Shown one piece after another: positions 1 through 64,000 of a DNA stretch of 64,000 nucleotides. Positions within the stretch are counted from its first letter, which is position 1. Each line of letters starts with the position of its first letter. This DNA comes from a virus, in IMG/VR virus record IMGVR_UViG_3300022833_000005, positions 43,937 through 107,936 of that record, one strand, 5' to 3'. Below the pieces are notes generated by a model that was given only the letters and a program-made list of their open reading frames with translations, had not been told where the DNA came from and searched no databases. Made by a program: the position numbers and the translations under genes.

Positions 1-2
1 CT

Positions 3-3000
3 ATGCCTAATTATTATACTGCTCAAGAAAGTAATGCTAATTGGTATTCACCTAAGTACTGGGCAACTGGTAACTTTCTATGGGATGGTGTAGTTAAAAA
101 TATGGGATTTGCAGCAGGAGCCTATTTTACTGGAGGTGTTTATACATCTGCATTAAAGGCTTTGCCTTATGCTTCTAGATTATTCTCTGTAGGAAAAGCA
201 GCAGAAACTTTAGCAGCAACTGAGGCTGGATTAGCTGGTACTAATAATGTGGCAAACGCTTATGGTAAAATAAGAAAATTATCTGATACGTTTTTAAAAG
301 ACTACAAATCACTTAATCTTGGTGGTAGAGTTTTAGTTGCTGGTTTATCTACAACAGGTGAAGCTGGTATAGAAGCTTTACATAGTAGTAATGAATTTAG
401 ACAAAAATTAATTGATAAACACATTGAACAATTTGGTGTTACACCAGTGGGAGATGATTTGGAAGCAATTGATATAGCTACAGAAGGAGCTGGTAATGCT
501 ACGTTCTTTACAAATGTTGCATTGTTAACTGCAACCAATTACATTCAATTTCCTAAAATACTAGGAAGTTCTTATAAAGCAGAAAAAGGAATAATCAATG
601 GACTAGTTAGAGAGATAGATGACATTGCATATAATGCAGGTAAGTTTACAAGTGTAGTTTCTAAGTATCCAAAACTTTCTAAACTAAATAAGATTAGACC
701 TTATACATTTTCTATATCAGAAGCATTTGAAGAGGTGAGTCAATACTCTGCAACTGTAGGTACACAAGATTATTATAATAAAAAATATAACGGTGAGGCA
801 ACTAGTTGGATGGAGTCAATTGGTGTTGGTATTACAACAGGTGCGTTTAGTGATGAAGGTGCTAAGAATGCTCTTATAGGTGGTTTATCAGGAGCTCTAA
901 TGTTAGGTAGAGGTAAGTATAAACAAAGTAAAGCAAAAACAGCTAATACAGCTAAGGCTATCGAACTTCTTAATAAAACATCACTTTCTGATTTTACAAA
1001 AGAAACTATAAACTCTGTAAATAGAGGAACTGTTCTTCAACAAGATAGAGAAGCAGCTCTTAAGATTGGCGACATTCTTAATAGTAAAAATATAGAAGCT
1101 GATTATATTATTAATTATCTTACTCCTAGAATTAAGTATGGTAGATTTGATTTAGTAAAAGCTGACATTACAGAATATCGTAACCTTGCTGCCACTGAAG
1201 AAGGGTTTGCACAATTACAATCTGAAGGAAAAGCTCTTGAATCAGATACTAAAGAAGCATATATAGCTAGACTTGATAGATTTGAAGAAACTGCAAATAA
1301 TACTAATTCTTTATGGCAATCACTTAACTTACGTTATAGTGGACAACTAGGTGAAGATGGGAAACCTACCTACACAAGTGACGTAATGAATAAGATGTTA
1401 TATGCAGCTGCTAAAGTTGCAGACTTTGATGTTAGGATACCAGAACTATCTGGCCCATTAGCCTCAGCAGGAATTGATACTATAGGTATAGTGCAATCCC
1501 TAATTGATGGAAATGTTGAAGCTTTTAATGAAGCAATCGTATCTATTAAAGGTATGGACATTCTTGCTGATGAAAAAGAAATACTTGCTACTCAATTAGA
1601 AGATCTTTCTGAAATAGCATTAGAAAGAAAAGATTTTATAAAAGCATATGAGGATATTAAAAACAACCCTAAAGAATATGCAGAAGCTCCATTAAGTGGA
1701 ACTACTGGAGAAGCTGCTACACACTCTTCAGAAACTATTAAAGTTAAGACTAAACAAGGTGAAATAGAAGTTGAATTAGGAACTGAATACTTTGTTGGGA
1801 AAGGTGTGGATTATTCAAAAGATCCATTAGATACTCCTGTAACTATTTCTCAATTTGTAGTAGAAGGTGTAAATGAAGATGGCACTCTTAAAATAAAAAC
1901 TCAAGATGGGAATATAAAAGATGTATCACCAGATGTTCTTGAGAATTTTAAAATAGGAAAAGTTTCTACATTAGAAAATAATAAAACTGCTAACTTTTTC
2001 TACAATAATAGAAATGATATCTTTGAATTTAACTTTGGTAAAAACTTTGGAGGTAGAAGAAGAGGTAGACTTGAGTATCAAGATGGTAAACTTTACTTTG
2101 TATATTTAACTCCTAAAGGAAAGGTTGCAAAAAAAGAACTTAATAACTCTCATTTTATTCCACAAAAGGATTTTAAAATGCCAAGGGTATCTAAAGTGGG
2201 GAATGTAAACAGTCCACAACAACAGGAAGCTAGAGAACAATTTTTATCACCTGCTGAGGTAGCTGCACAAAAAGCTACACTTGCTAAAAATAGAGATGCT
2301 CGTCTTGAGGTTCTTTCACAGCTTGGTCAAGAAGCTACAGAAAGCCTTGAAGAAATAAATAAGAACTTAGAAAAACAAACTAGTGAATTAAATAAAGTTA
2401 AAGAAGATTTAGAAAATATAGAGAAAATGAAAGTGGCTGGTCTTAATGGTCCAAAAATTAAATTAAACTTCTCTAAAGCAACTAAAGTATTTACACAAGC
2501 TTTAAATAAACTTACTAAATTACAAAATATTATTGAAGCTGATATAGCTGACCTTAATAATCAAAAAGAAGAACTAGAACTTAACATAGCTTATTTCCAA
2601 GATTTTACAAATGAGATAAGTGATTTACCAGAAGATAGTGATGAATTTTTACAAGAACTTAAAGACCAAGTGAGTCTATTAGTTGATAATGGTAAAAATT
2701 TAAATAATGCATTGTCTGCAGCAAATAAATTAGCTAAGGGTGTGGATAAGGCTATTAAGGATGTCACTAAGTTATTTAGAAAAACATTAAAGGGTGCATA
2801 CATTGTTGACCAAGACTATTCACAATATTTAAGTGAGTTATTAGATTTAGTAGCTGCAGGTGAAAACTTAGCAGTAAACTGGCCACTTCTAAAAATAGAA
2901 ATGGCAAACTTTGCTCTTACTAGTGATCTCTCTAAAGATGCTACAGTAAATGATAATTCATTAATTAATGCAATTGATTCTGTAAAAAAATTAACTAAAG

Positions 3001-6000
3001 ACTTAGCTGATATGAGAGCTGAGTACAAAGCTAGAAAAATTATTACAGATAGGTTTCAAAAGATAATGAATGAGTATAAAGCTCAAGTTAGTCAGGAAGA
3101 AAAACTTACTAATAATAATAAATTAGTCAATCAATTATTATCTACTGCTGATAATGGTCCTGTAATTGATTCATCTAACTCAGTGGCATTTGAAGCTGAG
3201 TCTAAAAAATCAAATGAAATAATACCTAGAGCAACAGTACCTGTAGATGAGGATAAAGCACATCAAGTTAGAGCTAATTTATTTGGATTAAATCTAAATT
3301 CATTTTCTAACAGAGATAGTATACGTGGTATATTTGTTACAGCTAATACACAAGATCAACTATTACCTGGTGTAATAGAAAGAATGCTAGATAATAATGC
3401 AGAACTTATTGAAAAGTTCAAGGATGGTATGATTATCATGGTAATGATTGATGAAAGTGGGGCTCTTGTAGGTGTTGATGGAAAACCTATACCTAAAGAA
3501 TCAATCCTTTTAGATAATGCAATTTATCAAACAATGCCTTCACAAAGTTTAACTAGTGGTGGAATGTTTAGAGAATCTACAACTCAAGAAGTTAAAGATA
3601 GTGTTATTGAACAATATAAAGCTTGGCAAAAAGAAACATTAAGTCAAACCACATTAGGTATACCTCAAGAAATAGATGCCTCTTTTGGGTCAACTGAATC
3701 TAATCAAAATAATACAACATCTGCACAAGATGCAGGATTAATTACAGAAGATGATTTAGAAATACAAGATTTAATTTATATTCCTACAACAAACAAGGCT
3801 GCATCTAAAGGTACAGTTGCTTTCAATTCTCCATTTGGAAGTGTGTTTTTAGAACTCCCTAATGGATATGTAAAACTTAAGAATAGAATACATACAAAGG
3901 CTGAAGCTACTGCAATATATGATTCAGTGCTACAACTAGCTAAAAATATGTTAGATGTTTCTAGTGGAGGTATCAACAGTGATAGCTCTGTAAGAATTTT
4001 AAGTTTTTTAAGAGGTGTTGTATATTGGGGAATTCCAAAAGATCAACAAGGTAATAGAAAAGAAACTGGAAACAATAGTGTATTTTTTGAAAAAGATAAA
4101 GCTACTGGTTCATTAATGTTAGTATTGTCAAAGGATGGTACTACTTTTAAATTTACACCAAGTCAATTAGAAAAAAATAAAGTATTGATTATTAATAAGT
4201 TAGAACAGATGTATAATAATGCAACTGGATCTAAATCAAAAGATATAAATAAGAAGTTTGAACAAATAATATCTATATCTATAGATGGAGAATTTAAATC
4301 TGTAACCTGGTTAAATTATCAATCATACTTATTATCAAATAAAAACCCTGATGGTTCTCAAAGAGAAGGGTATCAAGTACCATTGTCTACAACAATCAAT
4401 CCTGAAGAAGAAGGTAAGGTAAATAGAAAAGGTATATACTTTTATACTACTAATACTGCTGATGATTTTATTATCCCAGAACCTAAAGCAGTAGTTAAAC
4501 CTATAGTTCCAAAAGTTCTATTACCTAAAGGGGCACCAACAGTTGCTTCAACTGATACAGAATTTGAATTTACAGTGGGTGGAGCACCTACTGGAAAATG
4601 GAAATTAGATGGAGTTTCAGTGAACACATATGTTTCTCCAGATGGAAAACAAATAATGTTTACAGCTTCAGCTGATACTAATATGGATAATTACACTGAA
4701 ACAATTTCAATATTGAAAGGTGGTGATTTAGATGCTGTTATCAAAACAATAACAGATGCAGGAAAAGACTTTAAACAGATACTAAAACAAACAGTATATA
4801 ACGCTATTGCATCAGAACTTACTGTTGATGCATCACAGGCAGCATATATAGAAGCTATAACACCTGCTCCTGAAGTAATTGCTCAAGATTCTGAATTTGA
4901 GTTTACAGTTGTTGAACAATCTGCACAAGATCAAATAGATGCACTTGAAGATCAGATTAATAACATGATGTCTGATATTAATTCAGAAGATCTTCGTATT
5001 GCTATTGAATCAGAAGCTGATAGAATTAAACCAGAAAATTGGAATAAGGTTGAAGCTTTCTTAAAGAAAAACTTTCCAAATCTTCCTGTATATAGAGTGA
5101 AGAATATTATTCAAGCTACTAATGGAAGACAAGCTTGGGGTATGTTTAAGGATGGAGCTATTTATGTATATGAAAATGCAGAAACTGGTACAGCTTATCA
5201 TGAAGTGTTTGAGGCTGTTTGGAAAATGTTTACAGATGTTAAAGAACAAGGTTCTGTAATTAATGAATTTAAATCTAGACAAGGAACCTTTGTAGATAGA
5301 CCTACAGGGAAAACAATTAAATACTCTGATGCTACTGCTGCTGAAATAAAAGAAGAACTTGCTGAAGAATTTAGAGATTATATACAAGATAAAAAGATTC
5401 CAGGTAAATCAAAAGGTGGATCATTTATTTCTAGGCTATTTGCAGATCTTAAAAACTTTATTTCAAAATTTCTTTTGGGTAAAGATGCACAGTCTAAAAC
5501 TGAAGAGTTATTTTCTAAAATAGGAAATGGCTATTATAAAAAACATATGCCATATGCTACAAAGCTATCTATGGCTAAAGAAGGAATAATAAGTATTGAT
5601 GATGCATTTGCTACATCTGAATCTGAATTTAGATTAAAAACTCTAAGTGATAGACAAAGTGCAGATGTTAATGATGAAATGACCTTTCTTCTTATAAATA
5701 GTTTGATTAAAACAGATAGAAGTTTATTTAATATACCAAGTCTTTCATCAACAGAAGTTTATGATAACTTAAAGGTGGGTGTTCTAACAACTATTAGAAA
5801 AAAAGAAATAGCAATTAATAAGTTACTTAAAAATGGAACTGATCTTCCTGTAGGTACTTTGTTATCTATGGTTGAGCAAAATCAACAATTAGAAAGAGAT
5901 GTTGTTTCTGACTGGACAAGACTTGTAGAAAGACATAAAGAATATATTAGATCTTTTGAAATTACATTTGATGAAGCTGATAATGTTCAATTAGGTGAAG

Positions 6001-9000
6001 AAAATAAAATTAAAGAAAGTAATAAATTTGATGCAACAAAAATAGATAGTTTTAAAAAATCAAATGTTGCTATTAGATTATTATTAGCATCAAATCCAAC
6101 ATATAGTGAAAATGGTAAACCTGTTTTATCATCAATAAACGGTAGGAAGTTAATGCCTGTAAGTAAAACATTTATAACTTTAATGAACAGACTTCATAAG
6201 TCTACTAGTATAGAAGATATGATGTCTAAGTTGGGTAGTATGGCAATGGAAGATCCTGCATATAAAACTCTTTACAAGCGTATAACTAAAACAGATGCTA
6301 CACCTGGTGCAGTAGATTTAAGTAAAATAGATACTACATATGGAGCATCTTTACTTTCTGGAATGTGGAAAACATTTAAGAAACAAAATCCAGATGTTAA
6401 GAATGTATTTATTTTTGATAATGGGGAAGTAGCTGTAGGTGATGCTGCTCTTTCTAGTGCAGCTAATCAATTAAGATCTGAATATATTAATTCTATTGCT
6501 ACATTAGCTAAAGCTGGAAAAGGTTTCTTTACATACGATGTTAAACAAAATGCATACTTTGTAAGTAAGAAAAAGTTAGGAGCTGCTCCTACTAATACAT
6601 ATACAGAAATGGTAAGCTTTCTTGCACAGATGGGTATTCCATTTACTGTAGCAGAAGTTAAAAGATTAAAAGGTTCTAATCAAAGAGTATTTTTTAATGC
6701 TGTAAATGGTATTAAAAGAAGTCTTGCAATATCTGGTAAGATTACAAGTCTTTCTAAAAAAACATTAGATATAAATAAAAGATTATTAGAATTAGGTATT
6801 TTAAAAACAGCAATTGCTAACCCAGAATTTAGTAGTACATATTTTAATGTAAGTGGTGAGCGTACACAATCATTCATAGGAACTAATGCCGCTTCTGACT
6901 TACACAATGCACTATCATCTATACAAAACTTAAGTGAATTAGCAGGAACTCAATATGAATATATATTAACAGATAGTTTCTCAAAAGGTTCTAATATAAT
7001 AAATAGAATGTTTACTTCATCTGGACAACGTAAACCTGATATTGATTTATTTAATGTTGCATATGCTGGTGGTACAATAAATGAGGCTAAAGGTCAACAA
7101 AAATCATCTGCTAATCTTACATTTACACAAAGACTTGCTCAAGAATTAAATATGAACTTAAGTGGTCAATATTTAAACTTGATACCAGGAGATGCTTCTA
7201 TTGAATGGATGTTAAATATGGGTAACCCTATTCATGCAAATGATTTTAGTAGAGGTTTTACAGATGTGCATGATATATTTAAAGGGTATTTTTTATCTGA
7301 ATTTGAATTATCTAAAGAAGATAGATCGATAGCTAATGTAAAGAATAGAGAAACTAAAGATTTACGTTTCTTCAAAGGTATACTGGGAGATAGCTTACAT
7401 GCTGATGTAATTACAACAGAAGGTACAGCAGAAGAGGTGTATATTATGTTTGAAACTAAAATTAAAGAAGCTACTGAGCAATTTATAAAAAAAGATGTAG
7501 GTAGATATATAAAATATTTACAGGCGTATGGTGTATTATCTAATATCGATGGGACATATACATTTAAAAATGTAGACCTTGCTGCAGACATGGATGCAAA
7601 TCAAATGATTAGACAGCTTACAGCTATCAATGTTAATTATATGATTGCTAACATTGAAATGCATAAGTTACTATACTCTGACCCGTATCAATATAAAGAT
7701 GAACTTAAACGTACAAAGAGTTTTAACTCTCCTCGTCAGGCAATTGTAAGTAATTCACCTAAGATGAATGTTGCATTTAATAATGTATGGAATGAAGGAT
7801 TTAAAAAAGGAGACGTTGGTTATACTAATTTTACACAAGATTATTTTCGTACAACTACTCATAAAGATGTAATAGGTATTGTAGATTTACCTGGTTATGG
7901 TTCATATGAAGAAACTGATGGTGGTGGTATAATATCACAGAAATCATATCGTGAGTTTAGAATTAGAGCTAGTGATTGGAATGAGAATGAAGAGTTGCAA
8001 TACAGGTATGATGTAGCTTTTGAAAAACGTGATAAAAAAATAAAGTTAAGTAAATCTGAAATTGAAATTCTTAAAAATAAAAATCCTGCAATTAAAAGTG
8101 CTTATACATCACTTAAGCCTATTGTGTCAGGATCTAAACTTGGTAAAGATGGGAACTCTTCTAAATTCAATAATGTTGTATTAGATAAGTATGCACTATA
8201 CCCTCTATCTTATAGAATCTTAAAAGAACTTAATGCTGATTCAAATGCATTAAAGTTATATAATAAGATGCAAAATGAAGATGTTGATTATATTGTATTT
8301 GACTCTGGTAGAAAAGTAGGTGCTGAAACATCACATGATACATATAATAAAGATGGATCATTTAATGATGGTGAATATATAGATATAGTTAATATACCAT
8401 TTTCAATAATGAGCTTACAATCTGAAGTTCCATCTAAAGGATCGGCATTAGTTACTAGAGGATCTCAAGTGACAAAGTTGATTACCATGGATTACATGGA
8501 TAATGGAGTTCCTTCTGATTTCTTTTCTGGTAAAGAAATTAGTGCTAGATATAAAGCTTGGCATAAATTAACTGAGAAAGATAAAAAACAAAGATCTCCT
8601 TTATATAAAGAGATAGTTCACAATCAAGAATTATTAGTAGAATTAACCAATGAAGGATTTAGCACAATGCTTGTCCGTCTAGGTATTATTGAAAAAGATG
8701 GAGAGTATATTGTAGAAGATTTTTCAGAAGCTACTAAAACATTACGTGATGAATTATTTAAAAGAGAAATTAATGATAACATAAGTGACGCACTAACTGG
8801 ATTTTTAGATGGTAAGTCTGTATTAGAAGCTACTCCAGCGTATCAACAAATTAAAAATATACTATATTCAATTGTAGATAAACAAATTGTTTCTCCAAAA
8901 ATATCAGGAGGATTAAAAGTACAAATACCTTCTGCACTACTTGAATCAACTCGTACAGAAGAAACTACAATTAATGGGAAGAAAGGTTACACATCTGATG

Positions 9001-12000
9001 TTCTTAAATTTTATGAGGATAAAGATGGAGAAAGGGTAATGGAGATAATGGTTGGACGATGGTTTAAAAGCCCAAAGTCTGATGCTGAATTATTAGAATA
9101 TTTTAATAATACAAAAGAAGGTCAAAAAATATTATCTGGATTAGCTTTCCGTATACCAACACAAAAACAAAATTCTATTGATGCAATTAGAATTAAACAA
9201 TTTTTACCAGAGGAGTTTGGTGATAATGTTGTTGTTCCTGCTGGAATAGTTGCTAAGGTGGGATCAGATTTTGATATTGATAAATTATCTATTTACTTAA
9301 AGAATGTCTTTATGAATAAAGGTGATTTAAAACTTGTACCATTCTTTGGGTTTGGTCAACAAGCTAAAGATAAATTTGCTGCTATATTTGATCAAGGAGG
9401 TTTATTTACTAAAGAACAAAAACGTCAATTAGATTCTCTTGGTGCATTGAAAGCTTTTGAAGTGGAAGGATTGTTTGATACAGAAGAAGGAGAAACTTTT
9501 AAAGATTTACTTGGCCAGATGGGTATAGTTGATCAAGAAGACACACTGGTTACTTTTGTAAATGAGATGTCTGAAATAGGAGTAAAGGATGCAGTGGTAA
9601 ATAGATTATATAAACAATCTTTAGAGAATGAATTTATTCAATCATCTGAGAATTTAGTAACTCATCCATCAAACTTTCAGAGATTAATTACACCTAATTC
9701 TGCGGAGCAACTAAAAGCTCTTGGTAAATTTATTGCTGAAAAAACTACAGGTGGTACTTTTGATTATACTGATGTGTCAAACATGTTAGATAGAAGGTTC
9801 ATGGCTAGGCTTAGACATTCATTTGTTATAGGTAAACAAGCAATTGGTATTGCTGCAGTAAATCAAACTAATCATTCTTTAAATCAAAGATCTGCTGTAT
9901 ATGTAGATAAAGATAGAATGTCTAATGTTTCCATAGAAGATGCTGCATGGTTAACGGTAGGTAATGGTGATGTTAATTTTGAAAAATTTAATACAATTAA
10001 TATAGATGGAAGAAACCTTCCGTCATTATCAGGTGTAACTAATTCAGATGGTCAATTGATATCTGATATACTTGGTCAATTTATTGATGGTTATGTAGAT
10101 ATATCTAAAGGTCCTTGGATTATGGAACTTGGTGCTAAACCAAATGTTGCTGCCACATTTATGTTTTTAACAAAAATAGGAGTGCCAATTGATACAGTTT
10201 CATATTTCATGAATCAACCTATAATTCGTGAATACTTACAAGCAATTGAGAATAAAGGATATTCTTATTTGTTTATCCAGGATATAGTTAATGAAACATT
10301 AGAAGAGTATGATAATAGAGACACATCTGTTATAGAAAGAATCCCTACTAAAACTCTACTTAGAGGTAATGTAGGTAAAGAATCTTTTACTGCTAAAGAA
10401 AAGAACGAACAACAATTTATGTTATTAGAGTTCTTGAAGTATGCTAAAATGGCTAGTCAGTTATTTGAAGTTACACAAGGAACAAACTTTGATACATCAA
10501 ACTTTAATGATCCTTATTTAATATTTAAAAAAGGTGTACAGTTAGAAAGAGCAAAAAATACAATAATATCTTCAGTTGATGAAATTCTTGAAAATTCTTT
10601 TATAGGAAACTTAGCTGGTAAATTAAACCAGAGTAGAGATGCAATGGCTAATTTTCTAGTATCAGATAGAGGTACAGTGAGAGAGATTATACAAAAAGTT
10701 TTATTACCATACACAGGTGGAAATATAAATAATAAAAAGTTTGTAGGTATAGCAAGAAAAGTAGTCAATGATTTATTTGATTATGTTGTACAAACAGACC
10801 AGAATTTTAATTTAGCTTTACAAAAAATGTTATTGAGTGACAAAGGTGTTGCTTCTCAATTAGTTACATTTCTTAATCAAGTTAAGAAAAATCCAAGACA
10901 TCCTTTATTTCACAATCATGTAATTAATTTACTTGAAGTGAGAGCTCCCATTAGAGGTGGTGATTCTCTTCCTACTAATATAACTCTTAAGAATACTGAC
11001 AATAAAGTGTATGATCAAAATAGTATCATATATGGATTTCGTGAATTAAAAGAAGCATTAGAAGGTCAAAGTGATTTATATGATAATATAGTTACATTAT
11101 CTATATTACAATCAGGATTAGGTAATTCACCTATATCTTTTACATCACTTCTTCCTTATGAAGACTTTGAAAAAATATACAATAAATCCTTGTCTAAGAT
11201 TGAGAATATTCCTAACTTGAACGAATTTTACACCATTGGTGTATTTGAGAGAAATAATTGGAGTAAAAGTGATATAGTCCCTAGTACCAGTCTGTTTTCA
11301 AAGTTTGATGATAGGAAACAAAAGTTTGTTTATCCTAGTATAGAATACCTTCCGTCAAATGTAAAAGCTGCTATAACTAAGGGTACTGTTCCACAAATTG
11401 CAACCCAATCAGTATCGAGTGGTCAAGTTAATGATGATTACAAAGTGATGAGTTGGAGTAAGGATATTTCAAAATCAGCAAAAGCTGAAATGCGTAAAGC
11501 TGGAGATTATTCTTATATCAATAAAGGTTTGTTTAAAAAAGTATATCAATTAGATGGTACACCTTTAATTCATTCGTATGAAGATACCAAAGGTTTATTA
11601 AGGGAATACTTTGTATATAAAATGATAAATGCTTGGGGAGATAGTTTTAGAGCTCAAGAGTTTTATACAGAAGCTAAAGAGTCTGTTATTGATAATGGGT
11701 TTATAAAAGTGCCAAATGAAGTTTCAGATGCTACAGTTGTAAGTTTATATTCAAAAGAGAAACAAAAAAAAGTTACTAAATCTAATAGTATAACAGTTGA
11801 TCAAGCTAATAGTATAAATAATTTAAAAGATATAGAGCCTGCGTATAATCAATTTTCAAATTTTGATATACAATATGCAATTAATAGGCTAATACCTAAT
11901 AGTGAAAATAAAAATGTATTGTTTCATGGAACTGGTTTTGAAAATAAAATAACTTCTTTCAAGAAAAATAAGATAGGTATCTTTGCAAGTGACTTTACTA

Positions 12001-12437
12001 CTGCTGGAGAATATGCAAATTGGGATTCTACAAATAGAGTTAAGGATAACAATGATTCTTTAAGTAAACCACAAGTGATACCTGTTATTTTTAATTTACA
12101 GAATTCAGTTAAATTAGATAGTAAACCTTATGAAGATATTGCTAATGTGTCTAGTTCAAATAGTATAATTTCTACAAACACAATAGATCCAATAAATGGT
12201 GGTACGCAATATATAGTTAAAGATCCTTCTCAAATAATAATATTAAATTCTGCAACAACAATAAGTAAGATAGCAGATATAATTAATAAGAAAAATAAAG
12301 TATCTTTACCTGCTTATAAAACTATTTCATTACGAGATAAAAAAACTTACAACGCTGAAGATGTAAATGCTAAAATGCTAGAAGCAATGGGATACAGCCC
12401 AGAGCATGCAGGTGCACTTCTTAAAAAATTATGTTAA
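3..12437 (+). CDS. Giant virion (ejected) DNA-dependent RNA polymerase polyprotein: N-terminal cargo/membrane region, zincin-like domain, RNAP core, C-terminal ADP-ribosyltransferase-like domain; probably 5'-truncated by the window edge
   Basis: Catalytic GSDFDIDK (DFDID at 9267-9281) preceded by FRIPTQ (~9147) and TDGGG (~7914), as in phi14:2 gp66-type RNAPs; AYHEVFE...EELAEEF (5199-5375); LFHGT...GIF...YA...YIV-P-QI (11917-12236). Confidence 0.88.
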   Translation: MPNYYTAQESNANWYSPKYWATGNFLWDGVVKNMGFAAGAYFTGGVYTSALKALPYASRLFSVGKAAETLAATEAGLAGTNNVANAYGKIRKLSDTFLKDYKSLNLGGRVLVAGLSTTGEAGIEALHSSNEFRQKLIDKHIEQFGVTPVGDDLEAIDIATEGAGNATFFTNVALLTATNYIQFPKILGSSYKAEKGIINGLVREIDDIAYNAGKFTSVVSKYPKLSKLNKIRPYTFSISEAFEEVSQYSATVGTQDYYNKKYNGEATSWMESIGVGITTGAFSDEGAKNALIGGLSGALMLGRGKYKQSKAKTANTAKAIELLNKTSLSDFTKETINSVNRGTVLQQDREAALKIGDILNSKNIEADYIINYLTPRIKYGRFDLVKADITEYRNLAATEEGFAQLQSEGKALESDTKEAYIARLDRFEETANNTNSLWQSLNLRYSGQLGEDGKPTYTSDVMNKMLYAAAKVADFDVRIPELSGPLASAGIDTIGIVQSLIDGNVEAFNEAIVSIKGMDILADEKEILATQLEDLSEIALERKDFIKAYEDIKNNPKEYAEAPLSGTTGEAATHSSETIKVKTKQGEIEVELGTEYFVGKGVDYSKDPLDTPVTISQFVVEGVNEDGTLKIKTQDGNIKDVSPDVLENFKIGKVSTLENNKTANFFYNNRNDIFEFNFGKNFGGRRRGRLEYQDGKLYFVYLTPKGKVAKKELNNSHFIPQKDFKMPRVSKVGNVNSPQQQEAREQFLSPAEVAAQKATLAKNRDARLEVLSQLGQEATESLEEINKNLEKQTSELNKVKEDLENIEKMKVAGLNGPKIKLNFSKATKVFTQALNKLTKLQNIIEADIADLNNQKEELELNIAYFQDFTNEISDLPEDSDEFLQELKDQVSLLVDNGKNLNNALSAANKLAKGVDKAIKDVTKLFRKTLKGAYIVDQDYSQYLSELLDLVAAGENLAVNWPLLKIEMANFALTSDLSKDATVNDNSLINAIDSVKKLTKDLADMRAEYKARKIITDRFQKIMNEYKAQVSQEEKLTNNNKLVNQLLSTADNGPVIDSSNSVAFEAESKKSNEIIPRATVPVDEDKAHQVRANLFGLNLNSFSNRDSIRGIFVTANTQDQLLPGVIERMLDNNAELIEKFKDGMIIMVMIDESGALVGVDGKPIPKESILLDNAIYQTMPSQSLTSGGMFRESTTQEVKDSVIEQYKAWQKETLSQTTLGIPQEIDASFGSTESNQNNTTSAQDAGLITEDDLEIQDLIYIPTTNKAASKGTVAFNSPFGSVFLELPNGYVKLKNRIHTKAEATAIYDSVLQLAKNMLDVSSGGINSDSSVRILSFLRGVVYWGIPKDQQGNRKETGNNSVFFEKDKATGSLMLVLSKDGTTFKFTPSQLEKNKVLIINKLEQMYNNATGSKSKDINKKFEQIISISIDGEFKSVTWLNYQSYLLSNKNPDGSQREGYQVPLSTTINPEEEGKVNRKGIYFYTTNTADDFIIPEPKAVVKPIVPKVLLPKGAPTVASTDTEFEFTVGGAPTGKWKLDGVSVNTYVSPDGKQIMFTASADTNMDNYTETISILKGGDLDAVIKTITDAGKDFKQILKQTVYNAIASELTVDASQAAYIEAITPAPEVIAQDSEFEFTVVEQSAQDQIDALEDQINNMMSDINSEDLRIAIESEADRIKPENWNKVEAFLKKNFPNLPVYRVKNIIQATNGRQAWGMFKDGAIYVYENAETGTAYHEVFEAVWKMFTDVKEQGSVINEFKSRQGTFVDRPTGKTIKYSDATAAEIKEELAEEFRDYIQDKKIPGKSKGGSFISRLFADLKNFISKFLLGKDAQSKTEELFSKIGNGYYKKHMPYATKLSMAKEGIISIDDAFATSESEFRLKTLSDRQSADVNDEMTFLLINSLIKTDRSLFNIPSLSSTEVYDNLKVGVLTTIRKKEIAINKLLKNGTDLPVGTLLSMVEQNQQLERDVVSDWTRLVERHKEYIRSFEITFDEADNVQLGEENKIKESNKFDATKIDSFKKSNVAIRLLLASNPTYSENGKPVLSSINGRKLMPVSKTFITLMNRLHKSTSIEDMMSKLGSMAMEDPAYKTLYKRITKTDATPGAVDLSKIDTTYGASLLSGMWKTFKKQNPDVKNVFIFDNGEVAVGDAALSSAANQLRSEYINSIATLAKAGKGFFTYDVKQNAYFVSKKKLGAAPTNTYTEMVSFLAQMGIPFTVAEVKRLKGSNQRVFFNAVNGIKRSLAISGKITSLSKKTLDINKRLLELGILKTAIANPEFSSTYFNVSGERTQSFIGTNAASDLHNALSSIQNLSELAGTQYEYILTDSFSKGSNIINRMFTSSGQRKPDIDLFNVAYAGGTINEAKGQQKSSANLTFTQRLAQELNMNLSGQYLNLIPGDASIEWMLNMGNPIHANDFSRGFTDVHDIFKGYFLSEFELSKEDRSIANVKNRETKDLRFFKGILGDSLHADVITTEGTAEEVYIMFETKIKEATEQFIKKDVGRYIKYLQAYGVLSNIDGTYTFKNVDLAADMDANQMIRQLTAINVNYMIANIEMHKLLYSDPYQYKDELKRTKSFNSPRQAIVSNSPKMNVAFNNVWNEGFKKGDVGYTNFTQDYFRTTTHKDVIGIVDLPGYGSYEETDGGGIISQKSYREFRIRASDWNENEELQYRYDVAFEKRDKKIKLSKSEIEILKNKNPAIKSAYTSLKPIVSGSKLGKDGNSSKFNNVVLDKYALYPLSYRILKELNADSNALKLYNKMQNEDVDYIVFDSGRKVGAETSHDTYNKDGSFNDGEYIDIVNIPFSIMSLQSEVPSKGSALVTRGSQVTKLITMDYMDNGVPSDFFSGKEISARYKAWHKLTEKDKKQRSPLYKEIVHNQELLVELTNEGFSTMLVRLGIIEKDGEYIVEDFSEATKTLRDELFKREINDNISDALTGFLDGKSVLEATPAYQQIKNILYSIVDKQIVSPKISGGLKVQIPSALLESTRTEETTINGKKGYTSDVLKFYEDKDGERVMEIMVGRWFKSPKSDAELLEYFNNTKEGQKILSGLAFRIPTQKQNSIDAIRIKQFLPEEFGDNVVVPAGIVAKVGSDFDIDKLSIYLKNVFMNKGDLKLVPFFGFGQQAKDKFAAIFDQGGLFTKEQKRQLDSLGALKAFEVEGLFDTEEGETFKDLLGQMGIVDQEDTLVTFVNEMSEIGVKDAVVNRLYKQSLENEFIQSSENLVTHPSNFQRLITPNSAEQLKALGKFIAEKTTGGTFDYTDVSNMLDRRFMARLRHSFVIGKQAIGIAAVNQTNHSLNQRSAVYVDKDRMSNVSIEDAAWLTVGNGDVNFEKFNTINIDGRNLPSLSGVTNSDGQLISDILGQFIDGYVDISKGPWIMELGAKPNVAATFMFLTKIGVPIDTVSYFMNQPIIREYLQAIENKGYSYLFIQDIVNETLEEYDNRDTSVIERIPTKTLLRGNVGKESFTAKEKNEQQFMLLEFLKYAKMASQLFEVTQGTNFDTSNFNDPYLIFKKGVQLERAKNTIISSVDEILENSFIGNLAGKLNQSRDAMANFLVSDRGTVREIIQKVLLPYTGGNINNKKFVGIARKVVNDLFDYVVQTDQNFNLALQKMLLSDKGVASQLVTFLNQVKKNPRHPLFHNHVINLLEVRAPIRGGDSLPTNITLKNTDNKVYDQNSIIYGFRELKEALEGQSDLYDNIVTLSILQSGLGNSPISFTSLLPYEDFEKIYNKSLSKIENIPNLNEFYTIGVFERNNWSKSDIVPSTSLFSKFDDRKQKFVYPSIEYLPSNVKAAITKGTVPQIATQSVSSGQVNDDYKVMSWSKDISKSAKAEMRKAGDYSYINKGLFKKVYQLDGTPLIHSYEDTKGLLREYFVYKMINAWGDSFRAQEFYTEAKESVIDNGFIKVPNEVSDATVVSLYSKEKQKKVTKSNSITVDQANSINNLKDIEPAYNQFSNFDIQYAINRLIPNSENKNVLFHGTGFENKITSFKKNKIGIFASDFTTAGEYANWDSTNRVKDNNDSLSKPQVIPVIFNLQNSVKLDSKPYEDIANVSSSNSIISTNTIDPINGGTQYIVKDPSQIIILNSATTISKIADIINKKNKVSLPAYKTISLRDKKTYNAEDVNAKMLEAMGYSPEHAGALLKKLC

Positions 12438-12438
12438 T

Positions 12439-15400
12439 ATGGCTACATGTCCAAATAAAAATTTAGAGTCTTGGAAATTACTTATATCATCAAGAGGTGA
12501 TGATATGGCTTATTACCTATGGGATAAATACGATGGTGAAGTTCCTAATGCTGAGATGACTCCTGCTATTGTAAAGTTTAATTTAAAAGCATTAGATATT
12601 CTTAATTCTGATAAAGCTATACAAGTTTTTGAAAAAGGTAAGAAGAATGGTTGGGATATTAATAAGATCTTAACAGAGCTTCAAGTACCTAAAGAGCAAA
12701 AGCAGATTATACTATCTAAAAATATATCAACTAGAGAGGAAATCATAACATCTCTATTAGCTGAAAATAGTTTTACTGTTGAGGTTAATGTAGGAGTAGA
12801 TGGGAATAAGTTTAAAAGTGATGTGTCACCTGAAAATATAAAAAGTATTAGTTTAGAAGAATACAATTCTATAAAAGTAGAAGAGATTGAAAACGGAACT
12901 AATAAATTAAAACCTGTTAAAAATGGAATGTACTTTAAAAATAAAAAAGGAGATACTTTTTTTGAACCAACAGTTGTAGAAAATAGTTCTTTTTACCGAG
13001 ATTTAACAGTTCCAGGTGGTGCTAATTATACAGAAAATGAAATATCTACACCTGCTATTACACCTAATATTAAAAGTCATGCACAATTTAGTACAGATAA
13101 TGGTATAGGGTGGTTTAGAAGTGATGAACAACTTAATGATTTAACAGATGAAACTAAATTTAGACCTGTTTATTCTTTAGATAAAATAGTTAGTTATATA
13201 GAAATTTCAACAGGATTAGAATATAATAAAAATAGTAAAAAACAAAATACACGTAGAATTTTAGAAGTACAATCTGATTTATTTCAGAAAGGTAGAGATA
13301 AAAAATCTTTAGTAAATAGTATGCCAGAAAAAGGAAACTATAAAATGTTTAAATATGGTGATTTTAATTATTTTACTGTAGATAATAAATTTTTTAAACA
13401 ACCTTTAGAAGATAAAAATGATCCCTATGGTGTACCTAAAGAAATTGAAATTAATAAATCTGAATATGATTTAGTAGTAAACAAAGAAATTAAAGAAAAC
13501 AATTTTCTTCAACTACTAAACAAAAAAGGTAATTGGGTAAACTTCTTTATACAATCTATAGTACAAGATAGTGTTAAAAAAGGTTATGAGAAAGTATTAT
13601 TTCCTACAGGTGAAACTGCTGCTAAGGTGGAAGGGCATCAAACTTTAGTTGAAGATATTGCTAAATGGGATAAAATTATAAATAAAGATTACAAAACTTG
13701 GAAATTAGAAGCTATAGATAATAATTTAGATGAAATTAACGAAAATGTTTGGAAAGGTAATATTATATATGCTAAAAATAAAAAAGAAGAATTAAAAACA
13801 CAAGGTATAGAAAAACTTAAACCTATTGAAGCTTTTTATACCAATACAGTTACTAATATACTTAATAAGTTATATGATGTAAATGAAATAACTGATGAGC
13901 ATGGTAACACTTGGAATGAAGTGACATTAGATCAAAGTTCTGTACAAGGGCAAAATATCTTATTACAAAAAGAAAACCAATCTTCAAATAAAACTAAAGC
14001 ATCTCAAGAAATTTTAAGTAAAGTTAAATTAATTATTAAGAGAATGGGAATAGATATTCAAACAATGATTGAATATTCTAAAAATAATCCTAATGTTGAT
14101 GTAACAAATGTTAATGGTTTAGCTGATTTAATTAATGGTATCATTGCTATATCTGAAGGTAAAGAAGACATTGCTCTTACAGAAGAGATGGTTCATATTG
14201 CTACAGCAATAATAGAGCAGAAAAATCCAAAATTGATTACAGAAATGATATCTAAAGTGGATAGGTTTAAAGTGTATAAAGAAACCTTTGAACAATATAA
14301 AGACATAGCTGCATATCAATTACCTAATGGTAAGCCAAACATTCGTAAAATAAAAAAAGAAGCTGTAGATAAACTTATAGCTGATCTTATTATTAATGAT
14401 GGTCAATCTTTTTCAGAACTTACAGAAGAAGAAAACAGATCTATCATAAGAAGAATGTGGGATGCAATTACAGATTGGTTTAGAGGACAACATAAAGCTA
14501 GTAATATAGATTTATTTCAAGAAAGTGCTACTAGAATTATACTAGGTAATTTTGAAGGGAATGTATTAGATTTAACTAGTAAAGAAGTTTACTATCAAGC
14601 TACAGATGCTCAGAAAAAATTACAACAAAAAATAATAGAGACCAGAGAAAGCTTAAGAAAAATAGAATCTAAAGAACCTATCAATCCTTTATTAATGGAT
14701 GAAGAAGGTGCTACTAGTTACTATGAAGTGTTAGTTGATGGTGAATATCAAAGAGTTACTAAGAGGGTAACTGATAGAGTTAAAGCTTGGTACACACAAA
14801 GGTTTGGAAAAAATAAAGATTGGACTGCTCAAGAAAAAAGAGATAATGAAGTTAAACGACAATTAGGAGTTGATTTTCATAATTATTTTGAGGAGATACA
14901 TGATAGATTTTTCAATACTGATGGTACAAGAAGAGAAAACTTTGGCCCACGTCCTAATATTCAAGATGCTACTAAAGATGCAGTGTATACTAAACTAGAA
15001 AAGTATTATGTAGATTTAATTTCTCAATTTTCTAGAGATGGAAAAAATCCATTAGTGTTTTCTGAAGTGATGGTGTATGATCCTAAACTTAAAGAGGCAG
15101 GTACAATTGATCTTCTTATCGTAGATCAAGATGGTACATCTCATATATATGATTGGAAGTTTATGAGTGTTGCCCAGGGTGCTGAAGATGTTGCTTGGTA
15201 TAAACAAGGAGCATATAATGTACAACTTGGTAGATACAAAGACATATTAAGATCAGCTTATGGTGTAAAACAAATAGGAAAGAATAGAGCTGTTCCTATT
15301 ATAATGGATTTACAAAGAGAAAATCCAAAAGACTTAAAAACTAATTTAAAAATTAAAGGAATTAAAATTGGTTCTGTAAACCCTAAAGAGATTCAAGATC

Positions 15401-18400
15401 TTAAACTTGTTCCAGTATCAGAAGAATCAGAATCTACAGGAATTAAAAAATTAGATGAGTTACTAGTAAAACTAAATGGTGTATATAAACAAATTACTAA
15501 AGATAAACCAATCACTGAAGAAGATAAAACTTTTAAAAGAGAGCGTTTAAATATTCTTAAGAAAGCTATTCGTACAGCACAGAGTACATTAAATATTGCT
15601 CCATTAGTTGATGTAATTAGAGTGATGAGGAAAGAAGGAGAGAATATAATTTCTGAATATAAAACTACATATGAAGGAAGACCTGCTACATCAGAAGATT
15701 TTAACGATGAGCAACTATCAGATTTTGCAGATAATATAAGAGAGTATGGTGATTTAGCTTCAGTGTTTCAAGATATAAACATTGACTTAAAGGATTTAAT
15801 TGAAGAAAAAGAAATTCTTGATTTAATACGTGCTGAGGCAGAAGCAATTAAAATATCCCTATATGAAATTAAAGAAATAGCTGGGGAATTTGCAGATAAA
15901 TTTATTGGTGAGAAAAATCTTGTGACTGGTTTAACTAAACCTGAAAAAGTAGTAAAAGGTTTAAGTTCTTTATTTAGAGGATTATCAGATTTACCACTAG
16001 CATCATTAAAACTTTTATACAAACTTGCTAATCGTGCAATGGGCTTTGCTAATGAAGATGCATTACAAGAAGTGAATGACCTTCTCGCAATAAGAGATAA
16101 ACTAAAAGCTAGAGGTGGAGATTTAAGAAAAACTGTACAGCAAATTTATCAAAAATCTAGTGAAGGTGGATTAGTAAATAAATTAATATACAGATATAAA
16201 AGAGAATTCTTCCAAGAGGTTGATGCAAATGCTGAAGAGGGAAGAAGAAGTAGACAGTGGTTAAAAGATAATGTTGATTTAAAAGGATATTCAATTGAAG
16301 CTTCTAAAATATTAAAAGAAAGACTTTCAAAAATTAATAAAACTTATGATGACGGTGAATTAAAAGAAAAACTTTTATTAGATGAAATGAGAAAGTGGGA
16401 TGTTTCTCGAAAAGATTTTAATGGTTTTAATAATTATGTAATCAAAAGACACCCTTTATTAAAATGGGAATCTACTGAATATATTAATCTTGCAAAAGAT
16501 CCAGAGTTATTTGAATTATATAATTATATAACTAAGATAAATAAAAAAGCACAGTCTGTAGGATATATAGAAAATAAAGTGCAATCTACATTTTTACCAT
16601 TTGTAAGAAAGACTATGGCTGAAAGTTTAGCTTGGGATTTTAGTTTAAGTTCAATAAGTAATTTTAGTGATAACTTATCAGTAAGAACTTCAGATGTAGG
16701 ATATGGGAATATTAATGAAGTTACTGGAGAGGTAGAAAATAGTATACCAAAATATTACACTTCAGATTTTACCAAGGGAGAAGATGGTGTAAATGATTAT
16801 TCTGATGTAAGTGAAGATATATTTAAGAACATGATAATGTACATTAACCATATGGAGAAGTACAAATACATGTCTGAAATAGAAGGTCAAATAAAATTAG
16901 TTCGTTCAATAGAAACATTCAAAGATCATTTACAAACTTCAAAATTTAGTAAGGTTGTAATGGATAGTAATGGTAAACCTATTATTGAAAAAGGAAATGC
17001 TGACAATGTAAAAATATTTGATTCATTTTTACAAACTGTTATATATGGTCAAAAATACACTGCTGATAATACAGATATTGCATTAGGTGATGGTTTACTT
17101 ACTAGTATTAAAAAAGGTATCAATTCTGTTGCAGGTAAAGAAGTATATAAAATTGGGGATAAACCTGGAAGTCTATCTCTAATTAAAACTATTGATGCGA
17201 TGAATAGGGCCTTTCAATTAAAGACTTTAGGATTTGAATTTATATCAGGTGCTGTAAATATATTTGGTGGTAACATACAAGTTGCTACTCAGGCAGGAAA
17301 CTACTTTAAAGCAAGAGAGTTTGCTAAAAATGAAATGATGTTAGTTGGTAATCGATTTAAGAACGATGATGAACGAAGTATGTTTATTCAACTTATTGAT
17401 AAATTCATGCCATTAAAAGATGATCCTACTTATGAGAAGATGAAAGCTGCAGGAATGTCTAAACTTACTCAGCAAAACTTTTCTGATATGTTATTTGTAT
17501 TCTTTAGAGAACCTGAACAACATTTAGAAAAAACAATATTCTACACATTGTTAGATAATATGATGGTTGAAGATGGTAAGGTTGTTAGTATTAGGGAGTT
17601 TGTAAAGAATAAATATAAAGATAGGTATAGTTCTGCAAGTAATTTTAGAGATTCTAAACAATCTATAGATGCAGAAATAGAGTCACTTAAAAAAACAAGA
17701 TCTATAAATTCTACTAAAAAATTAGTAGATGGTGAATTAGTTATACCAGGATTAGATTTAAGTAATAGAGAAGAGTTACAGCGTCTAACTAATTTATCAA
17801 GAAGTATTTCTAGAAATGCTACAGGTAACATGACAGATTTTGATACTAGTAGAATGAACATGAGTGTTTGGACTAGATCTATGATGGTGTTTAAAGGTTG
17901 GATTCCTAAACTTTTAGATACTAGATTTGGAGAATTTAGAAAGATAGCTGATGATTTCTCTGTAGAAATTGGAGAAGATGGAATGACTACTGGAGATAAA
18001 TATGATGTTGGTAGAGTTAGGTTATTTGGATCCTTTTTAAGTTTAAATATTGCTAAAACAGTTAAAGAAATAAATGATGTACTTATTGTAAATGATTCTG
18101 GTATTCTTAAATTAGATGAAATGTATGCACAATATGCACAATCTTATTTTGAAAGAACAGGTGATGAGTTACAAATGACTGCAGAAGATTTCAATGACTT
18201 AATAAGAAACAATTTACGTAATCAACTTAAAGAACTTGCAATTCTTATGTCATTATTTGGAGCCACCTTAGCTTTAGGGTTTATGGAACCAGAAGATGAT
18301 GAAGATAAAGCACATAAAAACTTTTATAGATTTGCACAAAGAGTTGTAGATAAATTTACAAGTGAATTGATGTTCTTCTATAATCCTATAGAAATGAAAA

Positions 18401-18663
18401 ACATCCTAGATGGGGGAATATTCCCTGCCATAGGATTAATAACAGATGTAGGAAGATTTACAGATCATTTCTTTATGGAGACTACAGGATTAGATTGGTC
18501 AAACACAGATCTTACAGCAGTTGAAGTGAGAAAAAAAGCTCAACCAATAAAGAATTTAATGAAAATGCTTCCTGTAAGTAAATCATTAGTTACATATCTT
18601 GCTATATCCAACTCTAAATTTGCTAAAGAGTTTGATGTAACTATTCAGAAACAAAGTAGATAA
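12439..18663 (+). CDS. Large virion ejection/polyvalent protein with PD-(D/E)XK nuclease-like and degenerate metallopeptidase-like domains
   Basis: Start moved to the ATG at 12439 (MATCPNK), right after the RNAP stop; RILEVQSDLFQ motif (~13255); TEEMVH (~14180); AGTIDLLIV...IYDWK...YNVQL nuclease motif (~15095-15230); long helical C-terminus. Confidence 0.7.
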   Translation: MATCPNKNLESWKLLISSRGDDMAYYLWDKYDGEVPNAEMTPAIVKFNLKALDILNSDKAIQVFEKGKKNGWDINKILTELQVPKEQKQIILSKNISTREEIITSLLAENSFTVEVNVGVDGNKFKSDVSPENIKSISLEEYNSIKVEEIENGTNKLKPVKNGMYFKNKKGDTFFEPTVVENSSFYRDLTVPGGANYTENEISTPAITPNIKSHAQFSTDNGIGWFRSDEQLNDLTDETKFRPVYSLDKIVSYIEISTGLEYNKNSKKQNTRRILEVQSDLFQKGRDKKSLVNSMPEKGNYKMFKYGDFNYFTVDNKFFKQPLEDKNDPYGVPKEIEINKSEYDLVVNKEIKENNFLQLLNKKGNWVNFFIQSIVQDSVKKGYEKVLFPTGETAAKVEGHQTLVEDIAKWDKIINKDYKTWKLEAIDNNLDEINENVWKGNIIYAKNKKEELKTQGIEKLKPIEAFYTNTVTNILNKLYDVNEITDEHGNTWNEVTLDQSSVQGQNILLQKENQSSNKTKASQEILSKVKLIIKRMGIDIQTMIEYSKNNPNVDVTNVNGLADLINGIIAISEGKEDIALTEEMVHIATAIIEQKNPKLITEMISKVDRFKVYKETFEQYKDIAAYQLPNGKPNIRKIKKEAVDKLIADLIINDGQSFSELTEEENRSIIRRMWDAITDWFRGQHKASNIDLFQESATRIILGNFEGNVLDLTSKEVYYQATDAQKKLQQKIIETRESLRKIESKEPINPLLMDEEGATSYYEVLVDGEYQRVTKRVTDRVKAWYTQRFGKNKDWTAQEKRDNEVKRQLGVDFHNYFEEIHDRFFNTDGTRRENFGPRPNIQDATKDAVYTKLEKYYVDLISQFSRDGKNPLVFSEVMVYDPKLKEAGTIDLLIVDQDGTSHIYDWKFMSVAQGAEDVAWYKQGAYNVQLGRYKDILRSAYGVKQIGKNRAVPIIMDLQRENPKDLKTNLKIKGIKIGSVNPKEIQDLKLVPVSEESESTGIKKLDELLVKLNGVYKQITKDKPITEEDKTFKRERLNILKKAIRTAQSTLNIAPLVDVIRVMRKEGENIISEYKTTYEGRPATSEDFNDEQLSDFADNIREYGDLASVFQDINIDLKDLIEEKEILDLIRAEAEAIKISLYEIKEIAGEFADKFIGEKNLVTGLTKPEKVVKGLSSLFRGLSDLPLASLKLLYKLANRAMGFANEDALQEVNDLLAIRDKLKARGGDLRKTVQQIYQKSSEGGLVNKLIYRYKREFFQEVDANAEEGRRSRQWLKDNVDLKGYSIEASKILKERLSKINKTYDDGELKEKLLLDEMRKWDVSRKDFNGFNNYVIKRHPLLKWESTEYINLAKDPELFELYNYITKINKKAQSVGYIENKVQSTFLPFVRKTMAESLAWDFSLSSISNFSDNLSVRTSDVGYGNINEVTGEVENSIPKYYTSDFTKGEDGVNDYSDVSEDIFKNMIMYINHMEKYKYMSEIEGQIKLVRSIETFKDHLQTSKFSKVVMDSNGKPIIEKGNADNVKIFDSFLQTVIYGQKYTADNTDIALGDGLLTSIKKGINSVAGKEVYKIGDKPGSLSLIKTIDAMNRAFQLKTLGFEFISGAVNIFGGNIQVATQAGNYFKAREFAKNEMMLVGNRFKNDDERSMFIQLIDKFMPLKDDPTYEKMKAAGMSKLTQQNFSDMLFVFFREPEQHLEKTIFYTLLDNMMVEDGKVVSIREFVKNKYKDRYSSASNFRDSKQSIDAEIESLKKTRSINSTKKLVDGELVIPGLDLSNREELQRLTNLSRSISRNATGNMTDFDTSRMNMSVWTRSMMVFKGWIPKLLDTRFGEFRKIADDFSVEIGEDGMTTGDKYDVGRVRLFGSFLSLNIAKTVKEINDVLIVNDSGILKLDEMYAQYAQSYFERTGDELQMTAEDFNDLIRNNLRNQLKELAILMSLFGATLALGFMEPEDDEDKAHKNFYRFAQRVVDKFTSELMFFYNPIEMKNILDGGIFPAIGLITDVGRFTDHFFMETTGLDWSNTDLTAVEVRKKAQPIKNLMKMLPVSKSLVTYLAISNSKFAKEFDVTIQKQSR

Positions 18664-18728
18664 TAGGTTTAATGCTATATTATAATCCTATATTTCTTAT
18701 AATATTTGTAAAATACATATATAAAACA

Positions 18729-18736
18729 TAAATTTG
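18729..18736 (+). promoter_or_regulatory. Bacteroidota-type -7 promoter box (TAAATTTG) with -33 TTTG at 18705-18708
   Basis: Matches TTTG-N20-TAnnTTTG; intergenic. Confidence 0.6.
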
Positions 18737-18741
18737 TACAC

Positions 18742-19140
18742 ATGAGAACAGCTGAAATTTGCCCAACTTGTGCCACATTCCAAAATGCTGAATGCATTAT
18801 TTACAATGGCCCATACCTTTCTAATATTATTGTAAACCCTTTAGATAGTTTACAAACTATATTAATTGCAATTAATAATAACTTAATTCCTTTAACAGGA
18901 ATAACTGCAACACCTCCAGCAGGTGTACCTGCAACTTTTGTAGGTCAGTTATATTTAAGTCCAAATAGTCCATTAGTATATTATGCATCCACTTCGGGTA
19001 CTGCTGATGATTTTGAGGTATTAATAACTGCACCAAAAACAGGAGTTCCTCAATTTTCAAATAATGCAGCTGCTGTATTTGCAGGTTTAATTCCTGGACA
19101 AATATATAGAACAGCAGACTTTCTTAAAATAGTTTATTAG
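18742..19140 (+). CDS. Putative virion protein with a Cys-rich N-terminal module paralogous to the fibre N-terminus
   Basis: CPTC...ECIIYNGPYL resembles C...CP...ACVFYEGPNL of the next gene. Confidence 0.6.
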   Translation: MRTAEICPTCATFQNAECIIYNGPYLSNIIVNPLDSLQTILIAINNNLIPLTGITATPPAGVPATFVGQLYLSPNSPLVYYASTSGTADDFEVLITAPKTGVPQFSNNAAAVFAGLIPGQIYRTADFLKIVY

Positions 19141-19164
19141 AGAAATAACAAAATTCAATATTAT

Positions 19165-22100
19165 ATGAACAAATTAGTTTGTGCAGCAAATCCTTGCCCA
19201 ATTATACTTAGTAGTGCATGTGTCTTTTACGAAGGCCCTAATTTATTATGTGCTAATATTTTAACAAATCAAACTGTTGAAGAAGCTCTTAAGAATATTG
19301 ATGCTCTCTTGTGTGCTGGTAAAGGTTTAGATGGTTCATCTGGTACATCTGGTACATCTGGTACAAGTGGCACAACTGGTACCAGTGGAACGTCTGCTAC
19401 ATCAGGAACATCAGGTACAAGTGGTACAAGCGGAACATCAGGTACAAGTGGTACAACAGGTACATCAGGTAGTAGTGGAACATCAGCTACAAGTGGAACA
19501 TCAGGTACGTCAGGTACTAGTGGTACATCAGGTACATCTGGTACAACAGGTACAAGTGGTACAACAGGTACAAGCGGTACTTCTGCTACTAGTGGTACAA
19601 GTGGAACAACAGGTACATCAGGTACATCTGGTACAACAGGTACGAGTGGTACAACAGGTACAAGCGGTACTTCTGCTACTAGTGGTACAAGTGCTACATC
19701 TGGCACTAGTGGTAGCTCTGGATATGATGGAGATAAATATAAAACAACATCTACTGATTCATTTTTATTATGCAATCCAGGATGTTTAACAGTTGATCTA
19801 GGATTAGCATTCACTCCTGGTCAGTCTATTGTTGTAGCTCATGATATAAATAATTATCAAGAATGTACAATAATAACATACAACTCTGCTAATGGAGAAT
19901 TATGTTTTACAGAACCAATAACTTGTGTAGGAAGTGGTACATATAGTGAATGGTATATAAATTTAGATGGATCAACCGGTGGTGATGGGTCTTCTGGTAC
20001 TAGTGGTACTAGTGGAACAACAGGTACTAGTGGTACGTCTGGTACAAGTGGTACTAGTGGTACATCAGGTACAACAGGTACAAGTGGTACAAGTGGTACA
20101 TCTGGTACAAGTGGTACGACAGGTACATCTGGTACGACAGGTACAAGCGGAACATCTGCTACCAGTGGAACAACAGGTACAAGTGGTACAACAGGTACAA
20201 GTGGTAGTAGTGGCACAACAGGTACAAGTGGTACAAGTAGTACATCAGGTAGCAGTGGTACAGTTGGTACATCTGGTACATCTGGTACATCAGCTACATC
20301 TGGTACAAGTGGTACATCAGGTAGTAGTGGTACAACTGGTACTAGTGGTACAACAGGTACAACAGGTACATCTGGTACAAGTGGATTAAATGGTTCGTCT
20401 GGAGCAGCAATAGCAAATTGGTATGCAAGTTTTTCTGATAGCACTACTCAATCTCTTTCAGCATCAAATGTTTCAACAGCAATTACATTTAATACAATAG
20501 AATTAAACAATGGAGTTGCCTTAGATTTTAATCAAGAAATAAGATATCCACATGCAGGAATATATGAAGTAGGTTATTCTTTACAACTAAAGCAATCTGG
20601 AAGTGAAACTTCGTATTCTAGCGTTGATGTATTTTTAAGAAAAAATGGTAATGACATTATAAGGAAAGATAGATTAATTGATATTGAACCAGGAGGTAGG
20701 GTTAATTTACCTTTTGCTTCATTTATATTGAATTTAGAAGCAAATGATTATTTAGAATTAATGTTTGCTTCTACTAATCCAAATATTCAAATTTCAGCAG
20801 TTGCAAGTTCATCTTCTCCTTATACTAAACCTGCTGCACCTTCAGTTATATTTATTACAAAACAAATAGGAGTGTCCGTAGGATCAACTTCTGGAATATC
20901 AGGTACAACAGGTACAAGTGGTACAAGTGGTACATCTGGTACAAGTGGCACAACTGGTACAAGTGGCACAACTGGTACATCTGGTACAAGTGGTACAAGT
21001 GGTACAAGTGGTACTTCAGGACTTCTTGGATCCGCAGCAGTTCCTTTAGTTATTACTGGTACTAATATTTCTATCAATCAATCTAGCTCAATTGCTAATG
21101 GTTTTTTAAGCTCAACAGATTGGAACAATTTTAATAATAAAGCAAACACAGCTTCTCCTACATTTACAGGAACAGTTGGCGGTATAACAAAAGAAATGGT
21201 AGGACTTGGAAACGTAGACAATTTGCCAAGTCTTTTTATAGAAAACGCAACTGGAGGTAGCCAATCAACACAAAGAGTTGGAGCGGGTACTGCAACAGGA
21301 AGTCAATCTACTATAAGTGGTGGTGAAAATAATAATTCAAGTGGCGATTATTCAACAGTTGGTGGTGGTCGTACTAATATTTCGAGTGGTAATTATTCAA
21401 CAGTTGGTGGTGGTCGTATTAATACTTCGAGTAGTTTTTATTCAACACTTAGCGGTGGTCTTAGTAATATTTCGAGTGCTAATTATTCAACAGTTGGTGG
21501 TGGTCAGACTAGTACTGCGAGTGGTTTTTATTCAACAGTTAGCGGTGGTTATATGAATGTTGCAAGTAACACTAACTCTACAGTAAGTGGAGGGGTTAGC
21601 AATACAGCAAGTGGTGGTTATTCAACAATAAGCGGTGGTAAATCTAATACAGCATCAGCTGGTCTTTCTTCAATACTAGGTGGTGCCTATAACAACACAT
21701 CAACATTTGTTAACTCACACATTATAGGTAGTAATATAATAGCATCTGTAGCAAATACTACTTTCGTTGAAGACTTATCTATTAAGAATATTCCAATTGG
21801 CTCAACTTTAGAGGTTGGAGCAAACAATGTCTTGATAGCGGGTTCAGCGGGTGGAGCAAGTCTTTTTGAAGAAAACGCAACAGGAGGAGTTGGTTCAACA
21901 CAAAGAGTTGGTTCGGGTACAGCATCAGGTAATACTTCAACAGTTAGTGGTGGAGATACTAACATAGCATCAGGTGATAGCTCAACAGTTGGTGGTGGTA
22001 TAGCGAACACAGCATCAGATAATAAATCTACAGTTGGTGGTGGAAGTAATAATCAAGCTACGGGTAGTTATTCTACAATTGGTGGTGGTAAGAACAACGC

Positions 22101-22710
22101 AGCTAGTGCATTCAGTAGTTTTATGGGTACTACTAAGGGTTCTACGGTAAGTGGAGGTGGAAATAATACCGCAGGTGGTGTCGGGGGTAATTCGGGCTAT
22201 GAAACAATTGGCGGTGGACATCATAATATAGCAAGTGGGGATGTGTCTACCATTAGTGGTGGAGATACTAACATAGCATCAGGTGATAGCTCAACAGTTG
22301 GTGGTGGTTGGAATAACACAACAAGTACTCGATTTACAGTAATAGCTGGTGGTGGTATAAATACTGCAAGTGCTCCTTACGGAGTAGTAAGTGGAGGTAA
22401 GGACAATATAGTAAGTGGTAATCATTCTACAATAAGCGGTGGTCGTAATAATACTGCGAGTAGTTTTTATTCAACAGTTGGTGGTGGTTTTAGTAATATT
22501 TCGAGTGCTAATTATTCTTCAATAACGGGTGGAAAATTAAACAACACATCAACATTTGCTAACTCACACATTATAGGTAGTAATATAACTTCTAACAGAA
22601 TAAATACTACATTTGTACAGAATTTATCAATTACAACTATTCCAACAGCAAGTGCGGGATTACCTTCGGGTTCAGTTTGGAGTAACGGAGGGGTTTTAAA
22701 TATAGTATAA
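19165..22710 (+). CDS. Fibre/appendage protein: (Gly-Thr-Ser)n collagen-like stalks, C1q/BclA-CTD-like domain, two STVxGG-N beta-solenoid blocks
   Basis: Three Gly-X-Y Ser/Thr tracts; WYASF...GIYEVGYSLQ...LEANDYLEL domain (~20420-20860); 14-aa STV(S/G)GGxxNxAS repeats. Confidence 0.75.
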   Translation: MNKLVCAANPCPIILSSACVFYEGPNLLCANILTNQTVEEALKNIDALLCAGKGLDGSSGTSGTSGTSGTTGTSGTSATSGTSGTSGTSGTSGTSGTTGTSGSSGTSATSGTSGTSGTSGTSGTSGTTGTSGTTGTSGTSATSGTSGTTGTSGTSGTTGTSGTTGTSGTSATSGTSATSGTSGSSGYDGDKYKTTSTDSFLLCNPGCLTVDLGLAFTPGQSIVVAHDINNYQECTIITYNSANGELCFTEPITCVGSGTYSEWYINLDGSTGGDGSSGTSGTSGTTGTSGTSGTSGTSGTSGTTGTSGTSGTSGTSGTTGTSGTTGTSGTSATSGTTGTSGTTGTSGSSGTTGTSGTSSTSGSSGTVGTSGTSGTSATSGTSGTSGSSGTTGTSGTTGTTGTSGTSGLNGSSGAAIANWYASFSDSTTQSLSASNVSTAITFNTIELNNGVALDFNQEIRYPHAGIYEVGYSLQLKQSGSETSYSSVDVFLRKNGNDIIRKDRLIDIEPGGRVNLPFASFILNLEANDYLELMFASTNPNIQISAVASSSSPYTKPAAPSVIFITKQIGVSVGSTSGISGTTGTSGTSGTSGTSGTTGTSGTTGTSGTSGTSGTSGTSGLLGSAAVPLVITGTNISINQSSSIANGFLSSTDWNNFNNKANTASPTFTGTVGGITKEMVGLGNVDNLPSLFIENATGGSQSTQRVGAGTATGSQSTISGGENNNSSGDYSTVGGGRTNISSGNYSTVGGGRINTSSSFYSTLSGGLSNISSANYSTVGGGQTSTASGFYSTVSGGYMNVASNTNSTVSGGVSNTASGGYSTISGGKSNTASAGLSSILGGAYNNTSTFVNSHIIGSNIIASVANTTFVEDLSIKNIPIGSTLEVGANNVLIAGSAGGASLFEENATGGVGSTQRVGSGTASGNTSTVSGGDTNIASGDSSTVGGGIANTASDNKSTVGGGSNNQATGSYSTIGGGKNNAASAFSSFMGTTKGSTVSGGGNNTAGGVGGNSGYETIGGGHHNIASGDVSTISGGDTNIASGDSSTVGGGWNNTTSTRFTVIAGGGINTASAPYGVVSGGKDNIVSGNHSTISGGRNNTASSFYSTVGGGFSNISSANYSSITGGKLNNTSTFANSHIIGSNITSNRINTTFVQNLSITTIPTASAGLPSGSVWSNGGVLNIV
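19333..19723 (+). repeat. 9-bp-period tandem repeat encoding (GTS/GTT/ATS)n, block 1
   Basis: ggtacaagt/ggtacatct/ggaacatca units. Confidence 0.95.
19987..20403 (+). repeat. 9-bp-period tandem repeat encoding (GTS/GTT)n, block 2
   Basis: Same triplet units. Confidence 0.95.
20881..21021 (+). repeat. 9-bp-period tandem repeat encoding (GTS/GTT)n, block 3
   Basis: Same triplet units. Confidence 0.95.
21944..22308 (+). repeat. Exact 56-bp direct repeat (21944-21999 and 22253-22308) within the solenoid repeats
   Basis: ttagtggtggagatactaacatagcatcaggtgatagctcaacagttggtggtggt occurs twice. Confidence 0.9.
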
Positions 22711-22735
22711 TAATAATAATAAATAAACAGAAAAG

Positions 22736-23050
22736 ATGGAAAACAATTTTACAGTTCATATTTTTGGGTACGGAGAAACTCAATATATAACAAAAGACGT
22801 TAATTTTAAAACATTAACAACAGATTTAACAAAGGTTCAGCCTTTAATTGATGCAATTTGGGCAGAAAAACCCGAAGACGTAACGGGCGGAGATGAATAT
22901 CACGCAGTAAACATATTTAATTACAACAACAAAAATTGGCAAGGAAAAGGAAAAGAAAATGCTTCTTTTTATATTAGAGAAAATGATAACTTAGTGGATT
23001 TAATTGATGCTTTAATTACAGAGATTAAATACTTAGTTCCAAGTAAATAA
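22736..23050 (+). CDS. Hypothetical protein (possibly fibre-associated)
   Basis: 104-aa ORF with an A-rich leader directly after the fibre gene. Confidence 0.65.
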   Translation: MENNFTVHIFGYGETQYITKDVNFKTLTTDLTKVQPLIDAIWAEKPEDVTGGDEYHAVNIFNYNNKNWQGKGKENASFYIRENDNLVDLIDALITEIKYLVPSK

Positions 23051-23070
23051 AACAATTCATTGATATAATA

Positions 23071-23104
23071 AGAGCGATAATATAGTTAATATTTATCGCT
23101 TTTA
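23071..23104 (+). terminator. Probable intrinsic terminator
   Basis: agcgataa...ttatcgct inverted repeat followed by a T-run. Confidence 0.55.
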
Positions 23105-23107
23105 CTA

Positions 23108-23115
23108 TATATTTG
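23108..23115 (+). promoter_or_regulatory. Bacteroidota -7 box (TATATTTG) for the sulfation cassette
   Basis: TAnnTTTG 16 nt upstream of the ATG at 23132. Confidence 0.55.
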
Positions 23116-23131
23116 TTAAAAACAAGAAACA

Positions 23132-23950
23132 ATGAATAAAAAAATCTTTTACAATTCTTCTTTGCCAAGGGCGGGTTCGACTTTAATATCTAATATTATT
23201 GCTCAAAACCCTAACTTTTATTGCACTCCAACTTCGGGTGTTTCTGATTATCTTTTAGGCAATAGAGCGACTTTTATTAATTCCCAACCTATTAAGGCAC
23301 AAAATAAAGAAAATATGGAAAAATCATTCTTTAATTATGCTAAATTTGGTATTCAAGGGTATTTTAGTGAATTAACTGACAAGCAGTTAATACTTGACAA
23401 AAGTAGAGATTGGGCGATTAATTATAGGTTGTTAGATGAAATCTATGCAAATCCTAAAATTATTTGTATGGTTAGAGATGTTAGGGCAATCTATTCTTCT
23501 ATGGAGAAAAACTTTAGAAAAAATCCTCACAAAGAAAATCATATACAAAATGTATCACAGTTAGTTGGAACTACTTTAGACAAAAGAGTTGATATTTGGG
23601 CAGATGGTTTACCCGTAGGTGTTGCAATGGATAGGTTAAAAGATATTTTTCAACAAGGGCTAGATAAACATATTTTATTTATTCGCTATGAAGATTTAAT
23701 GTCAAACCCAAAAGAAACAATGAATAGGGTGTATGACTATTTTCTTATTGATAGATTTGAACATTCATTTGATAAAATAGAACAATTAACACAAGAAGAT
23801 GATGGCGTTCACGGAATATATGGCGACCATAAATTAAGGCAAAAATTTAATATGTTACCAAATGATTTTGAAGAAATTTTAGGAATAGAATTATCTGAAA
23901 AAATTAAAAATACTTATCAGTGGTTTTTTAATAAATTCTACACGCTATGA
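23132..23950 (+). CDS. PAPS-dependent sulfotransferase
   Basis: 5'-PSB loop SSLPRAGST, 3'-PB motif MVRDVRAIYSS, and RYEDL. Confidence 0.88.
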   Translation: MNKKIFYNSSLPRAGSTLISNIIAQNPNFYCTPTSGVSDYLLGNRATFINSQPIKAQNKENMEKSFFNYAKFGIQGYFSELTDKQLILDKSRDWAINYRLLDEIYANPKIICMVRDVRAIYSSMEKNFRKNPHKENHIQNVSQLVGTTLDKRVDIWADGLPVGVAMDRLKDIFQQGLDKHILFIRYEDLMSNPKETMNRVYDYFLIDRFEHSFDKIEQLTQEDDGVHGIYGDHKLRQKFNMLPNDFEEILGIELSEKIKNTYQWFFNKFYTL

Positions 23951-24396
23951 TATATTGGTTCACAGGGCAACCATCCCACGGAAAAACAGTTTTAGCAAAT
24001 TTGTTAAAAGATATATTTAAGGACAAAAAAGTGTTTCACGTTGACGGAGATGATTTAAGAGCCTTAACTTTGAATAAGGACTATTCCAAACAAGGTAGGT
24101 TAGATAATGTAAGAGGTGCGCAAAAAATAGCCCATTATCTACACAACGAAGGTTGTACGGTGGTGGTTTCATTAGTTTCTCCTTACAGAGAGCAAAGAGA
24201 ACAGTTAAAGAGTGTTTTAGGGGAAAACATTATTGAAATATTTATACACACAACAGAAGCAAGAGAAAGAGATTGTTATAGGGTTGAAGACTATGAAAAA
24301 CCGTTAGAAAACTTTATTGATATTGATACGACTTTTGATACACCCGAACAATCACTTAAAAAAATAATAGAAAAATGTCAGATAGAAAATATTTAG
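23947..24396 (+). CDS. cysC: Adenylyl-sulfate (APS) kinase
   Basis: IYWFTGQPSHGKT P-loop, DGDDLR, VSLVSPY, YEKP motifs. Confidence 0.88.
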   Translation: MIYWFTGQPSHGKTVLANLLKDIFKDKKVFHVDGDDLRALTLNKDYSKQGRLDNVRGAQKIAHYLHNEGCTVVVSLVSPYREQREQLKSVLGENIIEIFIHTTEARERDCYRVEDYEKPLENFIDIDTTFDTPEQSLKKIIEKCQIENI

Positions 24397-24779
24397 TCCA
24401 ATCCGCAACTCAGTCTTCATTTAGTGAAGTAAAATTCTCTATGTATATTGGAAGATGGCAACCTTTTCACACAGGTCATAGATGGTTAATCGACCAAAGA
24501 TTAGACGAGGGAAAAAATATCTTAATTTGTATTAGAGATATAGCACCCGATGAAAAGAATCCTTGGACAGCAGAAGAGGTTACATTGAACTTAAATAAAG
24601 TATTAAAGGATTTAATTGAAGAGGGTCGTGTTAAAATTATAACTATTCCCGACATAGAATCTATTAATATTGGTAGGGGTGTTGGATATGATATTATAGA
24701 ACACTTACCACCTAATGAAATTAAAGAAGTATCAGCTACTAAAATTAGAAATCAAATGAAAAAAGATGGTAAATTATAA
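24375..24779 (+). CDS. HIGH-superfamily nucleotidyltransferase (cytidylyltransferase-like; candidate minimal ATP sulfurylase)
   Basis: IGRWQPFHTGH and VSATKIR motifs; operonic with cysC. Confidence 0.75.
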   Translation: MSDRKYLVQSATQSSFSEVKFSMYIGRWQPFHTGHRWLIDQRLDEGKNILICIRDIAPDEKNPWTAEEVTLNLNKVLKDLIEEGRVKIITIPDIESINIGRGVGYDIIEHLPPNEIKEVSATKIRNQMKKDGKL

Positions 24780-24975
24780 AAGGCATTTAGGCAAAACTAT
24801 TTCTTGGAGAATTATAGGCACTTTAGATACTATTATTTTATCAGGATTAATAACGGGAGATTTTATGATTGGCTTATCTATTGGAGGTGTAGAAGTCTTT
24901 ACAAAAATGATATTATACTTTTTCCACGAAAGAGCTTGGTATAAATACTCTAAATTTGGATTAGATAAAAAATAA
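24766..24975 (+). CDS. DUF2061-like small membrane protein
   Basis: KTISWRIIGTLDT...KMILYFFHERAW signature. Confidence 0.8.
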   Translation: MVNYKRHLGKTISWRIIGTLDTIILSGLITGDFMIGLSIGGVEVFTKMILYFFHERAWYKYSKFGLDKK

Positions 24976-25010
24976 ATTACAAAATACCAAAGAGGTTTAA
25001 TAGCATTATA

Positions 25011-28000
25011 TCAAAATCTAAACCATTTTTCTGAAATTAATAAATTAATTTTTTCTATTACTTGAACTGATTTAATACTCCTATGGCATTCAAAATGTCT
25101 AGGAGTATTTTTATGTTCAGGGCACCAATTCCAATCTCCCTTATCGAATGTATGTTCAGTTTTATTCCAACAACTGTTACATACAGATAAATCTTTTACT
25201 CTATAGCATTTAAATTCATGACTTTCTTCAGTGAAGTTTGATATCATAATAACTTCTTTATCTAAGGCCCAAGCTAACCAACTCAATCCTGAAGACAATC
25301 CTATAAAGAATTCACTTTGTGTGATCCATTCTATAGTGCTTTCTAATGATTTATTCTGAAGAGGTTCACAATTATCAAAAGGATTATCTTCTAATGAAAC
25401 ATTCTTAATAATATAGCCTTCTTTGTGCAAGTAATTAATTACATCTTGCCATCCTTCTCTGGTCCAATATTTACATCCTGCTGTACTATTTGTAGCTATT
25501 GTAACTAGTTTATAGTGTGCTTTATTTCCTGATTTATATATTTTTGGTTTTATTTCTACATAACTCAATCCTAATATATTTGTAGCTGTTTTTTGTAATG
25601 GTATTGTATTTGGTAATTCAGGTTCTTTATTAGTATTATAGAACCATCCTATTTTATACATTGCATATAAATTAGGTGCAACCTCTCCAGGTTTAATAAA
25701 TTCTAATTCAGGATATTCATTTTCAAATAAGAAATTTTTATAAGTGCTAACAATCATCTTACATTTATGCTTTTTACGAAACTCTTCAACATAGGGTATC
25801 CATGCAATTGTATCTCCTAAAGAAGAGCTATCAAAAGCTATGTAAACACGTTCATTTTCTAAATTAAATTCTTTAGTATATACAACCTTTCCATCTTCTG
25901 TCTTTATTATTGTTTTCCAGGCAGTATAATATTCTCTATCAAGTCTTATCCAAGAATTAACACCTATTGTGTTATTATATATAAGTTTTTCACCATCATA
26001 CATTTCAACAGTAAATTTTTTATTAGATGTACCTTTTATTTCTAAATACGGTTTACCTACAAAATGTTGTATAACATAAAAGTCTTCTTTAATTTTATTT
26101 TGCATCACATCAATATTTAATACTCTGTTATATAAACTTTTATGATTGCCTCCAAATGTAATATTTGTATTATTACTAGGAACTTCATAGACATCTTTAC
26201 TATCTAATGCTTTTTTTAATTGATCATCTATGTTTGATAATCCAACATTTTCAATTGCATGTATGTACTTTGTAAACATATTTCCATACTGAGGTAAGTT
26301 GCGTGCAATTATTGGAAGATTATAAGATATAGCTTCTCTCAACACTAGAGGATTGCATTCCCAAGTGCTATTAAACATAAATACATCTGCAGCTAACATA
26401 AATAAATGTGTATCTGATCTTTCTCCCCATATGTGTACATTAGAAGGTACATCTTTCATAATTGGTTCCCAATATTCACTAAAGTTTACTGCTTGATTAC
26501 CTACAAAATGAAAATCTACATTTGGAAAGCTTCTTGCTAGTTCTACACCTTCTCCCTGATTTTTTCCTTTAGTCCACAGTCCTATATTTACTACATGTTT
26601 TCTATTATTATCAAAACCTAATTCATATTTTGCTTCAACTTTTGATTTTAGATTATTTACAACAGGTTCTATTGGAAATTCAATTACGTCTTTGTAAGAA
26701 GGTGTATCTTTAAATGTTTTTAAATGATAAGAAGTGCAAAAAGCATAAGCTTCTGGATGATATTTTTTTTCTGTATCTGGAGAAAAAGATATGTTATGAC
26801 ATGTTTCTATAATTTTCCATGTTCTATCGTTTGCATACAATAAGTTAAGTACTTCTGCTGATCCATTTCCTAAGTGTTCAGACATTTCATCTATGTGTAC
26901 AATATCAATTTTGTTATTTCTTATAATATCAATGAGTTCTGTTTTATCTTCTCCTAATGTATAGATGTTTTTTACTATTTCTCTTATTTGATTTTTCTGT
27001 ACAACATACTCGTCACTGTAATTAGCCCACTCTACTACATAAATATTAAATCCAACTAATGATTTTATTCTTCTAAGTAAGAATTCAGGCATACCACCTG
27101 TAGATAAATGTGGAGCAATGAATAAAACTTTTTTTGAAAGTTGGTTTATTGTGTCTTGCATTATACTAATGTCTTTTTCTCCATGAAAAGCTAATAGATG
27201 TTCTTCTTTTGCAGGTGTGGCAACCCATTCTGATATATGATTTACCTCACCCGTAAATTTAAAACTACTTACATCTACTTTACCCTTATAGTTTATATAC
27301 ATTAGAGGAAGTCCTATGTGGATATTATGTTTCCACAATAACACATTCATTATAGTTTCTTCGTGATAAGGGGCATACAATTGTGGGTTTTTCACTATAG
27401 CTGGATGACTGCACATCCAAGACCATTCATCAATAAAATTACGAGAATTCTGACCAGCTACAAAGTAACCACTTTGTCTATACTTATTTCTAACTGATTG
27501 ATCTACATTAAAAAGTTTACATGCAGCATGTTCTAAACTTTCATGTAAATCATCTCTAGTTTCTACTCCACCACGACCATTAATAAATAAATAATCATAT
27601 ACACCTTCTACAAAGTATGGATGTGTAGCTTCATTAGGTAGATAATCAAATATAGTATCTATATATTTAGTTACTACAGTGTCTGAATCTATATAAGCTA
27701 TTGTCAAAGCATGCTTATCTAAAGCATCTGCAACAATTAAAGGTCTTTGTATTAGTAATTTATAAATCTGAGAGTTATTTCTATCTAAATAGTTATTTTT
27801 TTCTATGTGTACACCTTCTAAATTCCATTCAATTGTTTTGTATGCACCTTTTATTTTTATATCAGAGTTTATCATATACACTATTACAGGTATATTGCTA
27901 ACATTATTGATACTTTTTACAGCCATTGTTACTATTTCACTATAAGATGCATTTGCATATAATATGTATGATTTTTCCAATTTCATATGTATATACGTAT

Positions 28001-28487
28001 AATACCCATAATACTCGTTAGAGAAAATACATTTAAGTTTTGGATAACGTTCTGTCATTACATCTGGTGTAAGATCAAGTTGATGGTGAGTTTCGTGTAT
28101 ATTCCCTTCATGCTCTCCCTGCTCCATTTCATAAGGAATAGCAACTAAACAGTCTTTACCTAATTCAATAATTTTATCAATTAATTCTATAGCTTGATCT
28201 TTATGTAAATGTTCTAAAACATCTCCTAGAATAATAAAATCATAGTCTACTATAGAGAACTCAAGTATGTCTTTACAATATACATTATCATACTTTTTGA
28301 TTAACCCATATTTATAGATGTAAGGACTATATATCTCCACTGCATCTATATTATAGCTTTCTGATTCTAATAAATCTGCGTAAGTTCCTATACCAGGACC
28401 TACATCTAATAGTCTTTTATGAGTTGGGACATTGTCTTGAAACCACTGTTTTACTTCAGTTTTAAATAAATAAAAGCTAATAGGCAT
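25011..28487 (-). CDS. Multidomain glycan-modifying enzyme: SAM methyltransferase + GT-A + GT4 (GT-B) + TibC/Aah-like autotransporter heptosyltransferase
   Basis: LDVGPGIG/GDVLEH; YIDSD; PHLSTGGMP and ECNPLVLREA; SSLGDTIAW, GLSSGLSWLAW and CNSC...CP...FEC. Start set to ATG 28487 because the track's TTG start lies within a promoter box. Confidence 0.82.
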   Translation of the reverse strand: MPISFYLFKTEVKQWFQDNVPTHKRLLDVGPGIGTYADLLESESYNIDAVEIYSPYIYKYGLIKKYDNVYCKDILEFSIVDYDFIILGDVLEHLHKDQAIELIDKIIELGKDCLVAIPYEMEQGEHEGNIHETHHQLDLTPDVMTERYPKLKCIFSNEYYGYYTYIHMKLEKSYILYANASYSEIVTMAVKSINNVSNIPVIVYMINSDIKIKGAYKTIEWNLEGVHIEKNNYLDRNNSQIYKLLIQRPLIVADALDKHALTIAYIDSDTVVTKYIDTIFDYLPNEATHPYFVEGVYDYLFINGRGGVETRDDLHESLEHAACKLFNVDQSVRNKYRQSGYFVAGQNSRNFIDEWSWMCSHPAIVKNPQLYAPYHEETIMNVLLWKHNIHIGLPLMYINYKGKVDVSSFKFTGEVNHISEWVATPAKEEHLLAFHGEKDISIMQDTINQLSKKVLFIAPHLSTGGMPEFLLRRIKSLVGFNIYVVEWANYSDEYVVQKNQIREIVKNIYTLGEDKTELIDIIRNNKIDIVHIDEMSEHLGNGSAEVLNLLYANDRTWKIIETCHNISFSPDTEKKYHPEAYAFCTSYHLKTFKDTPSYKDVIEFPIEPVVNNLKSKVEAKYELGFDNNRKHVVNIGLWTKGKNQGEGVELARSFPNVDFHFVGNQAVNFSEYWEPIMKDVPSNVHIWGERSDTHLFMLAADVFMFNSTWECNPLVLREAISYNLPIIARNLPQYGNMFTKYIHAIENVGLSNIDDQLKKALDSKDVYEVPSNNTNITFGGNHKSLYNRVLNIDVMQNKIKEDFYVIQHFVGKPYLEIKGTSNKKFTVEMYDGEKLIYNNTIGVNSWIRLDREYYTAWKTIIKTEDGKVVYTKEFNLENERVYIAFDSSSLGDTIAWIPYVEEFRKKHKCKMIVSTYKNFLFENEYPELEFIKPGEVAPNLYAMYKIGWFYNTNKEPELPNTIPLQKTATNILGLSYVEIKPKIYKSGNKAHYKLVTIATNSTAGCKYWTREGWQDVINYLHKEGYIIKNVSLEDNPFDNCEPLQNKSLESTIEWITQSEFFIGLSSGLSWLAWALDKEVIMISNFTEESHEFKCYRVKDLSVCNSCWNKTEHTFDKGDWNWCPEHKNTPRHFECHRSIKSVQVIEKINLLISEKWFRF

Positions 28488-28505
28488 AATCTTTGATTTT
28501 AAATA

Positions 28506-28513
28506 CAAATGTA
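28506..28513 (-). promoter_or_regulatory. -7 box (TACATTTG) for the multidomain GT
   Basis: TAnnTTTG on the minus strand, 18 nt before the ATG. Confidence 0.55.
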
Positions 28514-28591
28514 GATAAAAATAATTACATGTTTATGCTATATTATGTCAATATTTTAATATAATGATGTTCATCTTATAATTAGAAGTGT

Positions 28592-28599
28592 TATATTTG
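28592..28599 (+). promoter_or_regulatory. -7 box (TATATTTG) for the lysis cluster
   Basis: TAnnTTTG in the divergent intergenic region. Confidence 0.55.
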
Positions 28600-28698
28600 T
28601 TACATATATTATGTATCATCAAGCAAATTGCGTTACTTATAGATTCTGTAGATAAGCATAAAGTTTGAACATATCATCTTAAAATACTCAATGTTAAC

Positions 28699-29019
28699 AT
28701 GAGCAATCCTACATTTCAACAACAAATAAAATCAGAGTTACACAGTATGGACCAACGTTTACACGAATTGGAAGAAAAAATGACTTCTATAGATACAAAA
28801 TTAACTCAAGTTGTGGAGGCGATATTGGGTAATGCTTTAACAAAAACAGGAGGTTTTGTTAGTGATATTGATGAACTTAAACAAAAAATAAAACTTTTAG
28901 AAGCTCAAATTGCAAAACAAGAAGAGTTTAAAAAGAAATTTTCATGGACAGTTGGGTTAATCACAATAGCAGCTCTTATTATACAATATATAACTAATGT
29001 TTATCCTAAAATTAAATAA
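28699..29019 (+). CDS. Coiled-coil protein with C-terminal TM helix (lysis-cluster membrane protein)
   Basis: Heptad-rich N-terminus, hydrophobic C-terminus, position next to holin and amidase. Confidence 0.6.
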   Translation: MSNPTFQQQIKSELHSMDQRLHELEEKMTSIDTKLTQVVEAILGNALTKTGGFVSDIDELKQKIKLLEAQIAKQEEFKKKFSWTVGLITIAALIIQYITNVYPKIK

Positions 29020-29020
29020 T

Positions 29021-29215
29021 ATGAGCACAAAAGAAAAAATAGACATATATTTGAAGAATTGGATTAGTAAAAAACTCCTAGCTTTTATAATTGCATGCTT
29101 TGCTTTATTTTCAGGATCTTTAACTTCTGGTGATTGGGTAATAATTGCAACAGTTTATATTTCTATACAAGGAGCAACAGATATTGTTGAACGACTTATG
29201 GTTGCTAGAAAATAA
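29021..29215 (+). CDS. Putative holin (2 TM helices)
   Basis: ISKKLLAFII...WVIIATVYISIQGATD; immediately upstream of the endolysin; start moved to ATG 29021. Confidence 0.6.
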   Translation: MSTKEKIDIYLKNWISKKLLAFIIACFALFSGSLTSGDWVIIATVYISIQGATDIVERLMVARK

Positions 29216-29216
29216 A

Positions 29217-29654
29217 ATGAGGGAAATAAATAAAATAATAATTCATTGTACAGCTACTCCTGAAGGAAGACATACTACTGTTGAAGATATCCGTAGGTGG
29301 CATGTTAATGAGAGAGGTTGGAGTGATATTGGATACCACTATGTAGTTTATTTAGATGGATCAGTACATAAAGGAAGACCTATTATTAGATCTGGAGTTC
29401 ATACTAAAGGTTATAATAGAAATTCAATAGGTATTACATACGTTGGGGGTATTGATAAAGATACTTTTAAACCAAAAGATACAAGAACCTGTGAACAAAA
29501 AGAGGCTTTACACAAGTTACTTATGGAATTAATGTGCACTTATGAAAAGGCTACATTACATGGTCATAATGAATTTGCTAGTAAAGCTTGTCCAAGTTTT
29601 ATTGTAGCTGATGAATACAAAGATGTAATCAATTTTTATAATGATGATGTTTAA
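29217..29654 (+). CDS. Endolysin, N-acetylmuramoyl-L-alanine amidase (T7 lysozyme/Amidase_2 family)
   Basis: IIIHCTAT, SDIGYHY, GHNEF..KACP zinc ligands; start moved to ATG 29217. Confidence 0.92.
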   Translation: MREINKIIIHCTATPEGRHTTVEDIRRWHVNERGWSDIGYHYVVYLDGSVHKGRPIIRSGVHTKGYNRNSIGITYVGGIDKDTFKPKDTRTCEQKEALHKLLMELMCTYEKATLHGHNEFASKACPSFIVADEYKDVINFYNDDV

Positions 29655-29958
29655 AATATTAAAAAATCAGTGGTTCGGAATCCTAATCATTTTTATACTA
29701 CTTTGGATGCAGTGTAAAACAGATAAATCTATAATCTTATACAAAGAACAAGTAGAAACTCTAAAAGAAAAAATTAAAGAGTATCAGGAAAAAGATAAAG
29801 TGCTAAATTTAAAAATAGATAGTTTATCTAATTTAGAAGTTGCTGTGGTGGAAAGAATAAAAACCATCAAACAAAAAGAATATGTACAAATTAAAATGGT
29901 TGATATTTTGCCTACTAGTAAGCTTCAAAAGTTTTTCACAGGCAGATATCCAGATTAA
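29641..29958 (+). CDS. Putative inner-membrane spanin-like protein
   Basis: N-terminal TM helix plus coiled coil, after the endolysin. Confidence 0.5.
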   Translation: MMMFKILKNQWFGILIIFILLWMQCKTDKSIILYKEQVETLKEKIKEYQEKDKVLNLKIDSLSNLEVAVVERIKTIKQKEYVQIKMVDILPTSKLQKFFTGRYPD

Positions 29959-30361
29959 GAAAGATTCAGTTGTTACATTATCTGAAAGTCAAGCTAGGAG
30001 AGTTATTAAAGATCTAATACGATATGAAGCTCTTATACTTGTTTCTTCTGAATTAGAAGACCGTATATCTATTTTAGTAAAAAAAGAAAATGTATTTGTA
30101 CAAAAAATCATAGTTAAAGATTCTATAATATCTATACAACAACAGTATATTGATATACAAGATAAGGTAATAAATACAAAAAAACCTTTAAGATTTAATG
30201 GTTTTATAGGAATTCAAACACAACAGATATCTATAGAAAATCCTATATTGTATTTTCAAACTGAAGTGGAATTTAGAAAATTTAACATTGGTGCTAGAGT
30301 ATTTGTTAAACCAGATAGCTTTGCAGGATACGGATTAATAATTGAATATAAAATATTTTAA
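29882..30361 (+). CDS. Putative outer-membrane spanin-like protein with signal peptide
   Basis: Overlaps the preceding gene; signal-peptide-like N-terminus; beta-strand C-terminus ending in YKIF. Confidence 0.5.
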   Translation: MYKLKWLIFCLLVSFKSFSQADIQIKKDSVVTLSESQARRVIKDLIRYEALILVSSELEDRISILVKKENVFVQKIIVKDSIISIQQQYIDIQDKVINTKKPLRFNGFIGIQTQQISIENPILYFQTEVEFRKFNIGARVFVKPDSFAGYGLIIEYKIF

Positions 30362-30362
30362 T

Positions 30363-30524
30363 ATGAGAAATTTAGAAATTGTAGATTGGAAAATAGTAAT
30401 AGCTTTTCATTGGCCTCACCATAGATTTGCTTTAGGTTGGGATTTTATAAATCCTAACAAAGAGTTTAATTACACCACTATCAATTTATATTTATTGATA
30501 GCAACTGTAACAATAGATTTCTAA
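30363..30524 (+). CDS. Small hypothetical protein
   Basis: ATG 1 nt after the previous stop; 53 aa. Confidence 0.55.
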   Translation: MRNLEIVDWKIVIAFHWPHHRFALGWDFINPNKEFNYTTINLYLLIATVTIDF

Positions 30525-30602
30525 TTAAATTAATTAGCTTAAGTTTAATTATTCTAGTTATTTTAATTTTATTATAAGTTAAAATAGTGTTGAGAATATT
30601 CA

Positions 30603-30610
30603 TACTTTTG
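30603..30610 (+). promoter_or_regulatory. -7 box (TACTTTTG) upstream of the poly-Thr/GT cassette
   Basis: TAnnTTTG 25 nt upstream of ATG 30636. Confidence 0.55.
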
Positions 30611-30635
30611 TAATATATACTAAAAATAAAATAAA

Positions 30636-30770
30636 ATGGCTGTACCTTCTAAACAAATAAGTTGGGGAGCAACAGAAAACTTGTTATGGAATATTTCTAA
30701 ACAATTAGAAAGATTAATACAAGTAACTGGAACCCCAGCAACAACAACAACTACTACAACAGTAGTATAG
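30636..30770 (+). CDS. 44-aa mini-protein with C-terminal poly-Thr tail (not in ORF track)
   Basis: MAVPSKQISWGATENLLWNISKQLERLIQVTGTPATTTTTTTVV*; A-rich leader and promoter box. Confidence 0.75.
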   Translation: MAVPSKQISWGATENLLWNISKQLERLIQVTGTPATTTTTTTVV

Positions 30771-30776
30771 TAACTA

Positions 30777-30791
30777 GTCGCAAATTGCGAC
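30777..30791. repeat. Perfect 7-1-7 palindrome GTCGCAAATTGCGAC
   Basis: Seen directly in the intergenic gap. Confidence 0.8.
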
Positions 30792-30812
30792 CACAAAACC
30801 ACCAACTACATA

Positions 30813-31832
30813 ATGAAAGACTTAAAATTTATTTGTGCACAGCCAGATGATATATACTATACATGGCAAGTACATCTTTGGTTAGAAAGTTTAAAAGAGA
30901 TAGGTCAAATAAAGAATGCTATAGTTCTAGTATTTATACCTGCATATAGACCATTCAGTGACAAATGGCAAAAGATTCAAGATCTTTATCCTGATGCTGA
31001 ATTTAACTTTTATAAAGATGAAGAGAATGAAGTGGGTAAACTACTTTCAATATACATTCCTATACTTAGACCTTGGTTACTTTGTAAGTATTTCAAAGAA
31101 AATCCAGCAATGTCTGATAAAGCTGTATTTTATTGTGATAGTGATATTTTATTTACAGACAAATTTAATATAGAACAATTTATAGAAGATGAAGTTTGTT
31201 ATTTATCTGATACAAATAGCTATATAAATGCTAATTATTTTGATAGTAAAGTGAATCAGGTGTTACCTGAAAAACTTGAAGAGTATAAAAATAAAGATGT
31301 TCTTTCTGAAATAGCAAATATTATAGGAATAACTAGAAAGATTTGTGAAGATCATAATGATCATTCTGGAGGAGCTCAGTATCTTCTTAAGAATATAGAT
31401 CATACATTTTGGAGTAAAGTGATGAATGATTGTATTCTAATAAGAACATATTTACAACAAGTAAATAGAGAATTCTTTAAAACTGAAAACGATGGATACC
31501 AATCATGGTGTGCAGATATGTGGGCAGTTCTTTGGAATTTATGGATGAGAGAGCAAGAAACTAAAGTGGTTCCTGAATTAGCATTTGCATGGGGTCCAGA
31601 TCCTATAGTTAAACTAGATACACATACTATATATCACAATGCTGGTATTATAGGAACAGAACAACAAGGAATGCCCTGTTTTTACAAAGGTAAATATCAT
31701 TCTGGAATAGATCCTACAAAGGACCCTCATTTAGATGTAGTCTTGAATGATGAAAAAACTAAAAATTATTGCACTTGGTATTATGCCAAAGCATTAGATA
31801 ATATAAAAAATAAATATAACCTTAATTACTAA
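30813..31832 (+). CDS. GT-A fold glycosyltransferase, candidate protein O-glycosyltransferase (GT95/GT96-like motifs)
   Basis: YYTWQ, YIPILRP, FYCDSD (DxD), WCADMWA, IYHN motifs. Confidence 0.65.
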   Translation: MKDLKFICAQPDDIYYTWQVHLWLESLKEIGQIKNAIVLVFIPAYRPFSDKWQKIQDLYPDAEFNFYKDEENEVGKLLSIYIPILRPWLLCKYFKENPAMSDKAVFYCDSDILFTDKFNIEQFIEDEVCYLSDTNSYINANYFDSKVNQVLPEKLEEYKNKDVLSEIANIIGITRKICEDHNDHSGGAQYLLKNIDHTFWSKVMNDCILIRTYLQQVNREFFKTENDGYQSWCADMWAVLWNLWMREQETKVVPELAFAWGPDPIVKLDTHTIYHNAGIIGTEQQGMPCFYKGKYHSGIDPTKDPHLDVVLNDEKTKNYCTWYYAKALDNIKNKYNLNY

Positions 31833-31850
31833 CCCTTTAATTATAAACAA

Positions 31851-32030
31851 ATGGGAAGCCCAATTGACAAACGTCCATTAAAAGCTTTTGTTAGATTCGA
31901 TGGATCTGGCAGAGTAGTACCAAGTAGCTTAGTTCTACGAAGAAATAAACCTAAAGTAGGAAAATGGCAAGAAATTGTAGCATATGAATGTTGCAATCCT
32001 ACCACTACTACAACTACCACTACAGTGTAA
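31851..32030 (+). CDS. 59-aa mini-protein with C-terminal poly-Thr tail (not in ORF track)
   Basis: MGSPIDKRPLKAFVRFDGSGRVVPSSLVLRRNKPKVGKWQEIVAYECCNPTTTTTTTTV*; Thr run uses mixed codons. Confidence 0.78.
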   Translation: MGSPIDKRPLKAFVRFDGSGRVVPSSLVLRRNKPKVGKWQEIVAYECCNPTTTTTTTTV

Positions 32031-32049
32031 TGAATAAATAATATAGTAA

Positions 32050-32078
32050 AGGGTCAAGAGTTAATTCTTTTGATCCTA
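32050..32078 (+). terminator. Stem-loop downstream of the poly-Thr/GT cassette
   Basis: gggtcaagag...cttttgatcc inverted repeat with G-U pairs; no strong U-tract. Confidence 0.35.
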
Positions 32079-32106
32079 CTGTATTATAACTAACAATAAC
32101 TATTAC

Positions 32107-32394
32107 ATGCAAATAAGTAGAAAGTTTTTTCCTGAAATAATATTAGAGAATGAAAAAACATACTTTGCACACTTAGAAGGTGTAATTAGTTCTGTTGATG
32201 AATATTCTACATTGCAAATAACAAAAAGTGTAAATTCTTATATATTTAGATTAGCACCAAGTGTTCCAAAATATAATAATTTGTTATTAGAAGAAATTTT
32301 CAAATTGCATAAATTATTCAGAATACACCTAGATGTATCTAAAAGCATTAAGTCTACAGGAACTATAGTATTTAGGATAAATTTGGAAGATTAG
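32107..32394 (+). CDS. Hypothetical protein
   Basis: 95-aa ORF in block orientation. Confidence 0.65.
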   Translation: MQISRKFFPEIILENEKTYFAHLEGVISSVDEYSTLQITKSVNSYIFRLAPSVPKYNNLLLEEIFKLHKLFRIHLDVSKSIKSTGTIVFRINLED

Positions 32395-32406
32395 TAAATA
32401 TTTTCA

Positions 32407-32414
32407 TATCTTTG
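32407..32414 (+). promoter_or_regulatory. -7 box (TATCTTTG) with -33 TTTG at 32382-32385
   Basis: TTTG-N21-TAnnTTTG. Confidence 0.6.
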
Positions 32415-32445
32415 TTGAAATATAAACTAATAAATTAAAATAATT

Positions 32446-32706
32446 ATGGCACATTACGATTCTCAAAAAAGGTACACTTGGACTCCTGAAGACAAGTTTG
32501 AAATTACAGGACAAGAATTTGGACTAATTCTTAATACAGTTAGATCTTATTTAGCATCAGAAGATGCAGCACGTTTTCAACTAATGCAACAAACTAATCA
32601 AGTAATTGAAAAGATTATGAAAGCTGGTGTTGAAAATGATGTTATTAAAGAAGCAGTTGATGAAGTACAAGAACCTGTAAAGAATTCAATGGAGGTGGTA
32701 AATTAA
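32446..32706 (+). CDS. Hypothetical protein
   Basis: 86-aa ORF with an A-rich leader after a promoter box. Confidence 0.7.
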   Translation: MAHYDSQKRYTWTPEDKFEITGQEFGLILNTVRSYLASEDAARFQLMQQTNQVIEKIMKAGVENDVIKEAVDEVQEPVKNSMEVVN

Positions 32707-32715
32707 AACATTTAA

Positions 32716-32874
32716 ATGTCAGCAAAAAAAATGATAAAACGTGCAGATGGGTCCTACAGCAAACGAGGTTTGTGGGACAACATCCGTGCAAACAAAGGTT
32801 CTGGTAAAAAACCTACTAAATCAATGTTGGCACAAGAAAAAAAGATTAAATCTAAAACTAGTAAAAAGAAATAA
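32716..32874 (+). CDS. Small Lys-rich protein (not in ORF track)
   Basis: MSAKKMIKRADGSYSKRGLWDNIRANKGSGKKPTKSMLAQEKKIKSKTSKKK*. Confidence 0.7.
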   Translation: MSAKKMIKRADGSYSKRGLWDNIRANKGSGKKPTKSMLAQEKKIKSKTSKKK

Positions 32875-32876
32875 TT

Positions 32877-32999
32877 ATGGCTGCAACATTCAAACCACAT
32901 AAAATGTATAGTAAATCTGGAGCTGTTAAAATGGCTAATACCATGAAAGATCATTTAGATTTAAAAAAGAAAGGTTGGGGCCACACTAAAAAGAAATAA
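32877..32999 (+). CDS. Small Lys-rich protein (not in ORF track)
   Basis: MAATFKPHKMYSKSGAVKMANTMKDHLDLKKKGWGHTKKK*. Confidence 0.65.
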   Translation: MAATFKPHKMYSKSGAVKMANTMKDHLDLKKKGWGHTKKK

Positions 33000-33028
33000 A
33001 TCTTACACTTAATAAAAATTGAACGTCC

Positions 33029-33283
33029 ATGGCTACACCACGCAAGGGAAAAGCGAAAGTAAAAATAACTTCAGCAGGAAAGAAGGTTAGTTACGGTCAA
33101 GCAGGAAATGCTAAAGGTGGTGGATCAAGAGTTAAACCAGGTACTTCTAAAGGTGATAGTTATTGTGCTAGAAGTTTAGGTATTAAGAAAGGTTTATCAA
33201 AAAGTAAGCAAAACGACCCTAATACTCCAAACAACTTATCTCGTAAAAGATGGAAGTGTTCAGGAGCTAAATCTAAAAAATAA
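33029..33283 (+). CDS. Small basic protein (DUF6321-like)
   Basis: VSYGQAG...SYCARS...RKRWKC motif typical of aquatic phage basic proteins. Confidence 0.7.
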   Translation: MATPRKGKAKVKITSAGKKVSYGQAGNAKGGGSRVKPGTSKGDSYCARSLGIKKGLSKSKQNDPNTPNNLSRKRWKCSGAKSKK

Positions 33284-33299
33284 CAAAAAAAGTAAAATT

Positions 33300-33482
33300 A
33301 TGAAAGCAATGAAAGTAAAAAAAGCTATGTCTGGTAAAAAAATGACATACAAATCAGGTGGATCCTTAGGAATGAAATCAGTAAAATCTGGATTTGACAA
33401 AAACAAATCAATTACAAGAGCAGATATTATTGCAGCTTCTAAGAAAAAAGCTAAAATGGGTGGCAAAGTGAAAAAGAAATAA
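33300..33482 (+). CDS. Small Lys-rich protein
   Basis: 60 aa, very basic, with KSGG/KMGG motifs. Confidence 0.7.
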   Translation: MKAMKVKKAMSGKKMTYKSGGSLGMKSVKSGFDKNKSITRADIIAASKKKAKMGGKVKKK

Positions 33483-33484
33483 GT

Positions 33485-34129
33485 TTACATTTGCTTTAAT
33501 TTATTACCCCAAGTAGAAATACCACTTGCGTGATCTAAATAGTATTGCCATTCTTCTGGTATAGATGTTACATCTAAATACCAGGGTGTATGTTTAATAC
33601 AATAAGGTTTATCAAGTCTAATAGCATCATAAGAAAATACTGAGTGTGGTTTGTAGAGAGCAAATGTAGTATCTACATGAGCTTCCCAACCATACTCATT
33701 TTCTTTTTCCCAATATTTTGATTCATGGGTATGTGCTTGTATTCCTATTTCAGTATTAGGTAAGTCTTCTATATCTAATGAAAACCCTATTTTAAATGCA
33801 CCTGATTTATCTAAAACATTTATCATAACATCCAACCAATCTGAAGGTACATTATCATATGTACAATCTGGATCTGCTACAATAAACATACCTTCTCTTA
33901 AGTGATCAATTGATGCATCCCATGCAACATAAGGTCCACTGTTGTTTTTTGAATAATGAACAATTTCAGGTATTGTCTTATACCATTCTAATAAAGGAGG
34001 ATAAGTAGAAGATTGATCCAATATATGGATTTCTTCCACCCTAACCTCTTTTCTTAAAAATTCTATAGTAGCTTTAAGTGTAGTTAATAGATTTCTATTT
34101 ACTATTATTGCTTTTACTAACATACACAT
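33485..34129 (-). CDS. Glycosyltransferase family 2-like protein
   Basis: IVNRN...ILDQSSTYPPL...ADPD...DTTFALY. Confidence 0.7.
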   Translation of the reverse strand: MCMLVKAIIVNRNLLTTLKATIEFLRKEVRVEEIHILDQSSTYPPLLEWYKTIPEIVHYSKNNSGPYVAWDASIDHLREGMFIVADPDCTYDNVPSDWLDVMINVLDKSGAFKIGFSLDIEDLPNTEIGIQAHTHESKYWEKENEYGWEAHVDTTFALYKPHSVFSYDAIRLDKPYCIKHTPWYLDVTSIPEEWQYYLDHASGISTWGNKLKQM

Positions 34130-34865
34130 CTAACATTTTTTGATAATCTTTTTGCCAAGCAGGAACTAAATCAATATCTCCTGTAGGTATTTTACCTGCT
34201 AATCTTAATCCTTCTATGTGTGCTGAATGTCTTTGTATGATGTTTGGTTTAATTTCATCATCTGTACCTTGGCCAGATTGATGATAACCTCTACCACCCC
34301 ACATATAAAACCAAGAAGCTTCTGAATCAGGCATTTTAGCATCAATAACAAATTGTCTACCTAAAGCATGAATTCTACTAGTAAGTGTTGTATCACCCCC
34401 AGCGTTCTCCAGAGGGCTTTTCCCGATCTCTTCCCAAACTTTCTTACTATATACTATTCCTGAATTACCAATGCCTGTAATGTTAGTAATTGATGGTTCG
34501 TTATAGAAAATACCTGTTTCCCAATGAATAATATTAGTGTCAGCTTTCCAAAATTTAGCAACATTAGATAAATGATTAGATAAAGCTACATCATCATCAT
34601 CCCAAACAGCAATAAGTCCATCTTTACATCTTTCAATAGCATAGTTTTCTTTTTCACCTATTGTTTTAAATGTTTCATTAAGATTATATATCTTTACTTG
34701 AGGATGATCAAATACTAATTTTTGTTGTGGGTAATCATTTACTATAATTAACTCACATCTATCTTTAGGATAATCTTGTATTAGAAAACTATGTAGGGCT
34801 TCCACTAATGTGTCAACCCTTCCATATGTTATACATTTACAAGATATAAATGGTAAAATTTGCAT
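34095..34865 (-). CDS. Glycosyltransferase family 2 protein
   Basis: CITYGR...SFLIQDY...IIVND...VWDDDD. Confidence 0.8.
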   Translation of the reverse strand: MQILPFISCKCITYGRVDTLVEALHSFLIQDYPKDRCELIIVNDYPQQKLVFDHPQVKIYNLNETFKTIGEKENYAIERCKDGLIAVWDDDDVALSNHLSNVAKFWKADTNIIHWETGIFYNEPSITNITGIGNSGIVYSKKVWEEIGKSPLENAGGDTTLTSRIHALGRQFVIDAKMPDSEASWFYMWGGRGYHQSGQGTDDEIKPNIIQRHSAHIEGLRLAGKIPTGDIDLVPAWQKDYQKMLDVYVSKSNNSK

Positions 34866-35176
34866 TACCAGATATGTATTATATCAAAAGGAGATAAAAG
34901 TAAAACATCTTTATCAGGAGTTAATGGAATTAACATTGCTTCTTTTAATTTAGATGGATCTACTAGTACTATATCTCCTGGTTTACAGAAATTTACTGAA
35001 TTTCCAACATCAAAAACTGTAAGTTTAGACATCTTCTTTAACATTTCTCTCTGTAAATCTTCTTTTGTAGCTGAATCAACTATAATTTTACTTTTTTCAT
35101 CTTTTTTAGGAACACTAACATAAATTCTGTTTCCTATAAGTTCTTTGTACGGTTTTTTAATTTCCATTTTCTTCAA
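34865..35176 (-). CDS. groES: GroES-like co-chaperonin
   Basis: LIGNRIYV...VFDVG...KPGDIVLV...FDII fold signature. Confidence 0.65.
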   Translation of the reverse strand: MKKMEIKKPYKELIGNRIYVSVPKKDEKSKIIVDSATKEDLQREMLKKMSKLTVFDVGNSVNFCKPGDIVLVDPSKLKEAMLIPLTPDKDVLLLSPFDIIHIW

Positions 35177-35468
35177 TGTTTGTTAATTTATTAAATCGTT
35201 TTACGTCTTCTCCATGTAAATATGCTTCAGTTTGAAAGATCTCTGTTTTTTTTCTGATACCAATAACTTTATTTGTCTTAGTGTTGATATTAGGTACTTC
35301 TTGAGTACGTTCATGCATGTCATCTAATAGTATTACTAATGTATCATCATTCATTTGTACACTTCTGATAACCTTATTTAGATTAATACTATCTGTGTAT
35401 TCTTTGTATTCTACAGGATCTGTATCTTGTATTTCTTCTTTACGTGTGTAAAAAAATTGGTTTCTCAT
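35157..35468 (-). CDS. Hypothetical protein
   Basis: 103-aa ORF overlapping the next gene. Confidence 0.7.
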   Translation of the reverse strand: MRNQFFYTRKEEIQDTDPVEYKEYTDSINLNKVIRSVQMNDDTLVILLDDMHERTQEVPNINTKTNKVIGIRKKTEIFQTEAYLHGEDVKRFNKLTNIEENGN

Positions 35469-35486
35469 AATTATTAATATTTAATG

Positions 35487-35756
35487 TTAGTCGTTTTCCC
35501 AAAGTTCTTTGGAGTTTTGTATTTCTTTTATTAATGATTTGTATTGTTTTTTAGTTAATAAACCTGCTTGCCTGTGAACTATTTTATCATTCACTTTAAA
35601 TATTATAATAGGTATATTCCTTATATTATATTCTACAGCTAATTTAGGTTGTAAGTCTATGTCAATATTTGTTATTCCTTCTATTCCTTCTAATGCTTGA
35701 CTTAACATTCTACACGGTCCACACCAGGTAGCACTAAATTTTAATACTTCAATCAT
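35487..35756 (-). CDS. trxA: Thioredoxin
   Basis: FSATWCGPC active site and IP cis-Pro motif. Confidence 0.9.
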   Translation of the reverse strand: MIEVLKFSATWCGPCRMLSQALEGIEGITNIDIDLQPKLAVEYNIRNIPIIIFKVNDKIVHRQAGLLTKKQYKSLIKEIQNSKELWEND

Positions 35757-36163
35757 TCTAATTTATGTTTATTTAATAAATATTTACGTATATCATTGAT
35801 TTTTTGATATCTATATATATCAGCTTCTACATTTGCATGCTCATTAATTGTCAAAAGTATAATATTTTCTTCATCCATCCTACCTTCTGGATACTTATTT
35901 TTTGGTAGTATGTGATGAAAATATGAGCTCAAAGCTTCAGTACCTAAAAAATCACCACTAATTTCAGAAACATGAGATCTTTCTCCCCAAATCTTTTTAA
36001 ATAATATGTGATTTTTATTTGGTTGGGATTTACCAACATTAGCCTTGAATTTCTTAGCTAATGCTGGTGATTGTAATCCTCTTGTACTAAGTAATTGTTT
36101 TCTAGGTTTATGTAAAAAACAATATTCAGAATCTGCAGTTTTACCACAAGTTAAACATTTCAT
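35753..36163 (-). CDS. HNH/NinG-like nuclease-fold protein with N-terminal Zn knuckle
   Basis: CxxC...CxxH; FHHILPK...ENIILL...EH. Confidence 0.5.
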   Translation of the reverse strand: MKCLTCGKTADSEYCFLHKPRKQLLSTRGLQSPALAKKFKANVGKSQPNKNHILFKKIWGERSHVSEISGDFLGTEALSSYFHHILPKNKYPEGRMDEENIILLTINEHANVEADIYRYQKINDIRKYLLNKHKLE

Positions 36164-37281
36164 TCAGATGCGTCAACAATTAATTCCTTATAATGAAGTC
36201 CATCATTACCATTTTGACCAATAATATTCATACGATTATCATCATCCTCATCAATTTCTATAGGTGGTGGTACCTCTTCTACAACTTCTTCTATACCTTT
36301 GATTGCATTTATTATTTTACGTTTAATTGCATCAAAGAAATCTGGTTCTTCAAGAATCATTTGTTTAAATTCTTCTAAGTCATATTTGATATCATCAAAT
36401 GTATATGTTTTACCATATTTACGACCTAATTCAAATTCATGTAATAATTGAAGTGCTTCACCAACTCTATCTATACCTATTCCATATATAATTTCAAAAT
36501 CTACTTTTTTATATGGTGGTGTCATTTTGTTTTTAGTACATCTAACTTTAGTTATGTTACCATAAACCTCTTGACCTTCTTTAGCTAAACTTCTACTTAT
36601 TTCTATTCTAACATCTGAATAGAATTTTAAAGCATGACCTCCTTGAGTTGTAGTAGGGTTACCAAACATTACACCAATCTTTTCTCTATACTGAGATATA
36701 ACAATTATGCATGTGTTTGTATTATGTGCTATACTTTTTAGCTTTGGATAAGCACTACTATTTAATCTAGCTTTCTTACCAATTGCATAATCTCCCACTT
36801 CACCATCTAATACAGCTTTAGGGATTAATGAACTATCTGAATCTATAACAATTAGATCTACTTCACCACTAGTCATAAGTTCTACAGCAATATTAAATCC
36901 TTCTTCACCACAGGATGGTTGAGCTATTAGCATACTTGATGTATCAACACCTAGTTGTTCAAAATAGTTTTTATCTACAGCATGTTCACCGTCTATATAA
37001 ACCACTTTACCACCACTGGCTTGACAACTAGCTACAGCATGTCCACACACTGTAGATTTACCTGTACCTTCCCAACCCATAAGTTCATACATTTTTCCTT
37101 TTACAAAACCACCAACTCCTAATGCAATCCAGTCAAACCCAATGGATCCTGTACTAATTACATCATAATCTCCTCCTGTTTTGTCACCTAATGATAATAC
37201 AGTACCATTACCATATTGTTTGTTTAATCTGTCTAATGCATCTTGAAACTTGTTTCCAGTTTCCACTTGTTTTTTTGCCAT
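36160..37281 (-). CDS. recA: RecA recombinase
   Basis: GWEGTGKS Walker A, YIDGEHA, IVIDS, QYREKIGVMFG, GGHALKFY. Confidence 0.95.
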   Translation of the reverse strand: MAKKQVETGNKFQDALDRLNKQYGNGTVLSLGDKTGGDYDVISTGSIGFDWIALGVGGFVKGKMYELMGWEGTGKSTVCGHAVASCQASGGKVVYIDGEHAVDKNYFEQLGVDTSSMLIAQPSCGEEGFNIAVELMTSGEVDLIVIDSDSSLIPKAVLDGEVGDYAIGKKARLNSSAYPKLKSIAHNTNTCIIVISQYREKIGVMFGNPTTTQGGHALKFYSDVRIEISRSLAKEGQEVYGNITKVRCTKNKMTPPYKKVDFEIIYGIGIDRVGEALQLLHEFELGRKYGKTYTFDDIKYDLEEFKQMILEEPDFFDAIKRKIINAIKGIEEVVEEVPPPIEIDEDDDNRMNIIGQNGNDGLHYKELIVDASE

Positions 37282-37346
37282 TTTCTGTTGTTTTAATTAT
37301 TAGTAAATATACAATATTTCAGTCTGTTTTTTTAATTTTAAAGCAT

Positions 37347-37380
37347 AAAAAAAGACCCTAGATTACTCTAAGGCCTTTTA
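37347..37380 (-). terminator. Intrinsic terminator
   Basis: aaggccttag-agtaat-ctagggtctt followed by a T-run on the minus strand. Confidence 0.7.
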
Positions 37381-37440
37381 CAATTAAAAACAGAACAGAA
37401 ATATTGTAAATTCAAACAAGGTAATAACTTTCGTTATTCA
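37347..37440 (-). ncRNA. Candidate ~90-nt small RNA
   Basis: Bounded by a promoter and a terminator; AAUAAC-GAAA-GUUAUU hairpin; no ATG ORF. Confidence 0.4.
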
Positions 37441-37445
37441 TTGTT

Positions 37446-37453
37446 CAAATGTA
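37446..37453 (-). promoter_or_regulatory. -7 box (TACATTTG) with -33 TTTG at 37473-37476
   Basis: TTTG-N19-TAnnTTTG on the minus strand. Confidence 0.6.
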
Positions 37454-37523
37454 GATAATGTAAAACAAACATCAAAATAATTATCAATGTTTGTTTTATC
37501 TTTTTTAATTAAATTACTTATTT

Positions 37524-39152
37524 TTATCCTTCACAACTTGAACATTCTAAAATATTTCTTGCAAAATCTTGAGCTGAACTCTTACTAAATTGGTAATATA
37601 AGGTTTTAACTCCTTCTTCATGTGCATATAAATATAATGAATTAATGTCTTTAGCAGATACAGATGGGTCAATCATTAAATTTAAACTTTGAGATTGATC
37701 TATAAACTTTTGTCTCTGAGCTGCTTGTAACACTATTTCTTTAGGAGATATCTCAACAAATGACTTAAACACCTCTTTAGTAGGAAAATCTAAATGTTGG
37801 ACTGATCCATCTTTTTGTAATATACTTTTCCAAATAGTAGAAGTATTTAAACCATATTTTTCTAATTCCTCTTGTAAATAAGGATTTTTATAAGCAGTTT
37901 TTATCTTAGCTAAATCTTTAATAAAGTAATTAGATTTGATTGGTTCAATACCCATAGATGTAGCACCTAGTATAAATGAACTTGACTTAGTAGGAGCAAT
38001 AGCAATAAGAGTGGTATTAGCATACCCATCTCTTAATGACCTCACTTCTCTATGATCATGTAACCATTTAGACCCTCTTTCAGTCTTTTCTTTTAGTGTA
38101 GTAAATATCTCATGATTTAATCCTTTAGCTTGCAATGAGTCAAACTCAATAAGCTTAGATTGAAATAATGAATGATACCCAAGAACACCAACACCAATTG
38201 CTCTATGTCTTTCAGCAAATCTATATGCTCTTTTCATTCCTGGCATGTGTTCAGATTTTAAAATAAATTCATCCATCACAGCATTTAAGAATAATGTATA
38301 TGTTTCTATTGCATCAGTGTCTTTAATTTCATCCCAGTGTAACAGGTTGATAGATCCTAAACAACAAACAAATGAATGATATGTATCTGTAGGTAATTGT
38401 ATTTCAGAACATAGATTAGAAGCAGTTATCTCTAAACCTAACTCTTTATAAGGAGAAGTATCATTATTAGAATTATCCTTAAACATTATATAAGGAAAAC
38501 CAAACTCACTTCTTCTTTGAATCACCTTGGCCCATATCTTACGTTTAATTTTATCACCTTTTTTCATTTCAGCTATCCATTTATCAGTAACTGTAACACC
38601 ATATTGTAAGTTTTGTATTGGATTACCTTCTGTGCCCATATCTAGAAAATCTAGAATATCTGCATGTTCTAATGGTAAATATACAGCACACGCTCCTCTT
38701 CTTGCTTCAGATTGTTTACACACATCTACAACAGTATCATATATATTAGCATAATGAATGGGCCCATCTGCGTGACCACCTGTTGAAATCTTTGTACCTC
38801 TAGGTCTAATGTTACCTAAATAAGCAGAAGTTCCTCCACCATATTTAGACATCATTCCTATTTCACGTCCTGCATTTAATATGCTATCTAATGAATCATC
38901 AACATTACTTCCATAACAACTGATTGGTAATCCCTTTGCTTTACCAAAGTTAATCCAAACAGGAGTAGATAAAGAATAGAAACCACGTGACATGTAGTCT
39001 TCAAACTTTAAAGCAAAACCATCTATCTTTAAATACTTTTCTGCTATAGTAGCAATGTCTTTAATTCTTTGTTCAGGTGATTCAGTTATATATCCTCTTG
39101 ACAAGAATTTACGACTATCATCATTTAGCCAATAATATTTTTTGTATTCCAT
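37524..39152 (-). CDS. nrdA: Ribonucleotide reductase class I alpha subunit (no ATP cone)
   Basis: PISC, SNLCSEI, APTKSSS, DQSQSLN, KTLYY, C-terminal CxxC. Confidence 0.95.
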   Translation of the reverse strand: MEYKKYYWLNDDSRKFLSRGYITESPEQRIKDIATIAEKYLKIDGFALKFEDYMSRGFYSLSTPVWINFGKAKGLPISCYGSNVDDSLDSILNAGREIGMMSKYGGGTSAYLGNIRPRGTKISTGGHADGPIHYANIYDTVVDVCKQSEARRGACAVYLPLEHADILDFLDMGTEGNPIQNLQYGVTVTDKWIAEMKKGDKIKRKIWAKVIQRRSEFGFPYIMFKDNSNNDTSPYKELGLEITASNLCSEIQLPTDTYHSFVCCLGSINLLHWDEIKDTDAIETYTLFLNAVMDEFILKSEHMPGMKRAYRFAERHRAIGVGVLGYHSLFQSKLIEFDSLQAKGLNHEIFTTLKEKTERGSKWLHDHREVRSLRDGYANTTLIAIAPTKSSSFILGATSMGIEPIKSNYFIKDLAKIKTAYKNPYLQEELEKYGLNTSTIWKSILQKDGSVQHLDFPTKEVFKSFVEISPKEIVLQAAQRQKFIDQSQSLNLMIDPSVSAKDINSLYLYAHEEGVKTLYYQFSKSSAQDFARNILECSSCEG

Positions 39153-39161
39153 AATGTTAAT

Positions 39162-40142
39162 TTAAAATAAGTCATCAGCTGTGATGCTTTTGTTTTTCTT
39201 GTTATAATCCACTTGTTTTTTATAAAAGAAATCACCTTCTTTTGTTGCAGTGATTTCTATATTGAACCATTCAGTCTGTTCTAATAATTCATGGTTCACA
39301 TCAAATATGGTTTCCATTCCAATTTTAGTAAGTGAATTATTAAATCTATCTCTAATAAAGTGTTGAATAGTTTCTTTAGATAGAAAGCTTAATTCCCCTT
39401 TTTCAAAAATCCAATCTAATATATCACATTCAGCTACGTAAGCTTTCATGCATGCAGAATAAATTAAGTCTTCAAATTCTTTATCAAACCATTCTGGGTT
39501 CTCTTTCTTAATAATGTTAATTATCTCTGCTCCAAAGTTACCATGAATTTCCTCTTCTTTAGATGTTGCCTCTACAACATTAGAAATTCCTTTAAAAAGG
39601 TTTAATTCCTTATTGAAAGACATCATTATAAGAAATTGACTAAACAAGCTTACATGCTCTATAAATAGAGAAAATAGCAATACAGATTTTGTATACATCT
39701 TATCATCTCTACTTCTTGTACCATCTAGGTACTTCTTTAAATATTTTATTCTACCAGCAATAGCAGGTACATCAACTACAGTTTCAAATTCTTTTTCAAG
39801 TCCAAGTATTCTTAATAATTGTGCATATGCATCTTTATGTCTTACTTCAGATTCTGCAAATGTCATTCCAACATCCCCAACTTCTGTAATAGGCATACGT
39901 TTATACATATCAGCCCAGAAAGTTTTAACACTAACTTCTATTTGAGCAATTGAAAGCATTGTCTTTTTAATAACATCTCTTTCTTTAGGCGTAATAGTAA
40001 CTTTAAAATCTTGAATGTCCTCTGTAAAATTAAATTCTGTGTGTATCCAATATGAATGTCTTATTGCATTTTTATATGCTAATAATTGTGGATATTCATA
40101 AGGTAAAATATTTACTCTTGGTTTAAATATGTTTTTGCTCAT
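39162..40142 (-). CDS. nrdB: Ribonucleotide reductase beta subunit (class Id-like)
   Basis: QIEVSVK, ESEVRH...Y, IEHVSLFSQF, EEEIH ligands; GDFF C-terminus. Confidence 0.93.
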   Translation of the reverse strand: MSKNIFKPRVNILPYEYPQLLAYKNAIRHSYWIHTEFNFTEDIQDFKVTITPKERDVIKKTMLSIAQIEVSVKTFWADMYKRMPITEVGDVGMTFAESEVRHKDAYAQLLRILGLEKEFETVVDVPAIAGRIKYLKKYLDGTRSRDDKMYTKSVLLFSLFIEHVSLFSQFLIMMSFNKELNLFKGISNVVEATSKEEEIHGNFGAEIINIIKKENPEWFDKEFEDLIYSACMKAYVAECDILDWIFEKGELSFLSKETIQHFIRDRFNNSLTKIGMETIFDVNHELLEQTEWFNIEITATKEGDFFYKKQVDYNKKNKSITADDLF

Positions 40143-40483
40143 ACTTCTATAGTGTTTCCGTATTTATCTAAGTTTAAGGTTAATAATCGTTGTTCCACTT
40201 CAAATTCCACTTTTAAAATAAGAATAATATCTTTTTCTATCTGCTCATGTATAATTCTTCCTAACATAGGGCTAAATAAATAATCAAGATTTGTGTCCAT
40301 TCTAGGTATTCCATGAATAGTTGATATTTCTTTATATTTAAAACCTTCTATTTTTCTAAGATCTTTAAATATTTGATTCAAATATTGTACTACTGAGGGA
40401 ACTTCTATATTAAGACCATCTCCTGAATCTGATAGATCTAATAAATCTATATGAGCTTCGTTAAATTCTTTAGTTGTTTTCAT
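40139..40483 (-). CDS. Hypothetical protein
   Basis: 114-aa ORF, ATGA-coupled to nrdB. Confidence 0.7.
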   Translation of the reverse strand: MKTTKEFNEAHIDLLDLSDSGDGLNIEVPSVVQYLNQIFKDLRKIEGFKYKEISTIHGIPRMDTNLDYLFSPMLGRIIHEQIEKDIILILKVEFEVEQRLLTLNLDKYGNTIEV

Positions 40484-40486
40484 AAT

Positions 40487-40651
40487 TTAAGTTGTTGTTT
40501 GATACCAATAATCTAAAGTTAATGTACCTTCATGTTCTAAATTTAAAGGTTTGTTATTCTCTGAAATTTTGGTAATAATTAAATCAGCTTCTTCTGATGA
40601 TATATGATTTTGACTTAGCAAATCTACTATAATTTTTCCAATTGTTCTCAT
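40487..40651 (-). CDS. Small hypothetical protein (not in ORF track)
   Basis: MRTIGKIIVDLL...YQTTT*, ATGA overlap with the upstream gene. Confidence 0.6.
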   Translation of the reverse strand: MRTIGKIIVDLLSQNHISSEEADLIITKISENNKPLNLEHEGTLTLDYWYQTTT

Positions 40652-41055
40652 GGTTCAGGTTCTAATTCGTTAAGTTTTATAACTTCTTCAACTTCAGGAG
40701 TTAATTGTAACTCAAGCATTGAAAGGCCTTCTAACATTGCTAATTCTTCTATAACAATTCTTGGAAGCCATTCAGATTTTGCTCTAACATCATTCATTGT
40801 ATACTTAAATAAACCATCTTTAGATACAAATCCTATATATATATTACTTGCATCAAATAAATCTATTAAACTTCTAGGACTTCCATTAATTAAAATTTCT
40901 AATTGAGAATCATTTATACCTAAACTTAAAACAGCTTCTTTATAATGATCATCTTCTTCAAATCCTTCAAATGATTTTATCATTTTATTTAGAAACCATT
41001 CTCTCATGGCTTCTTTACCCAATGGGTATTTTTCTAATACTTTTTTTGCTTTCAT
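40648..41055 (-). CDS. Hypothetical protein
   Basis: 135-aa ORF, coupled to neighbours. Confidence 0.7.
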   Translation of the reverse strand: MKAKKVLEKYPLGKEAMREWFLNKMIKSFEGFEEDDHYKEAVLSLGINDSQLEILINGSPRSLIDLFDASNIYIGFVSKDGLFKYTMNDVRAKSEWLPRIVIEELAMLEGLSMLELQLTPEVEEVIKLNELEPEP

Positions 41056-41297
41056 AATTTATTTCTTTCTAGTATATTAATTAATGTAATAACATCTTTA
41101 ATGTCTGTTATTGCAATATCTTCATTATAAAATATTTGAACATTCCAATTATCATTTTTATACTCATTATTAGCATTAGTCATTAAACACATGCTACCAA
41201 TATTATAAGTATAATAATAATAAGCCTCAGCTCCTGATTCTTCTATAGTTACATCAGTTCTATTAAATTTCAAGTCTATTAAATCCTGTTCTTTCAT
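41052..41297 (-). CDS. Hypothetical protein
   Basis: Start moved to MKEQDL at 41297. Confidence 0.6.
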   Translation of the reverse strand: MKEQDLIDLKFNRTDVTIEESGAEAYYYYTYNIGSMCLMTNANNEYKNDNWNVQIFYNEDIAITDIKDVITLINILERNKL

Positions 41298-41301
41298 TTT
41301 A

Positions 41302-41442
41302 TTATTTTTTACAAGTACATTTTTTTCCACAATCAGCATATTCTTGCATCCATTCTGCAATTTTACTATTCACATCAGCATACACTCCAAATGTTATAAA
41401 GTGTTCATTTTGTTTTTTGTCTAAAAATTCTTTTGCTGTCAT
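41302..41442 (-). CDS. Small hypothetical protein (not in ORF track)
   Basis: MTAKEFL...WMQEYA...CTCKK*. Confidence 0.55.
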   Translation of the reverse strand: MTAKEFLDKKQNEHFITFGVYADVNSKIAEWMQEYADCGKKCTCKK

Positions 41443-41449
41443 AATTTAT

Positions 41450-41674
41450 TTATTCTATTAAATCATCCATATTAATACCATATTCTTCCATTAGTTCACC
41501 TAATGCTTCTTTGTAGTTGCTTAAATTAAAAGCATCTTCATCATGTTTCCATTTCCTCCAAAAGTTATGTTTTAGTTCCCAAATGAAACTTGCCATGTCT
41601 GAAGATTTAACACATCTAAGGTGTGATTTTAAATCTTCTGGATTATCTAAATCAAATTCTAATATTGCTTTCAT
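41450..41674 (-). CDS. Hypothetical protein
   Basis: MKAILEFDL-type small phage protein. Confidence 0.7.
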   Translation of the reverse strand: MKAILEFDLDNPEDLKSHLRCVKSSDMASFIWELKHNFWRKWKHDEDAFNLSNYKEALGELMEEYGINMDDLIE

Positions 41675-41859
41675 AATTTATTTATTTCTTGTTTAACTTC
41701 TTGCCAATATTTAATTCCTTTAGGATATCCCTCACATTCTTCTAACATTAAGTCTACAAAAATTAAAGCACATTCTTTAACAAATCTTTTAGGTGTTGAA
41801 TATTCCAACGCATTATCAATTTTATCTAATAATTCTTTTACTTTGTCTTTTGCTTCCAT
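41671..41859 (-). CDS. Hypothetical protein
   Basis: CALI..VD...YWQEVKQEI motif common in Bacteroidota phages. Confidence 0.7.
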   Translation of the reverse strand: MEAKDKVKELLDKIDNALEYSTPKRFVKECALIFVDLMLEECEGYPKGIKYWQEVKQEINKL

Positions 41860-41862
41860 AAT

Positions 41863-42030
41863 TTAGTCTAAAAATATCTTTAATGTTTGACCATCATCCT
41901 GTACTGAGAAATCTAAATTATTAAAATGTCCTAGCTTTTTATATAAAGTTAATAAGCGTCCAACCGGTTTATCATTTTTAGCATGATTTATAATTTCTAA
42001 TCTATTTAATTTTTTTATATCTATTTTCAT
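41863..42030 (-). CDS. Small hypothetical protein (not in ORF track)
   Basis: RLEIINH...GR...SVQDDGQTLKIF. Confidence 0.65.
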   Translation of the reverse strand: MKIDIKKLNRLEIINHAKNDKPVGRLLTLYKKLGHFNNLDFSVQDDGQTLKIFLD

Positions 42031-42081
42031 AAGTTTATTTTATTAAGTATATACAAACTATTAGTTTGTAAATTGAGTTAT

Positions 42082-42216
42082 TTAAGTAATAATTAATTCC
42101 CATTTTAACCAACCCACAATAAATTCATAATTACCATTAAGAAATTTATTATGAGTTATTTTTATAAAGGGAAAAATATAAACCTGTCCGTATACTAAAC
42201 TTGTTTCTATTTTCAT
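42082..42216 (-). CDS. Small hypothetical protein (not in ORF track)
   Basis: MKIETSLVYGQVYIFP...GWLKWELIIT*. Confidence 0.55.
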   Translation of the reverse strand: MKIETSLVYGQVYIFPFIKITHNKFLNGNYEFIVGWLKWELIIT

Positions 42217-42228
42217 AATTTATAAATA

Positions 42229-42489
42229 TTAAGTTAGAAGAGCTAATGCTTCGTATAAAACTTTTAAGGGAACCATTATATTATTTCCAGTTCTTGGATC
42301 TGTGATTAGAAAACCAAAACTCCCTTCTATTTTCGGGTTTTCAATTGTTTCTATCTCAATGCCAAATTCTTTACTTACATACATTATTGGGTTTAATTCT
42401 CTATACCCTTCCATAAAAGCAGTAGCTTCTTTTTCTTAAAATGGGTATTTTTCTTTTGCCATTGTGTTAAGTCTTTCTTTTGAAATCAT
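42229..42489 (-). pseudogene. Small gene interrupted by one in-frame TAA
   Basis: MISKERLNTMAKEKYPF*EKEATAFMEGY... with TAA at 42436-42438. Confidence 0.55.
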
Positions 42490-42560
42490 AATTTGTTATT
42501 TATTTGTTTAAGTTATTAGCACCATCTATAATAGCATACTCACACTGTCTAAAAAATAGA

Positions 42561-42830
42561 GCTTGTGCATAACTTCTATTATAAATGGTCACGAGATAAT
42601 ATCACGTTTTCACAACCTCTTTCAGAAGGTCTATTATCTCTTGCTGTAAACTCCTAAGTGTATTACTGAGAGGGTATAGTTTTCACACTAGTTCTATAAC
42701 TTCAAGCTTTTTATCCAACATATTACAATACAGTTGGTACATTTGATAGATTTAATATGTGTTACTAGGACACATTAGCGAGTAACTTAAAAGCTTATCC
42801 ATACTTATAATTTTATATTCTATCTTCTAA
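42561..42830 (-). ncRNA. Candidate structured non-coding RNA (copy A of a duplicated motif)
   Basis: Multiple stems; shares two exact 15-mers with 43147-43259; terminator-like hairpin at 42561-42590. Confidence 0.45.
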
Positions 42831-42851
42831 TATTTTACGAGCTGGTCGGTT

Positions 42852-43082
42852 TCAGTTCTCTTTAAACCCTATAATATTTTTACTTTCTAAGGATATTGCT
42901 AAAATAGTTTTGTCATTTTCATCTTTTCCTATTTCAGTATTTAAAGTTAAGTTTTTACTTTTTAAAAAGCTTAAAACTTCAGTTAATTCACTGTTCATGT
43001 GATTAATAAATAAATCTTTAAAAATTAACTGATGTTTATGATTTTTCATCTCATCTGATGATATTAAAAGTACTAAAGCCAT
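42852..43082 (-). CDS. Hypothetical protein
   Basis: 76-aa ORF between the two structured elements. Confidence 0.5.
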   Translation of the reverse strand: MALVLLISSDEMKNHKHQLIFKDLFINHMNSELTEVLSFLKSKNLTLNTEIGKDENDKTILAISLESKNIIGFKEN

Positions 43083-43105
43083 AATGTTTAAGTTTAAAAA
43101 TTAAT

Positions 43106-43143
43106 AAAAAACTACACTCATTTTTCAACCTGTTGAGTGTAGT
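43106..43143 (-). terminator. Intrinsic terminator
   Basis: Perfect 10-bp stem actacactca/tgagtgtagt followed by a T-run on the minus strand. Confidence 0.7.
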
Positions 43144-43146
43144 ATA

Positions 43147-43259
43147 ATAGATTTAATATGTAGAGCTAACTGTTCAATGGGCCTTATTCAGGTAACCAAT
43201 TATAGTAGTTAGTCTTAAAAAGAGTCAATTCTCTGATACTACAATTTATATTCTATCTT
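43147..43259 (-). promoter_or_regulatory. Candidate cis-regulatory structured RNA (copy B of a duplicated motif)
   Basis: Shared 15-mers with copy A; alternative pairing with the terminator arm. Confidence 0.4.
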
Positions 43260-43351
43260 TATTTAGTGATTATTTTTACTCAGACTATTACTTACGCTTT
43301 TACTCTGACTATTCTTCATCACTTGGTCATAGGTTTAACCATTTTAATTCT

Positions 43352-43915
43352 TTAATATGGATATTTTAAAATTTCTTTTACATCTTCTATACAAAGAATT
43401 TCTTCTTCTTCATAATAACCTGACCATACTTCTTGATCATCTTCCCAATCAACACCCACTTTACTTTCCCAATATTCTATTAAGTCAGGAGATCTAGTGA
43501 ACACTCTATGTTGAAGAGATACTTCATCTCTATGTAAACCGTTCTTTTTAATCTTAATCACCTTTGGAAATAGTTTTTGAAAATCTTTAGAAGTTTTAGA
43601 ATATAAACCAGTTTTAACAATGTTAAAATCTTTTCTATATTTTGGATCTAATTTATAGATAATTACAACAAAACCTCCAGAATAATCATAGTCTTCTATA
43701 ATTTGTTCTGATCTTTCATATTCATTATCTATAAACTCTCTAAACTTTGGTATATCTGTAGGAAGAAACAAGAGATAAATAGCATCTTCATATTGAATAT
43801 CTCTATCTACATCTTTAATGTAAGCATTTACAAAATTATTTTCCCTAAGTTCCCCACTGGGTATCTTTAATGTAGGGACTGCAAATATACTAGTTATTGT
43901 TTTCTTTATGTTCAT
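43352..43915 (-). CDS. Hypothetical protein
   Basis: 187-aa ORF overlapping the exonuclease gene. Confidence 0.75.
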   Translation of the reverse strand: MNIKKTITSIFAVPTLKIPSGELRENNFVNAYIKDVDRDIQYEDAIYLLFLPTDIPKFREFIDNEYERSEQIIEDYDYSGGFVVIIYKLDPKYRKDFNIVKTGLYSKTSKDFQKLFPKVIKIKKNGLHRDEVSLQHRVFTRSPDLIEYWESKVGVDWEDDQEVWSGYYEEEEILCIEDVKEILKYPY

Positions 43916-44759
43916 CTATATCTAATATATTTAACTCTTTTTGAGTGTATAACTTTAAAATCTTATAATAAAGCCTAATTTGTTTCTTAGCCTCTATAAA
44001 ATCTCCTTTATTTGATTTCAAATAAGCTTGAAATACAGCTTTAGTAAATTGATAATCTGTCATATCTAAATGCATATTATCTTTACACCAAGCTTGTCCA
44101 ACTCTATAAGCTCCAGAAACTCCGTCTGAACTATCTCCAATTACTATTTGAGATGCAATTGCTAGTCTACTTTCTTTCTTAGATATATTTTTAAATTCAC
44201 CTAATATTTCACCATAGCTTCTATAGTTATAATAAGGAACATCAGGGCAATTATAAAATACATCTTTATCAATAGAGGATACTACACAATTACCTTCACT
44301 TAGAATCATAGCATCATAAACATAATCATCAGCTTCAGCTCCATGAGAAGGAATAGCTTCTAATTCTTCTAACATATAATCTTTAATAATAGGAAGCAGT
44401 GGACTTTTGATAGTTTTTGCCCTGTTAATTTTGTAATTTGGAAACACTTTATATCTAAAGTTATTCTTACCTGCTACAAAAATATATGTTTTCTGTATGT
44501 TAAACCATTCTTCTACATTATTTTGGATCTCTTGAAGTTTAGTTCTAGTTCTATATTTAGCTTCTTCTAATTGTTCAATCTCAGTAGGGAATTCTATTAA
44601 AGAATCTTCAGGGAAATATGTAGCAAAATACATAATACTATCTGCATCAATTATCAATACTCTTTTAGTATCATCAAATTTAACAGGAGCCCCTTTAACA
44701 GATTTAGTAATTATATCAGCTAATTCTACATTACCTTCTCGTTTTATACCAGCTATCAT
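43890..44759 (-). CDS. 5'-3' exonuclease / flap endonuclease (T5 D15/T7 gp6-like)
   Basis: IIDADS, EADD, SIDKD, GDSSD acidic motifs. Confidence 0.85.
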   Translation of the reverse strand: MIAGIKREGNVELADIITKSVKGAPVKFDDTKRVLIIDADSIMYFATYFPEDSLIEFPTEIEQLEEAKYRTRTKLQEIQNNVEEWFNIQKTYIFVAGKNNFRYKVFPNYKINRAKTIKSPLLPIIKDYMLEELEAIPSHGAEADDYVYDAMILSEGNCVVSSIDKDVFYNCPDVPYYNYRSYGEILGEFKNISKKESRLAIASQIVIGDSSDGVSGAYRVGQAWCKDNMHLDMTDYQFTKAVFQAYLKSNKGDFIEAKKQIRLYYKILKLYTQKELNILDIDEHKENNN

Positions 44760-44998
44760 AATTGCTTTTTTTCAAGATGTTCGATTTCTGTTTGTAAATA
44801 GATTAAAGCTTTATTTAAATCTAATAATTTATCGTTGTTATCTTCTTTACCTGCATCAATAACATATTTAATTACACTTCCACTAGCAAAACGTACATTG
44901 AAGAGATGACATATATCAATCACTTCTAAATTCTTAGAGGAAGGTCTGTGATATTTTGGTTCAGTTAGATTTCTTATTGTTTTTATATCTAATTCCAT
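44756..44998 (-). CDS. DUF3310-like protein
   Basis: P.Y...EVIDI...F..G.VIKY...AGK...DL.KA..YL. Confidence 0.65.
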   Translation of the reverse strand: MELDIKTIRNLTEPKYHRPSSKNLEVIDICHLFNVRFASGSVIKYVIDAGKEDNNDKLLDLNKALIYLQTEIEHLEKKQL

Positions 44999-45016
44999 AA
45001 TTTAGGTTTTTAATAA

Positions 45017-45550
45017 TTAATATGATACTACAGCAAATATTTCCCATTCACCGTCTTTTTCAGTGGTTGAAGGTTTATACTTAATTTCAGCCACTTTAGC
45101 TTCTTGTTTAATAAGATGTTTCTCAATAACAATTGTAAGTTTAGCTTTTGGATTGTTTTCTACGTGAATCCTTGCCTTTCTTATTACCTCTGCTTGACTT
45201 TCATCTTTAATTGACATATAATGTTCAGTTTCATAACGACTGCTTTTAGCTACGTACATAGTAACCCACTTTCTTGCACCTTTATTAGGAAATCTATCAA
45301 CAGTAGTTTTAACTGTATTGGTGTTAACTTTTGGTTGTCTGATGCATTTTGCTATAGCACCACTACCTTTACTAAGGTCATCTGTATCATCATAACTTTT
45401 AGATGATACTTCTCTTACACTAGGACAATTGTTCCAACCACCACTGTAATAATCATTACCATGTTCTTGTCTATCTATTTCTTGTAATCTTTTGAAAGCT
45501 TCCTGTAGAGTTCTTCCACTAATTGTCTGTCTTTTTAATATTCCTCCCAT
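45017..45550 (-). CDS. Hypothetical protein
   Basis: 177-aa ORF with G.DYYSG motif. Confidence 0.7.
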   Translation of the reverse strand: MGGILKRQTISGRTLQEAFKRLQEIDRQEHGNDYYSGGWNNCPSVREVSSKSYDDTDDLSKGSGAIAKCIRQPKVNTNTVKTTVDRFPNKGARKWVTMYVAKSSRYETEHYMSIKDESQAEVIRKARIHVENNPKAKLTIVIEKHLIKQEAKVAEIKYKPSTTEKDGEWEIFAVVSY

Positions 45551-45947
45551 TTTTAAGTTTTTTTAATTGTTTTTCTAAATTTGTTTTTTCATCATGACAT
45601 TTTGTACACAACACCTGTAAATTTTCTTGTTCACAAAACAATCTTTCAATAAAGCCTGGTAGATCTCCAGAAGAGTTTAAAGAACCTGCTGGTATTATGT
45701 GATCTACATTTATAAATTTGTCAGCAAAATACTCATTACAGCTGTTACATTTATATTCAAACTTTTGACGTTTATTTAATCCTTTGTACTTTCTTTTTAC
45801 AAGTTGTTTACATTCACTAATTGGTTTCCACCATCTACTTTTTTGTCTAAGTGCACTTCTAATCATAGACCAGAATGCTGATTCTGTCATTGTTCCAGCA
45901 TTTCTTACTTTAGGTGTTTTTGATTTTACTACTTTTTTTGGATTCAT
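45519..45947 (-). CDS. HNH endonuclease
   Basis: CNSC...VDHIIP...NLQVLCTKCH. Confidence 0.85.
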   Translation of the reverse strand: MNPKKVVKSKTPKVRNAGTMTESAFWSMIRSALRQKSRWWKPISECKQLVKRKYKGLNKRQKFEYKCNSCNEYFADKFINVDHIIPAGSLNSSGDLPGFIERLFCEQENLQVLCTKCHDEKTNLEKQLKKLKNGRNIKKTDN

Positions 45948-45964
45948 AATTTTATTAATTAAAA

Positions 45965-46000
45965 GAAGGTAACAAATTTAACGAAAAAAATGTTACCTTC
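45965..46000 (-). promoter_or_regulatory. Inverted repeat (terminator-like) overlapping a -7 promoter box (45973-45980)
   Basis: gaaggtaaca...tgttaccttc 10-bp stem; TAAATTTG on the minus strand. Confidence 0.5.
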
Positions 46001-46010
46001 CTATTAATTA

Positions 46011-47504
46011 TTAATCCACAGAAACTACTCGTTTACTAATTTCCTTCTTCATATCTTCCAAACTACCAACTATTGCACGTATGTCTATTGTAGACACATT
46101 TGGTAAATTGAATTCATACTTAGAAGTCTCAGCTACAAATCCTTGTTGCACTTTAGCTTCAAGATCTTCAAGTTCACGAATAGCATAATCTTCATCTAAC
46201 TGAAGAGTATCAAATGCAACATCATGTAAAATAGATGTAGCTTCTGATCTTGGTACAGTCATGATTGGTAAATATTCATAACATCTACCTTTATGTTCTC
46301 CAATACCAACCACCTTCATAGGGTTAATAAGAACAAGAACAGATTGATCACCACATCCTACATAATGTATTTGATCTGCTGTAAAATGTAAACCTGCAGC
46401 AGCACAATCTTGTGTAGACCAATTACAATCTTCTTTAGGCATAGTTGTTACTTTTCCTACACGAATATCAAAAGTTTTAGTCCAATCATCTGTAAACCGG
46501 TTCTCTGCTCTATTTGGTAAGTCTAAATATAAATCAGTTAACATACCTATTTCTGAACCATGATCCACTTTAGTTTGTGAAGTCCATTCATATTCTTCCA
46601 CTTCACCTGTACCATCACAATTTTCACATAACATGTTTTCATCTTCATAATCATCATAATTAATACCTTCTCCTTCACAATCTTCACAATTTGTAGATGT
46701 ATGAATTTCTTCTGTAAATAGTTTATCAGCATGTACTAATTTATACTCACCTGGACTTGTTTCAAATACAGTGTAATCACTTGGGTTCTTTTTCCAAACA
46801 GCTTTCACTTTATTATAAGTGTTAGAAACAAAATGTACAAGCTCTGGACTTCCATGTAATGTTACAACATTACGTAAAGCTACAAAGAAACCTTGTTTAG
46901 TGATACGAAAACTATTATTCTTTAAGAATCTGTATAATTCATGAGCCACTTCAGCTCTAGGATTAAGAGCACACCACATAAAGAATCTTTTTAGTGATTG
47001 ATATGGTTCATGATCAATTAGATGAACACCTAAATCATTAGCTGCACTCACTTCATTAATTAACTCCTCCACTAATAATTGTGGAAGAGATCTAGAAATA
47101 CCTTTAAAATAAACTGAGGTACCTTCTACAATAAACTCTTCACTCTCTGAAAGAATTACTAAACCTTTCTTAAGTGCTTTTATTTTAGATTCTTCTCTTT
47201 GCTTCTCAGCAAGTTCTGAAACTACATTACTATTACTAACTATTCTATATAGTTCTGCAATAGTTGATGCTTCACAAGCTGCAGCAAAATCATCTTCTGT
47301 TGCATTTGGCTTTGTTATAATGGAGGCATCTTGTAAAACAATAGTCAATGTATCATTTACCATTTTAATGTTGGTAAAAGGTTGTTGACCTTTAGTTTGG
47401 TTATCTTCTTCATCAATAAGACTATTGATTCTTTTCTCGATAACTTTTTCAATTGAATGGTCTACTTTTTCTTTGAACCAATCTAAACTTAGAAATTTAC
47501 TCAT
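46011..47504 (-). CDS. rIIB: rIIB-like protein with an inserted DnaJ-type zinc finger
   Basis: LNP...ELYRFL...IT..GFFVA.R.V and C..GLH motifs; downstream of rIIA; CEDCEGEG/CENCDGTG. Confidence 0.75.
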   Translation of the reverse strand: MSKFLSLDWFKEKVDHSIEKVIEKRINSLIDEEDNQTKGQQPFTNIKMVNDTLTIVLQDASIITKPNATEDDFAAACEASTIAELYRIVSNSNVVSELAEKQREESKIKALKKGLVILSESEEFIVEGTSVYFKGISRSLPQLLVEELINEVSAANDLGVHLIDHEPYQSLKRFFMWCALNPRAEVAHELYRFLKNNSFRITKQGFFVALRNVVTLHGSPELVHFVSNTYNKVKAVWKKNPSDYTVFETSPGEYKLVHADKLFTEEIHTSTNCEDCEGEGINYDDYEDENMLCENCDGTGEVEEYEWTSQTKVDHGSEIGMLTDLYLDLPNRAENRFTDDWTKTFDIRVGKVTTMPKEDCNWSTQDCAAAGLHFTADQIHYVGCGDQSVLVLINPMKVVGIGEHKGRCYEYLPIMTVPRSEATSILHDVAFDTLQLDEDYAIRELEDLEAKVQQGFVAETSKYEFNLPNVSTIDIRAIVGSLEDMKKEISKRVVSVD

Positions 47505-47553
47505 GTTTTTAATTTATTTAATTATTAATATTACTGTTTGTTTACTCGTTTTC

Positions 47554-49803
47554 TTATAATTCAACCTCTACAAAAGGAATATGACCTTTTAAATTATAAA
47601 ATTTCATCATATCAGATATTATTTTTTGTATTGATGATGAATTGTTATAATGTATCCTACTTATTAAAACATCTATGTAATAATGTTTACTTAGTATTGC
47701 TGAAACTTCAGTGTAAGTTCCCCAAATACTAGAATCCATTAAATATTTAGTTTTAGCTATCTCAAATATTTCTGCACATATAGTATAATTAACACCATTC
47801 TTTGGCATATATTTATTTTTATAAATATATAAATCTTTAAGATTAATAGTAAGTGCATCATGAATCTCTTTTATTTCATCTGGATCATTAAAAGCACTAG
47901 GATATTTACCTATTAAACTATTTATTGCATAACTTGTTGCTAATTGACTAAATATATCTGAACCACCTTCCATAAATTGTTCATATGATAATAAATTACT
48001 TAATTCTAAATCAGCTAAACCAAGTAATTCTCTATTTGAAACAGTAAATAATTTAACATTATTCCATTTAGCAACATTATATAACACATCCAATTTCATA
48101 AAATCATCATGACATACATAAATATGCATAGTATCAACATTATCTTCTATTGACTCAATGTTGATTTTACTTGCTACAAACTTACATTGTTTACCTTCCA
48201 CGTATCTTAATGAATCTTCTGCTATCTTACAACTAACATCTCCTGCTATTCTGGGTGCTCTGCCAGCAATAGTCACCTTGCTTTTAGATTGCATCAAAGC
48301 TTTTTTATCATCTAACCAATCTTGATCTATTTCAATATCATCTACAATAGGTAGAGGATTTATGAATTCATTAATCATCCATTGAAACTCTTTAATTACA
48401 TCTCTCCATTGGAATTTAGGAAACTTTTTTAATTCAAGAATTTGATGATATGTATCCATACCTGTACTATTTCTATGACCCAATTCATTAGATTTAACTT
48501 TCTTAATAAACTTTGTTCTATCTTTACAAATAGATCTAATGAATTGCTTTTTATTTCCTCTCATAGACTCATCAAATAAATAATAAGGTTCTCTAGGATC
48601 TTGTAATGAATCCCATCTTACATCTCTACCCCAATGATTACTTTTTATTTCATACATTCTATCATTATCTAATTTATAACGAATGCTATACTCATTAAGC
48701 AAATATCTAACATTACCTTGTTTACAGAATGCTTCAAGATTAATAAGATTCAATTCATCAATCGTAGGTTTCTTAATAGGAATTGTAGAAAATTGAAGTA
48801 TTTTACGTATATCAAATTCAGTATCTCCTATATTAATGTATCTACATTGCTCTGAGTAATAAGAAAGAGCTTCTTTTAAACCATTCCCTATTTCTATCTT
48901 TTCATTATATTTAAGAACACAGTAATTTGCTAATTCTCCAATTCTTTTTAACAAAGTATCTTTCGCAGCTCTTGTATATATTAAAGACTCTCTATTTGGT
49001 GTAGGAAATAAACCATCAGATAACTTAAATCTTAAACCTACAGGTAATTCAATTCTATCTACACCTAATTTACCAAAATCTATAGGATAATAAACATCAT
49101 CTAAACATACATGTAAATTTCTATCACTAGCTAATTCTGAAAATTGAAAGACATTAGATCTGTGTATAAGAAAATCATTATCTATACCATCTACATTAAA
49201 GAATACATTCTGAAAATATGCAAGTTGTTCTTTGATCTTATTAATAAAATCATATCTATCGTTCCAATTTACTGGTACAATAACTTTTACACCATTTGAT
49301 TCTTTTGTAGAAGCTGTGTGAAGAAGATCAATTGAATTTACTTCTTCTCCCTCATACATCATATACTTACGCTCTATTCCATCTTTTCTTGCAATGAAAT
49401 AGAAACTAGAAGTATAAGCTAATGGTGCTTTAAAACCTAAGCCCATCATTCCTAATTCTGTATCACTATCTCTTTTGGTAGATTTACCATATTTACTAAT
49501 AATGTTTCTAACATCATCATCGTCTAAACCAGTACCAAAATCCTCTACAGAGAATTCATAGTTATTAGCCTCATTGCGTACAAGAGATATAATAATAGGT
49601 TTGTCCACTTTTAATCTCCTATGACTATCCAGAGCATTACTTGCACACTCTCTAATAGTAGAACCTATTGAATCTGAATACAAATTCTTACTTAACATCT
49701 GCATTAATACTTGTGCAGAATCTAAGTCTAAGGACATTCCTATACTCTCGTTTTGTGTTCCTACTTGTAGAACATGTGATTGTTTTTGTTTTTCTAAAAT
49801 CAT
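47554..49803 (-). CDS. rIIA: rIIA-like GHKL ATPase
   Basis: LYSD...IRECASNALDSH, EDFGTGL, STKR, GLGFK, PNRESL. Confidence 0.85.
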   Translation of the reverse strand: MILEKQKQSHVLQVGTQNESIGMSLDLDSAQVLMQMLSKNLYSDSIGSTIRECASNALDSHRRLKVDKPIIISLVRNEANNYEFSVEDFGTGLDDDDVRNIISKYGKSTKRDSDTELGMMGLGFKAPLAYTSSFYFIARKDGIERKYMMYEGEEVNSIDLLHTASTKESNGVKVIVPVNWNDRYDFINKIKEQLAYFQNVFFNVDGIDNDFLIHRSNVFQFSELASDRNLHVCLDDVYYPIDFGKLGVDRIELPVGLRFKLSDGLFPTPNRESLIYTRAAKDTLLKRIGELANYCVLKYNEKIEIGNGLKEALSYYSEQCRYINIGDTEFDIRKILQFSTIPIKKPTIDELNLINLEAFCKQGNVRYLLNEYSIRYKLDNDRMYEIKSNHWGRDVRWDSLQDPREPYYLFDESMRGNKKQFIRSICKDRTKFIKKVKSNELGHRNSTGMDTYHQILELKKFPKFQWRDVIKEFQWMINEFINPLPIVDDIEIDQDWLDDKKALMQSKSKVTIAGRAPRIAGDVSCKIAEDSLRYVEGKQCKFVASKINIESIEDNVDTMHIYVCHDDFMKLDVLYNVAKWNNVKLFTVSNRELLGLADLELSNLLSYEQFMEGGSDIFSQLATSYAINSLIGKYPSAFNDPDEIKEIHDALTINLKDLYIYKNKYMPKNGVNYTICAEIFEIAKTKYLMDSSIWGTYTEVSAILSKHYYIDVLISRIHYNNSSSIQKIISDMMKFYNLKGHIPFVEVEL

Positions 49804-49810
49804 TATTTAT

Positions 49811-50023
49811 TTATTTTAATTTTTTAATAAAATAGTTTGTTACTTCTGGTATATGCTTTTTATAATACGGTTGATTGTCCATACACCATTGTTTAACTTC
49901 TTCTTTTGTTTCAAATCGTTTATGCCAGGATGAACCTGACATAATCAATATGAATGATGGCTCTAAATCATCAATAAATGATTGAACTGTCCATCCTTCC
50001 CAAATGTGTTTATTTAAATTCAT
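49811..50023 (-). CDS. Hypothetical protein
   Basis: IWEGWTV...NQPYYKK ORF. Confidence 0.7.
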   Translation of the reverse strand: MNLNKHIWEGWTVQSFIDDLEPSFILIMSGSSWHKRFETKEEVKQWCMDNQPYYKKHIPEVTNYFIKKLK

Positions 50024-50045
50024 ATTTATCTATTTACTTATTTAT

Positions 50046-50330
50046 TTATTTTCTTTTTACTAACCAAATAGCTTTATATTCAAAATCAAATCTTACATTT
50101 GGTTTATTGTCTGTGTATGGAGATGTGCTATTAGGATGAAATTTTGTTGTATTTAGTCTATTACATATTGATGCAGACCATCCTGGTATCATTGTACCAT
50201 CATATCTTTTTACTTGTTTTTGTTTAGGAGGCCTTACAATTTGCATATAGTTAAGATCTACACCTCTTACAATAACTTCATCTCCCTCTAAAAGATCTTT
50301 CATTTCAATTAATCTGTTTACATTATTCAT
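50046..50330 (-). CDS. Hypothetical protein
   Basis: 94-aa ORF, possibly paralogous to the next gene. Confidence 0.65.
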   Translation of the reverse strand: MNNVNRLIEMKDLLEGDEVIVRGVDLNYMQIVRPPKQKQVKRYDGTMIPGWSASICNRLNTTKFHPNSTSPYTDNKPNVRFDFEYKAIWLVKRK

Positions 50331-50331
50331 A

Positions 50332-50661
50332 TCAATTTATTTTTATTATTTGTTTAAAATTAAGATCTACAGATATTACAGCTGCATCATCAGCAGGTAT
50401 CTTGAATTGAAACTCTTTCCATTTTCTTACATACGCTTTATTATTATAGCCTTTATTTGTGCTTGTTTTAAATTCTACATCCACTTGACATTTTACAGCA
50501 ACATATCTAACTGTTCCATTGTAATAAGTCTTTAGTTTACTAATTCTAGGTAATTCCATCACTCTGTAGCATCTTAACTCAGCACTACAATTTGCAATAA
50601 TTATATCACCTTTCTGTAACTTTGATTGATCTGTGATCAACATATCTTCTAATTGTCTCAT
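50332..50661 (-). CDS. Hypothetical protein
   Basis: 109-aa ORF. Confidence 0.65.
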   Translation of the reverse strand: MRQLEDMLITDQSKLQKGDIIIANCSAELRCYRVMELPRISKLKTYYNGTVRYVAVKCQVDVEFKTSTNKGYNNKAYVRKWKEFQFKIPADDAAVISVDLNFKQIIKIN

Positions 50662-50671
50662 TGTTTTTAAA

Positions 50672-50893
50672 TTATTTAGGTTTATTTAAGTGCACAATAA
50701 ATTTATTTGTATCTGTATTATACTTTGGTGATACTGATACATGAATGCCATTATGAAGAATAGATAACCAACAGTAATGCTTTTTATCTTTTGCTCCAAT
50801 TGATACTTGGCCTTTTTTAACAACTGCAAGTATTGCACTCATTGCATCTTCATCTGTAATATCATTTCTAATATCAATTATTATTTTTCCCAT
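50672..50893 (-). CDS. Hypothetical protein
   Basis: 73-aa ORF, coupled to the upstream gene. Confidence 0.65.
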   Translation of the reverse strand: MGKIIIDIRNDITDEDAMSAILAVVKKGQVSIGAKDKKHYCWLSILHNGIHVSVSPKYNTDTNKFIVHLNKPK

Positions 50894-51183
50894 TATATTA
50901 TTTGTTTAGAACTATCTTCATCTACTTTGTATTTTGATTCCCAAACTGTTATGTCTTCCAATTTATTATCATCTTCTGCATCAAAGTTTATTCCTATACT
51001 AATAACATTTACATCTGTGAATTGTTCTATTTCTATCCATGAAGCTGAGTTATCACTAAATTTATCAGAATTAATTTCAACTTTATTACTAAAATTAGAA
51101 TCTTTCTGTAAAGAATTATATATTAATTCCTTTAAAGTTATTTGTTTTGCTTTAATCTTGTTACTACCTACATATATTTTCAT
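50893..51183 (-). CDS. Hypothetical protein
   Basis: 96-aa ORF. Confidence 0.6.
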   Translation of the reverse strand: MKIYVGSNKIKAKQITLKELIYNSLQKDSNFSNKVEINSDKFSDNSASWIEIEQFTDVNVISIGINFDAEDDNKLEDITVWESKYKVDEDSSKQII

Positions 51184-51281
51184 AAGTTATTTAATCAAAA
51201 GGTTCATTATTTTTATTTAAGTTTATAGATATTACTGCAATAAACATTACAATAACAAAAAGTAGGATTAATTGGTCCATA

Positions 51282-51638
51282 TCATTTGCTTTTTTTAATT
51301 CGATTTAAAATCATTGCTTTTTTTATTAGTAAATAAATCATATTATCATTAAACTTTTCAATAACTTTATCTTCAGAAGGTAGTATACCATCATCTATAT
51401 CATTAGTCATGTCATTTATAGACACCTCATGTTTTAAAAGAAAACCATCTAAGGCTTTCTCAGGTGTAATACCTCTCATTTTAGAACCTTGATTGAAATT
51501 ATGATATACATCATTATTTCTCACATACTCTTTACCTTTTACAAGAAGTAAATCTTTTAGTTCACCCAATGTATTATGGATTATTTTAAAAAAGTCTTCA
51601 TTTATTTGATCTTGTTTTGTTGCAATTTTCTTTACCAT
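51282..51638 (-). CDS. DUF1599/Nmad1-like all-helical protein
   Basis: KGKEY...HNF...KH...EK..D...YL pattern. Confidence 0.5.
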   Translation of the reverse strand: MVKKIATKQDQINEDFFKIIHNTLGELKDLLLVKGKEYVRNNDVYHNFNQGSKMRGITPEKALDGFLLKHEVSINDMTNDIDDGILPSEDKVIEKFNDNMIYLLIKKAMILNRIKKSK

Positions 51639-51650
51639 GATTATTGTGTT

Positions 51651-52373
51651 TTAAAATGGAGTTTCAACATCTTTTAACCAAGATATACTATATCCATTAT
51701 TTTCATAAATTAATGTATCTATTTTCTCAAATACCCCTTCTGAATTCCATTCAACTCCTTTATAAGAAGCACTTGCTGGATGACTAACTTTGAAGACATG
51801 TGAAAATATCCCTGTATATCTTTTGTATTTATAAGCATCTGTACCTAAGAAAAGAACTGGCACCCCTAAAGGATTAAGCACTTCTTCAAATAAGTATTTT
51901 GTAAAAGATTCCCATACCTTTATGTGACTACCAGCTTTATTTTTTTCTGTGGTTAGTGCTACATTAAGCATAAGTACTCCTTGTTTTGCTAAATAAGTTA
52001 CATCAGGACTTGGATCATAACTTAAGTTGAGTCCTCTGTGAAACTCATTCTCAAAAGCTTTATATAAATTAATAAGAGAAGGTTGCATATATTCTGTAAT
52101 AGAACATCCCATTAATAATCCATCTGCCACTGGTAAATCATTTTTAAATGTATGATAAGGACATATGCCTACCATTACAAATTTCACTTCATCAAGAGGC
52201 GTTTCTTTAAAACATCTATAGACATTAGAAGAAAGAGGGGCAATTTCTTTACCCCTTTTACTTTCCTTTTTTAAGAATGCATATATTTCATCACATTCAT
52301 TACTTTCTATAAAAGGTCTTAATTTACTATGCCATGATGGGTGGAACATTAGTTTAAAGTTTTCCCATTTCAT
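51651..52373 (-). CDS. ung: Uracil-DNA glycosylase family 1 (divergent motif A)
   Basis: Overall UNG pattern: V.V.GxxPYH, PSL.N, QGVLMLN.ALT, GSH...W, SHP. Confidence 0.8.
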   Translation of the reverse strand: MKWENFKLMFHPSWHSKLRPFIESNECDEIYAFLKKESKRGKEIAPLSSNVYRCFKETPLDEVKFVMVGICPYHTFKNDLPVADGLLMGCSITEYMQPSLINLYKAFENEFHRGLNLSYDPSPDVTYLAKQGVLMLNVALTTEKNKAGSHIKVWESFTKYLFEEVLNPLGVPVLFLGTDAYKYKRYTGIFSHVFKVSHPASASYKGVEWNSEGVFEKIDTLIYENNGYSISWLKDVETPF

Positions 52374-52377
52374 ATTT

Positions 52378-52611
52378 TTAGTTTATACATACAACATTTC
52401 CCTTTGAAGGGTTGTTTATATTTGATTGAACTTTTATATATGAATTTTCTAATCCTTCACTCAACATTACAGTTGGTGAAAAATTAACTTTTTCATATGT
52501 GTTACCTTCAGCATCTTGAGCATATATCACTTCAAAATGCTCTATCTCTGGATTATGCTTCAGCATATCTATAAGAGTATTTACATAATTCCTAAGCGTC
52601 ATGGAGCTCAA
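52378..52611 (-). CDS. Hypothetical protein
   Basis: D.EGN motif small phage protein. Confidence 0.65.
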   Translation of the reverse strand: MSSMTLRNYVNTLIDMLKHNPEIEHFEVIYAQDAEGNTYEKVNFSPTVMLSEGLENSYIKVQSNINNPSKGNVVCIN

Positions 52612-53380
52612 ATAAATCTAATTGATTAACAGTTGATATATCCATAGTCATTTCGGTATGCATAACATTAGCTGCTTTAGTAAAGAAACTATGTGCATCT
52701 GAATGATTATTTAACCAATGTCTTGCATTAGGATTTGTTTTCATTGCGTAAGTTGTATAATTATATAACTCCCATAAACTACCACTAGCTCCATAATCAT
52801 GTGTTGGATTAGTTAGTTCTCTTTTAATAATGTTCAATTGAGTAGAAGTAATAAATTTATCTTCTATGAACATTCTACCAATAAGTTCTGCTCTAACAGT
52901 ATCACTTATCTCATAAGATTTCAATTGATCTCTATCATGTTGCATTCTTGCAAAAGCATCTCCTGATTTCTTAATGTATTCAGTGATTGCATTAGGTGCA
53001 AAAGTTTGAATTTCTCCAACATGCTTCTTTTTAAATGCACCATAATCTCCTGATACCATTCCATTTTGACAGATAAATATTTGAGTTCCAATAGCAAACT
53101 TTAATGTCAGTTGCTTATTGTAACTATTCTGCCAACCAATCTGTAACTGCATTTCAGCATCTTTAACATTACTAATAGTATATCTACCATTAGCAATCTC
53201 TCCACCTTGAGTGGTCATATACTTTTCAGTTTCTAATTTAAAGCCTGATTGGTGTATACTTTCTAATGTAAGTTCCATCAACTCTTGATGACTTACAGGT
53301 TTATAAGTTTTAGTTTGAGCTGGTAATGCTGCAGATAGCATAATTTCCTTTGTTGACATAACGTCATGTAATAATTCCAT
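52592..53380 (-). CDS. DUF932/DUF945-like protein
   Basis: YKPVSH, NSYNK, IFICQNGM, SLWELYN. Confidence 0.65.
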   Translation of the reverse strand: MELLHDVMSTKEIMLSAALPAQTKTYKPVSHQELMELTLESIHQSGFKLETEKYMTTQGGEIANGRYTISNVKDAEMQLQIGWQNSYNKQLTLKFAIGTQIFICQNGMVSGDYGAFKKKHVGEIQTFAPNAITEYIKKSGDAFARMQHDRDQLKSYEISDTVRAELIGRMFIEDKFITSTQLNIIKRELTNPTHDYGASGSLWELYNYTTYAMKTNPNARHWLNNHSDAHSFFTKAANVMHTEMTMDISTVNQLDLFELHDA

Positions 53381-53382
53381 AT

Positions 53383-53568
53383 TTATTTAATTTTAAGTGA
53401 TACTTGTTTTCCTAAATGATTTGTTAAAATTTTCTGAAGTTCATTAATTTTAATGAATTGTTCTTCTGATCTATCTTCGTATAAAAAGACTATATTCTCT
53501 AATATATCTTCTTCAAGTCTATCTAATTCTGTATTTGAAAGTTTACTATTATTAATCATTTTAATCAT
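53383..53568 (-). CDS. Hypothetical protein
   Basis: 61-aa coupled ORF. Confidence 0.55.
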   Translation of the reverse strand: MIKMINNSKLSNTELDRLEEDILENIVFLYEDRSEEQFIKINELQKILTNHLGKQVSLKIK

Positions 53569-54578
53569 TTTAATATGTTTTTATTTATTAAATATTCTTC
53601 TATCACTTTAAGCCCGTGATTTTTAGCAAGATCAGCCCAATCATTAATACCTTCCTTTAGGTACATCTTAGGCACATTGCAATAATCAAATCCGTATTTA
53701 TCTGTAATCTTTCTACTATTTGCTACACCTGTTTCATCTGAATCAAATGATAATATTTGTTTTTTAGAATTCTCTCTAAGAAAAGTTACATTTTCTTCTG
53801 AGAAACATCCCATACCTTCATTCTGTACAGCACAAGAGTTTGGATATATCTTTTTCATCACCATATAATCCTTTTTGGATTTGTTAATGAAAGCGGTATC
53901 ACAATTTGTGATATCAAGTTTACCATCCATAGCTGTAATTGGAACATTATTAGGAACCCATTTATATCTCTTTTCTTTAGCAAAAGGTCTATATATCTTC
54001 CAATGTCCATCATACAAGTATCCAAACTTTAAGTCATTGTCATTTAAAACAAACTTCTTTTTGTTTAAATATAATTCACTAATTGAAAATATATTATTTT
54101 CTTTTAGGTCATCTATATCTTGATAATACCCATTCCAATAAGCTAATTCTTCATGTGTGAACTTTCTGGTCTTAACTTGTATAAAAGAATAATCTTTGAT
54201 AATTGCTTTTGGTTGTACCCAATCTTTAATTATCTCCTTATATTCTACATTATTCTTTCCAGAACCAATTCCAAGATTAAAATCATTATCAATCTTAATA
54301 AGCACATCTATAAACACAGTTATGTTAAACAAATCTTTTACAAATTGAAAACAATCACCTCGTTTACTCGTATCTCCAAAATCAATATAATTAAGAGAGT
54401 CACCTTCTTTATTACTAATTACAAATGAAGGACTTCTCTCATTTCTAAAAGGTGATAATGTTGGAACACCTATTGACCAATCATTGTTAGGCATATAAAA
54501 CTTAAATACATCATATTCAGATATTTTTAACAGTATGCTTTTTATATTTACATCTGTTTTTATTTTTCCTCTAATCAT
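53565..54578 (-). CDS. DNA primase (crAss-type, Toprim)
   Basis: SPFRNERSPSF, DFG..GD, KSKKD, FDSDETG, NDWAD. Confidence 0.8.
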   Translation of the reverse strand: MIRGKIKTDVNIKSILLKISEYDVFKFYMPNNDWSIGVPTLSPFRNERSPSFVISNKEGDSLNYIDFGDTSKRGDCFQFVKDLFNITVFIDVLIKIDNDFNLGIGSGKNNVEYKEIIKDWVQPKAIIKDYSFIQVKTRKFTHEELAYWNGYYQDIDDLKENNIFSISELYLNKKKFVLNDNDLKFGYLYDGHWKIYRPFAKEKRYKWVPNNVPITAMDGKLDITNCDTAFINKSKKDYMVMKKIYPNSCAVQNEGMGCFSEENVTFLRENSKKQILSFDSDETGVANSRKITDKYGFDYCNVPKMYLKEGINDWADLAKNHGLKVIEEYLINKNILK

Positions 54579-54590
54579 AGTTTTATAAAT

Positions 54591-54623
54591 AAAAAACCCT
54601 CAACATTTCTGAAGAGGGCTTTT
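54591..54623 (-). terminator. Intrinsic terminator
   Basis: gccctc...gagggt followed by a T-run on the minus strand. Confidence 0.7.
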
Positions 54624-54642
54624 GATTAAACAATATTAACTT

Positions 54643-55524
54643 TTAGTAATCTGAACCTTCTTCTGAAATATAATCATCAGAAGCTACAAGATTGTCTCCT
54701 GGGTTATAGTTTTCAATTTCTTTAAGAATATAATAATCCTTACATCCATATTCACCTGTAACACGCACTGCAAATTTTTCATGAGGTTTAAGATCACGAG
54801 GTTTTCTATTACGTAAACTCTTTAATGTTCTCTCATCAGTATAATCAACCAATCTGAATTGCTTCATTGTATAACCAGCTAAAAATCCTTTATTATAGAT
54901 TCCTTGATATTCTTTAGATTCACCATCACGCTCTCTAACAACAACAGTTGCTAATGCTACAACAGTATTACACCATTCACCATCAACTTGATCTTTCAAT
55001 TGTTTTACATTACCTCTCATCAACTTCCCCCAATCTAATTGTAGTTCTGTTGTAGCATGTCTGTAATCTAATTTACCTAACCATGTTCTCATGAAATCAT
55101 AAAGTTCCTCTTCACCAATAAATGCAACACGGAAGTCACGATCTTTTGTAAACCATTCCCATAAATCACTTTCATCAGCAGCCCATCCAGTCATACCTAC
55201 ACTATTAAGGTATTGCTTTTTAGTACCATCTCTATTTTCTCTTTCACGATCTTCAAGAAAGAAACTCACTTTAAAATTCTCAAGCTTTTTAACTTCTTGA
55301 AGCCATATATCTATACGCAAGTAATTATTTCCATCTTTCGTCACTCCTAAATATTCAACAGCTTTACTTTCTGGTTTAAGTTCTATATTAAGAACCTCAG
55401 AATATTCTTCTGCTGTTGGATTAATAGCAATAATGTTTGCTTCAAATAATCCTACTTTCTTTTCATAATTACTGTCTGCACCATTTCCTGGTGTATCTCT
55501 TTTTACTCCTCCAATTGTACTCAT
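54643..55524 (-). CDS. Replication protein, possibly ssDNA-binding
   Basis: Between the AAA ATPase and primase; acidic C-terminal tail. Confidence 0.5.
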   Translation of the reverse strand: MSTIGGVKRDTPGNGADSNYEKKVGLFEANIIAINPTAEEYSEVLNIELKPESKAVEYLGVTKDGNNYLRIDIWLQEVKKLENFKVSFFLEDRERENRDGTKKQYLNSVGMTGWAADESDLWEWFTKDRDFRVAFIGEEELYDFMRTWLGKLDYRHATTELQLDWGKLMRGNVKQLKDQVDGEWCNTVVALATVVVRERDGESKEYQGIYNKGFLAGYTMKQFRLVDYTDERTLKSLRNRKPRDLKPHEKFAVRVTGEYGCKDYYILKEIENYNPGDNLVASDDYISEEGSDY

Positions 55525-55543
55525 ATCTTATTGTTTTTATTTA

Positions 55544-56212
55544 TTAATTATAATATTCAATTATACTATCTCTTACTAACTGTAAATTATTTGGTATTTT
55601 AGTTGTGGCAAACATTCCATCAGGACTTTTACCTGGCCTCTTTCTATATCTATTAGTAAGGAAGCTGTATGTAACACCATCTTTTTTCTCTTCTACATCA
55701 GTATAGAGACAAACAGTAAGAAGACCTTCTAATAACACTTGATTATCAATAAGTTTTCCTGCAGTTTTAATTTTGTATCCTATAATTTCCCCGCTATCTT
55801 CAATAGTTTCTGGGTGAGAAAAATAAAAGATTACTAAATCATCTCTTAATGTTCTAGCTGTTCTAAATAGATCAACCATGTCTTTAGCCATTACACTAAA
55901 TTTTGTAAAGCCAGTTTCTGTTGCTTTATCTACCATTCTAAATCCCATTAAGTAATTGCTATCTTCAATAACAATAGATTTAATGTGAGTAGCCTGTTTT
56001 GAAATAGTCTTCAATAGTTGTGTAACATCCGTTGGATCATCTACTTCTTTGTAATTCTTGTTCTCTGTGTTGTAAAGTTTACTTGATCCTTTAAAGGGTA
56101 ATTCTTTTTTAGCAACATTGATAATGTACGTTTCTTTTGGATCTAAATGTTTAATAGCAGTTGATTTACCCGTCCCAGTTTCACCAACAATTCCAATTAG
56201 TTTTGAACTCAT
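55544..56212 (-). CDS. AAA_24/Sak4-like P-loop ATPase
   Basis: GETGTGKS, IVIED, KIKTAGKL, KSP.GMF. Confidence 0.8.
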   Translation of the reverse strand: MSSKLIGIVGETGTGKSTAIKHLDPKETYIINVAKKELPFKGSSKLYNTENKNYKEVDDPTDVTQLLKTISKQATHIKSIVIEDSNYLMGFRMVDKATETGFTKFSVMAKDMVDLFRTARTLRDDLVIFYFSHPETIEDSGEIIGYKIKTAGKLIDNQVLLEGLLTVCLYTDVEEKKDGVTYSFLTNRYRKRPGKSPDGMFATTKIPNNLQLVRDSIIEYYN

Positions 56213-56244
56213 TTTTATTTATTTATTTATTAATATTAACTTTA

Positions 56245-56252
56245 CAAATATA
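56245..56252 (-). promoter_or_regulatory. -7 box (TATATTTG)
   Basis: TAnnTTTG in the intergenic gap on the minus strand. Confidence 0.55.
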
Positions 56253-56258
56253 CGACTT

Positions 56259-57338
56259 TTATACGTATTTTATTTTAGATTCATCAAAGAATTCAAGAGC
56301 TTTATTAAGCCACTTTGCTTCAACTGATTCATCTGTTGATATGATATAGATATCTGCTTTTTTGTCAGGAGTATTATATTCCATAGCCATACATCTATTT
56401 ATCTTTTGTGCTAGATTCTCTCCATTACTATCAAAGTAATTTATAATAACCTTATTTAGAGGTTTATATGTCACACCCGTATTACCAATTTTAACAACAG
56501 CCATGTGATTACCTTCTCCTTCAGCAAACTTTTGAAAAGATTCTTTATCTTTAGATTTACTATGATGGGAAGGAATACCAAGTGCATCTGCAACTTTAGT
56601 AGTACCACAAAACACTAAAACTCTTTCGTTTGAATGAGCATTCAGAATTCTTTTTGTTTCATTAAGCTTAGATAGGCTATTTTGTATAATTCTCATTCTA
56701 GCAAGTCTCATGAACATTGAATTACCACCACCATACATCATCTTATTAATGACATAAGAAATAGCTTTAAACTGTTGTTTTTCAGTCTTTTTACCTTTCT
56801 TATATTCTTGCAATGTTATGTTATCTAATGGCACCCGAATAACAGTTATCTTATAATCAACAATAACTCCTTCTTCAATTGCTTTTTTTATTGGATATTC
56901 AGCAACAACTTCTAAACCAAGGTCCTCACTAAGTGTTTTCTTAGTCCAATTAGACAATGTACCAGTTAAACCTAGTATAGTGTCATTTTGTGAAAATAAG
57001 TCCACACAAGAGCCTATTTGAGCTTCTGATAATAAATGTATTTCATCTATTATTACAATATCAAATTCTATGTTAGTAAATTTCTTAATAGAGAGATGAG
57101 TTGTATATGAAATATTATCATTTACATAACCCATTTCACTGAAATCTTCTTCCCAAGCCTCTTTAATATTCTTATCTGGATATGCAATTAATATATTGCA
57201 ATTAGGTTTCATTTGATTTAGTATGTTGATAGCTGTTCTTATCTTTCCAAACCTAGGACATAGATTAAGAATTCCATACTTTCCATGATTAATCCAAGTT
57301 TCTGCAAACTCAGCTTGTCTTTTATCTCTTAATGTCAT
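56259..57338 (-). CDS. Superfamily 2 helicase
   Basis: PRFGK, DEIH, LTGT, QKINR motifs. Confidence 0.85.
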   Translation of the reverse strand: MTLRDKRQAEFAETWINHGKYGILNLCPRFGKIRTAINILNQMKPNCNILIAYPDKNIKEAWEEDFSEMGYVNDNISYTTHLSIKKFTNIEFDIVIIDEIHLLSEAQIGSCVDLFSQNDTILGLTGTLSNWTKKTLSEDLGLEVVAEYPIKKAIEEGVIVDYKITVIRVPLDNITLQEYKKGKKTEKQQFKAISYVINKMMYGGGNSMFMRLARMRIIQNSLSKLNETKRILNAHSNERVLVFCGTTKVADALGIPSHHSKSKDKESFQKFAEGEGNHMAVVKIGNTGVTYKPLNKVIINYFDSNGENLAQKINRCMAMEYNTPDKKADIYIISTDESVEAKWLNKALEFFDESKIKYV

Positions 57339-57342
57339 ACGT

Positions 57343-58407
57343 TTATGTTATAAAAAATGATTTATTTACTACTGCATCATATTCACCATCAGTTATGTCT
57401 CTCTTTCTAGGAAGTTCTTTAAACATTCCTATTTGTCCTAAGAAAGCAAGACCCACTCTAATGTCATCTTCACCATAACTATTTTTAATTACTCTAAGGC
57501 TTCTAAAATATTTACCACCATAATCATCTTTTAGTCTAGTTAAATCATAACCTGAAGGATCTGCTACATTATATCTTATAGGATCAAATAAGGCCATAAC
57601 TACATCACTATCATTCTGAGTGGATGAACTATCTGCAAAATCTTCTAGTTGAGGTTCTACATCTCCATTCTTTATCCTTGTAGGATTAGAAATAGATCTA
57701 TTGAACTGACTTACCACTACAGGAGAATATCCATAGAAATCTCTAGCATAACGTAATTCATCACTCATCTTATCAATTGTTTGCTTTTTAGTAGGTTGGT
57801 CTTTAGTTGTTTTCAATAACCCAATGTGATCTAATACAACTAATGTGATCTCACATGGATCGTTTGGTATATATATCTTGTTGTATTTATCTTGTTGAAT
57901 TATCTCTCCACGTTCTAAAGCATAAGTTTTTAACTCTTTAGCAATACCTACTGGATTTTCTGGACCATCAATGATTATCACCATCTCTTCTAGCTTATTC
58001 ATATAATCTTTGTAACTAAGAAATAGTTCATATTCTTCTTCATTCATCTTATCAGTCCAACCTAATAATTTATTAACAGGGATGATAATACCATGATCTA
58101 AGAATATTTTTCTAGAAGTCCATTTAGCAAGTTTATAAGTTCTACTACGTTCCATAGATCTATACCACACTTTCACTTTAATACCTGATGCTATACCTTC
58201 AGGTGATAAAGCCCAATCAACAGGATTAAGAACAAATGCATCATCTATAAAACTAGTCTTACCAGAACCTGTTAGACCACCCACAAGATAATACATAGAC
58301 TTTCTAATACCTACATAACGGTTTAGTCTATTAAATCCCATAGGTATTCCACCATTCTTTCCTGATAATCCTTTATCCACTTCATCTTTTAATAACTGAA
58401 AACTCAT
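57343..58407 (-). CDS. dnaB: DnaB-like replicative helicase
   Basis: GLTGSGKT, SME, LDHIGL, SQFNR, KNSYG. Confidence 0.85.
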   Translation of the reverse strand: MSFQLLKDEVDKGLSGKNGGIPMGFNRLNRYVGIRKSMYYLVGGLTGSGKTSFIDDAFVLNPVDWALSPEGIASGIKVKVWYRSMERSRTYKLAKWTSRKIFLDHGIIIPVNKLLGWTDKMNEEEYELFLSYKDYMNKLEEMVIIIDGPENPVGIAKELKTYALERGEIIQQDKYNKIYIPNDPCEITLVVLDHIGLLKTTKDQPTKKQTIDKMSDELRYARDFYGYSPVVVSQFNRSISNPTRIKNGDVEPQLEDFADSSSTQNDSDVVMALFDPIRYNVADPSGYDLTRLKDDYGGKYFRSLRVIKNSYGEDDIRVGLAFLGQIGMFKELPRKRDITDGEYDAVVNKSFFIT

Positions 58408-58529
58408 TAATAAGTACGGTTATTAAAATTATCTTTATCATCTGGCCATATCTTTGTACCAAAGAATATAAATATTCTTGCTACTAATATCCAAAGTGCA
58501 ATTTTAGCAATCCAATATAAAACTATCAT
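58407..58529 (-). CDS. Small membrane protein (not in ORF track)
   Basis: MIVLYWIAKIALWILVARIFIFFG...; stop overlaps the helicase start. Confidence 0.55.
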   Translation of the reverse strand: MIVLYWIAKIALWILVARIFIFFGTKIWPDDKDNFNNRTY

Positions 58530-58699
58530 AATTTCTCGTTTTTAGTTATTTGTAATTCTTTTAATTCTCGTAATTCTTGTAATTCTTGTAATTCTCGTAA
58601 TCTATCAAATGAATTATTCATGCGATCATTATCTGCATAATATTCATTTTTAATTTTCTTCATCCACTCATTGAATCCTTCTTCTTTAGTTTGTATCAT
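58526..58699 (-). CDS. Small protein with an (R/Q/K)EL tandem repeat (not in ORF track)
   Basis: MIQTKEEGFNEWM...LRELQELQELRELKELQ; 9-bp repeats at ~58551-58603. Confidence 0.55.
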   Translation of the reverse strand: MIQTKEEGFNEWMKKIKNEYYADNDRMNNSFDRLRELQELQELRELKELQITKNEKL

Positions 58700-58841
58700 G
58701 ATTTTTTTCTTTTTTTAATAAAGCTATTTCACGTGCAATTGTTCTTACAGATATACCTAATGCTTTTGCTGCATCTAGTTTCTTTGGGAACTTGTGTAAT
58801 GCTTTCCTTATTAATCGATTTCTTTCTAATGCTATAGTCAT
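58686..58841 (-). CDS. Fis-type helix-turn-helix protein (not in ORF track)
   Basis: LIRKAL...DAAKALGISVRTIAR. Confidence 0.65.
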   Translation of the reverse strand: MTIALERNRLIRKALHKFPKKLDAAKALGISVRTIAREIALLKKEKNHDTN

Positions 58842-58842
58842 A

Positions 58843-59100
58843 TTAAAGGCTTTTATTATTGGTCAGTTTGTATTTACGAATTAAGTCCTTTAAACTAATA
58901 GTTTCGCCTGTATAGTTTTGAGTTAATGTTATTCCGTGTTTACAAAAGTTTGTCATAAAATCTTCAAAAGGTACTATTTCTTTTATAGAAAATGCTTCTT
59001 TTGTAGCTTTTATAGTATCATTTAACAATATATTAGACTTACCTAAACCCTCCCAACCATATTTATTTTCTAGTATTTCTAAAACTTTCTTCTTATTCAT
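58843..59100 (-). CDS. Hypothetical protein
   Basis: Start moved to MNKKKV at 59100. Confidence 0.55.
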   Translation of the reverse strand: MNKKKVLEILENKYGWEGLGKSNILLNDTIKATKEAFSIKEIVPFEDFMTNFCKHGITLTQNYTGETISLKDLIRKYKLTNNKSL

Positions 59101-59215
59101 TTTGTATGTTATTTCAATCAAATTATACATTATTGATTATAATATCAATCAATGTATGACAAACGATGCATTAACCTTGTTTTTAAGTGTTAATGTATGA
59201 TTTATACTACATTAA

Positions 59216-59842
59216 TTATATATCTGTTGAACCTCGTGACACTTTTCCTTTTTTAGGTTTATCTTTATCTTGTTCCATTAATTCTATAAACCCTTCAAAG
59301 GTTCTCTGGTTTAGATAAGTAATAGATCCCTGCATAAAACTTAAACAATTCTTTCTCTCGTGATAAGACTTTTCTATTTTTTGTACCACTTCATAAGTAA
59401 GAGCTTCTATAAGTTGTTTTGCTGTGTAATCACCTTCATCAAGAATTGCTTTAAATTTCCTTTTACATTCATCTTTTCCTCTGCGTAAGGATCTAGTACC
59501 TTTAAATACTACACCTTCCACTTCAAATGAATCTGTTCCAGGATATTCTTTCCACCATTCTTCAAAATCAGTTGATGTTGGTTTACGTTTTATTATTTTA
59601 ATTTCCTTCTCATCATTAATAAACTTTAACAAGTCTTTACCTGGTATTGTAAGTCTATCTTCACTAGTTATAAGTCCTTTCCTTATCAAAGTTTGATAGA
59701 GGGCAGAGATTTTCATACTATTCTCATACATAGGAGTAATATCATGCTCTTCCTCTATCAACTTTAATAAATAAATTATGTCTAGATTATAACTTTTTTT
59801 GATGAGTTCCTCGAATACTGCGGGTGATATATGCATTCTCAT
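59216..59842 (-). CDS. Putative replication initiator/helicase-loader-like protein
   Basis: wHTH-like N-terminus; FEEWWKEYP and TYLNQRTFE motifs. Confidence 0.55.
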   Translation of the reverse strand: MRMHISPAVFEELIKKSYNLDIIYLLKLIEEEHDITPMYENSMKISALYQTLIRKGLITSEDRLTIPGKDLLKFINDEKEIKIIKRKPTSTDFEEWWKEYPGTDSFEVEGVVFKGTRSLRRGKDECKRKFKAILDEGDYTAKQLIEALTYEVVQKIEKSYHERKNCLSFMQGSITYLNQRTFEGFIELMEQDKDKPKKGKVSRGSTDI

Positions 59843-60002
59843 CTTTTACTGGTGTTTGAACTATTATTGTTGCAGGTTTTTTGTTGTGTGTATGTTCCCA
59901 TTCTTGCCATTCTAGATTCATTATATAATCTCGTTCACCAGAATACATTTCATCAGTAGCATAAGCTGCATGCTCCCAATCTTCGTTGATTAACTTAGAC
60001 AT
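59787..60002 (-). CDS. Hypothetical protein
   Basis: 71-aa ORF in block orientation. Confidence 0.55.
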   Translation of the reverse strand: MSKLINEDWEHAAYATDEMYSGERDYIMNLEWQEWEHTHNKKPATIIVQTPVKDENAYITRSIRGTHQKKL

Positions 60003-60222
60003 TTTTAGCTTTGTTTTTACTTCCTACTGGTCTACCTTTCTTCTTTTTTAATACAGGTTTGTTTTTAGATCCTTTAGGTCTACCTCTTTTCTTTTTTAGT
60101 TTAGGTTTAGTAAGCTCTGGCCAAATTTCTTCTTCAGTTTTAGCTGAATTTAATAAATACACTGTAAAAGATACTAGTAAAATAGCAATTCCTGCTATGA
60201 TGAATACTGTTGTTGAGTTCAT
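59995..60222 (-). CDS. Membrane-anchored protein with two AT-hook-like motifs
   Basis: N-terminal TM helix; KRGRPKGSKNK and KKGRPVGSKNK. Confidence 0.7.
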   Translation of the reverse strand: MNSTTVFIIAGIAILLVSFTVYLLNSAKTEEEIWPELTKPKLKKKRGRPKGSKNKPVLKKKKGRPVGSKNKAKNV

Positions 60223-60255
60223 AATTTCTGTTTTTATTTATTTATTAATTATTAA

Positions 60256-60519
60256 TTATTCTTTTATTCTTAATCCATATTGCAAATTAAACCAATCAAA
60301 TGTTTGTTTTGCTTTATTTGTATTAAATTTAAACACTTTCTTCAATGTTTTAAGAGCATACTTTCTAAATTCAGAATGTTGCTCTTGTGTCATTGTCCAA
60401 TTGAAATACCATTTATCATCATCTAATGTTTCTACTAAACGCTTTCCTACCATATCTAATTGATATTCAATTAAATGACGAGTTATACTACTTCTATTAA
60501 TTGCTGCTTTTTTCTTCAT
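60256..60519 (-). CDS. Hypothetical protein
   Basis: 87-aa ORF. Confidence 0.7.
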   Translation of the reverse strand: MKKKAAINRSSITRHLIEYQLDMVGKRLVETLDDDKWYFNWTMTQEQHSEFRKYALKTLKKVFKFNTNKAKQTFDWFNLQYGLRIKE

Positions 60520-60522
60520 TTA

Positions 60523-62484
60523 TTAAAATAAGTTTAGTTGATTAGGTATAACGGTATTTCTTCTACTCTTACCCTTAGTTAAGATTTTAACAATTGTATT
60601 CTCTGCTTTACTAATGTAATATGCATAGTTTACATTTTCCACTGGAGAGTTTTTAGGTAAATGATTACACACATGGCATAACCAAGTTCCTGCTTCCACT
60701 TGACTTCTCTTAGCAGCTTTACTGTGACATTCTTCAGTTTTAATCTTATAAACTTTTTCACCAGCAATAGATACAAAATATCTAATCAACTTGTTGTACT
60801 CAGTTATAACATTAGTAACTGGATCTACGCCCTCATAACGAAAATCTCTAGATGCTTTCTTTCTAATGCAGAAATCAAACAAATTCTTGTGATTCTCAAT
60901 TGTTTCCTTAACAGGTATACCATGAACATAATAGGCCTCAAGAGCAATTGGAACAATTCTAGCTGATTTATTTTTATGTAATTCAAAATCAGTTAAAAAA
61001 TCTCCTTTCTTCTTGATGTAACCATCAGGCATGATAGCTAAATAATCATTAACACTAGAAAATATAATCTTTGTATAGTCTGTTCTTTCCAGTATATACT
61101 GTGTCAGCTCAGACCACTGCTCATTTATTTCATGCATCTTAGGAATTAAGTCTTTTCTCACTTTAATCGTTACACCGTCTGTGTTTGCAGAGATCACATT
61201 AATACCACTCAATTCATATTTTTCAATAAGCATCATTAAACTAAGCTCACCAGTTATTGTGGTGAACATAGTTAATTGCCTATCATATATCCATGAGTTC
61301 ATATCAGATGACTTACCATACACAGAGTTAACTGCAAGCTTAAGTGCTCCTACAATTCCACTGATTCTTTTGTCCCCTTTAGCAAGAGATTTAAGCTCAA
61401 GTCTTTTATCAAACATTTGCTTATACCCTCTTAGAAACTCTTTCCCTAAATGAGCAGGAAATCTTCCACTGTTAATGATAATAGCAGGGTAATAACTTGC
61501 TACATCCCAATCAATAATTTCATATTCATCATCTTCTTCAAATATTTCTGGTGAGTTCTCAGTATGTAAACCACCTTTCATGAATGAATAAACATTATTA
61601 TGAAAATGAATATGTTCTTTGAAATCATCATGTAACCCAAGCTTTAAAGCTTTGATCTTTTTAAGAAAGTCTTTTAGCTGGTCAGTTTCAAACTTTACAT
61701 AACTAGCAATACATTTCTTAACATCTATCGTTTTCCTAAAGAAACCTTTTCTTGGGAGCTCTCTAATGCTAATACCTTTCTCTTCACAATAATATTTCTT
61801 GATTATTTCATCACCTATTTTACTATCTGAATAGTTAAGACACTCAATACCAAACTCTTCTTGAATATCACTCCTCAATTGAATTTGATTGTTGCCTCTA
61901 TATAGAGGATGTAATGTATCACCCAAAGTAATCTTATAGAATTCATATGTAGCATCTACATCATTAAAACAGTATTGTAATGATAAAAATACTTCGTCCT
62001 TAGTCATATTTGTTTTAGTGTGATGTATAGGCATTTCCTCTATATCTTCTAAATCCATTTCAAACTCTAATCTCTTCAGGCTAACCCTTCTGTTCTTATT
62101 ATCATAGTGATGAATCTTAAACAAATCTATCTGTTTAAAAGATAATTCATATTCTCTATATTCTGGAAAGATGTCAAAATTAGCATCATGTATTACATCA
62201 CTAGCTTTCTGAGCTATTTTTGCACAAATCTCTAGTCCTGAAATAGCATGCCACTCATCATGATTTCTTATAATCCACTCAACTACTTGTGCATCAAATC
62301 TTAGATTATTATATCCTACCCAATAGCTATCAGGATTTACTTCTATGTATTTAAGAAAAGCATCCAATTGATTCTGCCACTTACTAACAATAAAACTCTT
62401 AGGAGTCTTATCAGGCTTCATACAAACAACTATAAAGCATTCCTGCATAGTTTCTATATCATATATAATTACATCTTCAGTCAT
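60523..62484 (-). CDS. polB: DNA polymerase family B
   Basis: Exo YDIET, GYNN..FD, YC.ND; Pol DVASYYP, KLAVNSVYG, NTDG. Confidence 0.93.
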   Translation of the reverse strand: MTEDVIIYDIETMQECFIVVCMKPDKTPKSFIVSKWQNQLDAFLKYIEVNPDSYWVGYNNLRFDAQVVEWIIRNHDEWHAISGLEICAKIAQKASDVIHDANFDIFPEYREYELSFKQIDLFKIHHYDNKNRRVSLKRLEFEMDLEDIEEMPIHHTKTNMTKDEVFLSLQYCFNDVDATYEFYKITLGDTLHPLYRGNNQIQLRSDIQEEFGIECLNYSDSKIGDEIIKKYYCEEKGISIRELPRKGFFRKTIDVKKCIASYVKFETDQLKDFLKKIKALKLGLHDDFKEHIHFHNNVYSFMKGGLHTENSPEIFEEDDEYEIIDWDVASYYPAIIINSGRFPAHLGKEFLRGYKQMFDKRLELKSLAKGDKRISGIVGALKLAVNSVYGKSSDMNSWIYDRQLTMFTTITGELSLMMLIEKYELSGINVISANTDGVTIKVRKDLIPKMHEINEQWSELTQYILERTDYTKIIFSSVNDYLAIMPDGYIKKKGDFLTDFELHKNKSARIVPIALEAYYVHGIPVKETIENHKNLFDFCIRKKASRDFRYEGVDPVTNVITEYNKLIRYFVSIAGEKVYKIKTEECHSKAAKRSQVEAGTWLCHVCNHLPKNSPVENVNYAYYISKAENTIVKILTKGKSRRNTVIPNQLNLF

Positions 62485-62680
62485 CTTTTTTAGTTTTTAT
62501 GTGTTCTTTCCAATCATAATACAATGCTATCAATACTATAAAATTCATTCCAAATGAAGCAATGATTTCATGAATATCTTTATATATATTAATGGATAGG
62601 TGTACATGTCCTACCATCCAAAAAGGAATAGCAAGATTGGAACCTATCCATCTAATTAAAAAGATTATAAACTTGGTCAT
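62477..62680 (-). CDS. Small membrane protein
   Basis: Two hydrophobic segments. Confidence 0.6.
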   Translation of the reverse strand: MTKFIIFLIRWIGSNLAIPFWMVGHVHLSINIYKDIHEIIASFGMNFIVLIALYYDWKEHIKTKKDD

Positions 62681-62721
62681 GGGAGATTGTAAAATTAACG
62701 AATTAAGTTAACATTTCCAAA

Positions 62722-63288
62722 TTAATATATCTGGAAACCTCCACATTCTTTTAAGAAATCTATAAAGTTATTAATTAACCACAGTGGTGCTGAATGCATT
62801 GGATAAACTAATTTTCCATCATCAATAACTATCTTTGTAAACATTACAGTTCCTATTGGATATTCAAGATTTAATTTCTGTTGCAATTCATCATTCATTA
62901 TAGTATCTCCTACAATACGCCAACCACCACAGTTAACATAAACAATATCATCATCCTCTATTAGATTCTCTTCTTGCCCTATTATATAATCTAATGCACT
63001 AGCTAATAAGTCACAATCAAATTGATTTTTAAGACCTCCACCATCATTATGATGCCAAGAGTCTGTATTAAATGTAAGACCTGCGTTTTCTATAGCTGTA
63101 TTACATAAGATTATTATCGGTCTCCACCCCCACCAATTACAGCCAAAGTAATATCCTGGGTTTTCTGCCTCCCAAGCATCTGAAATAAGAAAATATTCTT
63201 GTCTTTCAGTATCATTCATTACTGCCCAATCACCTTCTGGTATAGGACTCTTCATTTTAGGATGTATTCCTGATATATCTACTCCCAT
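62722..63288 (-). CDS. Hypothetical protein
   Basis: MGVDI...NWWGWRP...FL..CGGF motif family. Confidence 0.75.
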   Translation of the reverse strand: MGVDISGIHPKMKSPIPEGDWAVMNDTERQEYFLISDAWEAENPGYYFGCNWWGWRPIIILCNTAIENAGLTFNTDSWHHNDGGGLKNQFDCDLLASALDYIIGQEENLIEDDDIVYVNCGGWRIVGDTIMNDELQQKLNLEYPIGTVMFTKIVIDDGKLVYPMHSAPLWLINNFIDFLKECGGFQIY

Positions 63289-63310
63289 TTTTATTTGTTT
63301 TAATATTAAT

Positions 63311-63940
63311 TTAATTTAGATTTTTTATAAACTCTAGTGCTTCTTCTTCAGTGTTGAAATGTTCATATAGATCAAGATTTAGATTTTCTGGTATATTATA
63401 AGGCCCTATAACTTCCCACAAGTTTGGTTGTTCATAAATACTTATTGTATTATCTAACATCACTTTAACATAATATTCTGGTAATACAATATCTTTATCA
63501 TCTTGTAAGAATCTAAACATTGCCCAATCTTCACCTGACTCATTATGTTTTGATGTTACAGGTTCTATTTGTCCTTTTTCAAGTTGTTCTCCATCAACAA
63601 ACATTTCAAGTATACCATCAAACTCTCTCATTATGAAATTGAATTCTTCTAAATCCAAAGGTATTAACTTTGTAGAAGTTCCTCCTGGATCAAACCAACC
63701 TATTTCTTCTGGTGTAATTAGTATCTTACCATCCTCATCTATAATGAAAGGTCTAACTGGATATCCATGATTATCAATAAGATCATTTTGGTCTATAAAT
63801 GTCAATTGATTTTTATCTAATCTAAAGAGTTCAATCAATTCTTTTTCAGTGCCCATATTTAAATGGTTCATAAACATCATACCCACTTGTAATTCTTCAG
63901 GTGCATAATGATGATATGCTAATTGTACAGCTATCCACAT
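63311..63940 (-). CDS. Hypothetical protein
   Basis: 209-aa ORF. Confidence 0.7.
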   Translation of the reverse strand: MWIAVQLAYHHYAPEELQVGMMFMNHLNMGTEKELIELFRLDKNQLTFIDQNDLIDNHGYPVRPFIIDEDGKILITPEEIGWFDPGGTSTKLIPLDLEEFNFIMREFDGILEMFVDGEQLEKGQIEPVTSKHNESGEDWAMFRFLQDDKDIVLPEYYVKVMLDNTISIYEQPNLWEVIGPYNIPENLNLDLYEHFNTEEEALEFIKNLN

Positions 63941-64000
63941 TAGTCTTGTGTATCTACTATTATATTACCATTACGATAATGTTTCACTATACTTCCAGTT

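Follow-up and report, generated by a model that had tools for sequence, protein, structure and literature searches.

A 16-kb stretch of the uncultured phage genome designated G000 in our comparisons (positions 18,742 to 34,865 of the window, which here means the whole 64,000-nucleotide stretch of DNA analyzed) appears, on sequence comparisons, to encode 3 separable modules, and we consider it reasonably probable that each acts in the cytoplasm, before assembly, to modify its own repeat class in virion surface proteins. We identified the domains of the enzymes and found that their catalytic residues are conserved and that each enzyme co-varies with its own repeat; this co-occurrence across dozens of genomes suggests that phage fibres and tails are chemically coated by these enzyme sets. 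All enzymes of the stretch are soluble and encoded inside or adjoining the structural gene block. The enzyme domains and the 3 kinds of repeat reported in the initial annotation were all recovered at the positions given below. The single integrated system that it proposed was not, as the sulfotransferase (ST), the TibC-like fusion enzyme, and the 339-aa GT-A enzyme (GT339) occur independently, each with its own repeat partner.

When 24 near-complete phage genomes were profiled as whole records, 3 pairings emerged, with solenoid repeats in 13/13 records with ST versus 0/11 without (p 4e-7), proline-free Gly-Thr/Ser collagen-like tracts in 18/18 records with the TibC-like domain versus 0/6 (p 7e-6), and poly-Thr (T7) in 20/20 records with GT339 versus 0/4 (p 9e-5), although these Fisher values overstate significance because the records were chosen for carrying ST or TibC and are related to one another. 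None of the 6 off-diagonal enzyme-repeat pairs was associated (p at least 0.035). The pairings reach into independent lineages, as the capsid homologue of G000 was undetectable in 8 of the 24 records and, within the capsid clade, the tree requires at least 4 changes of ST. At the locus level, a solenoid protein was found in 50 of 51 ST loci and in 0 of 70 loci lacking ST. In a second, smaller sample of genomes chosen by the capsid gene only, the ST-solenoid pairing was 1/1 versus 0/4, with joint occurrence in G052 only; G056 harbored Ser/Thr-type collagen together with TibC, whereas TibC-less genomes had only short collagen of Pro/Gln/Glu type. A counter-case is G059, where Ser/Thr collagen was present and TibC was not found in the 72% of the genome covered. 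Further, ST homologues with 36-49% identity adjoin secreted solenoid or S/T/G-rich proteins on contigs from bacterial MAGs (L187, L189, L195, and L192 and L193, the last 2 lying 6 nt from the partner). The proposal that the enzymes decorate Ser/Thr-rich virion proteins thus has strong comparative support, with each enzyme set tracking a single repeat class.

Two of these repeat classes lie in a 1181-aa tail fibre (19165..22710, plus strand) that matched Pfam Collagen (E 2.3e-34), UspA1_rep (27.3 bits, with the cut-off at 27), and PHROGs tail-fibre families. In this chimeric protein, an N-terminal anchor is combined with 3 Ser/Thr stalks of collagen-like type, with globular inserts, and with a solenoid of 14-15-residue repeats at the C-terminus; its composition is 19% S, 17% T, and 19% G. 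The collagen-like tracts are proline-poor repeats of (Gly/Ala)-Thr/Ser-Ser/Thr (residues 51-191, 269-415, and 577-627; 19315-19737, 19969-20409, and 20893-21045, plus strand), with Ser/Thr making up 82-97% of the X and Y positions. The YadA-head-like solenoid (residues 716-1117; 21310..22515, plus strand) has the consensus x-Y-S-T-V-G-G-G-x-x-N-x-A-S-G and 20 S-T-V-G-G-type motifs at 14-15-residue spacing. Immediately upstream, a 132-aa protein (18742..19140, plus strand), conserved in position in the close relatives L026, L027, L033, and L034, shares with the fibre a Cys-rich N-terminal motif (C..C.....C..Y.GP.L), which is probably a virion-attachment module.

The collagen-like tracts are candidate acceptors of a 1165-aa four-domain enzyme (25011..28508, minus strand; probable true start at the ATG at 28487), which was identified by Pfam, NCBIfam, and PDB matches and a structure model. 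It comprises the SAM methyltransferase domain already noted in the initial annotation (Pfam Methyltransf_23, residues 28-116; 28161-28427), a GT-A domain (residues 176-458; 27135-27983; model pLDDT 91.8, best PDB matches to GT6/GT8 folds), a GT4 domain (about 26139-27131; Glycos_transf_1 at residues 629-770), and a TibC/Aah-like protein O-glycosyltransferase domain (residues 831-1157; 25038-26018), all on the minus strand. Among 80 relatives, 27 had all 4 domains, 30 lacked the methyltransferase, and 22 had GT4 and TibC only. Orthologous fibres in the TibC-less relatives G029 and G030 lack the stalk.

The known TibC-TibA and Aah-AIDA-I systems pair bacterial autotransporter heptosyltransferases (BAHT family, TIGR04414, PDB 4RAP/4RB4) with adhesins (Yao et al. 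2014, PMC4358343), and the family is known only as cytoplasmic protein O-glycosyltransferases (PMC4358343). The phage domain scored 267.9 bits against TIGR04414, above the equivalog cut-off of 200, and matched TibC (PDB 4RAP) with E 4e-45. Aligned to TibC and the residues named in PMC4358343, it retains the catalytic Asp110, 3 of 4 sugar-binding residues (Thr226, Lys230, and Trp305), and all 4 Cys of the iron-binding finger. Like TibC and Aah, the phage enzyme is soluble, and its gene lies near that of a repetitive, Ser-rich surface protein, the presumed target before export or assembly. In contrast to them, the phage domain shares its polypeptide with GT4, GT-A, and methyltransferase domains, has Thr in place of Arg286, and has lost the beta-hairpin thumb on which the dodecamer depends; a search of G000 for ADP-heptose genes found none. 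It also co-varies with a collagen-like triple helix of a phage fibre, whereas the autotransporter partner is a beta-helix. The known substrates of TibC are beta-helices rather than collagen helices, which counts against the collagen-stalk reading.

In the mechanism that we infer for this first module, the TibC/Aah-like domain would add the first sugar to Ser/Thr of the proline-free Gly-Thr-Ser stalks, the fused GT4 and GT-A domains would lengthen the glycan, and the methyltransferase domain would cap it. Covalent modification as the cause of the co-variation, the residue and sugar used, and the order of steps are read from the comparative pattern, here and in the 2 other modules. Glycosylation probably stands in for hydroxyproline and would stabilize the triple helix. 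Similar proline-poor, Thr-rich Gly-X-Y repeats rely on O-glycans for stability or surface properties in Bacillus BclA, where O-glycans that include methylated sugars are carried on Thr of G-X-T repeats, and in Riftia cuticle collagen, where galactosyl-Thr stabilizes a Hyp-free helix. The enzymes of those systems are unrelated, however, the X and Y positions of the phage are almost only Thr/Ser, and the phage priming enzyme is of BAHT type. Several GT domains and a methyltransferase are also joined in one viral polypeptide in A064R of chlorovirus PBCV-1, a multi-domain enzyme with 2 GT domains and a sugar methyltransferase that builds the capsid-protein glycan in the cytoplasm, although PBCV-1 is a eukaryotic virus, its glycan is N-linked, and the domains are non-homologous.

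The second module is a sulfation cassette downstream of the fibre. The PAPS-dependent ST (Sulfotransfer_3, Pfam E 2e-17; 23132..23950, plus strand) carries a 5'-PSB loop (S-S-L-P-R-A-G-S-T-L) and a 3'-PB motif (R-D-x-R...S), both conserved, with a mean column identity of 69% in alignment A2; its relatives were identified on 167 viral contigs and are scarce in bacterial genomes. A short 149-aa APS kinase (23947..24396, plus strand; Pfam APS_kinase 71.9 bits, E 7.5e-20; TIGR00455 70.7 bits, under the equivalog cut-off) overlaps the ST stop codon by 4 nt, has the P-loop, D-G-D, and S-P-Y...R motifs, and was present in 60/80 ST loci. It is followed by a 134-aa HxGH nucleotidyltransferase of the archaeal NMN-adenylyltransferase (NadM) type (24375..24779, plus strand; cytidylyltransferase-like Pfam E 1.4e-4, PDB 1ej2 E 6e-8, NCBIfam NMNAT models E 5e-12 and below cut-off), found in 48/80 ST loci, and by the last gene of the cassette, a 69-aa DUF2061 membrane protein (24766..24975, plus strand; Pfam E 6.6e-22) found in 50/80 ST loci and 60-76% identical to Flavobacteriales proteins. 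The cassette is functionally coherent because fusions of the APS kinase with both of its neighbors exist in other genomes, with DUF2061 in a Bacteroidetes MAG, adjoining an ST homologue, and with the nucleotidyltransferase in phrog_10255 (230 positions, of which 3-85 match the kinase and 133-229 the nucleotidyltransferase). Between the fibre and ST, a 104-aa protein (22736..23050, plus strand) without matches in Pfam or NCBIfam was found in 26/80 ST loci; its homologues in L026, L032, L033, and L052 end in a poly-Thr tail.

Of the sulfotransferase and PAPS-supply genes proposed by the initial annotation, ST and the APS kinase held, but a complete supply pathway was not confirmed, the kinase being its sole recognizable step. 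The 134-aa protein is not a recognizable ATP sulfurylase, being NadM-like with an ATP-sulfurylase Pfam match of merely E 0.26, and is an unproven candidate for the sulfate adenylyltransferase. The pairing of an APS kinase with an adenylyltransferase, here adjoining a sulfotransferase, recalls bifunctional PAPS synthases and the bacterial CysDN/CysC, except that the phage adenylyltransferase is not Sat or CysD. ST would use PAPS from the phage-encoded kinase, with the NadM-like protein and DUF2061 as probable helpers, and the solenoid in the C-terminal half of the fibre would be sulfated, either directly on Ser/Thr/Tyr or on sugar. The methylated and sulfated glycan coat suggested earlier was not supported; a small GT9-like partner seen in 71/80 related ST cassettes is absent from that of G000, so the acceptor of sulfate may be protein and not glycan. 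The mimicry of a SusC/D substrate proposed along with the coat is purely speculative. Sulfotransferase genes have been annotated in phages before, namely in cyanophages S-SKS1, S-SCSM1, and S-SRM01, but these are just 25-29% identical to the G000 ST and lie in a non-fibre context. We know of no sulfated phage particle.

GT339 (phrog_4417; 30813..31832, plus strand) has a modeled GT-A fold (pLDDT 97.1) with an invariant DxD motif (D109, D111) and is a candidate poly-Thr O-glycosyltransferase. It is flanked by a 44-aa protein with the tail P-A-T7-V-V (30636..30770, plus strand), whose conserved 30-residue N-terminal module stands at the head of longer proteins in relatives, and by a 59-aa protein with a T8-V tail (31851..32030, plus strand), whose conserved 47-residue N-terminal module ends in C-C-N-P and whose relatives have 1 to 4 T7-(A-A-P) units. 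A poly-T ORF lay within 250 nt of GT339 in 34/40 loci. Poly-T tracts are spread across 50 kb of G000, including the C-terminal tails of 2 proteins just 3' of the major capsid gene. In cultured Enterococcus, Lactobacillus, Mammaliicoccus, and Arcanobacterium phages, the GT339 family adjoins capsid and tail-tube genes ending in poly-Thr; poly-T near the GT was not seen in ENFP1, 1 of 6 cultured phages sampled. GT339 would O-glycosylate poly-threonine tails and linkers, both those of the 2 mini-proteins beside it and those of several structural proteins encoded at other places in the genome. Virions of mycobacteriophages Che8, Corndog, and Myrna are reported to be glycosylated by phage-encoded GTs on the C-terminal tails of capsid and tail-tube subunits (Freeman et al. 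2023, Cell Host Microbe 31:1216, as cited in PMC12619734), and the third module would follow the same idea. GT339 belongs to another enzyme family, the tally of genera among 77 tblastn matches of the GT339 family having 0 Mycobacterium phages; the tags here are pure poly-Thr, and the G000 tails are on accessory and mini-proteins, not the major capsid protein. G000 comes from water, and its host is probably a member of Bacteroidota.

An unlikely alternative is that the enzymes sulfate or glycosylate host envelope glycan precursors in the cytoplasm, guarding against superinfection or loss of progeny on cell debris, and that fibre domains co-vary with them by recognizing the altered receptors. 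This predicts the ST-solenoid pairing equally, and polysaccharide synthesis is typical of GT2 and GT4 families, a membrane protein (DUF2061) closes the cassette, and ST weakly resembles the glycolipid sulfotransferase NoeE (E 6.6e-6). Collagen stalks and poly-Thr tails, however, are spacers rather than receptor-binding parts and co-vary just as tightly, the GT339 family lies within head-tail operons with poly-T on capsid and tail-tube proteins, and TibC/Aah substrates are proteins. Further, the window showed no flippase, polymerase, or undecaprenyl-phosphate transferase, and no gene for lysogeny, integrase aside, was noticed in a scan of window genes that covered rIIA/B, DNA polymerase, and ribonucleotide reductase.

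It is quite improbable that the co-occurrence reflects only adjacency at a recombination hot spot, with fibre segments and neighboring enzyme genes exchanged as blocks. Phage fibre regions are known mosaic hot spots, partners are mostly 0-5 kb apart, and enzyme genes frequently adjoin repeat genes, so physical linkage could account in part for joint transfer. Co-occurrence nevertheless persists although order and strand vary, the fibre being upstream in some cases, on the opposite strand 3-5 kb downstream in others, and in G010 at a second location 80 kb off, and despite the 50-kb dispersal of poly-T tracts in G000. The ST pairing was seen again on a contig of 65% GC whose ST is 36% identical, and that of GT339 recurs in Firmicutes phages. 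Modification of DNA or small metabolites (glycosylated or hypermodified bases), with proteins not the targets, is extremely unlikely, for although phage GTs often glucosylate DNA (as cited in PMC12619734) and GT2 genes end the replication block, DNA enzymes would have no reason to track 3 protein repeats, the TibC family is protein-specific, and no hydroxymethylase was noted among the scanned window genes.

Virion modification by 3 modules, our preferred reading, leaves aside the 2 overlapping GT2-like genes (214 and 256 aa; 33485..34865, minus strand) at the far end of the replication-gene block, for which alone the DNA reading could hold. Among the 6 glycosyltransferase-like domains counted initially, GT-A, GT4, TibC-like, the GT-A fold of GT339, and the 256-aa GT2 were confirmed, whereas the "GT95/96-like" label was not confirmed, with 0/46 family members matching any Pfam model, and the 214-aa GT2 is weak, scoring 22.4, just below the Pfam cut-off of 23.3 (the 256-aa protein scored 36). 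Both had generic GT2 matches only and no association with the 3 repeat classes in the record profiles. The pair, initially placed in the system, belongs to none of the modules, and its link to the other parts is not demonstrable. The 2 genes are confined to the capsid clade, where they were identified in 14/16 and 7/16 records.

Each of the three putative modification enzymes in G000, the virus record that holds the window, was found to co-vary with one class of repeat. We scored the sulfotransferase, the TibC-like domain, and the 339-aa glycosyltransferase against three repeat classes over the whole of 24 near-complete records with one-sided Fisher tests, collagen being scored at a minimum of 10 windows of twelve consecutive Gly-X-Y triplets and poly-Thr at a minimum of 6 coding-strand T7 tracts. 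The solenoid-repeat protein was identified in 13/13 records with the sulfotransferase and in 0/11 without it (p = 4e-7), Gly-X-Y windows in 18/18 records with the TibC-like domain and 0/6 without (p = 7e-6), and T7 tracts in 20/20 records with the 339-aa enzyme and 0/4 without (counts of 0, 0, 0, and 2; p = 9e-5). All three pairings were obeyed in 24 of 24 records, and the six off-diagonal combinations of enzyme and repeat showed no association (p ≥ 0.035). These counts bear out the cross-genome correlation between enzymes and candidate acceptor repeats anticipated in the initial annotation, and the enzymes and repeat kinds that it listed are present (collagen and S-T-V-G-G-type repeats, the sulfation cassette, the fusion enzyme, and the poly-Thr ORFs). 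Its proposal of one integrated system did not survive, with the sulfotransferase in only 3 of 14 complete TibC-positive records, the TibC-like domain in 5 of 11 complete sulfotransferase-positive records, and the 339-aa enzyme independent of both.

The capsid protein was common with G000 at 87–94% identity in 16 records, and 8 had no detectable homologue of it, including jumbo phages of 318–385 kb and a separate 100-kb lineage. The capsid clade as a whole numbers at least 597 contigs. On a capsid tree of 15 taxa, the sulfotransferase underwent at least 4 gains or losses, and the solenoid tracked every one. Because this first sample had been chosen via the enzymes, a second was picked by the capsid gene alone; among its nine new large contigs, the sulfotransferase was identified only in record G052 and the TibC-like domain only in G056, and among its five complete records, the solenoid was confined to G052. 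Ser/Thr-type collagen filled 34 windows in G056. Four genomes without the TibC-like enzyme had 3–10 collagen windows of the ordinary Pro/Gln/Glu type, as a short conventional Gly-Pro-Gln/Gly-Glu-Gln tract (G051, G052 [for example G052:C1:53944-54371, on contig C1], G053, and G055). A pairing of TibC with collagen as such therefore had to be refined to one with proline-free Ser/Thr collagen, not all collagen. A further record, G059 (72% complete), has a Ser/Thr collagen tract at the extreme end of its contig, with no TibC gene in the recovered part.

The G000 fibre (19165-22710) matched Pfam Collagen (E = 2.3e-34, 117 bits) and several PHROG tail-fibre families. Its (Gly/Ala)-X-Y runs comprise 47, 30, 18, and 17 triplets, with Ala now and then at the Gly position, Ser/Thr at 82–97% of X and Y, and a single proline overall; the periodicity is that of a collagen triple-helix repeat, the helix itself being predicted. 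The C-terminal part contains twenty S-T-V-G-G-type motifs with a 14–15-residue period in 11 of 19 intervals, and this solenoid may be a left-handed beta-roll of YadA/UspA1-type head repeats, its UspA1_rep score of 27.3 bits lying just above the cut-off (27). In 2 records lacking the TibC-like fusion (G029 and G030), the orthologous fibre retains the N-terminal anchor and the solenoid without the stalk. The 132-aa protein encoded just upstream (18742-19140) has in common with the fibre start (19165-19320) a Cys-rich motif, C-x2-C-x5-6-C-x2-Y-x-G-P-x-L, which suggests that the two proteins may use the same attachment site on the particle.

Downstream (3') of the fibre, a GC-rich hairpin (~23072-23105, between a 104-aa gene and the sulfotransferase operon) and a TATATTTG box are followed by overlapping genes for the sulfotransferase (23132-23950, plus strand), an APS kinase, a 134-aa HxGH nucleotidyltransferase, and a DUF2061 protein. 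The sulfotransferase scored 64.5 bits against Pfam PF13469 (cut-off 27), which places it among PAPS-dependent sulfotransferases, and its 5'-PSB (S-S-L-P-R-x-G-S-T-L) and 3'-PB (R-D-x-R...S) motifs are invariant in 19 homologues. Of the PAPS-supply steps claimed initially, only that of the kinase is recognisable. The APS kinase is above the Pfam cut-off (71.9 versus 21.1 bits) and below that of TIGR00455 (70.7 versus 138.7), with P-loop, D-G-D, and S-P-Y...R motifs in a sequence ~40 residues shorter than CysC. The 134-aa protein found no support as a Sat-type ATP sulfurylase (PF01747; E = 0.26, 11 bits). Since its best relatives are NadM-type NMN adenylyltransferases, a role as a sulfate adenylyltransferase is one that we only infer, the arguments for a part in PAPS supply coming solely from synteny and APS kinase fusions.

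Of 80 sulfotransferase loci, 60 carry the APS kinase, 48 the nucleotidyltransferase, and 50 DUF2061. The family phrog_10255 spans two of these partners, its N-terminal positions matching the APS kinase and its C-terminal positions the nucleotidyltransferase. On a contig of a Bacteroidetes MAG (locus L210:1441-2346), a 301-aa protein that adjoins a sulfotransferase homologue carries DUF2061 at residues 21-72 and a full APS kinase at residues 116-264 (E = 2e-57); this fusion hints, as a first pointer, at a possible function for DUF2061. Taken with the co-occurrence, the phrog_10255 span and this fusion therefore indicate that the four cassette genes form one functional unit. An unexpected and commoner companion than the APS kinase is a small, weakly GT9-like protein of 290–314 aa, which adjoins the sulfotransferase in 71 of 80 loci (for example L032:10758-11699, with the N-terminus M-N-I-I-F-D-I-S-G-G-L-G-K); the module thus resembles glycosylation plus sulfation in most phages. 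Pfam matches were obtained for 2 of 14 members, and hhalign aligned the family to the TibC-like domain at 66% probability, with Lys in the catalytic Asp column. This companion is absent from G000 and from L004, the locus with the closest relative of the G000 sulfotransferase among those with full flanks. In G000, sulfate may go directly onto protein, or onto a sugar that the large fusion enzyme has attached.

The solenoid protein was identified in 50 of 51 sulfotransferase loci with flanks of at least 6 kb, against 0 of 70 TibC loci without a sulfotransferase. Sulfotransferase homologues are rare across 185,579 species genomes (19 loci, every one in MAGs), and several standalone homologues in high-GC contigs adjoin secreted repeat proteins. 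Their neighbours include a YadA-like protein encoded 6 nt upstream on an Anaerolineales contig of 65% GC (sulfotransferase identity 36%), an autotransporter-like protein, a PEP-CTERM protein, and a YadA-like protein in a Methylacidiphilales MAG. Cyanophage sulfotransferase neighbourhoods yielded no information. Relatives of the sulfotransferase were present on 167 viral contigs and those of the TibC-like domain on 238.

The TibC-like domain (residues 831-1157) closes a 1165-aa fusion enzyme (25011-28508, minus strand) that also contains methyltransferase, GT-A, and GT4 domains. It scored 267.9 bits against TIGR04414, the autotransporter O-heptosyltransferase model (equivalog cut-off 200, E = 1.2e-79), and matched PDB 4rap over residues 840-1157 (E = 4.3e-45). 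TibC uses Asp110 as catalytic base and binds sugar through Thr226, Lys230, Arg286, and Trp305 (PMC4358343). In our alignment to TibC, the phage domain retains the catalytic Asp899 and 3 of 4 sugar-binding residues (Thr1009, Lys1013, and Trp1077); Arg286 is replaced by Thr1058, and Pro300 by Ser1072, as in Aah. The iron-finger residues Cys339, 342, 358, and 370 correspond to Cys1110, 1113, 1129, and 1141, invariant in 12 phage homologues. Among cultured phages, Microcystis phage Mel-JY01 encodes a TibC-like domain with 42% identity. The region of the thumb beta-hairpin (Phe265/Val266), which forms the dodecamer ring in TibC, is ~9 residues shorter in the pairwise alignment. The GT-A domain (residues 176-458) was predicted with a pLDDT of 91.8 and has GT6 matches at TM ~0.5 and an invariant D98/D100. 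Whereas bacterial autotransporter heptosyltransferases (TibC, Aah) use ADP-heptose as donor to heptosylate Ser residues in the passenger of an autotransporter, no autotransporter and no ADP-heptose genes (gmhA, rfaE) were found in G000, and the partner indicated by co-variation is the collagen-like fibre.

For the 339-aa glycosyltransferase (30813-31832, plus strand), the initial label of GT95/96-like gave way to a GT-A fold. The predicted model (pLDDT 97.1) matched glycogenin, XXYLT1, and WbbM at a Foldseek probability of 1.0 (TM ~0.45), and its DxD motif (D109/D111) is invariant; its own sequence had no Pfam or PDB match. Membership of CAZy GT95/GT96 (HPAT, SGT1) is unsupported, since 0 of 46 diverse members matched any Pfam model (E ≤ 0.01), PDB profiles gave no support, and no solved GT95/96 structure was among the fold matches; the one hint is PF23452 on 10% of one neighbouring cluster (Atlas). 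The gene is flanked on both sides by ORFs of 44 aa (30636-30770) and 59 aa (31851-32030) with seven or eight terminal threonines, and of 40 loci, 34 have a poly-Thr ORF no more than 250 nt away, 18 of them on either side. The 30- and 47-residue N-terminal modules of these mini-proteins also start proteins of 109–558 aa in relatives (L092, L093, L102, and L111), where a poly-Thr linker follows the module and leads to a globular or fibre-like C-terminal part; from their sequences, the modules look like interchangeable virion anchors.

Further poly-Thr proteins are encoded in G000 outside the window. Two of them, of 376 aa (G000:C1:19870-21000) and 117 aa (G000:C1:21775-22128), are encoded just after the capsid gene and have a C-terminal T7 tract with two residues behind it. 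Elsewhere in the structural block, a 255-aa protein (G000:C1:23588-24355) is 40% Ser+Thr with five T-runs, and a 1969-aa virion protein (G000:C1:28448-34357) has five T-runs near residues 1546-1792. The 376-, 117-, and 255-aa proteins had no PHROG or Pfam match, and the first also no PDB match. The 339-aa family is present in 77 cultured phages. Chryseobacterium phage MA9V-3 carries a homologue with 33% identity. Its homologue lies directly 3' of the major tail protein gene in Enterococcus phage phiFL1A and, in Lactobacillus phage PLE3, after a small poly-Thr protein beside the capsid gene; the capsid and tail-tube proteins of these phages have poly-Thr C-terminal ends. In 2 Sextaecvirus-type phages, the tail protein and other proteins of the head-tail module terminate in poly-Thr. 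To our knowledge, virion glycosylation by phage enzymes is demonstrated for mycobacteriophages only; there, glycans sit on C-terminal tails of capsid and tail-tube proteins, and the poly-Thr tails on structural proteins described here are candidate sites of that kind.

The simplest account of three specific and repeatedly re-assorted pairings is that each enzyme modifies its own repeat tag. All of them are soluble enzymes, one coming from a family whose sole known activity is protein O-glycosylation. We regard this reading as probable and put it no higher because adjacency adds to co-transfer and because two functional elements set the TibC-like domain apart from TibC. More tentatively, and with the balance somewhat against it, tail fibres may be sulfated by the phages that encode them. 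On this reading, a sulfotransferase family specific to phages would place sulfate on the YadA-like solenoid, fed by a self-contained PAPS pathway in which a NadM-derived adenylyltransferase would act as an ATP sulfurylase of a new kind and DUF2061 as a helper. Some bacteria would use the same pairing for secreted adhesins, and, together with the TibC-like/Ser-Thr-collagen and GT-A/poly-Thr pairs, the result would be a modular "tag and writer" code by which virions are decorated post-translationally. Masking of receptors could account for the solenoid pairing but leaves the same behaviour of spacer-type repeats and of capsid and tail-tube tails unexplained, and we consider it unlikely. Pure linkage of enzyme and repeat genes, to which adjacency lends something, seems highly improbable. 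DNA modification by the enzymes deserves scarcely any credence, being a real option just for the GT2 pair (33485-34865, minus strand). The two GT2-like domains named initially are there as ordinary GT2 matches, one slightly under the Pfam cut-off; their membership of the system was rejected, as they showed no co-variation with repeats and only generic PDB and NCBIfam matches.

Phage virion glycosylation and pairs of heptosyltransferase and adhesin are already known kinds; what is new here is the set of three pairings, together with the four-domain fusion and, most of all, a sulfation cassette that is linked to the fibre and brings its own PAPS supply. Our literature search found no paper that couples sulfotransferases to fibres, describes phage TibC-like enzymes, or reports poly-Thr tags. 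The present analysis contributes a one-to-one assignment of enzymes to repeats across whole genomes, a control sample that was not selected by enzyme, the narrowing to Ser/Thr-type collagen, and the bacterial neighbours of the sulfotransferase. It predicts three further chemistries, each with a recognisable sequence tag, namely heptosyltransferase-type glycosylation of Ser/Thr collagen stalks, solenoid-fibre-linked sulfation, and poly-Thr tail glycosylation, which would be widespread in aquatic, probably Bacteroidota-infecting phages, jumbo phages, and Firmicutes phages. If the own-tag reading and its sulfation extension are true, modification and enzyme could be predicted from repeat type, the folding of proline-free collagen fibres would be accounted for, sulfation would join the known modifications of phage particles, and a new ATP-sulfurylase-like enzyme would be indicated, with relevance to phage adsorption, stability, and immune recognition in therapy. 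The GT339/poly-Thr module is open to direct testing in the cultured carriers phiFL1A and PLE3.

G000 is a 107.9-kb IMG/VR record of ~29% GC with an estimated completeness of 93%, and the window is its final 64 kb. On the plus strand, one block leads from the genes for terminase, portal, and major head protein, which lie outside the window, past two giant virion proteins (4335 and 2085 aa) and into the fibre region; minus-strand genes include UvsX, ribonucleotide reductase, rIIA/B, primase, helicases, and DNA polymerase. Among 50,697 phage records, the capsid protein had a sole match, Leptolyngbya phage Lbo-JY46 at 25% identity, and megablast of the region returned nothing beyond one collagen-like stretch in a megaphage. 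A crAss-like label, hinted at by the gene layout, was dropped because no cultured phage is close to G000.

Two sequence clues point to a host that would belong to Flavobacteriales or other Bacteroidota. The DUF2061 protein is 60–76% identical to Flavobacteriales proteins, and boxes of the Bacteroidota -7 promoter consensus TAnnTTTG occur (as raw occurrences) ~20–30 nt upstream of seven window genes: the 132-aa gene (18700-18735), the sulfotransferase operon (23100-23115), the fusion enzyme gene (28505-28515, minus strand), and the 106-aa (28600-28615), amidase (29040-29055), 44-aa (30600-30615), and 86-aa (32405-32420) genes. Near the end of the structural block, the giant ORF at 3-12437 (4335 aa in the full genome) had no significant Pfam match, and that at 12406-18663 (2085 aa) had only a weak exonuclease PHROG match. 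The stretch 29145-30361, which separates the fusion enzyme from the GT339 unit, is probably a lysis cassette: it holds two small hydrophobic ORFs along with an N-acetylmuramoyl-L-alanine amidase gene (Amidase_2, E = 3.7e-15).

Follow-up and report, generated by a model that had tools for sequence, protein, structure and literature searches.

A small nucleotidyltransferase of the HxGH (HIGH) type, encoded by a salt-lake phage and here called NT, probably represents a miniature ATP sulfurylase that has not been described before; there are no assay data for it. All sulfate assimilation, sulfation and dissimilatory sulfate metabolism starts with ATP sulfurylase, of which, to our knowledge, only two types are recognised, Sat and CysDN. 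The gene cassette that contains NT is read here as a self-sufficient supply of PAPS together with its consumer, in which NT feeds an APS kinase. In the absence of enzymatic data this reading is given a probability of about 0.65. No description of the NT family was found in the literature, and a survey of viral NAD-ADPr functions (PMC9503650) mentions neither APS kinase nor the NT family.

The window (the whole 64,000-nucleotide stretch analysed) belongs to a phage genome of 108 kb that is 93% complete. Four overlapping open reading frames on the + strand occupy positions 23132-24975, and successive frames overlap by 4, 22 and 14 nt:

23132..23950, + strand: sulfotransferase of the PAPS-dependent type, 272 aa, acceptor not identified (Pfam, PHROG, motif alignment)
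23947..24396, + strand: short APS kinase, 149 aa, with a 14-residue lid segment missing (Pfam, PDB matches, alignment)
24375..24779, + strand: NT, HxGH (HIGH) nucleotidyltransferase, 134 aa, candidate miniature ATP sulfurylase (sulfate adenylyltransferase) (fold, family, link to APS kinase, phyletic complementarity with Sat and CysD)
24766..24975, + strand: DUF2061 small membrane protein, 69 aa, single repeat (Pfam PF09834)

The original prediction had described this same overlapping unit of a sulfotransferase, an APS kinase, a 134-aa HIGH nucleotidyltransferase and a DUF2061-like protein; the reading frames and Pfam agree with it, and the Pfam assignments of all four genes lie above the gathering cut-offs. 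A blastn comparison of the cassette with deposited phages gave no match. Large glycosyltransferase fusions adjoin the cassette in the window.

The sulfotransferase matches Sulfotransfer_3 (64.5 bits against a cut-off of 27, 2.2e-17), Sulfotransfer_1 (44.5 bits against 22, 1.6e-11) and phrog_27463 (8.5e-42). It keeps both the 5'-PSB (LPRAGSTL) and the 3'-PB (VRDVRAIYSS) motifs, as an alignment with the sulfotransferase domain of CurM (4gox) shows. In the sulfotransferase family these motifs are established PAPS-binding elements. Neither Sat, CysD, NadV nor a PAPS reductase gene (PAPS_reduct family) was found in the 108-kb, 93%-complete phage genome; the cassette product therefore appears to serve sulfation. 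The claim that the product is for sulfation rather than assimilation is thus sustained by the missing reductase and by the two retained PAPS-binding motifs.

The 149-aa kinase is assigned to PF01583 (APS_kinase, 71.9 bits against a cut-off of 21.1), and all 21 of its PDB matches are APS kinases. Aligned with canonical APS kinases, it retains the P-loop and the DGDxxR, GRxxN, SPxxxxR and YExP motifs, with 14 residues of the lid segment deleted. It does not meet the NCBIfam equivalog cut-off (TIGR00455; 70.7 against 138.7 bits). Because the lid is lost, the substrate range of this short kinase may have changed.

NT carries GRWQPFHTGH at residues 26-35 and SATKIR at residues 120-125, both of which had been claimed for the 134-aa frame and are located there. 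Profile matches to it are modest: 22.5 bits for CTP_transf_like (PF01467; cut-off 21) and 31.0 bits for TIGR00125 (cut-off 27.7). The structure model (pLDDT 91.3) has a HIGH, Rossmann-like fold with intact catalytic motifs and resembles the cores of NMNAT, PPAT and Sat. Across 55 diverse family members H32-T-G-H35, S120-A-T-K-I-R125 and several further Arg, His and Asp residues are nearly invariant, which points to catalysis by NT. This bears on the possibility that NT has no catalytic role and, for example, replaces the kinase lid structurally, with APS supplied by the host. Such a role would fit the 14 missing lid residues and the pairing of the two genes, which overlap here and are fused elsewhere. 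It would not account for the near-invariance of the catalytic motifs; in addition, kinases that do bear a lid are also accompanied by NT, and most cellular carriers have no known source of APS. A purely structural role is accordingly very hard to credit. The predicted complex of kinase and NT scores 0.00 and counts neither way.

The likeness of NT to Sat, as judged from the model, is at superfamily level only and lies below that to NMNAT and PPAT. Sat with bound APS (1v47_B) aligns with the NT model at Z 7.6 (rmsd 3.5 over 117 residues), and further entries (2gks, 1r6x, 1x6v, 1j70, 4maf, 4dnx) at Z 5.1-5.9. NT shares with Sat, Sat-APS kinase and PAPS synthase (1v47, 2gks, 1x6v) the fold class, the H-x-x-H signature, the C-terminal (I/L)S(G/A)TxxR, fusion to APS kinase in either order (bacterial and fungal Sat-CysC on the one hand, metazoan PAPS synthase on the other) and, as proposed here, the reaction. 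In contrast, members of the NT family have 113-134 residues where Sat has about 380-400, there is no N-terminal PUA-like domain, and the motifs with which Sat binds sulfate, QxRN and GRDHAG, cannot be recognised in NT and have no demonstrated counterpart there. The window NT has no Pfam match to PF01747 (Sat). In one fused relative (P0160) the NT end does match the last part of the Sat profile, with a sub-threshold 21.6 bits (cut-off 24.3).

Descent by shrinkage or truncation of Sat was considered and rejected, since only the last 37 columns, those of the C-terminal motif, align between the NT family and 12 Sat domains (hhalign, 70% probability). The lineage of NT is NMNAT-like. Its nearest relatives by both sequence and structure are the archaeal NMNAT/NadM enzymes (E 6e-8; Z 9.8).

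This relationship is the main support for an alternative in which NT is an NMN or NaMN adenylyltransferase for NAD and the adjoining P-loop kinase phosphorylates nucleosides or nucleotides, in a salvage scheme like that of NadR. The database label is that of a NAD-synthesis enzyme, with many members named NMNAT by JGI. GRxQPxHxGH, NP(F/W)T, DIE and SxTxxR occur in archaeal NMNAT/NadM (1f9a, 1ej2, 2qjo) as well as in NT. In Xylella and Xanthomonas phages, Xylella phage Bacata among them, distant relatives of fused form adjoin a COG3236/NADAR gene, a NAD/ADP-ribose context. However, NT reaches only about one third of the curated NCBIfam cut-offs for NadM/NMNAT (TIGR01527, 45.7 against 127 bits; NF002243, 42.3 against 181.2 bits). 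Alignment is limited to about 75 N-terminal residues (22-99 for the profiles, 23-97 for PDB entries), and NT is shorter than NMNAT by about 25 residues between DIE and SxTxxR. In the structures 1ej2 and 1hyb the segment that NT lacks is reported to hold nicotinamide-contacting residues. The residues R54, R101, Y105, D106, E109 and H110 are invariant in, and specific to, the NT family. The partner of NT is a true APS kinase rather than Nudix, canonical in some fusions (up to 231 bits), and none of 43 long NT cluster representatives is fused to Nudix or to a NadR-type kinase. NadD is already present in four of the five NT carriers tested, and the phage has no NadV. A role in NAD synthesis is for these reasons considered very unlikely.

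Coupling to APS kinase is the most consistent property of the family and is observed at about 100 loci. In 94 of the 99 loci fetched (16/19 cellular, 78/80 viral), the gene immediately upstream of NT encodes an APS kinase. In one locus, L020, a 104-aa frame without a Pfam match lies between kinase and NT. An APS_kinase domain is present in 31 of the 43 long cluster representatives (DUF2061 in one). Natural fusions of the two occur in both orders: kinase first in P0130, P0142, P0175 and P0181, the last with an APS_kinase score of 231 bits, and NT first in P0145, P0152 and P0160. The fused form of the two also constitutes phrog_10255. Full-length canonical APS kinases are paired with NT in G048 (226 bits), L005 and L018.

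Sulfotransferases of several families are found beside the pair. In addition to the Sulfotransfer_1/_3 type, Sulfotransfer_5 adjoins it in Marinimicrobia and in gammaproteobacterial polysaccharide clusters, and Sulfotransfer_2 does so in one locus (L099). The pair is not always beside a consumer: in a large clade of jumbo phages it is followed by a DNA methylase gene, and a complete jumbo-phage genome of 321 kb gives only weak sulfotransferase-like matches.

These jumbo phages leave room for a different product. The pair might make or handle another 3'-phospho-adenylyl compound, following the logic of PPAT and dephospho-CoA kinase, or NT might have APS or PAPS itself as its target, in adenylyl transfer, proofreading or regulation. 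In structure PPAT is near the top of the matches (Z 9.5), as close to NT as NMNAT is, and the short kinase without a lid may differ in substrate range. PPAT (CoaD) and CoaE, fused in animals as CoA synthase, likewise combine a small HIGH adenylyltransferase with a P-loop kinase that acts on the 3'-OH of its product; the substrate is 4'-phosphopantetheine and the kinase is of another family, so that the analogy is one of logic and not of membership. On the other hand, NT also pairs and fuses with canonical full-length APS kinases, sulfotransferases with PAPS-binding motifs adjoin the pair repeatedly, and an NT that consumed APS would leave the carriers without a source of it. Both variants are therefore regarded as unlikely.

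The proposed sulfurylase function is also supported by the gene content of carrier genomes. Neither Sat (PF01747) nor CysD (TIGR02039) is present in 18 of the 20 cellular genomes that carry NT; the remaining two (G005 and G157) also have Sat. In a sample of 151 genomes across the phylum, 84 of the 98 with APS kinase have Sat or CysD, and the three NT carriers in this sample all fall among the 14 orphan APS-kinase genomes (P ~0.002). The odds ratio for absence of Sat and CysD, carriers against background, is about 69. Many of the carriers are represented by incomplete SAGs or MAGs, and the carriers are also relatives of one another; these statistics are consequently inflated.

A further link to sulfate activation comes from DUF2061. 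The 69-aa phage protein matches PF09834 at 78.1 bits (cut-off 23.1, 6.6e-22). Tandem forms of 140 aa occur in Flavobacteriia and are 60-75% identical. In Flavobacteriales the partners of DUF2061, by fusion or as neighbours, are canonical cys genes: APS kinase, a CysD-like gene, cysteine synthase together with sirohaem synthase, and a CysQ-like phosphatase. DUF2061 is thus taken to be a membrane protein of sulfate-activation operons; its role within them is inferred. CysD/CysN resembles NT in the reaction proposed and in an operon logic that involves CysC and, in Flavobacteriales, DUF2061. It differs in having an unrelated fold (a PAPS-reductase-like ATP pyrophosphatase and a GTPase) and in being coupled to GTP hydrolysis, of which there is no sign in NT.

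The cellular NT loci are clusters of capsule or O-antigen type, with Wzx, Wzi, DegT and UDP-sugar dehydrogenase. NT could then work like a minimal cytidylyl- or adenylyltransferase of the TagD/HldC type, activating some other small anion or phosphate ester with which polysaccharides are decorated, and be linked to APS kinase merely through a common glycan cluster. The size of NT is that of minimal cytidylyltransferases, structures such as 2b7l, 3glv and 5x9q match at Z 5.7-7.0, and big glycosyltransferase fusions adjoin the cassette in the window. Membership of such a cluster leaves unexplained why NT is physically fused to APS kinase in two orders, why the two are paired in phages without polysaccharide genes, why carriers lack Sat and CysD and why DUF2061 is linked to cys genes. 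Little weight is therefore given to this explanation.

The original prediction placed a small nucleotidyltransferase at the sulfurylase step. This placement is strengthened by independent comparative evidence: adjacency, fusions in two orders, absence of Sat and CysD, sulfotransferase neighbours and the DUF2061-cys link. Since no activity has been measured for any member of the family, the function of NT remains an inference.

If NT is a sulfurylase, it would convert ATP and sulfate to APS and pyrophosphate. Sulfate would occupy the position taken by the NMN phosphate in the related NMN adenylyltransferases; the two HxGH histidines and the arginine of SATxIR would handle the phosphates of ATP. 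The sulfate-binding residues are inferred only, the candidates being the invariant Arg54, and Arg101 of the GRGVGYD loop. The APS kinase encoded by the overlapping gene would then phosphorylate APS at its 3'-OH, yielding PAPS, and this step would pull the unfavourable sulfurylase reaction forward. By extension, it is possible that NT covers the active site of the lid-less kinase and channels APS to it. Finally, the sulfotransferase would pass the sulfate to an acceptor, which is inferred; a likely one is a glycan from the host envelope or from the fibre and glycosylation module next door, whose fibre protein is encoded at 19165-22710.

The NT family comprises at least 8000 clusters at 90% identity and 1194 at 50% identity, and is found in 462 viral stretches of IMG/VR. 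On balance it is favoured, with appreciable doubt, that NT represents a third class of ATP sulfurylase with an independent recruitment: derived from NMNAT, 113-134 residues long, acting with APS kinase as a "mini PAPS synthase" of two separate or fused genes, and widespread among phages of aquatic habitats and among streamlined bacteria without Sat or CysDN (for example Marinimicrobia and Bacteroidota). If this is true, sulfate activation and sulfation exist in genomes now scored as lacking them, and predictions that an organism or a virus cannot activate sulfate need revision wherever the family occurs. Phages would carry their own sulfate-activation chemistry, here beside fibre and glycosylation genes. 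For enzymatic sulfation, the pair would also offer a PAPS-regenerating module of very small size.

The intergenic gap 5' of the sulfotransferase gene is 81 nt long and contains two candidate elements:

~23073..23103, + strand: inverted repeat with an 8-bp stem and a 12-nt loop, followed by TTTT (read from the sequence)
23108..23115, + strand: TATATTTG, match to the Bacteroidota -7 box TAnnTTTG, candidate promoter element (motif fit)

The latter lies 17 nt 5' of the sulfotransferase ATG. The claim that the cassette has its own promoter could not be distinguished from chance: TAnnTTTG is not enriched in the window (99 occurrences against 110 +/- 9 expected), and sigma-70-like sites are no more frequent than in shuffled sequence (15 against 13.8 +/- 3.5). 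With both counts at chance level, a promoter at 23108..23115 is plausible from its motif but unproven. The inverted repeat was not detected by the terminator scan; judged by its sequence, it may be the terminator of the preceding 104-aa open reading frame.

The window is the final 64 kb of a 107.9-kb IMG/VR record judged 93% complete; its GC content is about 30%, and salt-lake metagenome runs contain the same DNA. The original prediction placed four overlapping genes here, encoding a sulfotransferase, an APS kinase, a nucleotidyltransferase (NT) and a DUF2061 protein. This is borne out by four plus-strand ORFs at 23132-24975, overlapping by 4, 22 and 14 nt, which match in order Pfam Sulfotransfer_3/_1, APS_kinase, CTP_transf_like and DUF2061, all above gathering scores; both motifs ascribed to NT, GRWQPFHTGH and SATKIR, are found in the third ORF. 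The cassette is flanked by a fibre protein and large glycosyltransferase fusions; coordinates of NT and of flanking genes are:

19165-22710, plus strand: Gly-Thr-Ser fibre protein, 1181 aa, with long proline-free collagen-like tracts and Ser/Gly-rich repeats; next to the cassette on its upstream side
24375-24779, plus strand: NT
25011-28508, minus strand: fusion of SAM methyltransferase, GT4-type glycosyltransferase and GT9 (heptosyltransferase-like), 1165 aa; convergent, the downstream limit of the cassette

The upstream limit is an 81-nt gap with an inverted repeat plus T-run and a TATATTTG box. A promoter of its own had also been proposed for the cassette; neither sigma-70-like sites nor TAnnTTTG boxes exceed chance in the AT-rich DNA of the window, so this is the only part of the earlier observation left unconfirmed.

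In the proposed pathway, NT would convert ATP and sulfate to APS, the overlapping kinase would convert APS to PAPS, and the sulfotransferase would spend PAPS on an unidentified acceptor. A plausible one is a glycan, either on the host surface or in the fibre/glycosylation module. PPi and PAP would be cleared by host pyrophosphatase and CysQ. We give this reading a probability of roughly two in three. Gene content, couplings and fold are established; substrate, sulfate ligands and acceptor are inferred, and no family member has been assayed. If confirmed, the first step of a known pathway (PAPS synthesis and sulfotransfer) would be performed by a new enzyme family, with real consequences for scoring sulfate activation in genomes.

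The NT family comprises at least 8000 clusters at 90% identity (1194 representatives at 50%). Databases name it 'cytidylyltransferase-like' or 'NMN adenylyltransferase', and a literature search found no paper describing it. It occurs on 462 IMG/VR stretches and at 19 bacterial-genome loci from Marinimicrobia/Fidelibacterota, several Bacteroidota, a gammaproteobacterium and a Saccharibacteria MAG. Comparative genomics ties NT to APS kinase: a kinase homologue lies directly upstream in 94 of 99 loci; optional companions are the window-type sulfotransferase, at 7 loci, and DUF2061, at 16. NT and kinase are also naturally fused, in either order, and in some cases the kinase portion is a full-length canonical APS-kinase domain (up to 231 bits). 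Among 43 long NT representatives, 31 carry APS_kinase, one DUF2061 and one a SAM methyltransferase; the Nudix or NadR-kinase domains that partner true NMNATs are absent from all 43.

The genes flanking NT bear out their annotations. The sulfotransferase, a match to phrog_27463, has a single relative of solved structure, the CurM sulfotransferase domain, which is PAPS-dependent; the elements that bind 5'-phosphosulfate and 3'-phosphate both align, and the enzyme therefore needs PAPS rather than APS. All 21 PDB matches of the kinase are APS kinases. Alignment with canonical kinases shows the P-loop, DGDxxR, GRxxN, SPxxxxR and YExP retained and a 14-residue lid segment missing; its score is below the NCBIfam equivalog cut-off. 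One rival explanation is that NT is a non-catalytic lid subunit; the separate partner of NT in one genome (G048) and two loci (L005, L018) is a canonical lid-bearing APS kinase.

The nearest relatives of DUF2061 among longer proteins are tandem-repeat proteins of Flavobacteriia (60-75% identity). In Flavobacteriales one protein joins it to a canonical APS kinase (locus L114, 853-1704, minus strand); among loci L115-L118 it lies directly upstream of APS kinase and a CysD-like gene, between cysteine synthase and sirohaem synthase, or beside a CysQ-like phosphatase. This makes it a marker of sulfate-activation operons. DUF2061 appears to be a membrane part of sulfate activation that has yet to be characterised.

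A second rival explanation is that NT is an NMNAT. Its nearest relatives by sequence are archaeal NMNAT and NadM, limited to residues 22-99 and scoring one third of curated cut-offs. An AlphaFold model from a 55-sequence alignment is confident (pLDDT 91.3, pTM 0.83); archaeal NMNAT and NadM head the Foldseek ranking, followed by PPAT, and an independent structure search gives Z 9.8 for NMNAT, 9.5 for PPAT, 9.0 for NadM, 7.6 over 117 residues for APS-bound ATP sulfurylase 1v47 and 5-6 for six other Sat entries. When the NT profile is compared with that of 12 real Sat catalytic domains, the alignment is confined to the C-terminal ISATxIR/ISGTxxR motif. A cut-down Sat is thus ruled out; NT is a HIGH superfamily member of NMNAT-like lineage. 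That NMNAT and PPAT are closest counts against a sulfurylase, as does the lack of a demonstrated counterpart in NT to the Sat sulfate-binding motifs. NT is about 25 residues shorter than NMNAT between the common DIE motif and SxTxxR, and in NMNAT the missing segment presumably carries nicotinamide-contacting residues. Invariant residues peculiar to NT are R54, a GRGVGYDIIEH block with R101 and H110, and PP; by inference, the arginines are natural candidates for small-anion binding. The NT of the window also has a 20-residue N-terminal extension (24375-24440), partly encoded inside the kinase gene and predicted to form an extra beta strand; it is conserved in the close phage clade and absent from 113-aa cellular homologues.

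Four of five carriers tested (cellular genomes with NT) have a normal NadD, so NT is not their NAD enzyme. The phage genome (93% complete) contains no Sat, NadV or PAPS_reduct/CysD-family gene, in agreement with the predicted absence of a reductase. Neither Sat nor CysD is found in 18 of 20 carriers, including a ~1-Mb single-chromosome assembly and Bacteroidota MAGs of 2.4-3.8 Mb; the other two have Sat alongside NT, which argues against the sulfurylase reading. Among 151 genomes sampled from the phylum of the Fidelibacterota carrier, 98 match APS kinase strongly, and Sat or CysD is present in 84 of the 98; all three NT carriers fall among the 14 orphans without either (P ~0.002). Comparing carriers with NT-negative APS-kinase genomes gives an odds ratio of ~69. 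Incomplete assemblies and shared ancestry inflate these statistics, but the direction of the association is clear. The 11 remaining orphans, with none of Sat, CysD or NT detected (G007, G016, G025, G031, G039, G063, G102, G119, G121, G138 and G153), may be explained by incomplete genomes or by additional APS sources not yet recognised.

In Marinimicrobia and gammaproteobacterial loci, the kinase-NT pair lies within capsule or O-antigen-type clusters with a Wzx-like flippase, Wzi, DegT and UDP-sugar dehydrogenase, and a Sulfotransfer_5 gene nearby. NT could alternatively be another glycan-precursor nucleotidyltransferase. In phage locus L099 a Sulfotransfer_2 gene follows DUF2061. The full cassette adjoins a collagen-repeat tail fibre and tail sheath in L026 and L027, mirroring the fibre and glycosyltransferase flanks of the window, and the 1181-aa protein might itself be glycosylated or sulfated. 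The similar fibre after the L026 cassette has a Peptidase_S74 chaperone; in L023, a 763-aa GT4+GT9 protein related to the 1165-aa fusion follows DUF2061.

The most populous viral clade with the pair, in jumbo phages (L073, 8348-9211, and neighbours), has no clear sulfotransferase adjacent to it; an N6/N4 DNA methylase, a DUF5856 protein and a DHH/TseH-like protein follow, and the complete 321-kb genome G170 has only weak sulfotransferase-like matches. This also speaks against a sulfurylase; a further rival explanation is that the pair performs other 3'-phospho-adenylyl chemistry.

The last evidence against the sulfurylase reading comes from distant fusions in Xylella, Xanthomonas and Stenotrophomonas phages, which lie in other contexts, one beside a COG3236/NADAR gene. 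These kinase-NT proteins of Xanthomonadaceae siphophages (phrog_10255, ~35% identity) include those of Xylella phage Bacata (L001, 4578-5318) and Stenotrophomonas phage DLP6 (L002, 4614-5345); the substrate of this branch may be another one, from NAD/ADP-ribose chemistry. Two further representatives of ~375 aa (P0168, P0226) have a 240-residue N-terminal region without an assigned domain ahead of NT, and P0238 is a SAM-methyltransferase-NT fusion.

Follow-up and report, generated by a model that had tools for sequence, protein, structure and literature searches.

We found that an uncultured crAss-like phage encodes a soluble glycosyltransferase whose family travels with threonine tags on particle proteins in unrelated phages, and the enzyme would therefore most likely sugar-coat the virus. 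Within the window (the whole stretch of DNA analysed, 64,000 nt) the enzyme gene (30813-31832, plus strand, 339 aa) stands between two mini-ORFs on the same strand, A (30636-30770, 44 aa) and B (31851-32030, 59 aa), all three at the positions given in the first-pass annotation. Read from the sequence, mini-ORF A ends in PATTTTTTTVV and consists of a 35-aa conserved module with a W.ISKQLE helix motif followed by a tail of seven threonines (T7, codons 30741-30761, plus strand). Mini-ORF B ends in CCNPTTTTTTTTV and comprises a 50-aa conserved module (RFDGSGR...KPKVGKW.EI.AYECC) followed by a T8 tail (codons 32001-32024, plus strand). The two bodies are unrelated, as had been claimed, with no cross-match at E=10, and no Pfam or PHROG family was found for either mini-ORF.

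Among threonine runs of at least five residues, only the two tails, T7 in A and T8 in B, were identified in the six frames of the 64 kb. Control viral DNA totalling 1.06 Mb contained a single T6 run, so two such tails at a distance of 1.2 kb are far beyond chance. Both tails use mixed threonine codons, ACA/ACT in A and ACC/ACT/ACA in B, which agrees with the earlier reading. Run length is tuned to exactly seven, in a P-T7-(V/A)AP unit, and its distribution peaks sharply there: of 211 runs with at least six threonines, 156 have seven. Elsewhere in this phage the proteins with T7 tails or linkers comprise a 376-aa protein, whose gene lies three genes downstream of that for the major capsid protein and which had no match in a PDB sequence search, a 117-aa protein, a 255-aa protein and the crAss-type muzzle protein (PF25731). 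Phages phiFL1A and iLp84 carry T7 tails on capsid and tail tube proteins, and the Thr-rich protein iLp84_8 gave a Pfam Mucin match at 8.5e-5, below the cut-off. The genomic traits of a phage virion O-glycosylation system like that of mycobacteriophages are present in that a phage-encoded glycosyltransferase occurs with Thr extensions on capsid and tail proteins (phiFL1A, iLp84) and on the muzzle and the 376-, 117- and 255-aa proteins (this phage). The description of poly-Thr as a tail holds for the two mini-proteins here, but not for many relatives, in which they form an internal linker from an N-terminal module to a display domain. The further proposal of a portable tag gained support: poly-Thr behaves like such a tag in unrelated phages, where the proteins that carry it (capsid, tail tube, muzzle and small proteins) are unrelated as well, and it appears and disappears with the enzyme family.

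The co-occurrence check suggested in the first-pass annotation yielded a poly-Thr ORF in 74 of 76 related loci of the lineage, always on the enzyme's strand. In these 76 loci, 51 such ORFs lie within 150 nt upstream of the enzyme gene and 49 within 150 nt downstream, while none is located on the opposite strand. In divergent clades with at most 35% identity to the window's enzyme, a Thr-run gene was found in 21 of 24 loci, in most cases running up to the start of the enzyme gene; in the other three (L325, L326 and L328) the enzyme is present with no Thr run within 6 kb. When random T7-bearing viral loci were sampled, 6 of 118 carried the enzyme family, always adjacent, and 112 had none nearby, compared with 0 of 116 controls (Fisher p = 0.03). 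T6 matches numbered 28 in the phage's own genome, 18 in iLp84, 5 in phiFL1A and 15 in Chryseobacterium phage MA9V-3, all on the strand of the enzyme, and zero in six enzyme-negative genomes (exact p = 1/210 against the four enzyme-positive ones). Since these negatives were chosen as capsid homologs and the co-occurrence sets include near-duplicate loci, the independent events are fewer than the raw counts. The capsids of iLp84 and CL2 are 98% identical, and T7 tails on the capsid and tail proteins are restricted to iLp84, the one of the two with the enzyme. The 39-kb genome of iLp84 encodes the enzyme and the tags, but no other recognisable glycosyltransferase. In total the loci examined link the enzyme family to Thr tags in phages of Bacteroidota (crAss-like), lactobacilli, enterococci and other Firmicutes, among them phage types that are unrelated to one another. 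These comparisons show that enzyme and tags occur together and are lost together.

Phage phiEf11 served as a negative control, having neither the enzyme nor a Thr run. Its tail protein migrates at 28–30 kDa instead of the predicted 21.5 kDa and its head protein gives two bands (PMC5221750); as the phage lacks both partners, these gel anomalies were rejected as support. Literature searches turned up no account of this enzyme family and none of phage proteins tagged with poly-Thr.

The mini-ORFs are, as judged from their substitution patterns, real and conserved genes with bodies under purifying selection: pN/pS amounts to 0.33 for the body of A and 0.56 for that of B, with pS about 0.7 in both cases. 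Family A mini-ORFs were found in relatives with 63–82% enzyme identity. For module B, alignment A2 contains 14 invariant positions common to mini and long forms, among the conserved features being C47 and C48, which are invariant and directly precede the Thr run. In relatives, module A or B is followed by Thr linkers and then by display-type domains (Fib_succ_major, LRR, DUF285). The mini forms are in the majority, with 132 of 184 poly-Thr ORFs ending within 10 residues of the last run. The distribution of the bodies marks them as reusable N-terminal modules, and we infer that they may function in attachment or assembly. The prediction of a module B homotrimer scored 0.02, with the fold of the individual partner itself uncertain.

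The claim that the 339-aa protein is a GT-A enzyme was borne out by modelling. An AF2 model built on a 63-sequence alignment reached a pLDDT of 97.4 and a pTM of 0.94 (a single-sequence model with pLDDT 39 was discarded) and shows a single Rossmann-like alpha/beta/alpha domain in agreement with solved GT-A enzymes. The structure comparison that had been proposed beforehand was run with Foldseek and returned 221 matches at E≤1e-3; the top matches listed are GT-A enzymes, and the nearest folds, at E of about 1e-6 to 1e-5, are retaining enzymes of GT8, GT6 and GT24. By VIA-align the best match is glycogenin (Z 14.4 over 237 residues), followed by Skp1 alpha-GalT (14.0), LgtC (13.9), UGGT (13.0) and GlyE (13.0). 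The motifs noted in the first-pass annotation (YYTWQ, YIPxxRP, DSD and WCADMW) occur in the enzyme and are conserved through the family. Both aspartates of the DxD (D109-S-D111, 31137-31145, plus strand) are invariant among 63 sequences with 31–49% identity and lie at the end of a model strand (E104-108). Residues invariant in the family are Y81, D109, D111, Y137, F258, H275, K292 and Y324, of which H275 is a candidate for the C-terminal metal-binding His of GT8-type enzymes, to which the best fold matches belong. On the basis of the model the protein is a soluble GT-A glycosyltransferase of a family without a name, and probably a metal-dependent, retaining enzyme with a GT8-like fold. The fold itself gives no acceptor specificity, because the nearest solved structures are for the most part enzymes that lengthen a glycan and do not initiate one on protein.

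At the level of profiles the enzyme matched phrog_4417, which has no functional annotation, over its full length (E = 7.8e-54, residues 4–332 against profile positions 1–292 of 293). No Pfam match was found at E≤1, and a search of the 63 family members at E≤0.01 gave a single weak match to GT34 and no others; the Pfam models of GT8, GT6 and GT24 matched neither the enzyme nor these members. PDB sequence searches with the enzyme and with profile A1 gave no meaningful match. A representative search yielded 764 relatives, clustered at 50% identity, a search for related loci starting from P0244 returned none from viruses, and in other proteins the domain is fused to GT2, GT6, GlcNAc-T, O-FucT and methyltransferase domains.

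Regarding control signals, the sequence TACTTTTG (30603-30610, plus strand), 25 nt before the ATG of mini-ORF A, matches the Bacteroidota -7 motif TAnnTTTG. This promoter-like element is the promoter box put forward in the first-pass annotation. Of 43 distinct upstream regions of family-A mini-ORFs in relatives, 16 have the motif 16–26 nt 5' of the ATG, compared with about 5% of random 80-nt windows; it is, however, not enriched across the window (99 observed, about 110 expected). Directly 5' of the enzyme ATG lies a conserved leader, AAACCA(C)CAACTACATA (30796-30812, plus strand), and in relatives AACCAAC(A)ACTACAT is retained before the enzyme gene while the rest of the intergenic spacer is variable. 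A perfect palindrome between mini-ORF A and the enzyme gene, GTCGCAA-A-TTGCGAC (30777-30791, plus strand, read from the sequence), was ruled out as a conserved element, as a perfect stem of at least 6 bp was present in just 1 of 51 relatives; it is confined to this phage. Downstream of mini-ORF B we identified a terminator-like hairpin with an 11-bp stem (32050-32077, plus strand, MFE -23 kcal/mol), one of four terminator-like sites in the region where 0.5 are expected. A conserved lineage terminator after the last B-type gene was dropped: the initial criterion (MFE ≤ -10 in 90 nt) is passed by 79% of random windows, and the proper comparison showed no enrichment (p = 0.68). No RNA source for the cassette was found among public runs, those containing the sequence being salt-lake metagenome DNA only.

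The cassette is located about 40 kb away from the structural block of the phage. At least five other GT-type domains lie within 12 kb of the enzyme, and genes for PAPS and sulfotransferase functions neighbour the cassette. Two overlapping GT2-like genes on the minus strand (33485-34129 and 34095-34865, PF00535 at 1.3e-4 and 8.8e-9) are possible glycan-extending partners by their context alone. The same context makes a possible partner of a 1165-aa fusion of methyltransferase, GT1/GT4-like and GT9-like domains (25011-28508, minus strand; PF13489, PF00534, PF01075).

We consider it probable, with moderate confidence, that the enzyme glycosylates the Thr runs of phage proteins and so provides the virion with a mucin-like O-glycan coat. 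Late in infection the enzyme would move a sugar from a host nucleotide-sugar to the hydroxyls of the Thr runs in the host cytoplasm. Its substrates would be all phage proteins with a P-T7-(V/A)AP-type unit, namely the mini-proteins, the 376-, 117- and 255-aa proteins and the muzzle, and the particle would thereby acquire mucin-like O-glycans in the form of a coat or of whiskers. The glycan might be lengthened and further modified by the products of neighbouring sulfation genes and by other glycosyltransferases, and the mini-proteins of this phage would carry just a glycosylatable stub on a conserved module. That threonine is the direct acceptor, which kind of sugar is used and where the mini-proteins sit are points we infer. 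More tentatively, and with clearly lower expectation, one enzyme family may read a quantised tag (T7 between Pro and (V/A)AP) that phages of Bacteroidota as well as Firmicutes graft onto any particle protein, with crAss-like aquatic phages adding free-standing stubs of 40–90 aa that show only the glycan; the coat would be sulfomucin-like if the PAPS and sulfotransferase genes next to the cassette serve to sulfate it.

The enzyme could instead be an extender in the poly-Thr pathway, so that another host or phage enzyme adds the first sugar and this one a later, probably alpha-linked sugar. We regard this as unlikely. In its favour, the nearest solved folds mostly extend glycans (LgtC, XXYLT1, GlyE, Skp1 Gat1, WbbM), this phage has the further GT-type domains mentioned above, and the family occurs fused to other GT domains. 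In the loci examined, however, the GT gene directly abutting the Thr-run genes is of this family, and iLp84 manages with the enzyme as its sole recognisable glycosyltransferase, a case in which a host initiator is possible. A different objection concerns the runs themselves. Pro/Thr linkers are generally known to occur without phage enzymes, and the large share of T7 loci lacking the enzyme family (112 of 118) would fit unmodified flexible linkers, with the enzyme having another target, such as polysaccharide of the host envelope or the DNA of the phage, and a shared ancestry of gene blocks accounting for the association. Against such an ancestry stand the near-identical iLp84 and CL2, which differ in enzyme and tags together, the recurrence of the pairing in unrelated Firmicutes and Bacteroidota phage types, and the position of the enzyme gene within head and tail modules, not replication modules. 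Moreover, C-terminal T7 tails are followed by only two or three residues and so link nothing, and we consider this explanation very improbable.

Two further alternatives concern the mini-proteins. Their small sizes (44 and 59 aa), the invariant cysteines just before the Thr run, the promoter-like box and local terminator-like hairpin of the cassette and its distance from the structural block would agree with free small glycopeptides, secreted (glycocin-like) or intracellular, made from a promoter-A-enzyme-B unit, the Cys-Cys of module B being structural or redox-active. The same modules head long proteins with Fib_succ_major, LRR and DUF285 domains in relatives, therefore structural modular proteins fit better than peptide antibiotics, and the neighbourhood showed no gene for a leader peptidase, a transporter or immunity; we rate free glycopeptides as improbable, if slightly less so than unmodified linkers. 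Those long forms could also indicate that the mini-ORFs are left over from longer genes after truncation and give no protein, the enzyme alone being functional. This we judge the least probable of all, as mini forms constitute the majority, the ORFs stay open at saturated synonymous divergence and the Thr-run length is held at seven.

To our knowledge, phages of Actinobacteria are the only ones whose own enzymes have been shown to glycosylate the virion. If the proposed O-glycan coat is real, it would extend phage virion glycosylation to Bacteroidota crAss-like and Firmicutes phages, and the sugars could affect how antibodies recognise the phage, how it adheres to mucus or particles, how stable it is and what host-range measurements show. 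One soluble enzyme and a tag fixed at seven Thr would also make a very simple glycosylation system that can be moved between genes and could be of use in cytoplasmic glyco-engineering. Cultured carriers are the Lactobacillus phage iLp84, Enterococcus phages of the phiFL1A and VPE25 types and Chryseobacterium phage MA9V-3.

Among known systems, GT8-type glycogenin (1zcu), LgtC (1g9r), GlyE (5gvv) and Skp1 alpha-galactosyltransferase (6mw8), together with UGGT (GT24) and GT6, match the fold with Z 13–14.4 over 214–247 aligned residues (rmsd 3.5–4.1 Å). GT8-type enzymes share the DxD and perhaps the conserved late His with the enzyme described here; several have protein, or glycans attached to it, as their acceptor, and GlyE belongs to serine-rich-repeat adhesin glycosylation. 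In contrast, sequence identity is only 7–13%, the model has extra helical insertions, and TM is only 0.4–0.5 on the query.

The plant HPAT (GT95) and SGT1 (GT96) enzymes add the first sugar to hydroxy-amino acids of repetitive, Pro-rich extended peptides, akin to our proposal, but are membrane-anchored in Golgi/ER, whereas the phage enzyme is soluble, and accept Hyp or Ser in Ser-Hyp4 rather than the candidate Thr7. Kinship to GT95, as put forward in the first-pass annotation, found no support from profiles: PF23452 (HPAT) matched neither the own genome nor 10 diverse family members at E≤10, a DUF7164 (PF23741) search gave no match, and none of the relatives of P0268 is tagged as HPAT in precomputed annotation. 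Language-model neighbours of the enzyme (scores 0.96–0.97) include clusters with PF23452 in 10% and 58% of members. HPATs have been described as related to GT8 (PMC4908140), consistent with the GT8-like fold. A relationship to plant GT95/GT96 is only a lead.

PBCV-1 A64R (2p6w) is likewise a virus-encoded cytoplasmic GT-A enzyme for a capsid protein, acting in major capsid protein glycosylation according to its entry title; it belongs to a different family and its fold match (Z 11.1) ranks below the GT8 enzymes. We know of no poly-Thr tag in PBCV-1 capsid glycosylation. Mucin-type GalNAc-transferases (GT27) act on Pro/Thr/Ser tandem repeats, and glycosylated Pro/Thr linkers occur in secreted bacterial glycoside hydrolases. 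Dense, Pro/Ala-flanked Thr clusters as acceptors and a retaining GT-A enzyme would be similar in the system proposed here, but the enzyme is phage-encoded, would act in the cytoplasm and has no lectin domain, and its runs contain nothing but Thr at a fixed length of 7, where mucin-type repeats mix P, T and S.

Virion glycosylation of mycobacteriophages Che8, Corndog and Myrna was reportedly described by Freeman et al. 2023 (Cell Host Microbe 31:1216). According to two citing papers, the virions of these phages are glycosylated, glycosyltransferases are phage-encoded and the capsid and tail-tube subunits bear the glycans on their C-terminal ends (PMC12619734, PMC13313380). This arrangement, including a presumed surface glycan shield, is the one likewise proposed here. 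The hosts there are Actinobacteria, whereas our system comprises a Bacteroidota-type crAss-like phage and Firmicutes phages, with an unnamed enzyme family outside Pfam. Here the glycosylation is predicted, and its tag is sharply delimited, a T7 unit that free-standing mini-proteins and the muzzle protein carry as well.

The window derives from a 107,936-bp viral record, obtained from salt-lake metagenomes, of a crAss-like phage with a P22-type portal, a Crass_capsid major capsid protein, tail ring proteins 1 and 2 and a muzzle protein; two giant plus-strand ORFs of 4144 aa (3-12437) and 2085 aa (12406-18663) lie downstream of the muzzle/tail genes. Reading the sequence confirmed the three plus-strand ORFs placed here by the first-pass annotation: mini-ORF A (30636-30770, 44 aa, with seven Thr in its C-terminal tail), the ORF of a 339-aa enzyme (30813-31832) and mini-ORF B (31851-32030, 59 aa, with a tail of eight Thr followed by Val). 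Both tails are encoded by a mixture of ACA, ACT and ACC codons, and no other run of ≥5 Thr occurs in any of the six reading frames of the 64-kb window. Thr runs are generally rare in viral DNA: 1.06 Mb of control loci contained a single run of six (T6). The bodies of mini-ORFs A and B showed no similarity to each other.

A sample of 80 related viral loci (63-82% enzyme identity), in 76 of which the enzyme gene was recognisable, allowed us to follow the mini-ORFs through the lineage. Poly-Thr ORFs were present in 74 of these 76 loci, directly upstream of the enzyme gene in 51, directly downstream in 49 and on both sides in 37, and in no case on the opposite strand. Compared with the copies in the window, synonymous sites in the relatives are nearly saturated (pS about 0.7), with pN/pS values of 0.33 (body A) and 0.56 (body B). 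This conservation together with the low pN/pS bears out that the mini-ORFs, as judged from their sequence, are genes. At least four types of short N-terminal modules recur, comprising module A (helix motif W.ISKQLE), module B (RFDGSGR...KPKVGKW.EI.AYECC, 14 invariant positions), an A-like variant, whose resemblance was judged by eye, and a 21-aa Cys-rich module. Every type is followed by Thr runs, beyond which nothing follows in 132 of 184 ORFs; the remaining ORFs continue into a C-terminal domain, roughly 86-600 aa long, the recognisable ones all being of display type (Fib_succ_major with values down to 6.5e-70, leucine-rich repeats, DUF285). Poly-Thr is therefore a tail in the window and a linker in many relatives. 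In three ORFs with the 21-aa Cys-rich N-terminus (L047:1405-1860, L049:2307-2774 and L052:237-2765), long (Thr-Ser)n repeats take the place of pure Thr runs between this module and the Fib_succ_major domain.

Regarding expression signals, TACTTTTG (30603-30610, plus strand) fits the Bacteroidota -7 box. The window as a whole shows no enrichment of this motif; among the relatives it precedes the family-A start codons by 16-26 nt in 16 of 43 distinct upstream regions, as against about 5% of random windows. The sequence AACCAAC(A)ACTACAT directly before the enzyme ATG (30796-30812 in the window) is conserved at the corresponding site of the related loci L004-L083, the rest of the spacer being variable, and may serve in translation initiation or regulation. 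A terminator-like hairpin is located 3' of mini-ORF B (32050-32077); such hairpins were not enriched at the relatives' loci.

The length of the Thr runs peaks sharply at seven (156 of 211 runs of ≥6), and as a rule Pro precedes and VAP, AAP or ATP follows the run, so that the tag is "quantised" in length. Only six Thr-run proteins were found in the whole genome, all on a single strand. Of the four carriers other than the mini-proteins, the 1969-aa muzzle protein and a 255-aa protein have five Thr runs each, and a 117-aa protein terminates in T7-SL. The fourth, a 376-aa protein encoded by the third gene beyond the major capsid gene, ends in T7-AP and pointed weakly to the crAss auxiliary capsid protein. 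The collagen-repeat tail fibre (19165-22710, plus strand, PF01391 2e-34) has 36% Ser+Thr and no pure Thr runs, ranks second in Thr content among the genome's proteins of ≥100 aa and is possibly a further glycan acceptor.

The enzyme matched no Pfam family, while phrog_4417 matched it end to end. It belongs to a large family (764 representatives after clustering at 50%), and D109, D111 and H275 are invariant in an alignment of 63 sequences. From this alignment AlphaFold2 predicted the entire chain as a single compact soluble domain (pLDDT 97.4, pTM 0.94). Foldseek and VIA-align agreed in placing the model among GT-A glycosyltransferases, nearest to the retaining GT8/GT6/GT24 group (Z-scores: glycogenin 14.4, Skp1 alpha-galactosyltransferase 14.0, LgtC 13.9, WbbM 13.4, UGGT 13.0, GlyE 13.0). 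Proteins of other organisms combine this domain with GT2, GT6, GlcNAc-transferase, O-fucosyltransferase or methyltransferase domains. Fold, invariant DxD residues and fusion partners therefore identify a genuine glycosyltransferase operating in glycan-building contexts. Kinship to GT95/GT96 was unconfirmed at profile level, as the HPAT profile PF23452 had zero matches in the genome and in 10 diverse family members. The idea is still not empty, because language-model neighbours of the enzyme include HPAT-tagged clusters and HPATs are described as related to GT8 (PMC4908140), in agreement with the GT8-like fold. In one further locus (L323) the gene of an 836-aa Thr-run protein lies between two enzyme-family genes (2512-3495 and 5974-6963).

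Genomic coupling of enzyme and poly-Thr was found in annotated phages, in divergent loci, in loci sampled for Thr runs and in matched genomes. With queries ≤35% identical to the window enzyme or to one another, Thr-run genes (138-1447 aa, up to 20 runs) were present in 21 of 24 divergent loci, which include near-duplicates and amount to an estimated dozen or so independent lineages; the Thr-run gene mostly stops at the start of the enzyme gene. Conversely, among 118 viral loci sampled solely for seven consecutive Thr codons, six contained the enzyme family, compared with none of 116 control loci (Fisher p = 0.03). In all six the enzyme is directly adjacent on the same strand, and three belong to the window's own lineage. 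A tblastn search for the enzyme yielded 77 annotated phage records, the majority from Firmicutes phages. In phiFL1A the enzyme is encoded behind the major tail gene, and the capsid protein as well as the tail protein terminates in a Thr run. T6 hits, all on the enzyme's strand, occurred in 4/4 enzyme-positive genomes (28 in our phage, 18 in Lactobacillus phage iLp84, 5 in phiFL1A, 15 in Chryseobacterium phage MA9V-3) and in 0/6 enzyme-negative ones (CL2, Abouo, phiS11, BG3P, Streptococcus phage 93, phiEf11; exact p = 1/210), where absence of the enzyme was checked over the whole record with a positive control. MA9V-3 (PV245944.1) infects Bacteroidota and is in culture; among annotated homologs of the enzyme its own is the closest (33.5% identity), and its T6 hits fall in five genome places, genes adjoining the enzyme among them. 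It offers a ready experimental model, and the enzyme-tag system is directly testable in cultured phages.

The sharpest matched pair is iLp84 and CL2, with 98% identical capsids. The capsid and tail proteins of iLp84 end in T7-SK, whereas the CL2 counterparts have no Thr runs. The post-capsid slot is occupied in iLp84 by a mucin-like 34%-Thr protein together with the adjoining enzyme (L003:3620-4879) and in CL2 by a 59-aa Big_2 Ig-like protein (L352:7107-7286); the two Lactobacillus phages exchange decorations at one site. No further recognisable glycosyltransferase was found in iLp84, which argues that the enzyme would be able to start a glycan, unless a host enzyme does so.

The first-pass annotation had proposed a GT95/GT96-like protein O-glycosyltransferase acting on poly-Thr tags of virion mini-proteins. 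Its observation stands and its interpretation is supported in part, namely for the glycosyltransferase fold, the mini-genes and the tag coupling but not for the GT95/GT96 profile match. In the mechanism we propose, a soluble, DxD-dependent GT-A enzyme, probably retaining and produced late in infection, would place sugars from host nucleotide-sugars onto the Thr runs carried by particle proteins and by the two stub proteins, giving a mucin-like coat; in this scheme Thr as the direct acceptor, the type of sugar and the placement of the mini-proteins are inferred. Products of nearby genes may lengthen and elaborate this glycan. Candidates are two GT2-like genes and a 1165-aa methyltransferase-GT1/GT4-like-GT9 heptosyltransferase-like fusion (25011-28508, minus strand), inverted relative to its neighbours. 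The proposed glycans might also be sulfated, by way of a cassette at 23132-24779 (plus strand) that encodes a sulfotransferase (PF13469 2e-17), an APS kinase (PF01583 7.5e-20) and a small cytidylyltransferase-like protein.

Our literature search found no published description of this enzyme-tag pairing. The closest known system, as described in papers citing it, is the glycosylation of mycobacteriophage virions. In contrast to known phage virion glycosylation, the enzyme family, the fixed-length tag and the carrier proteins are all new here.
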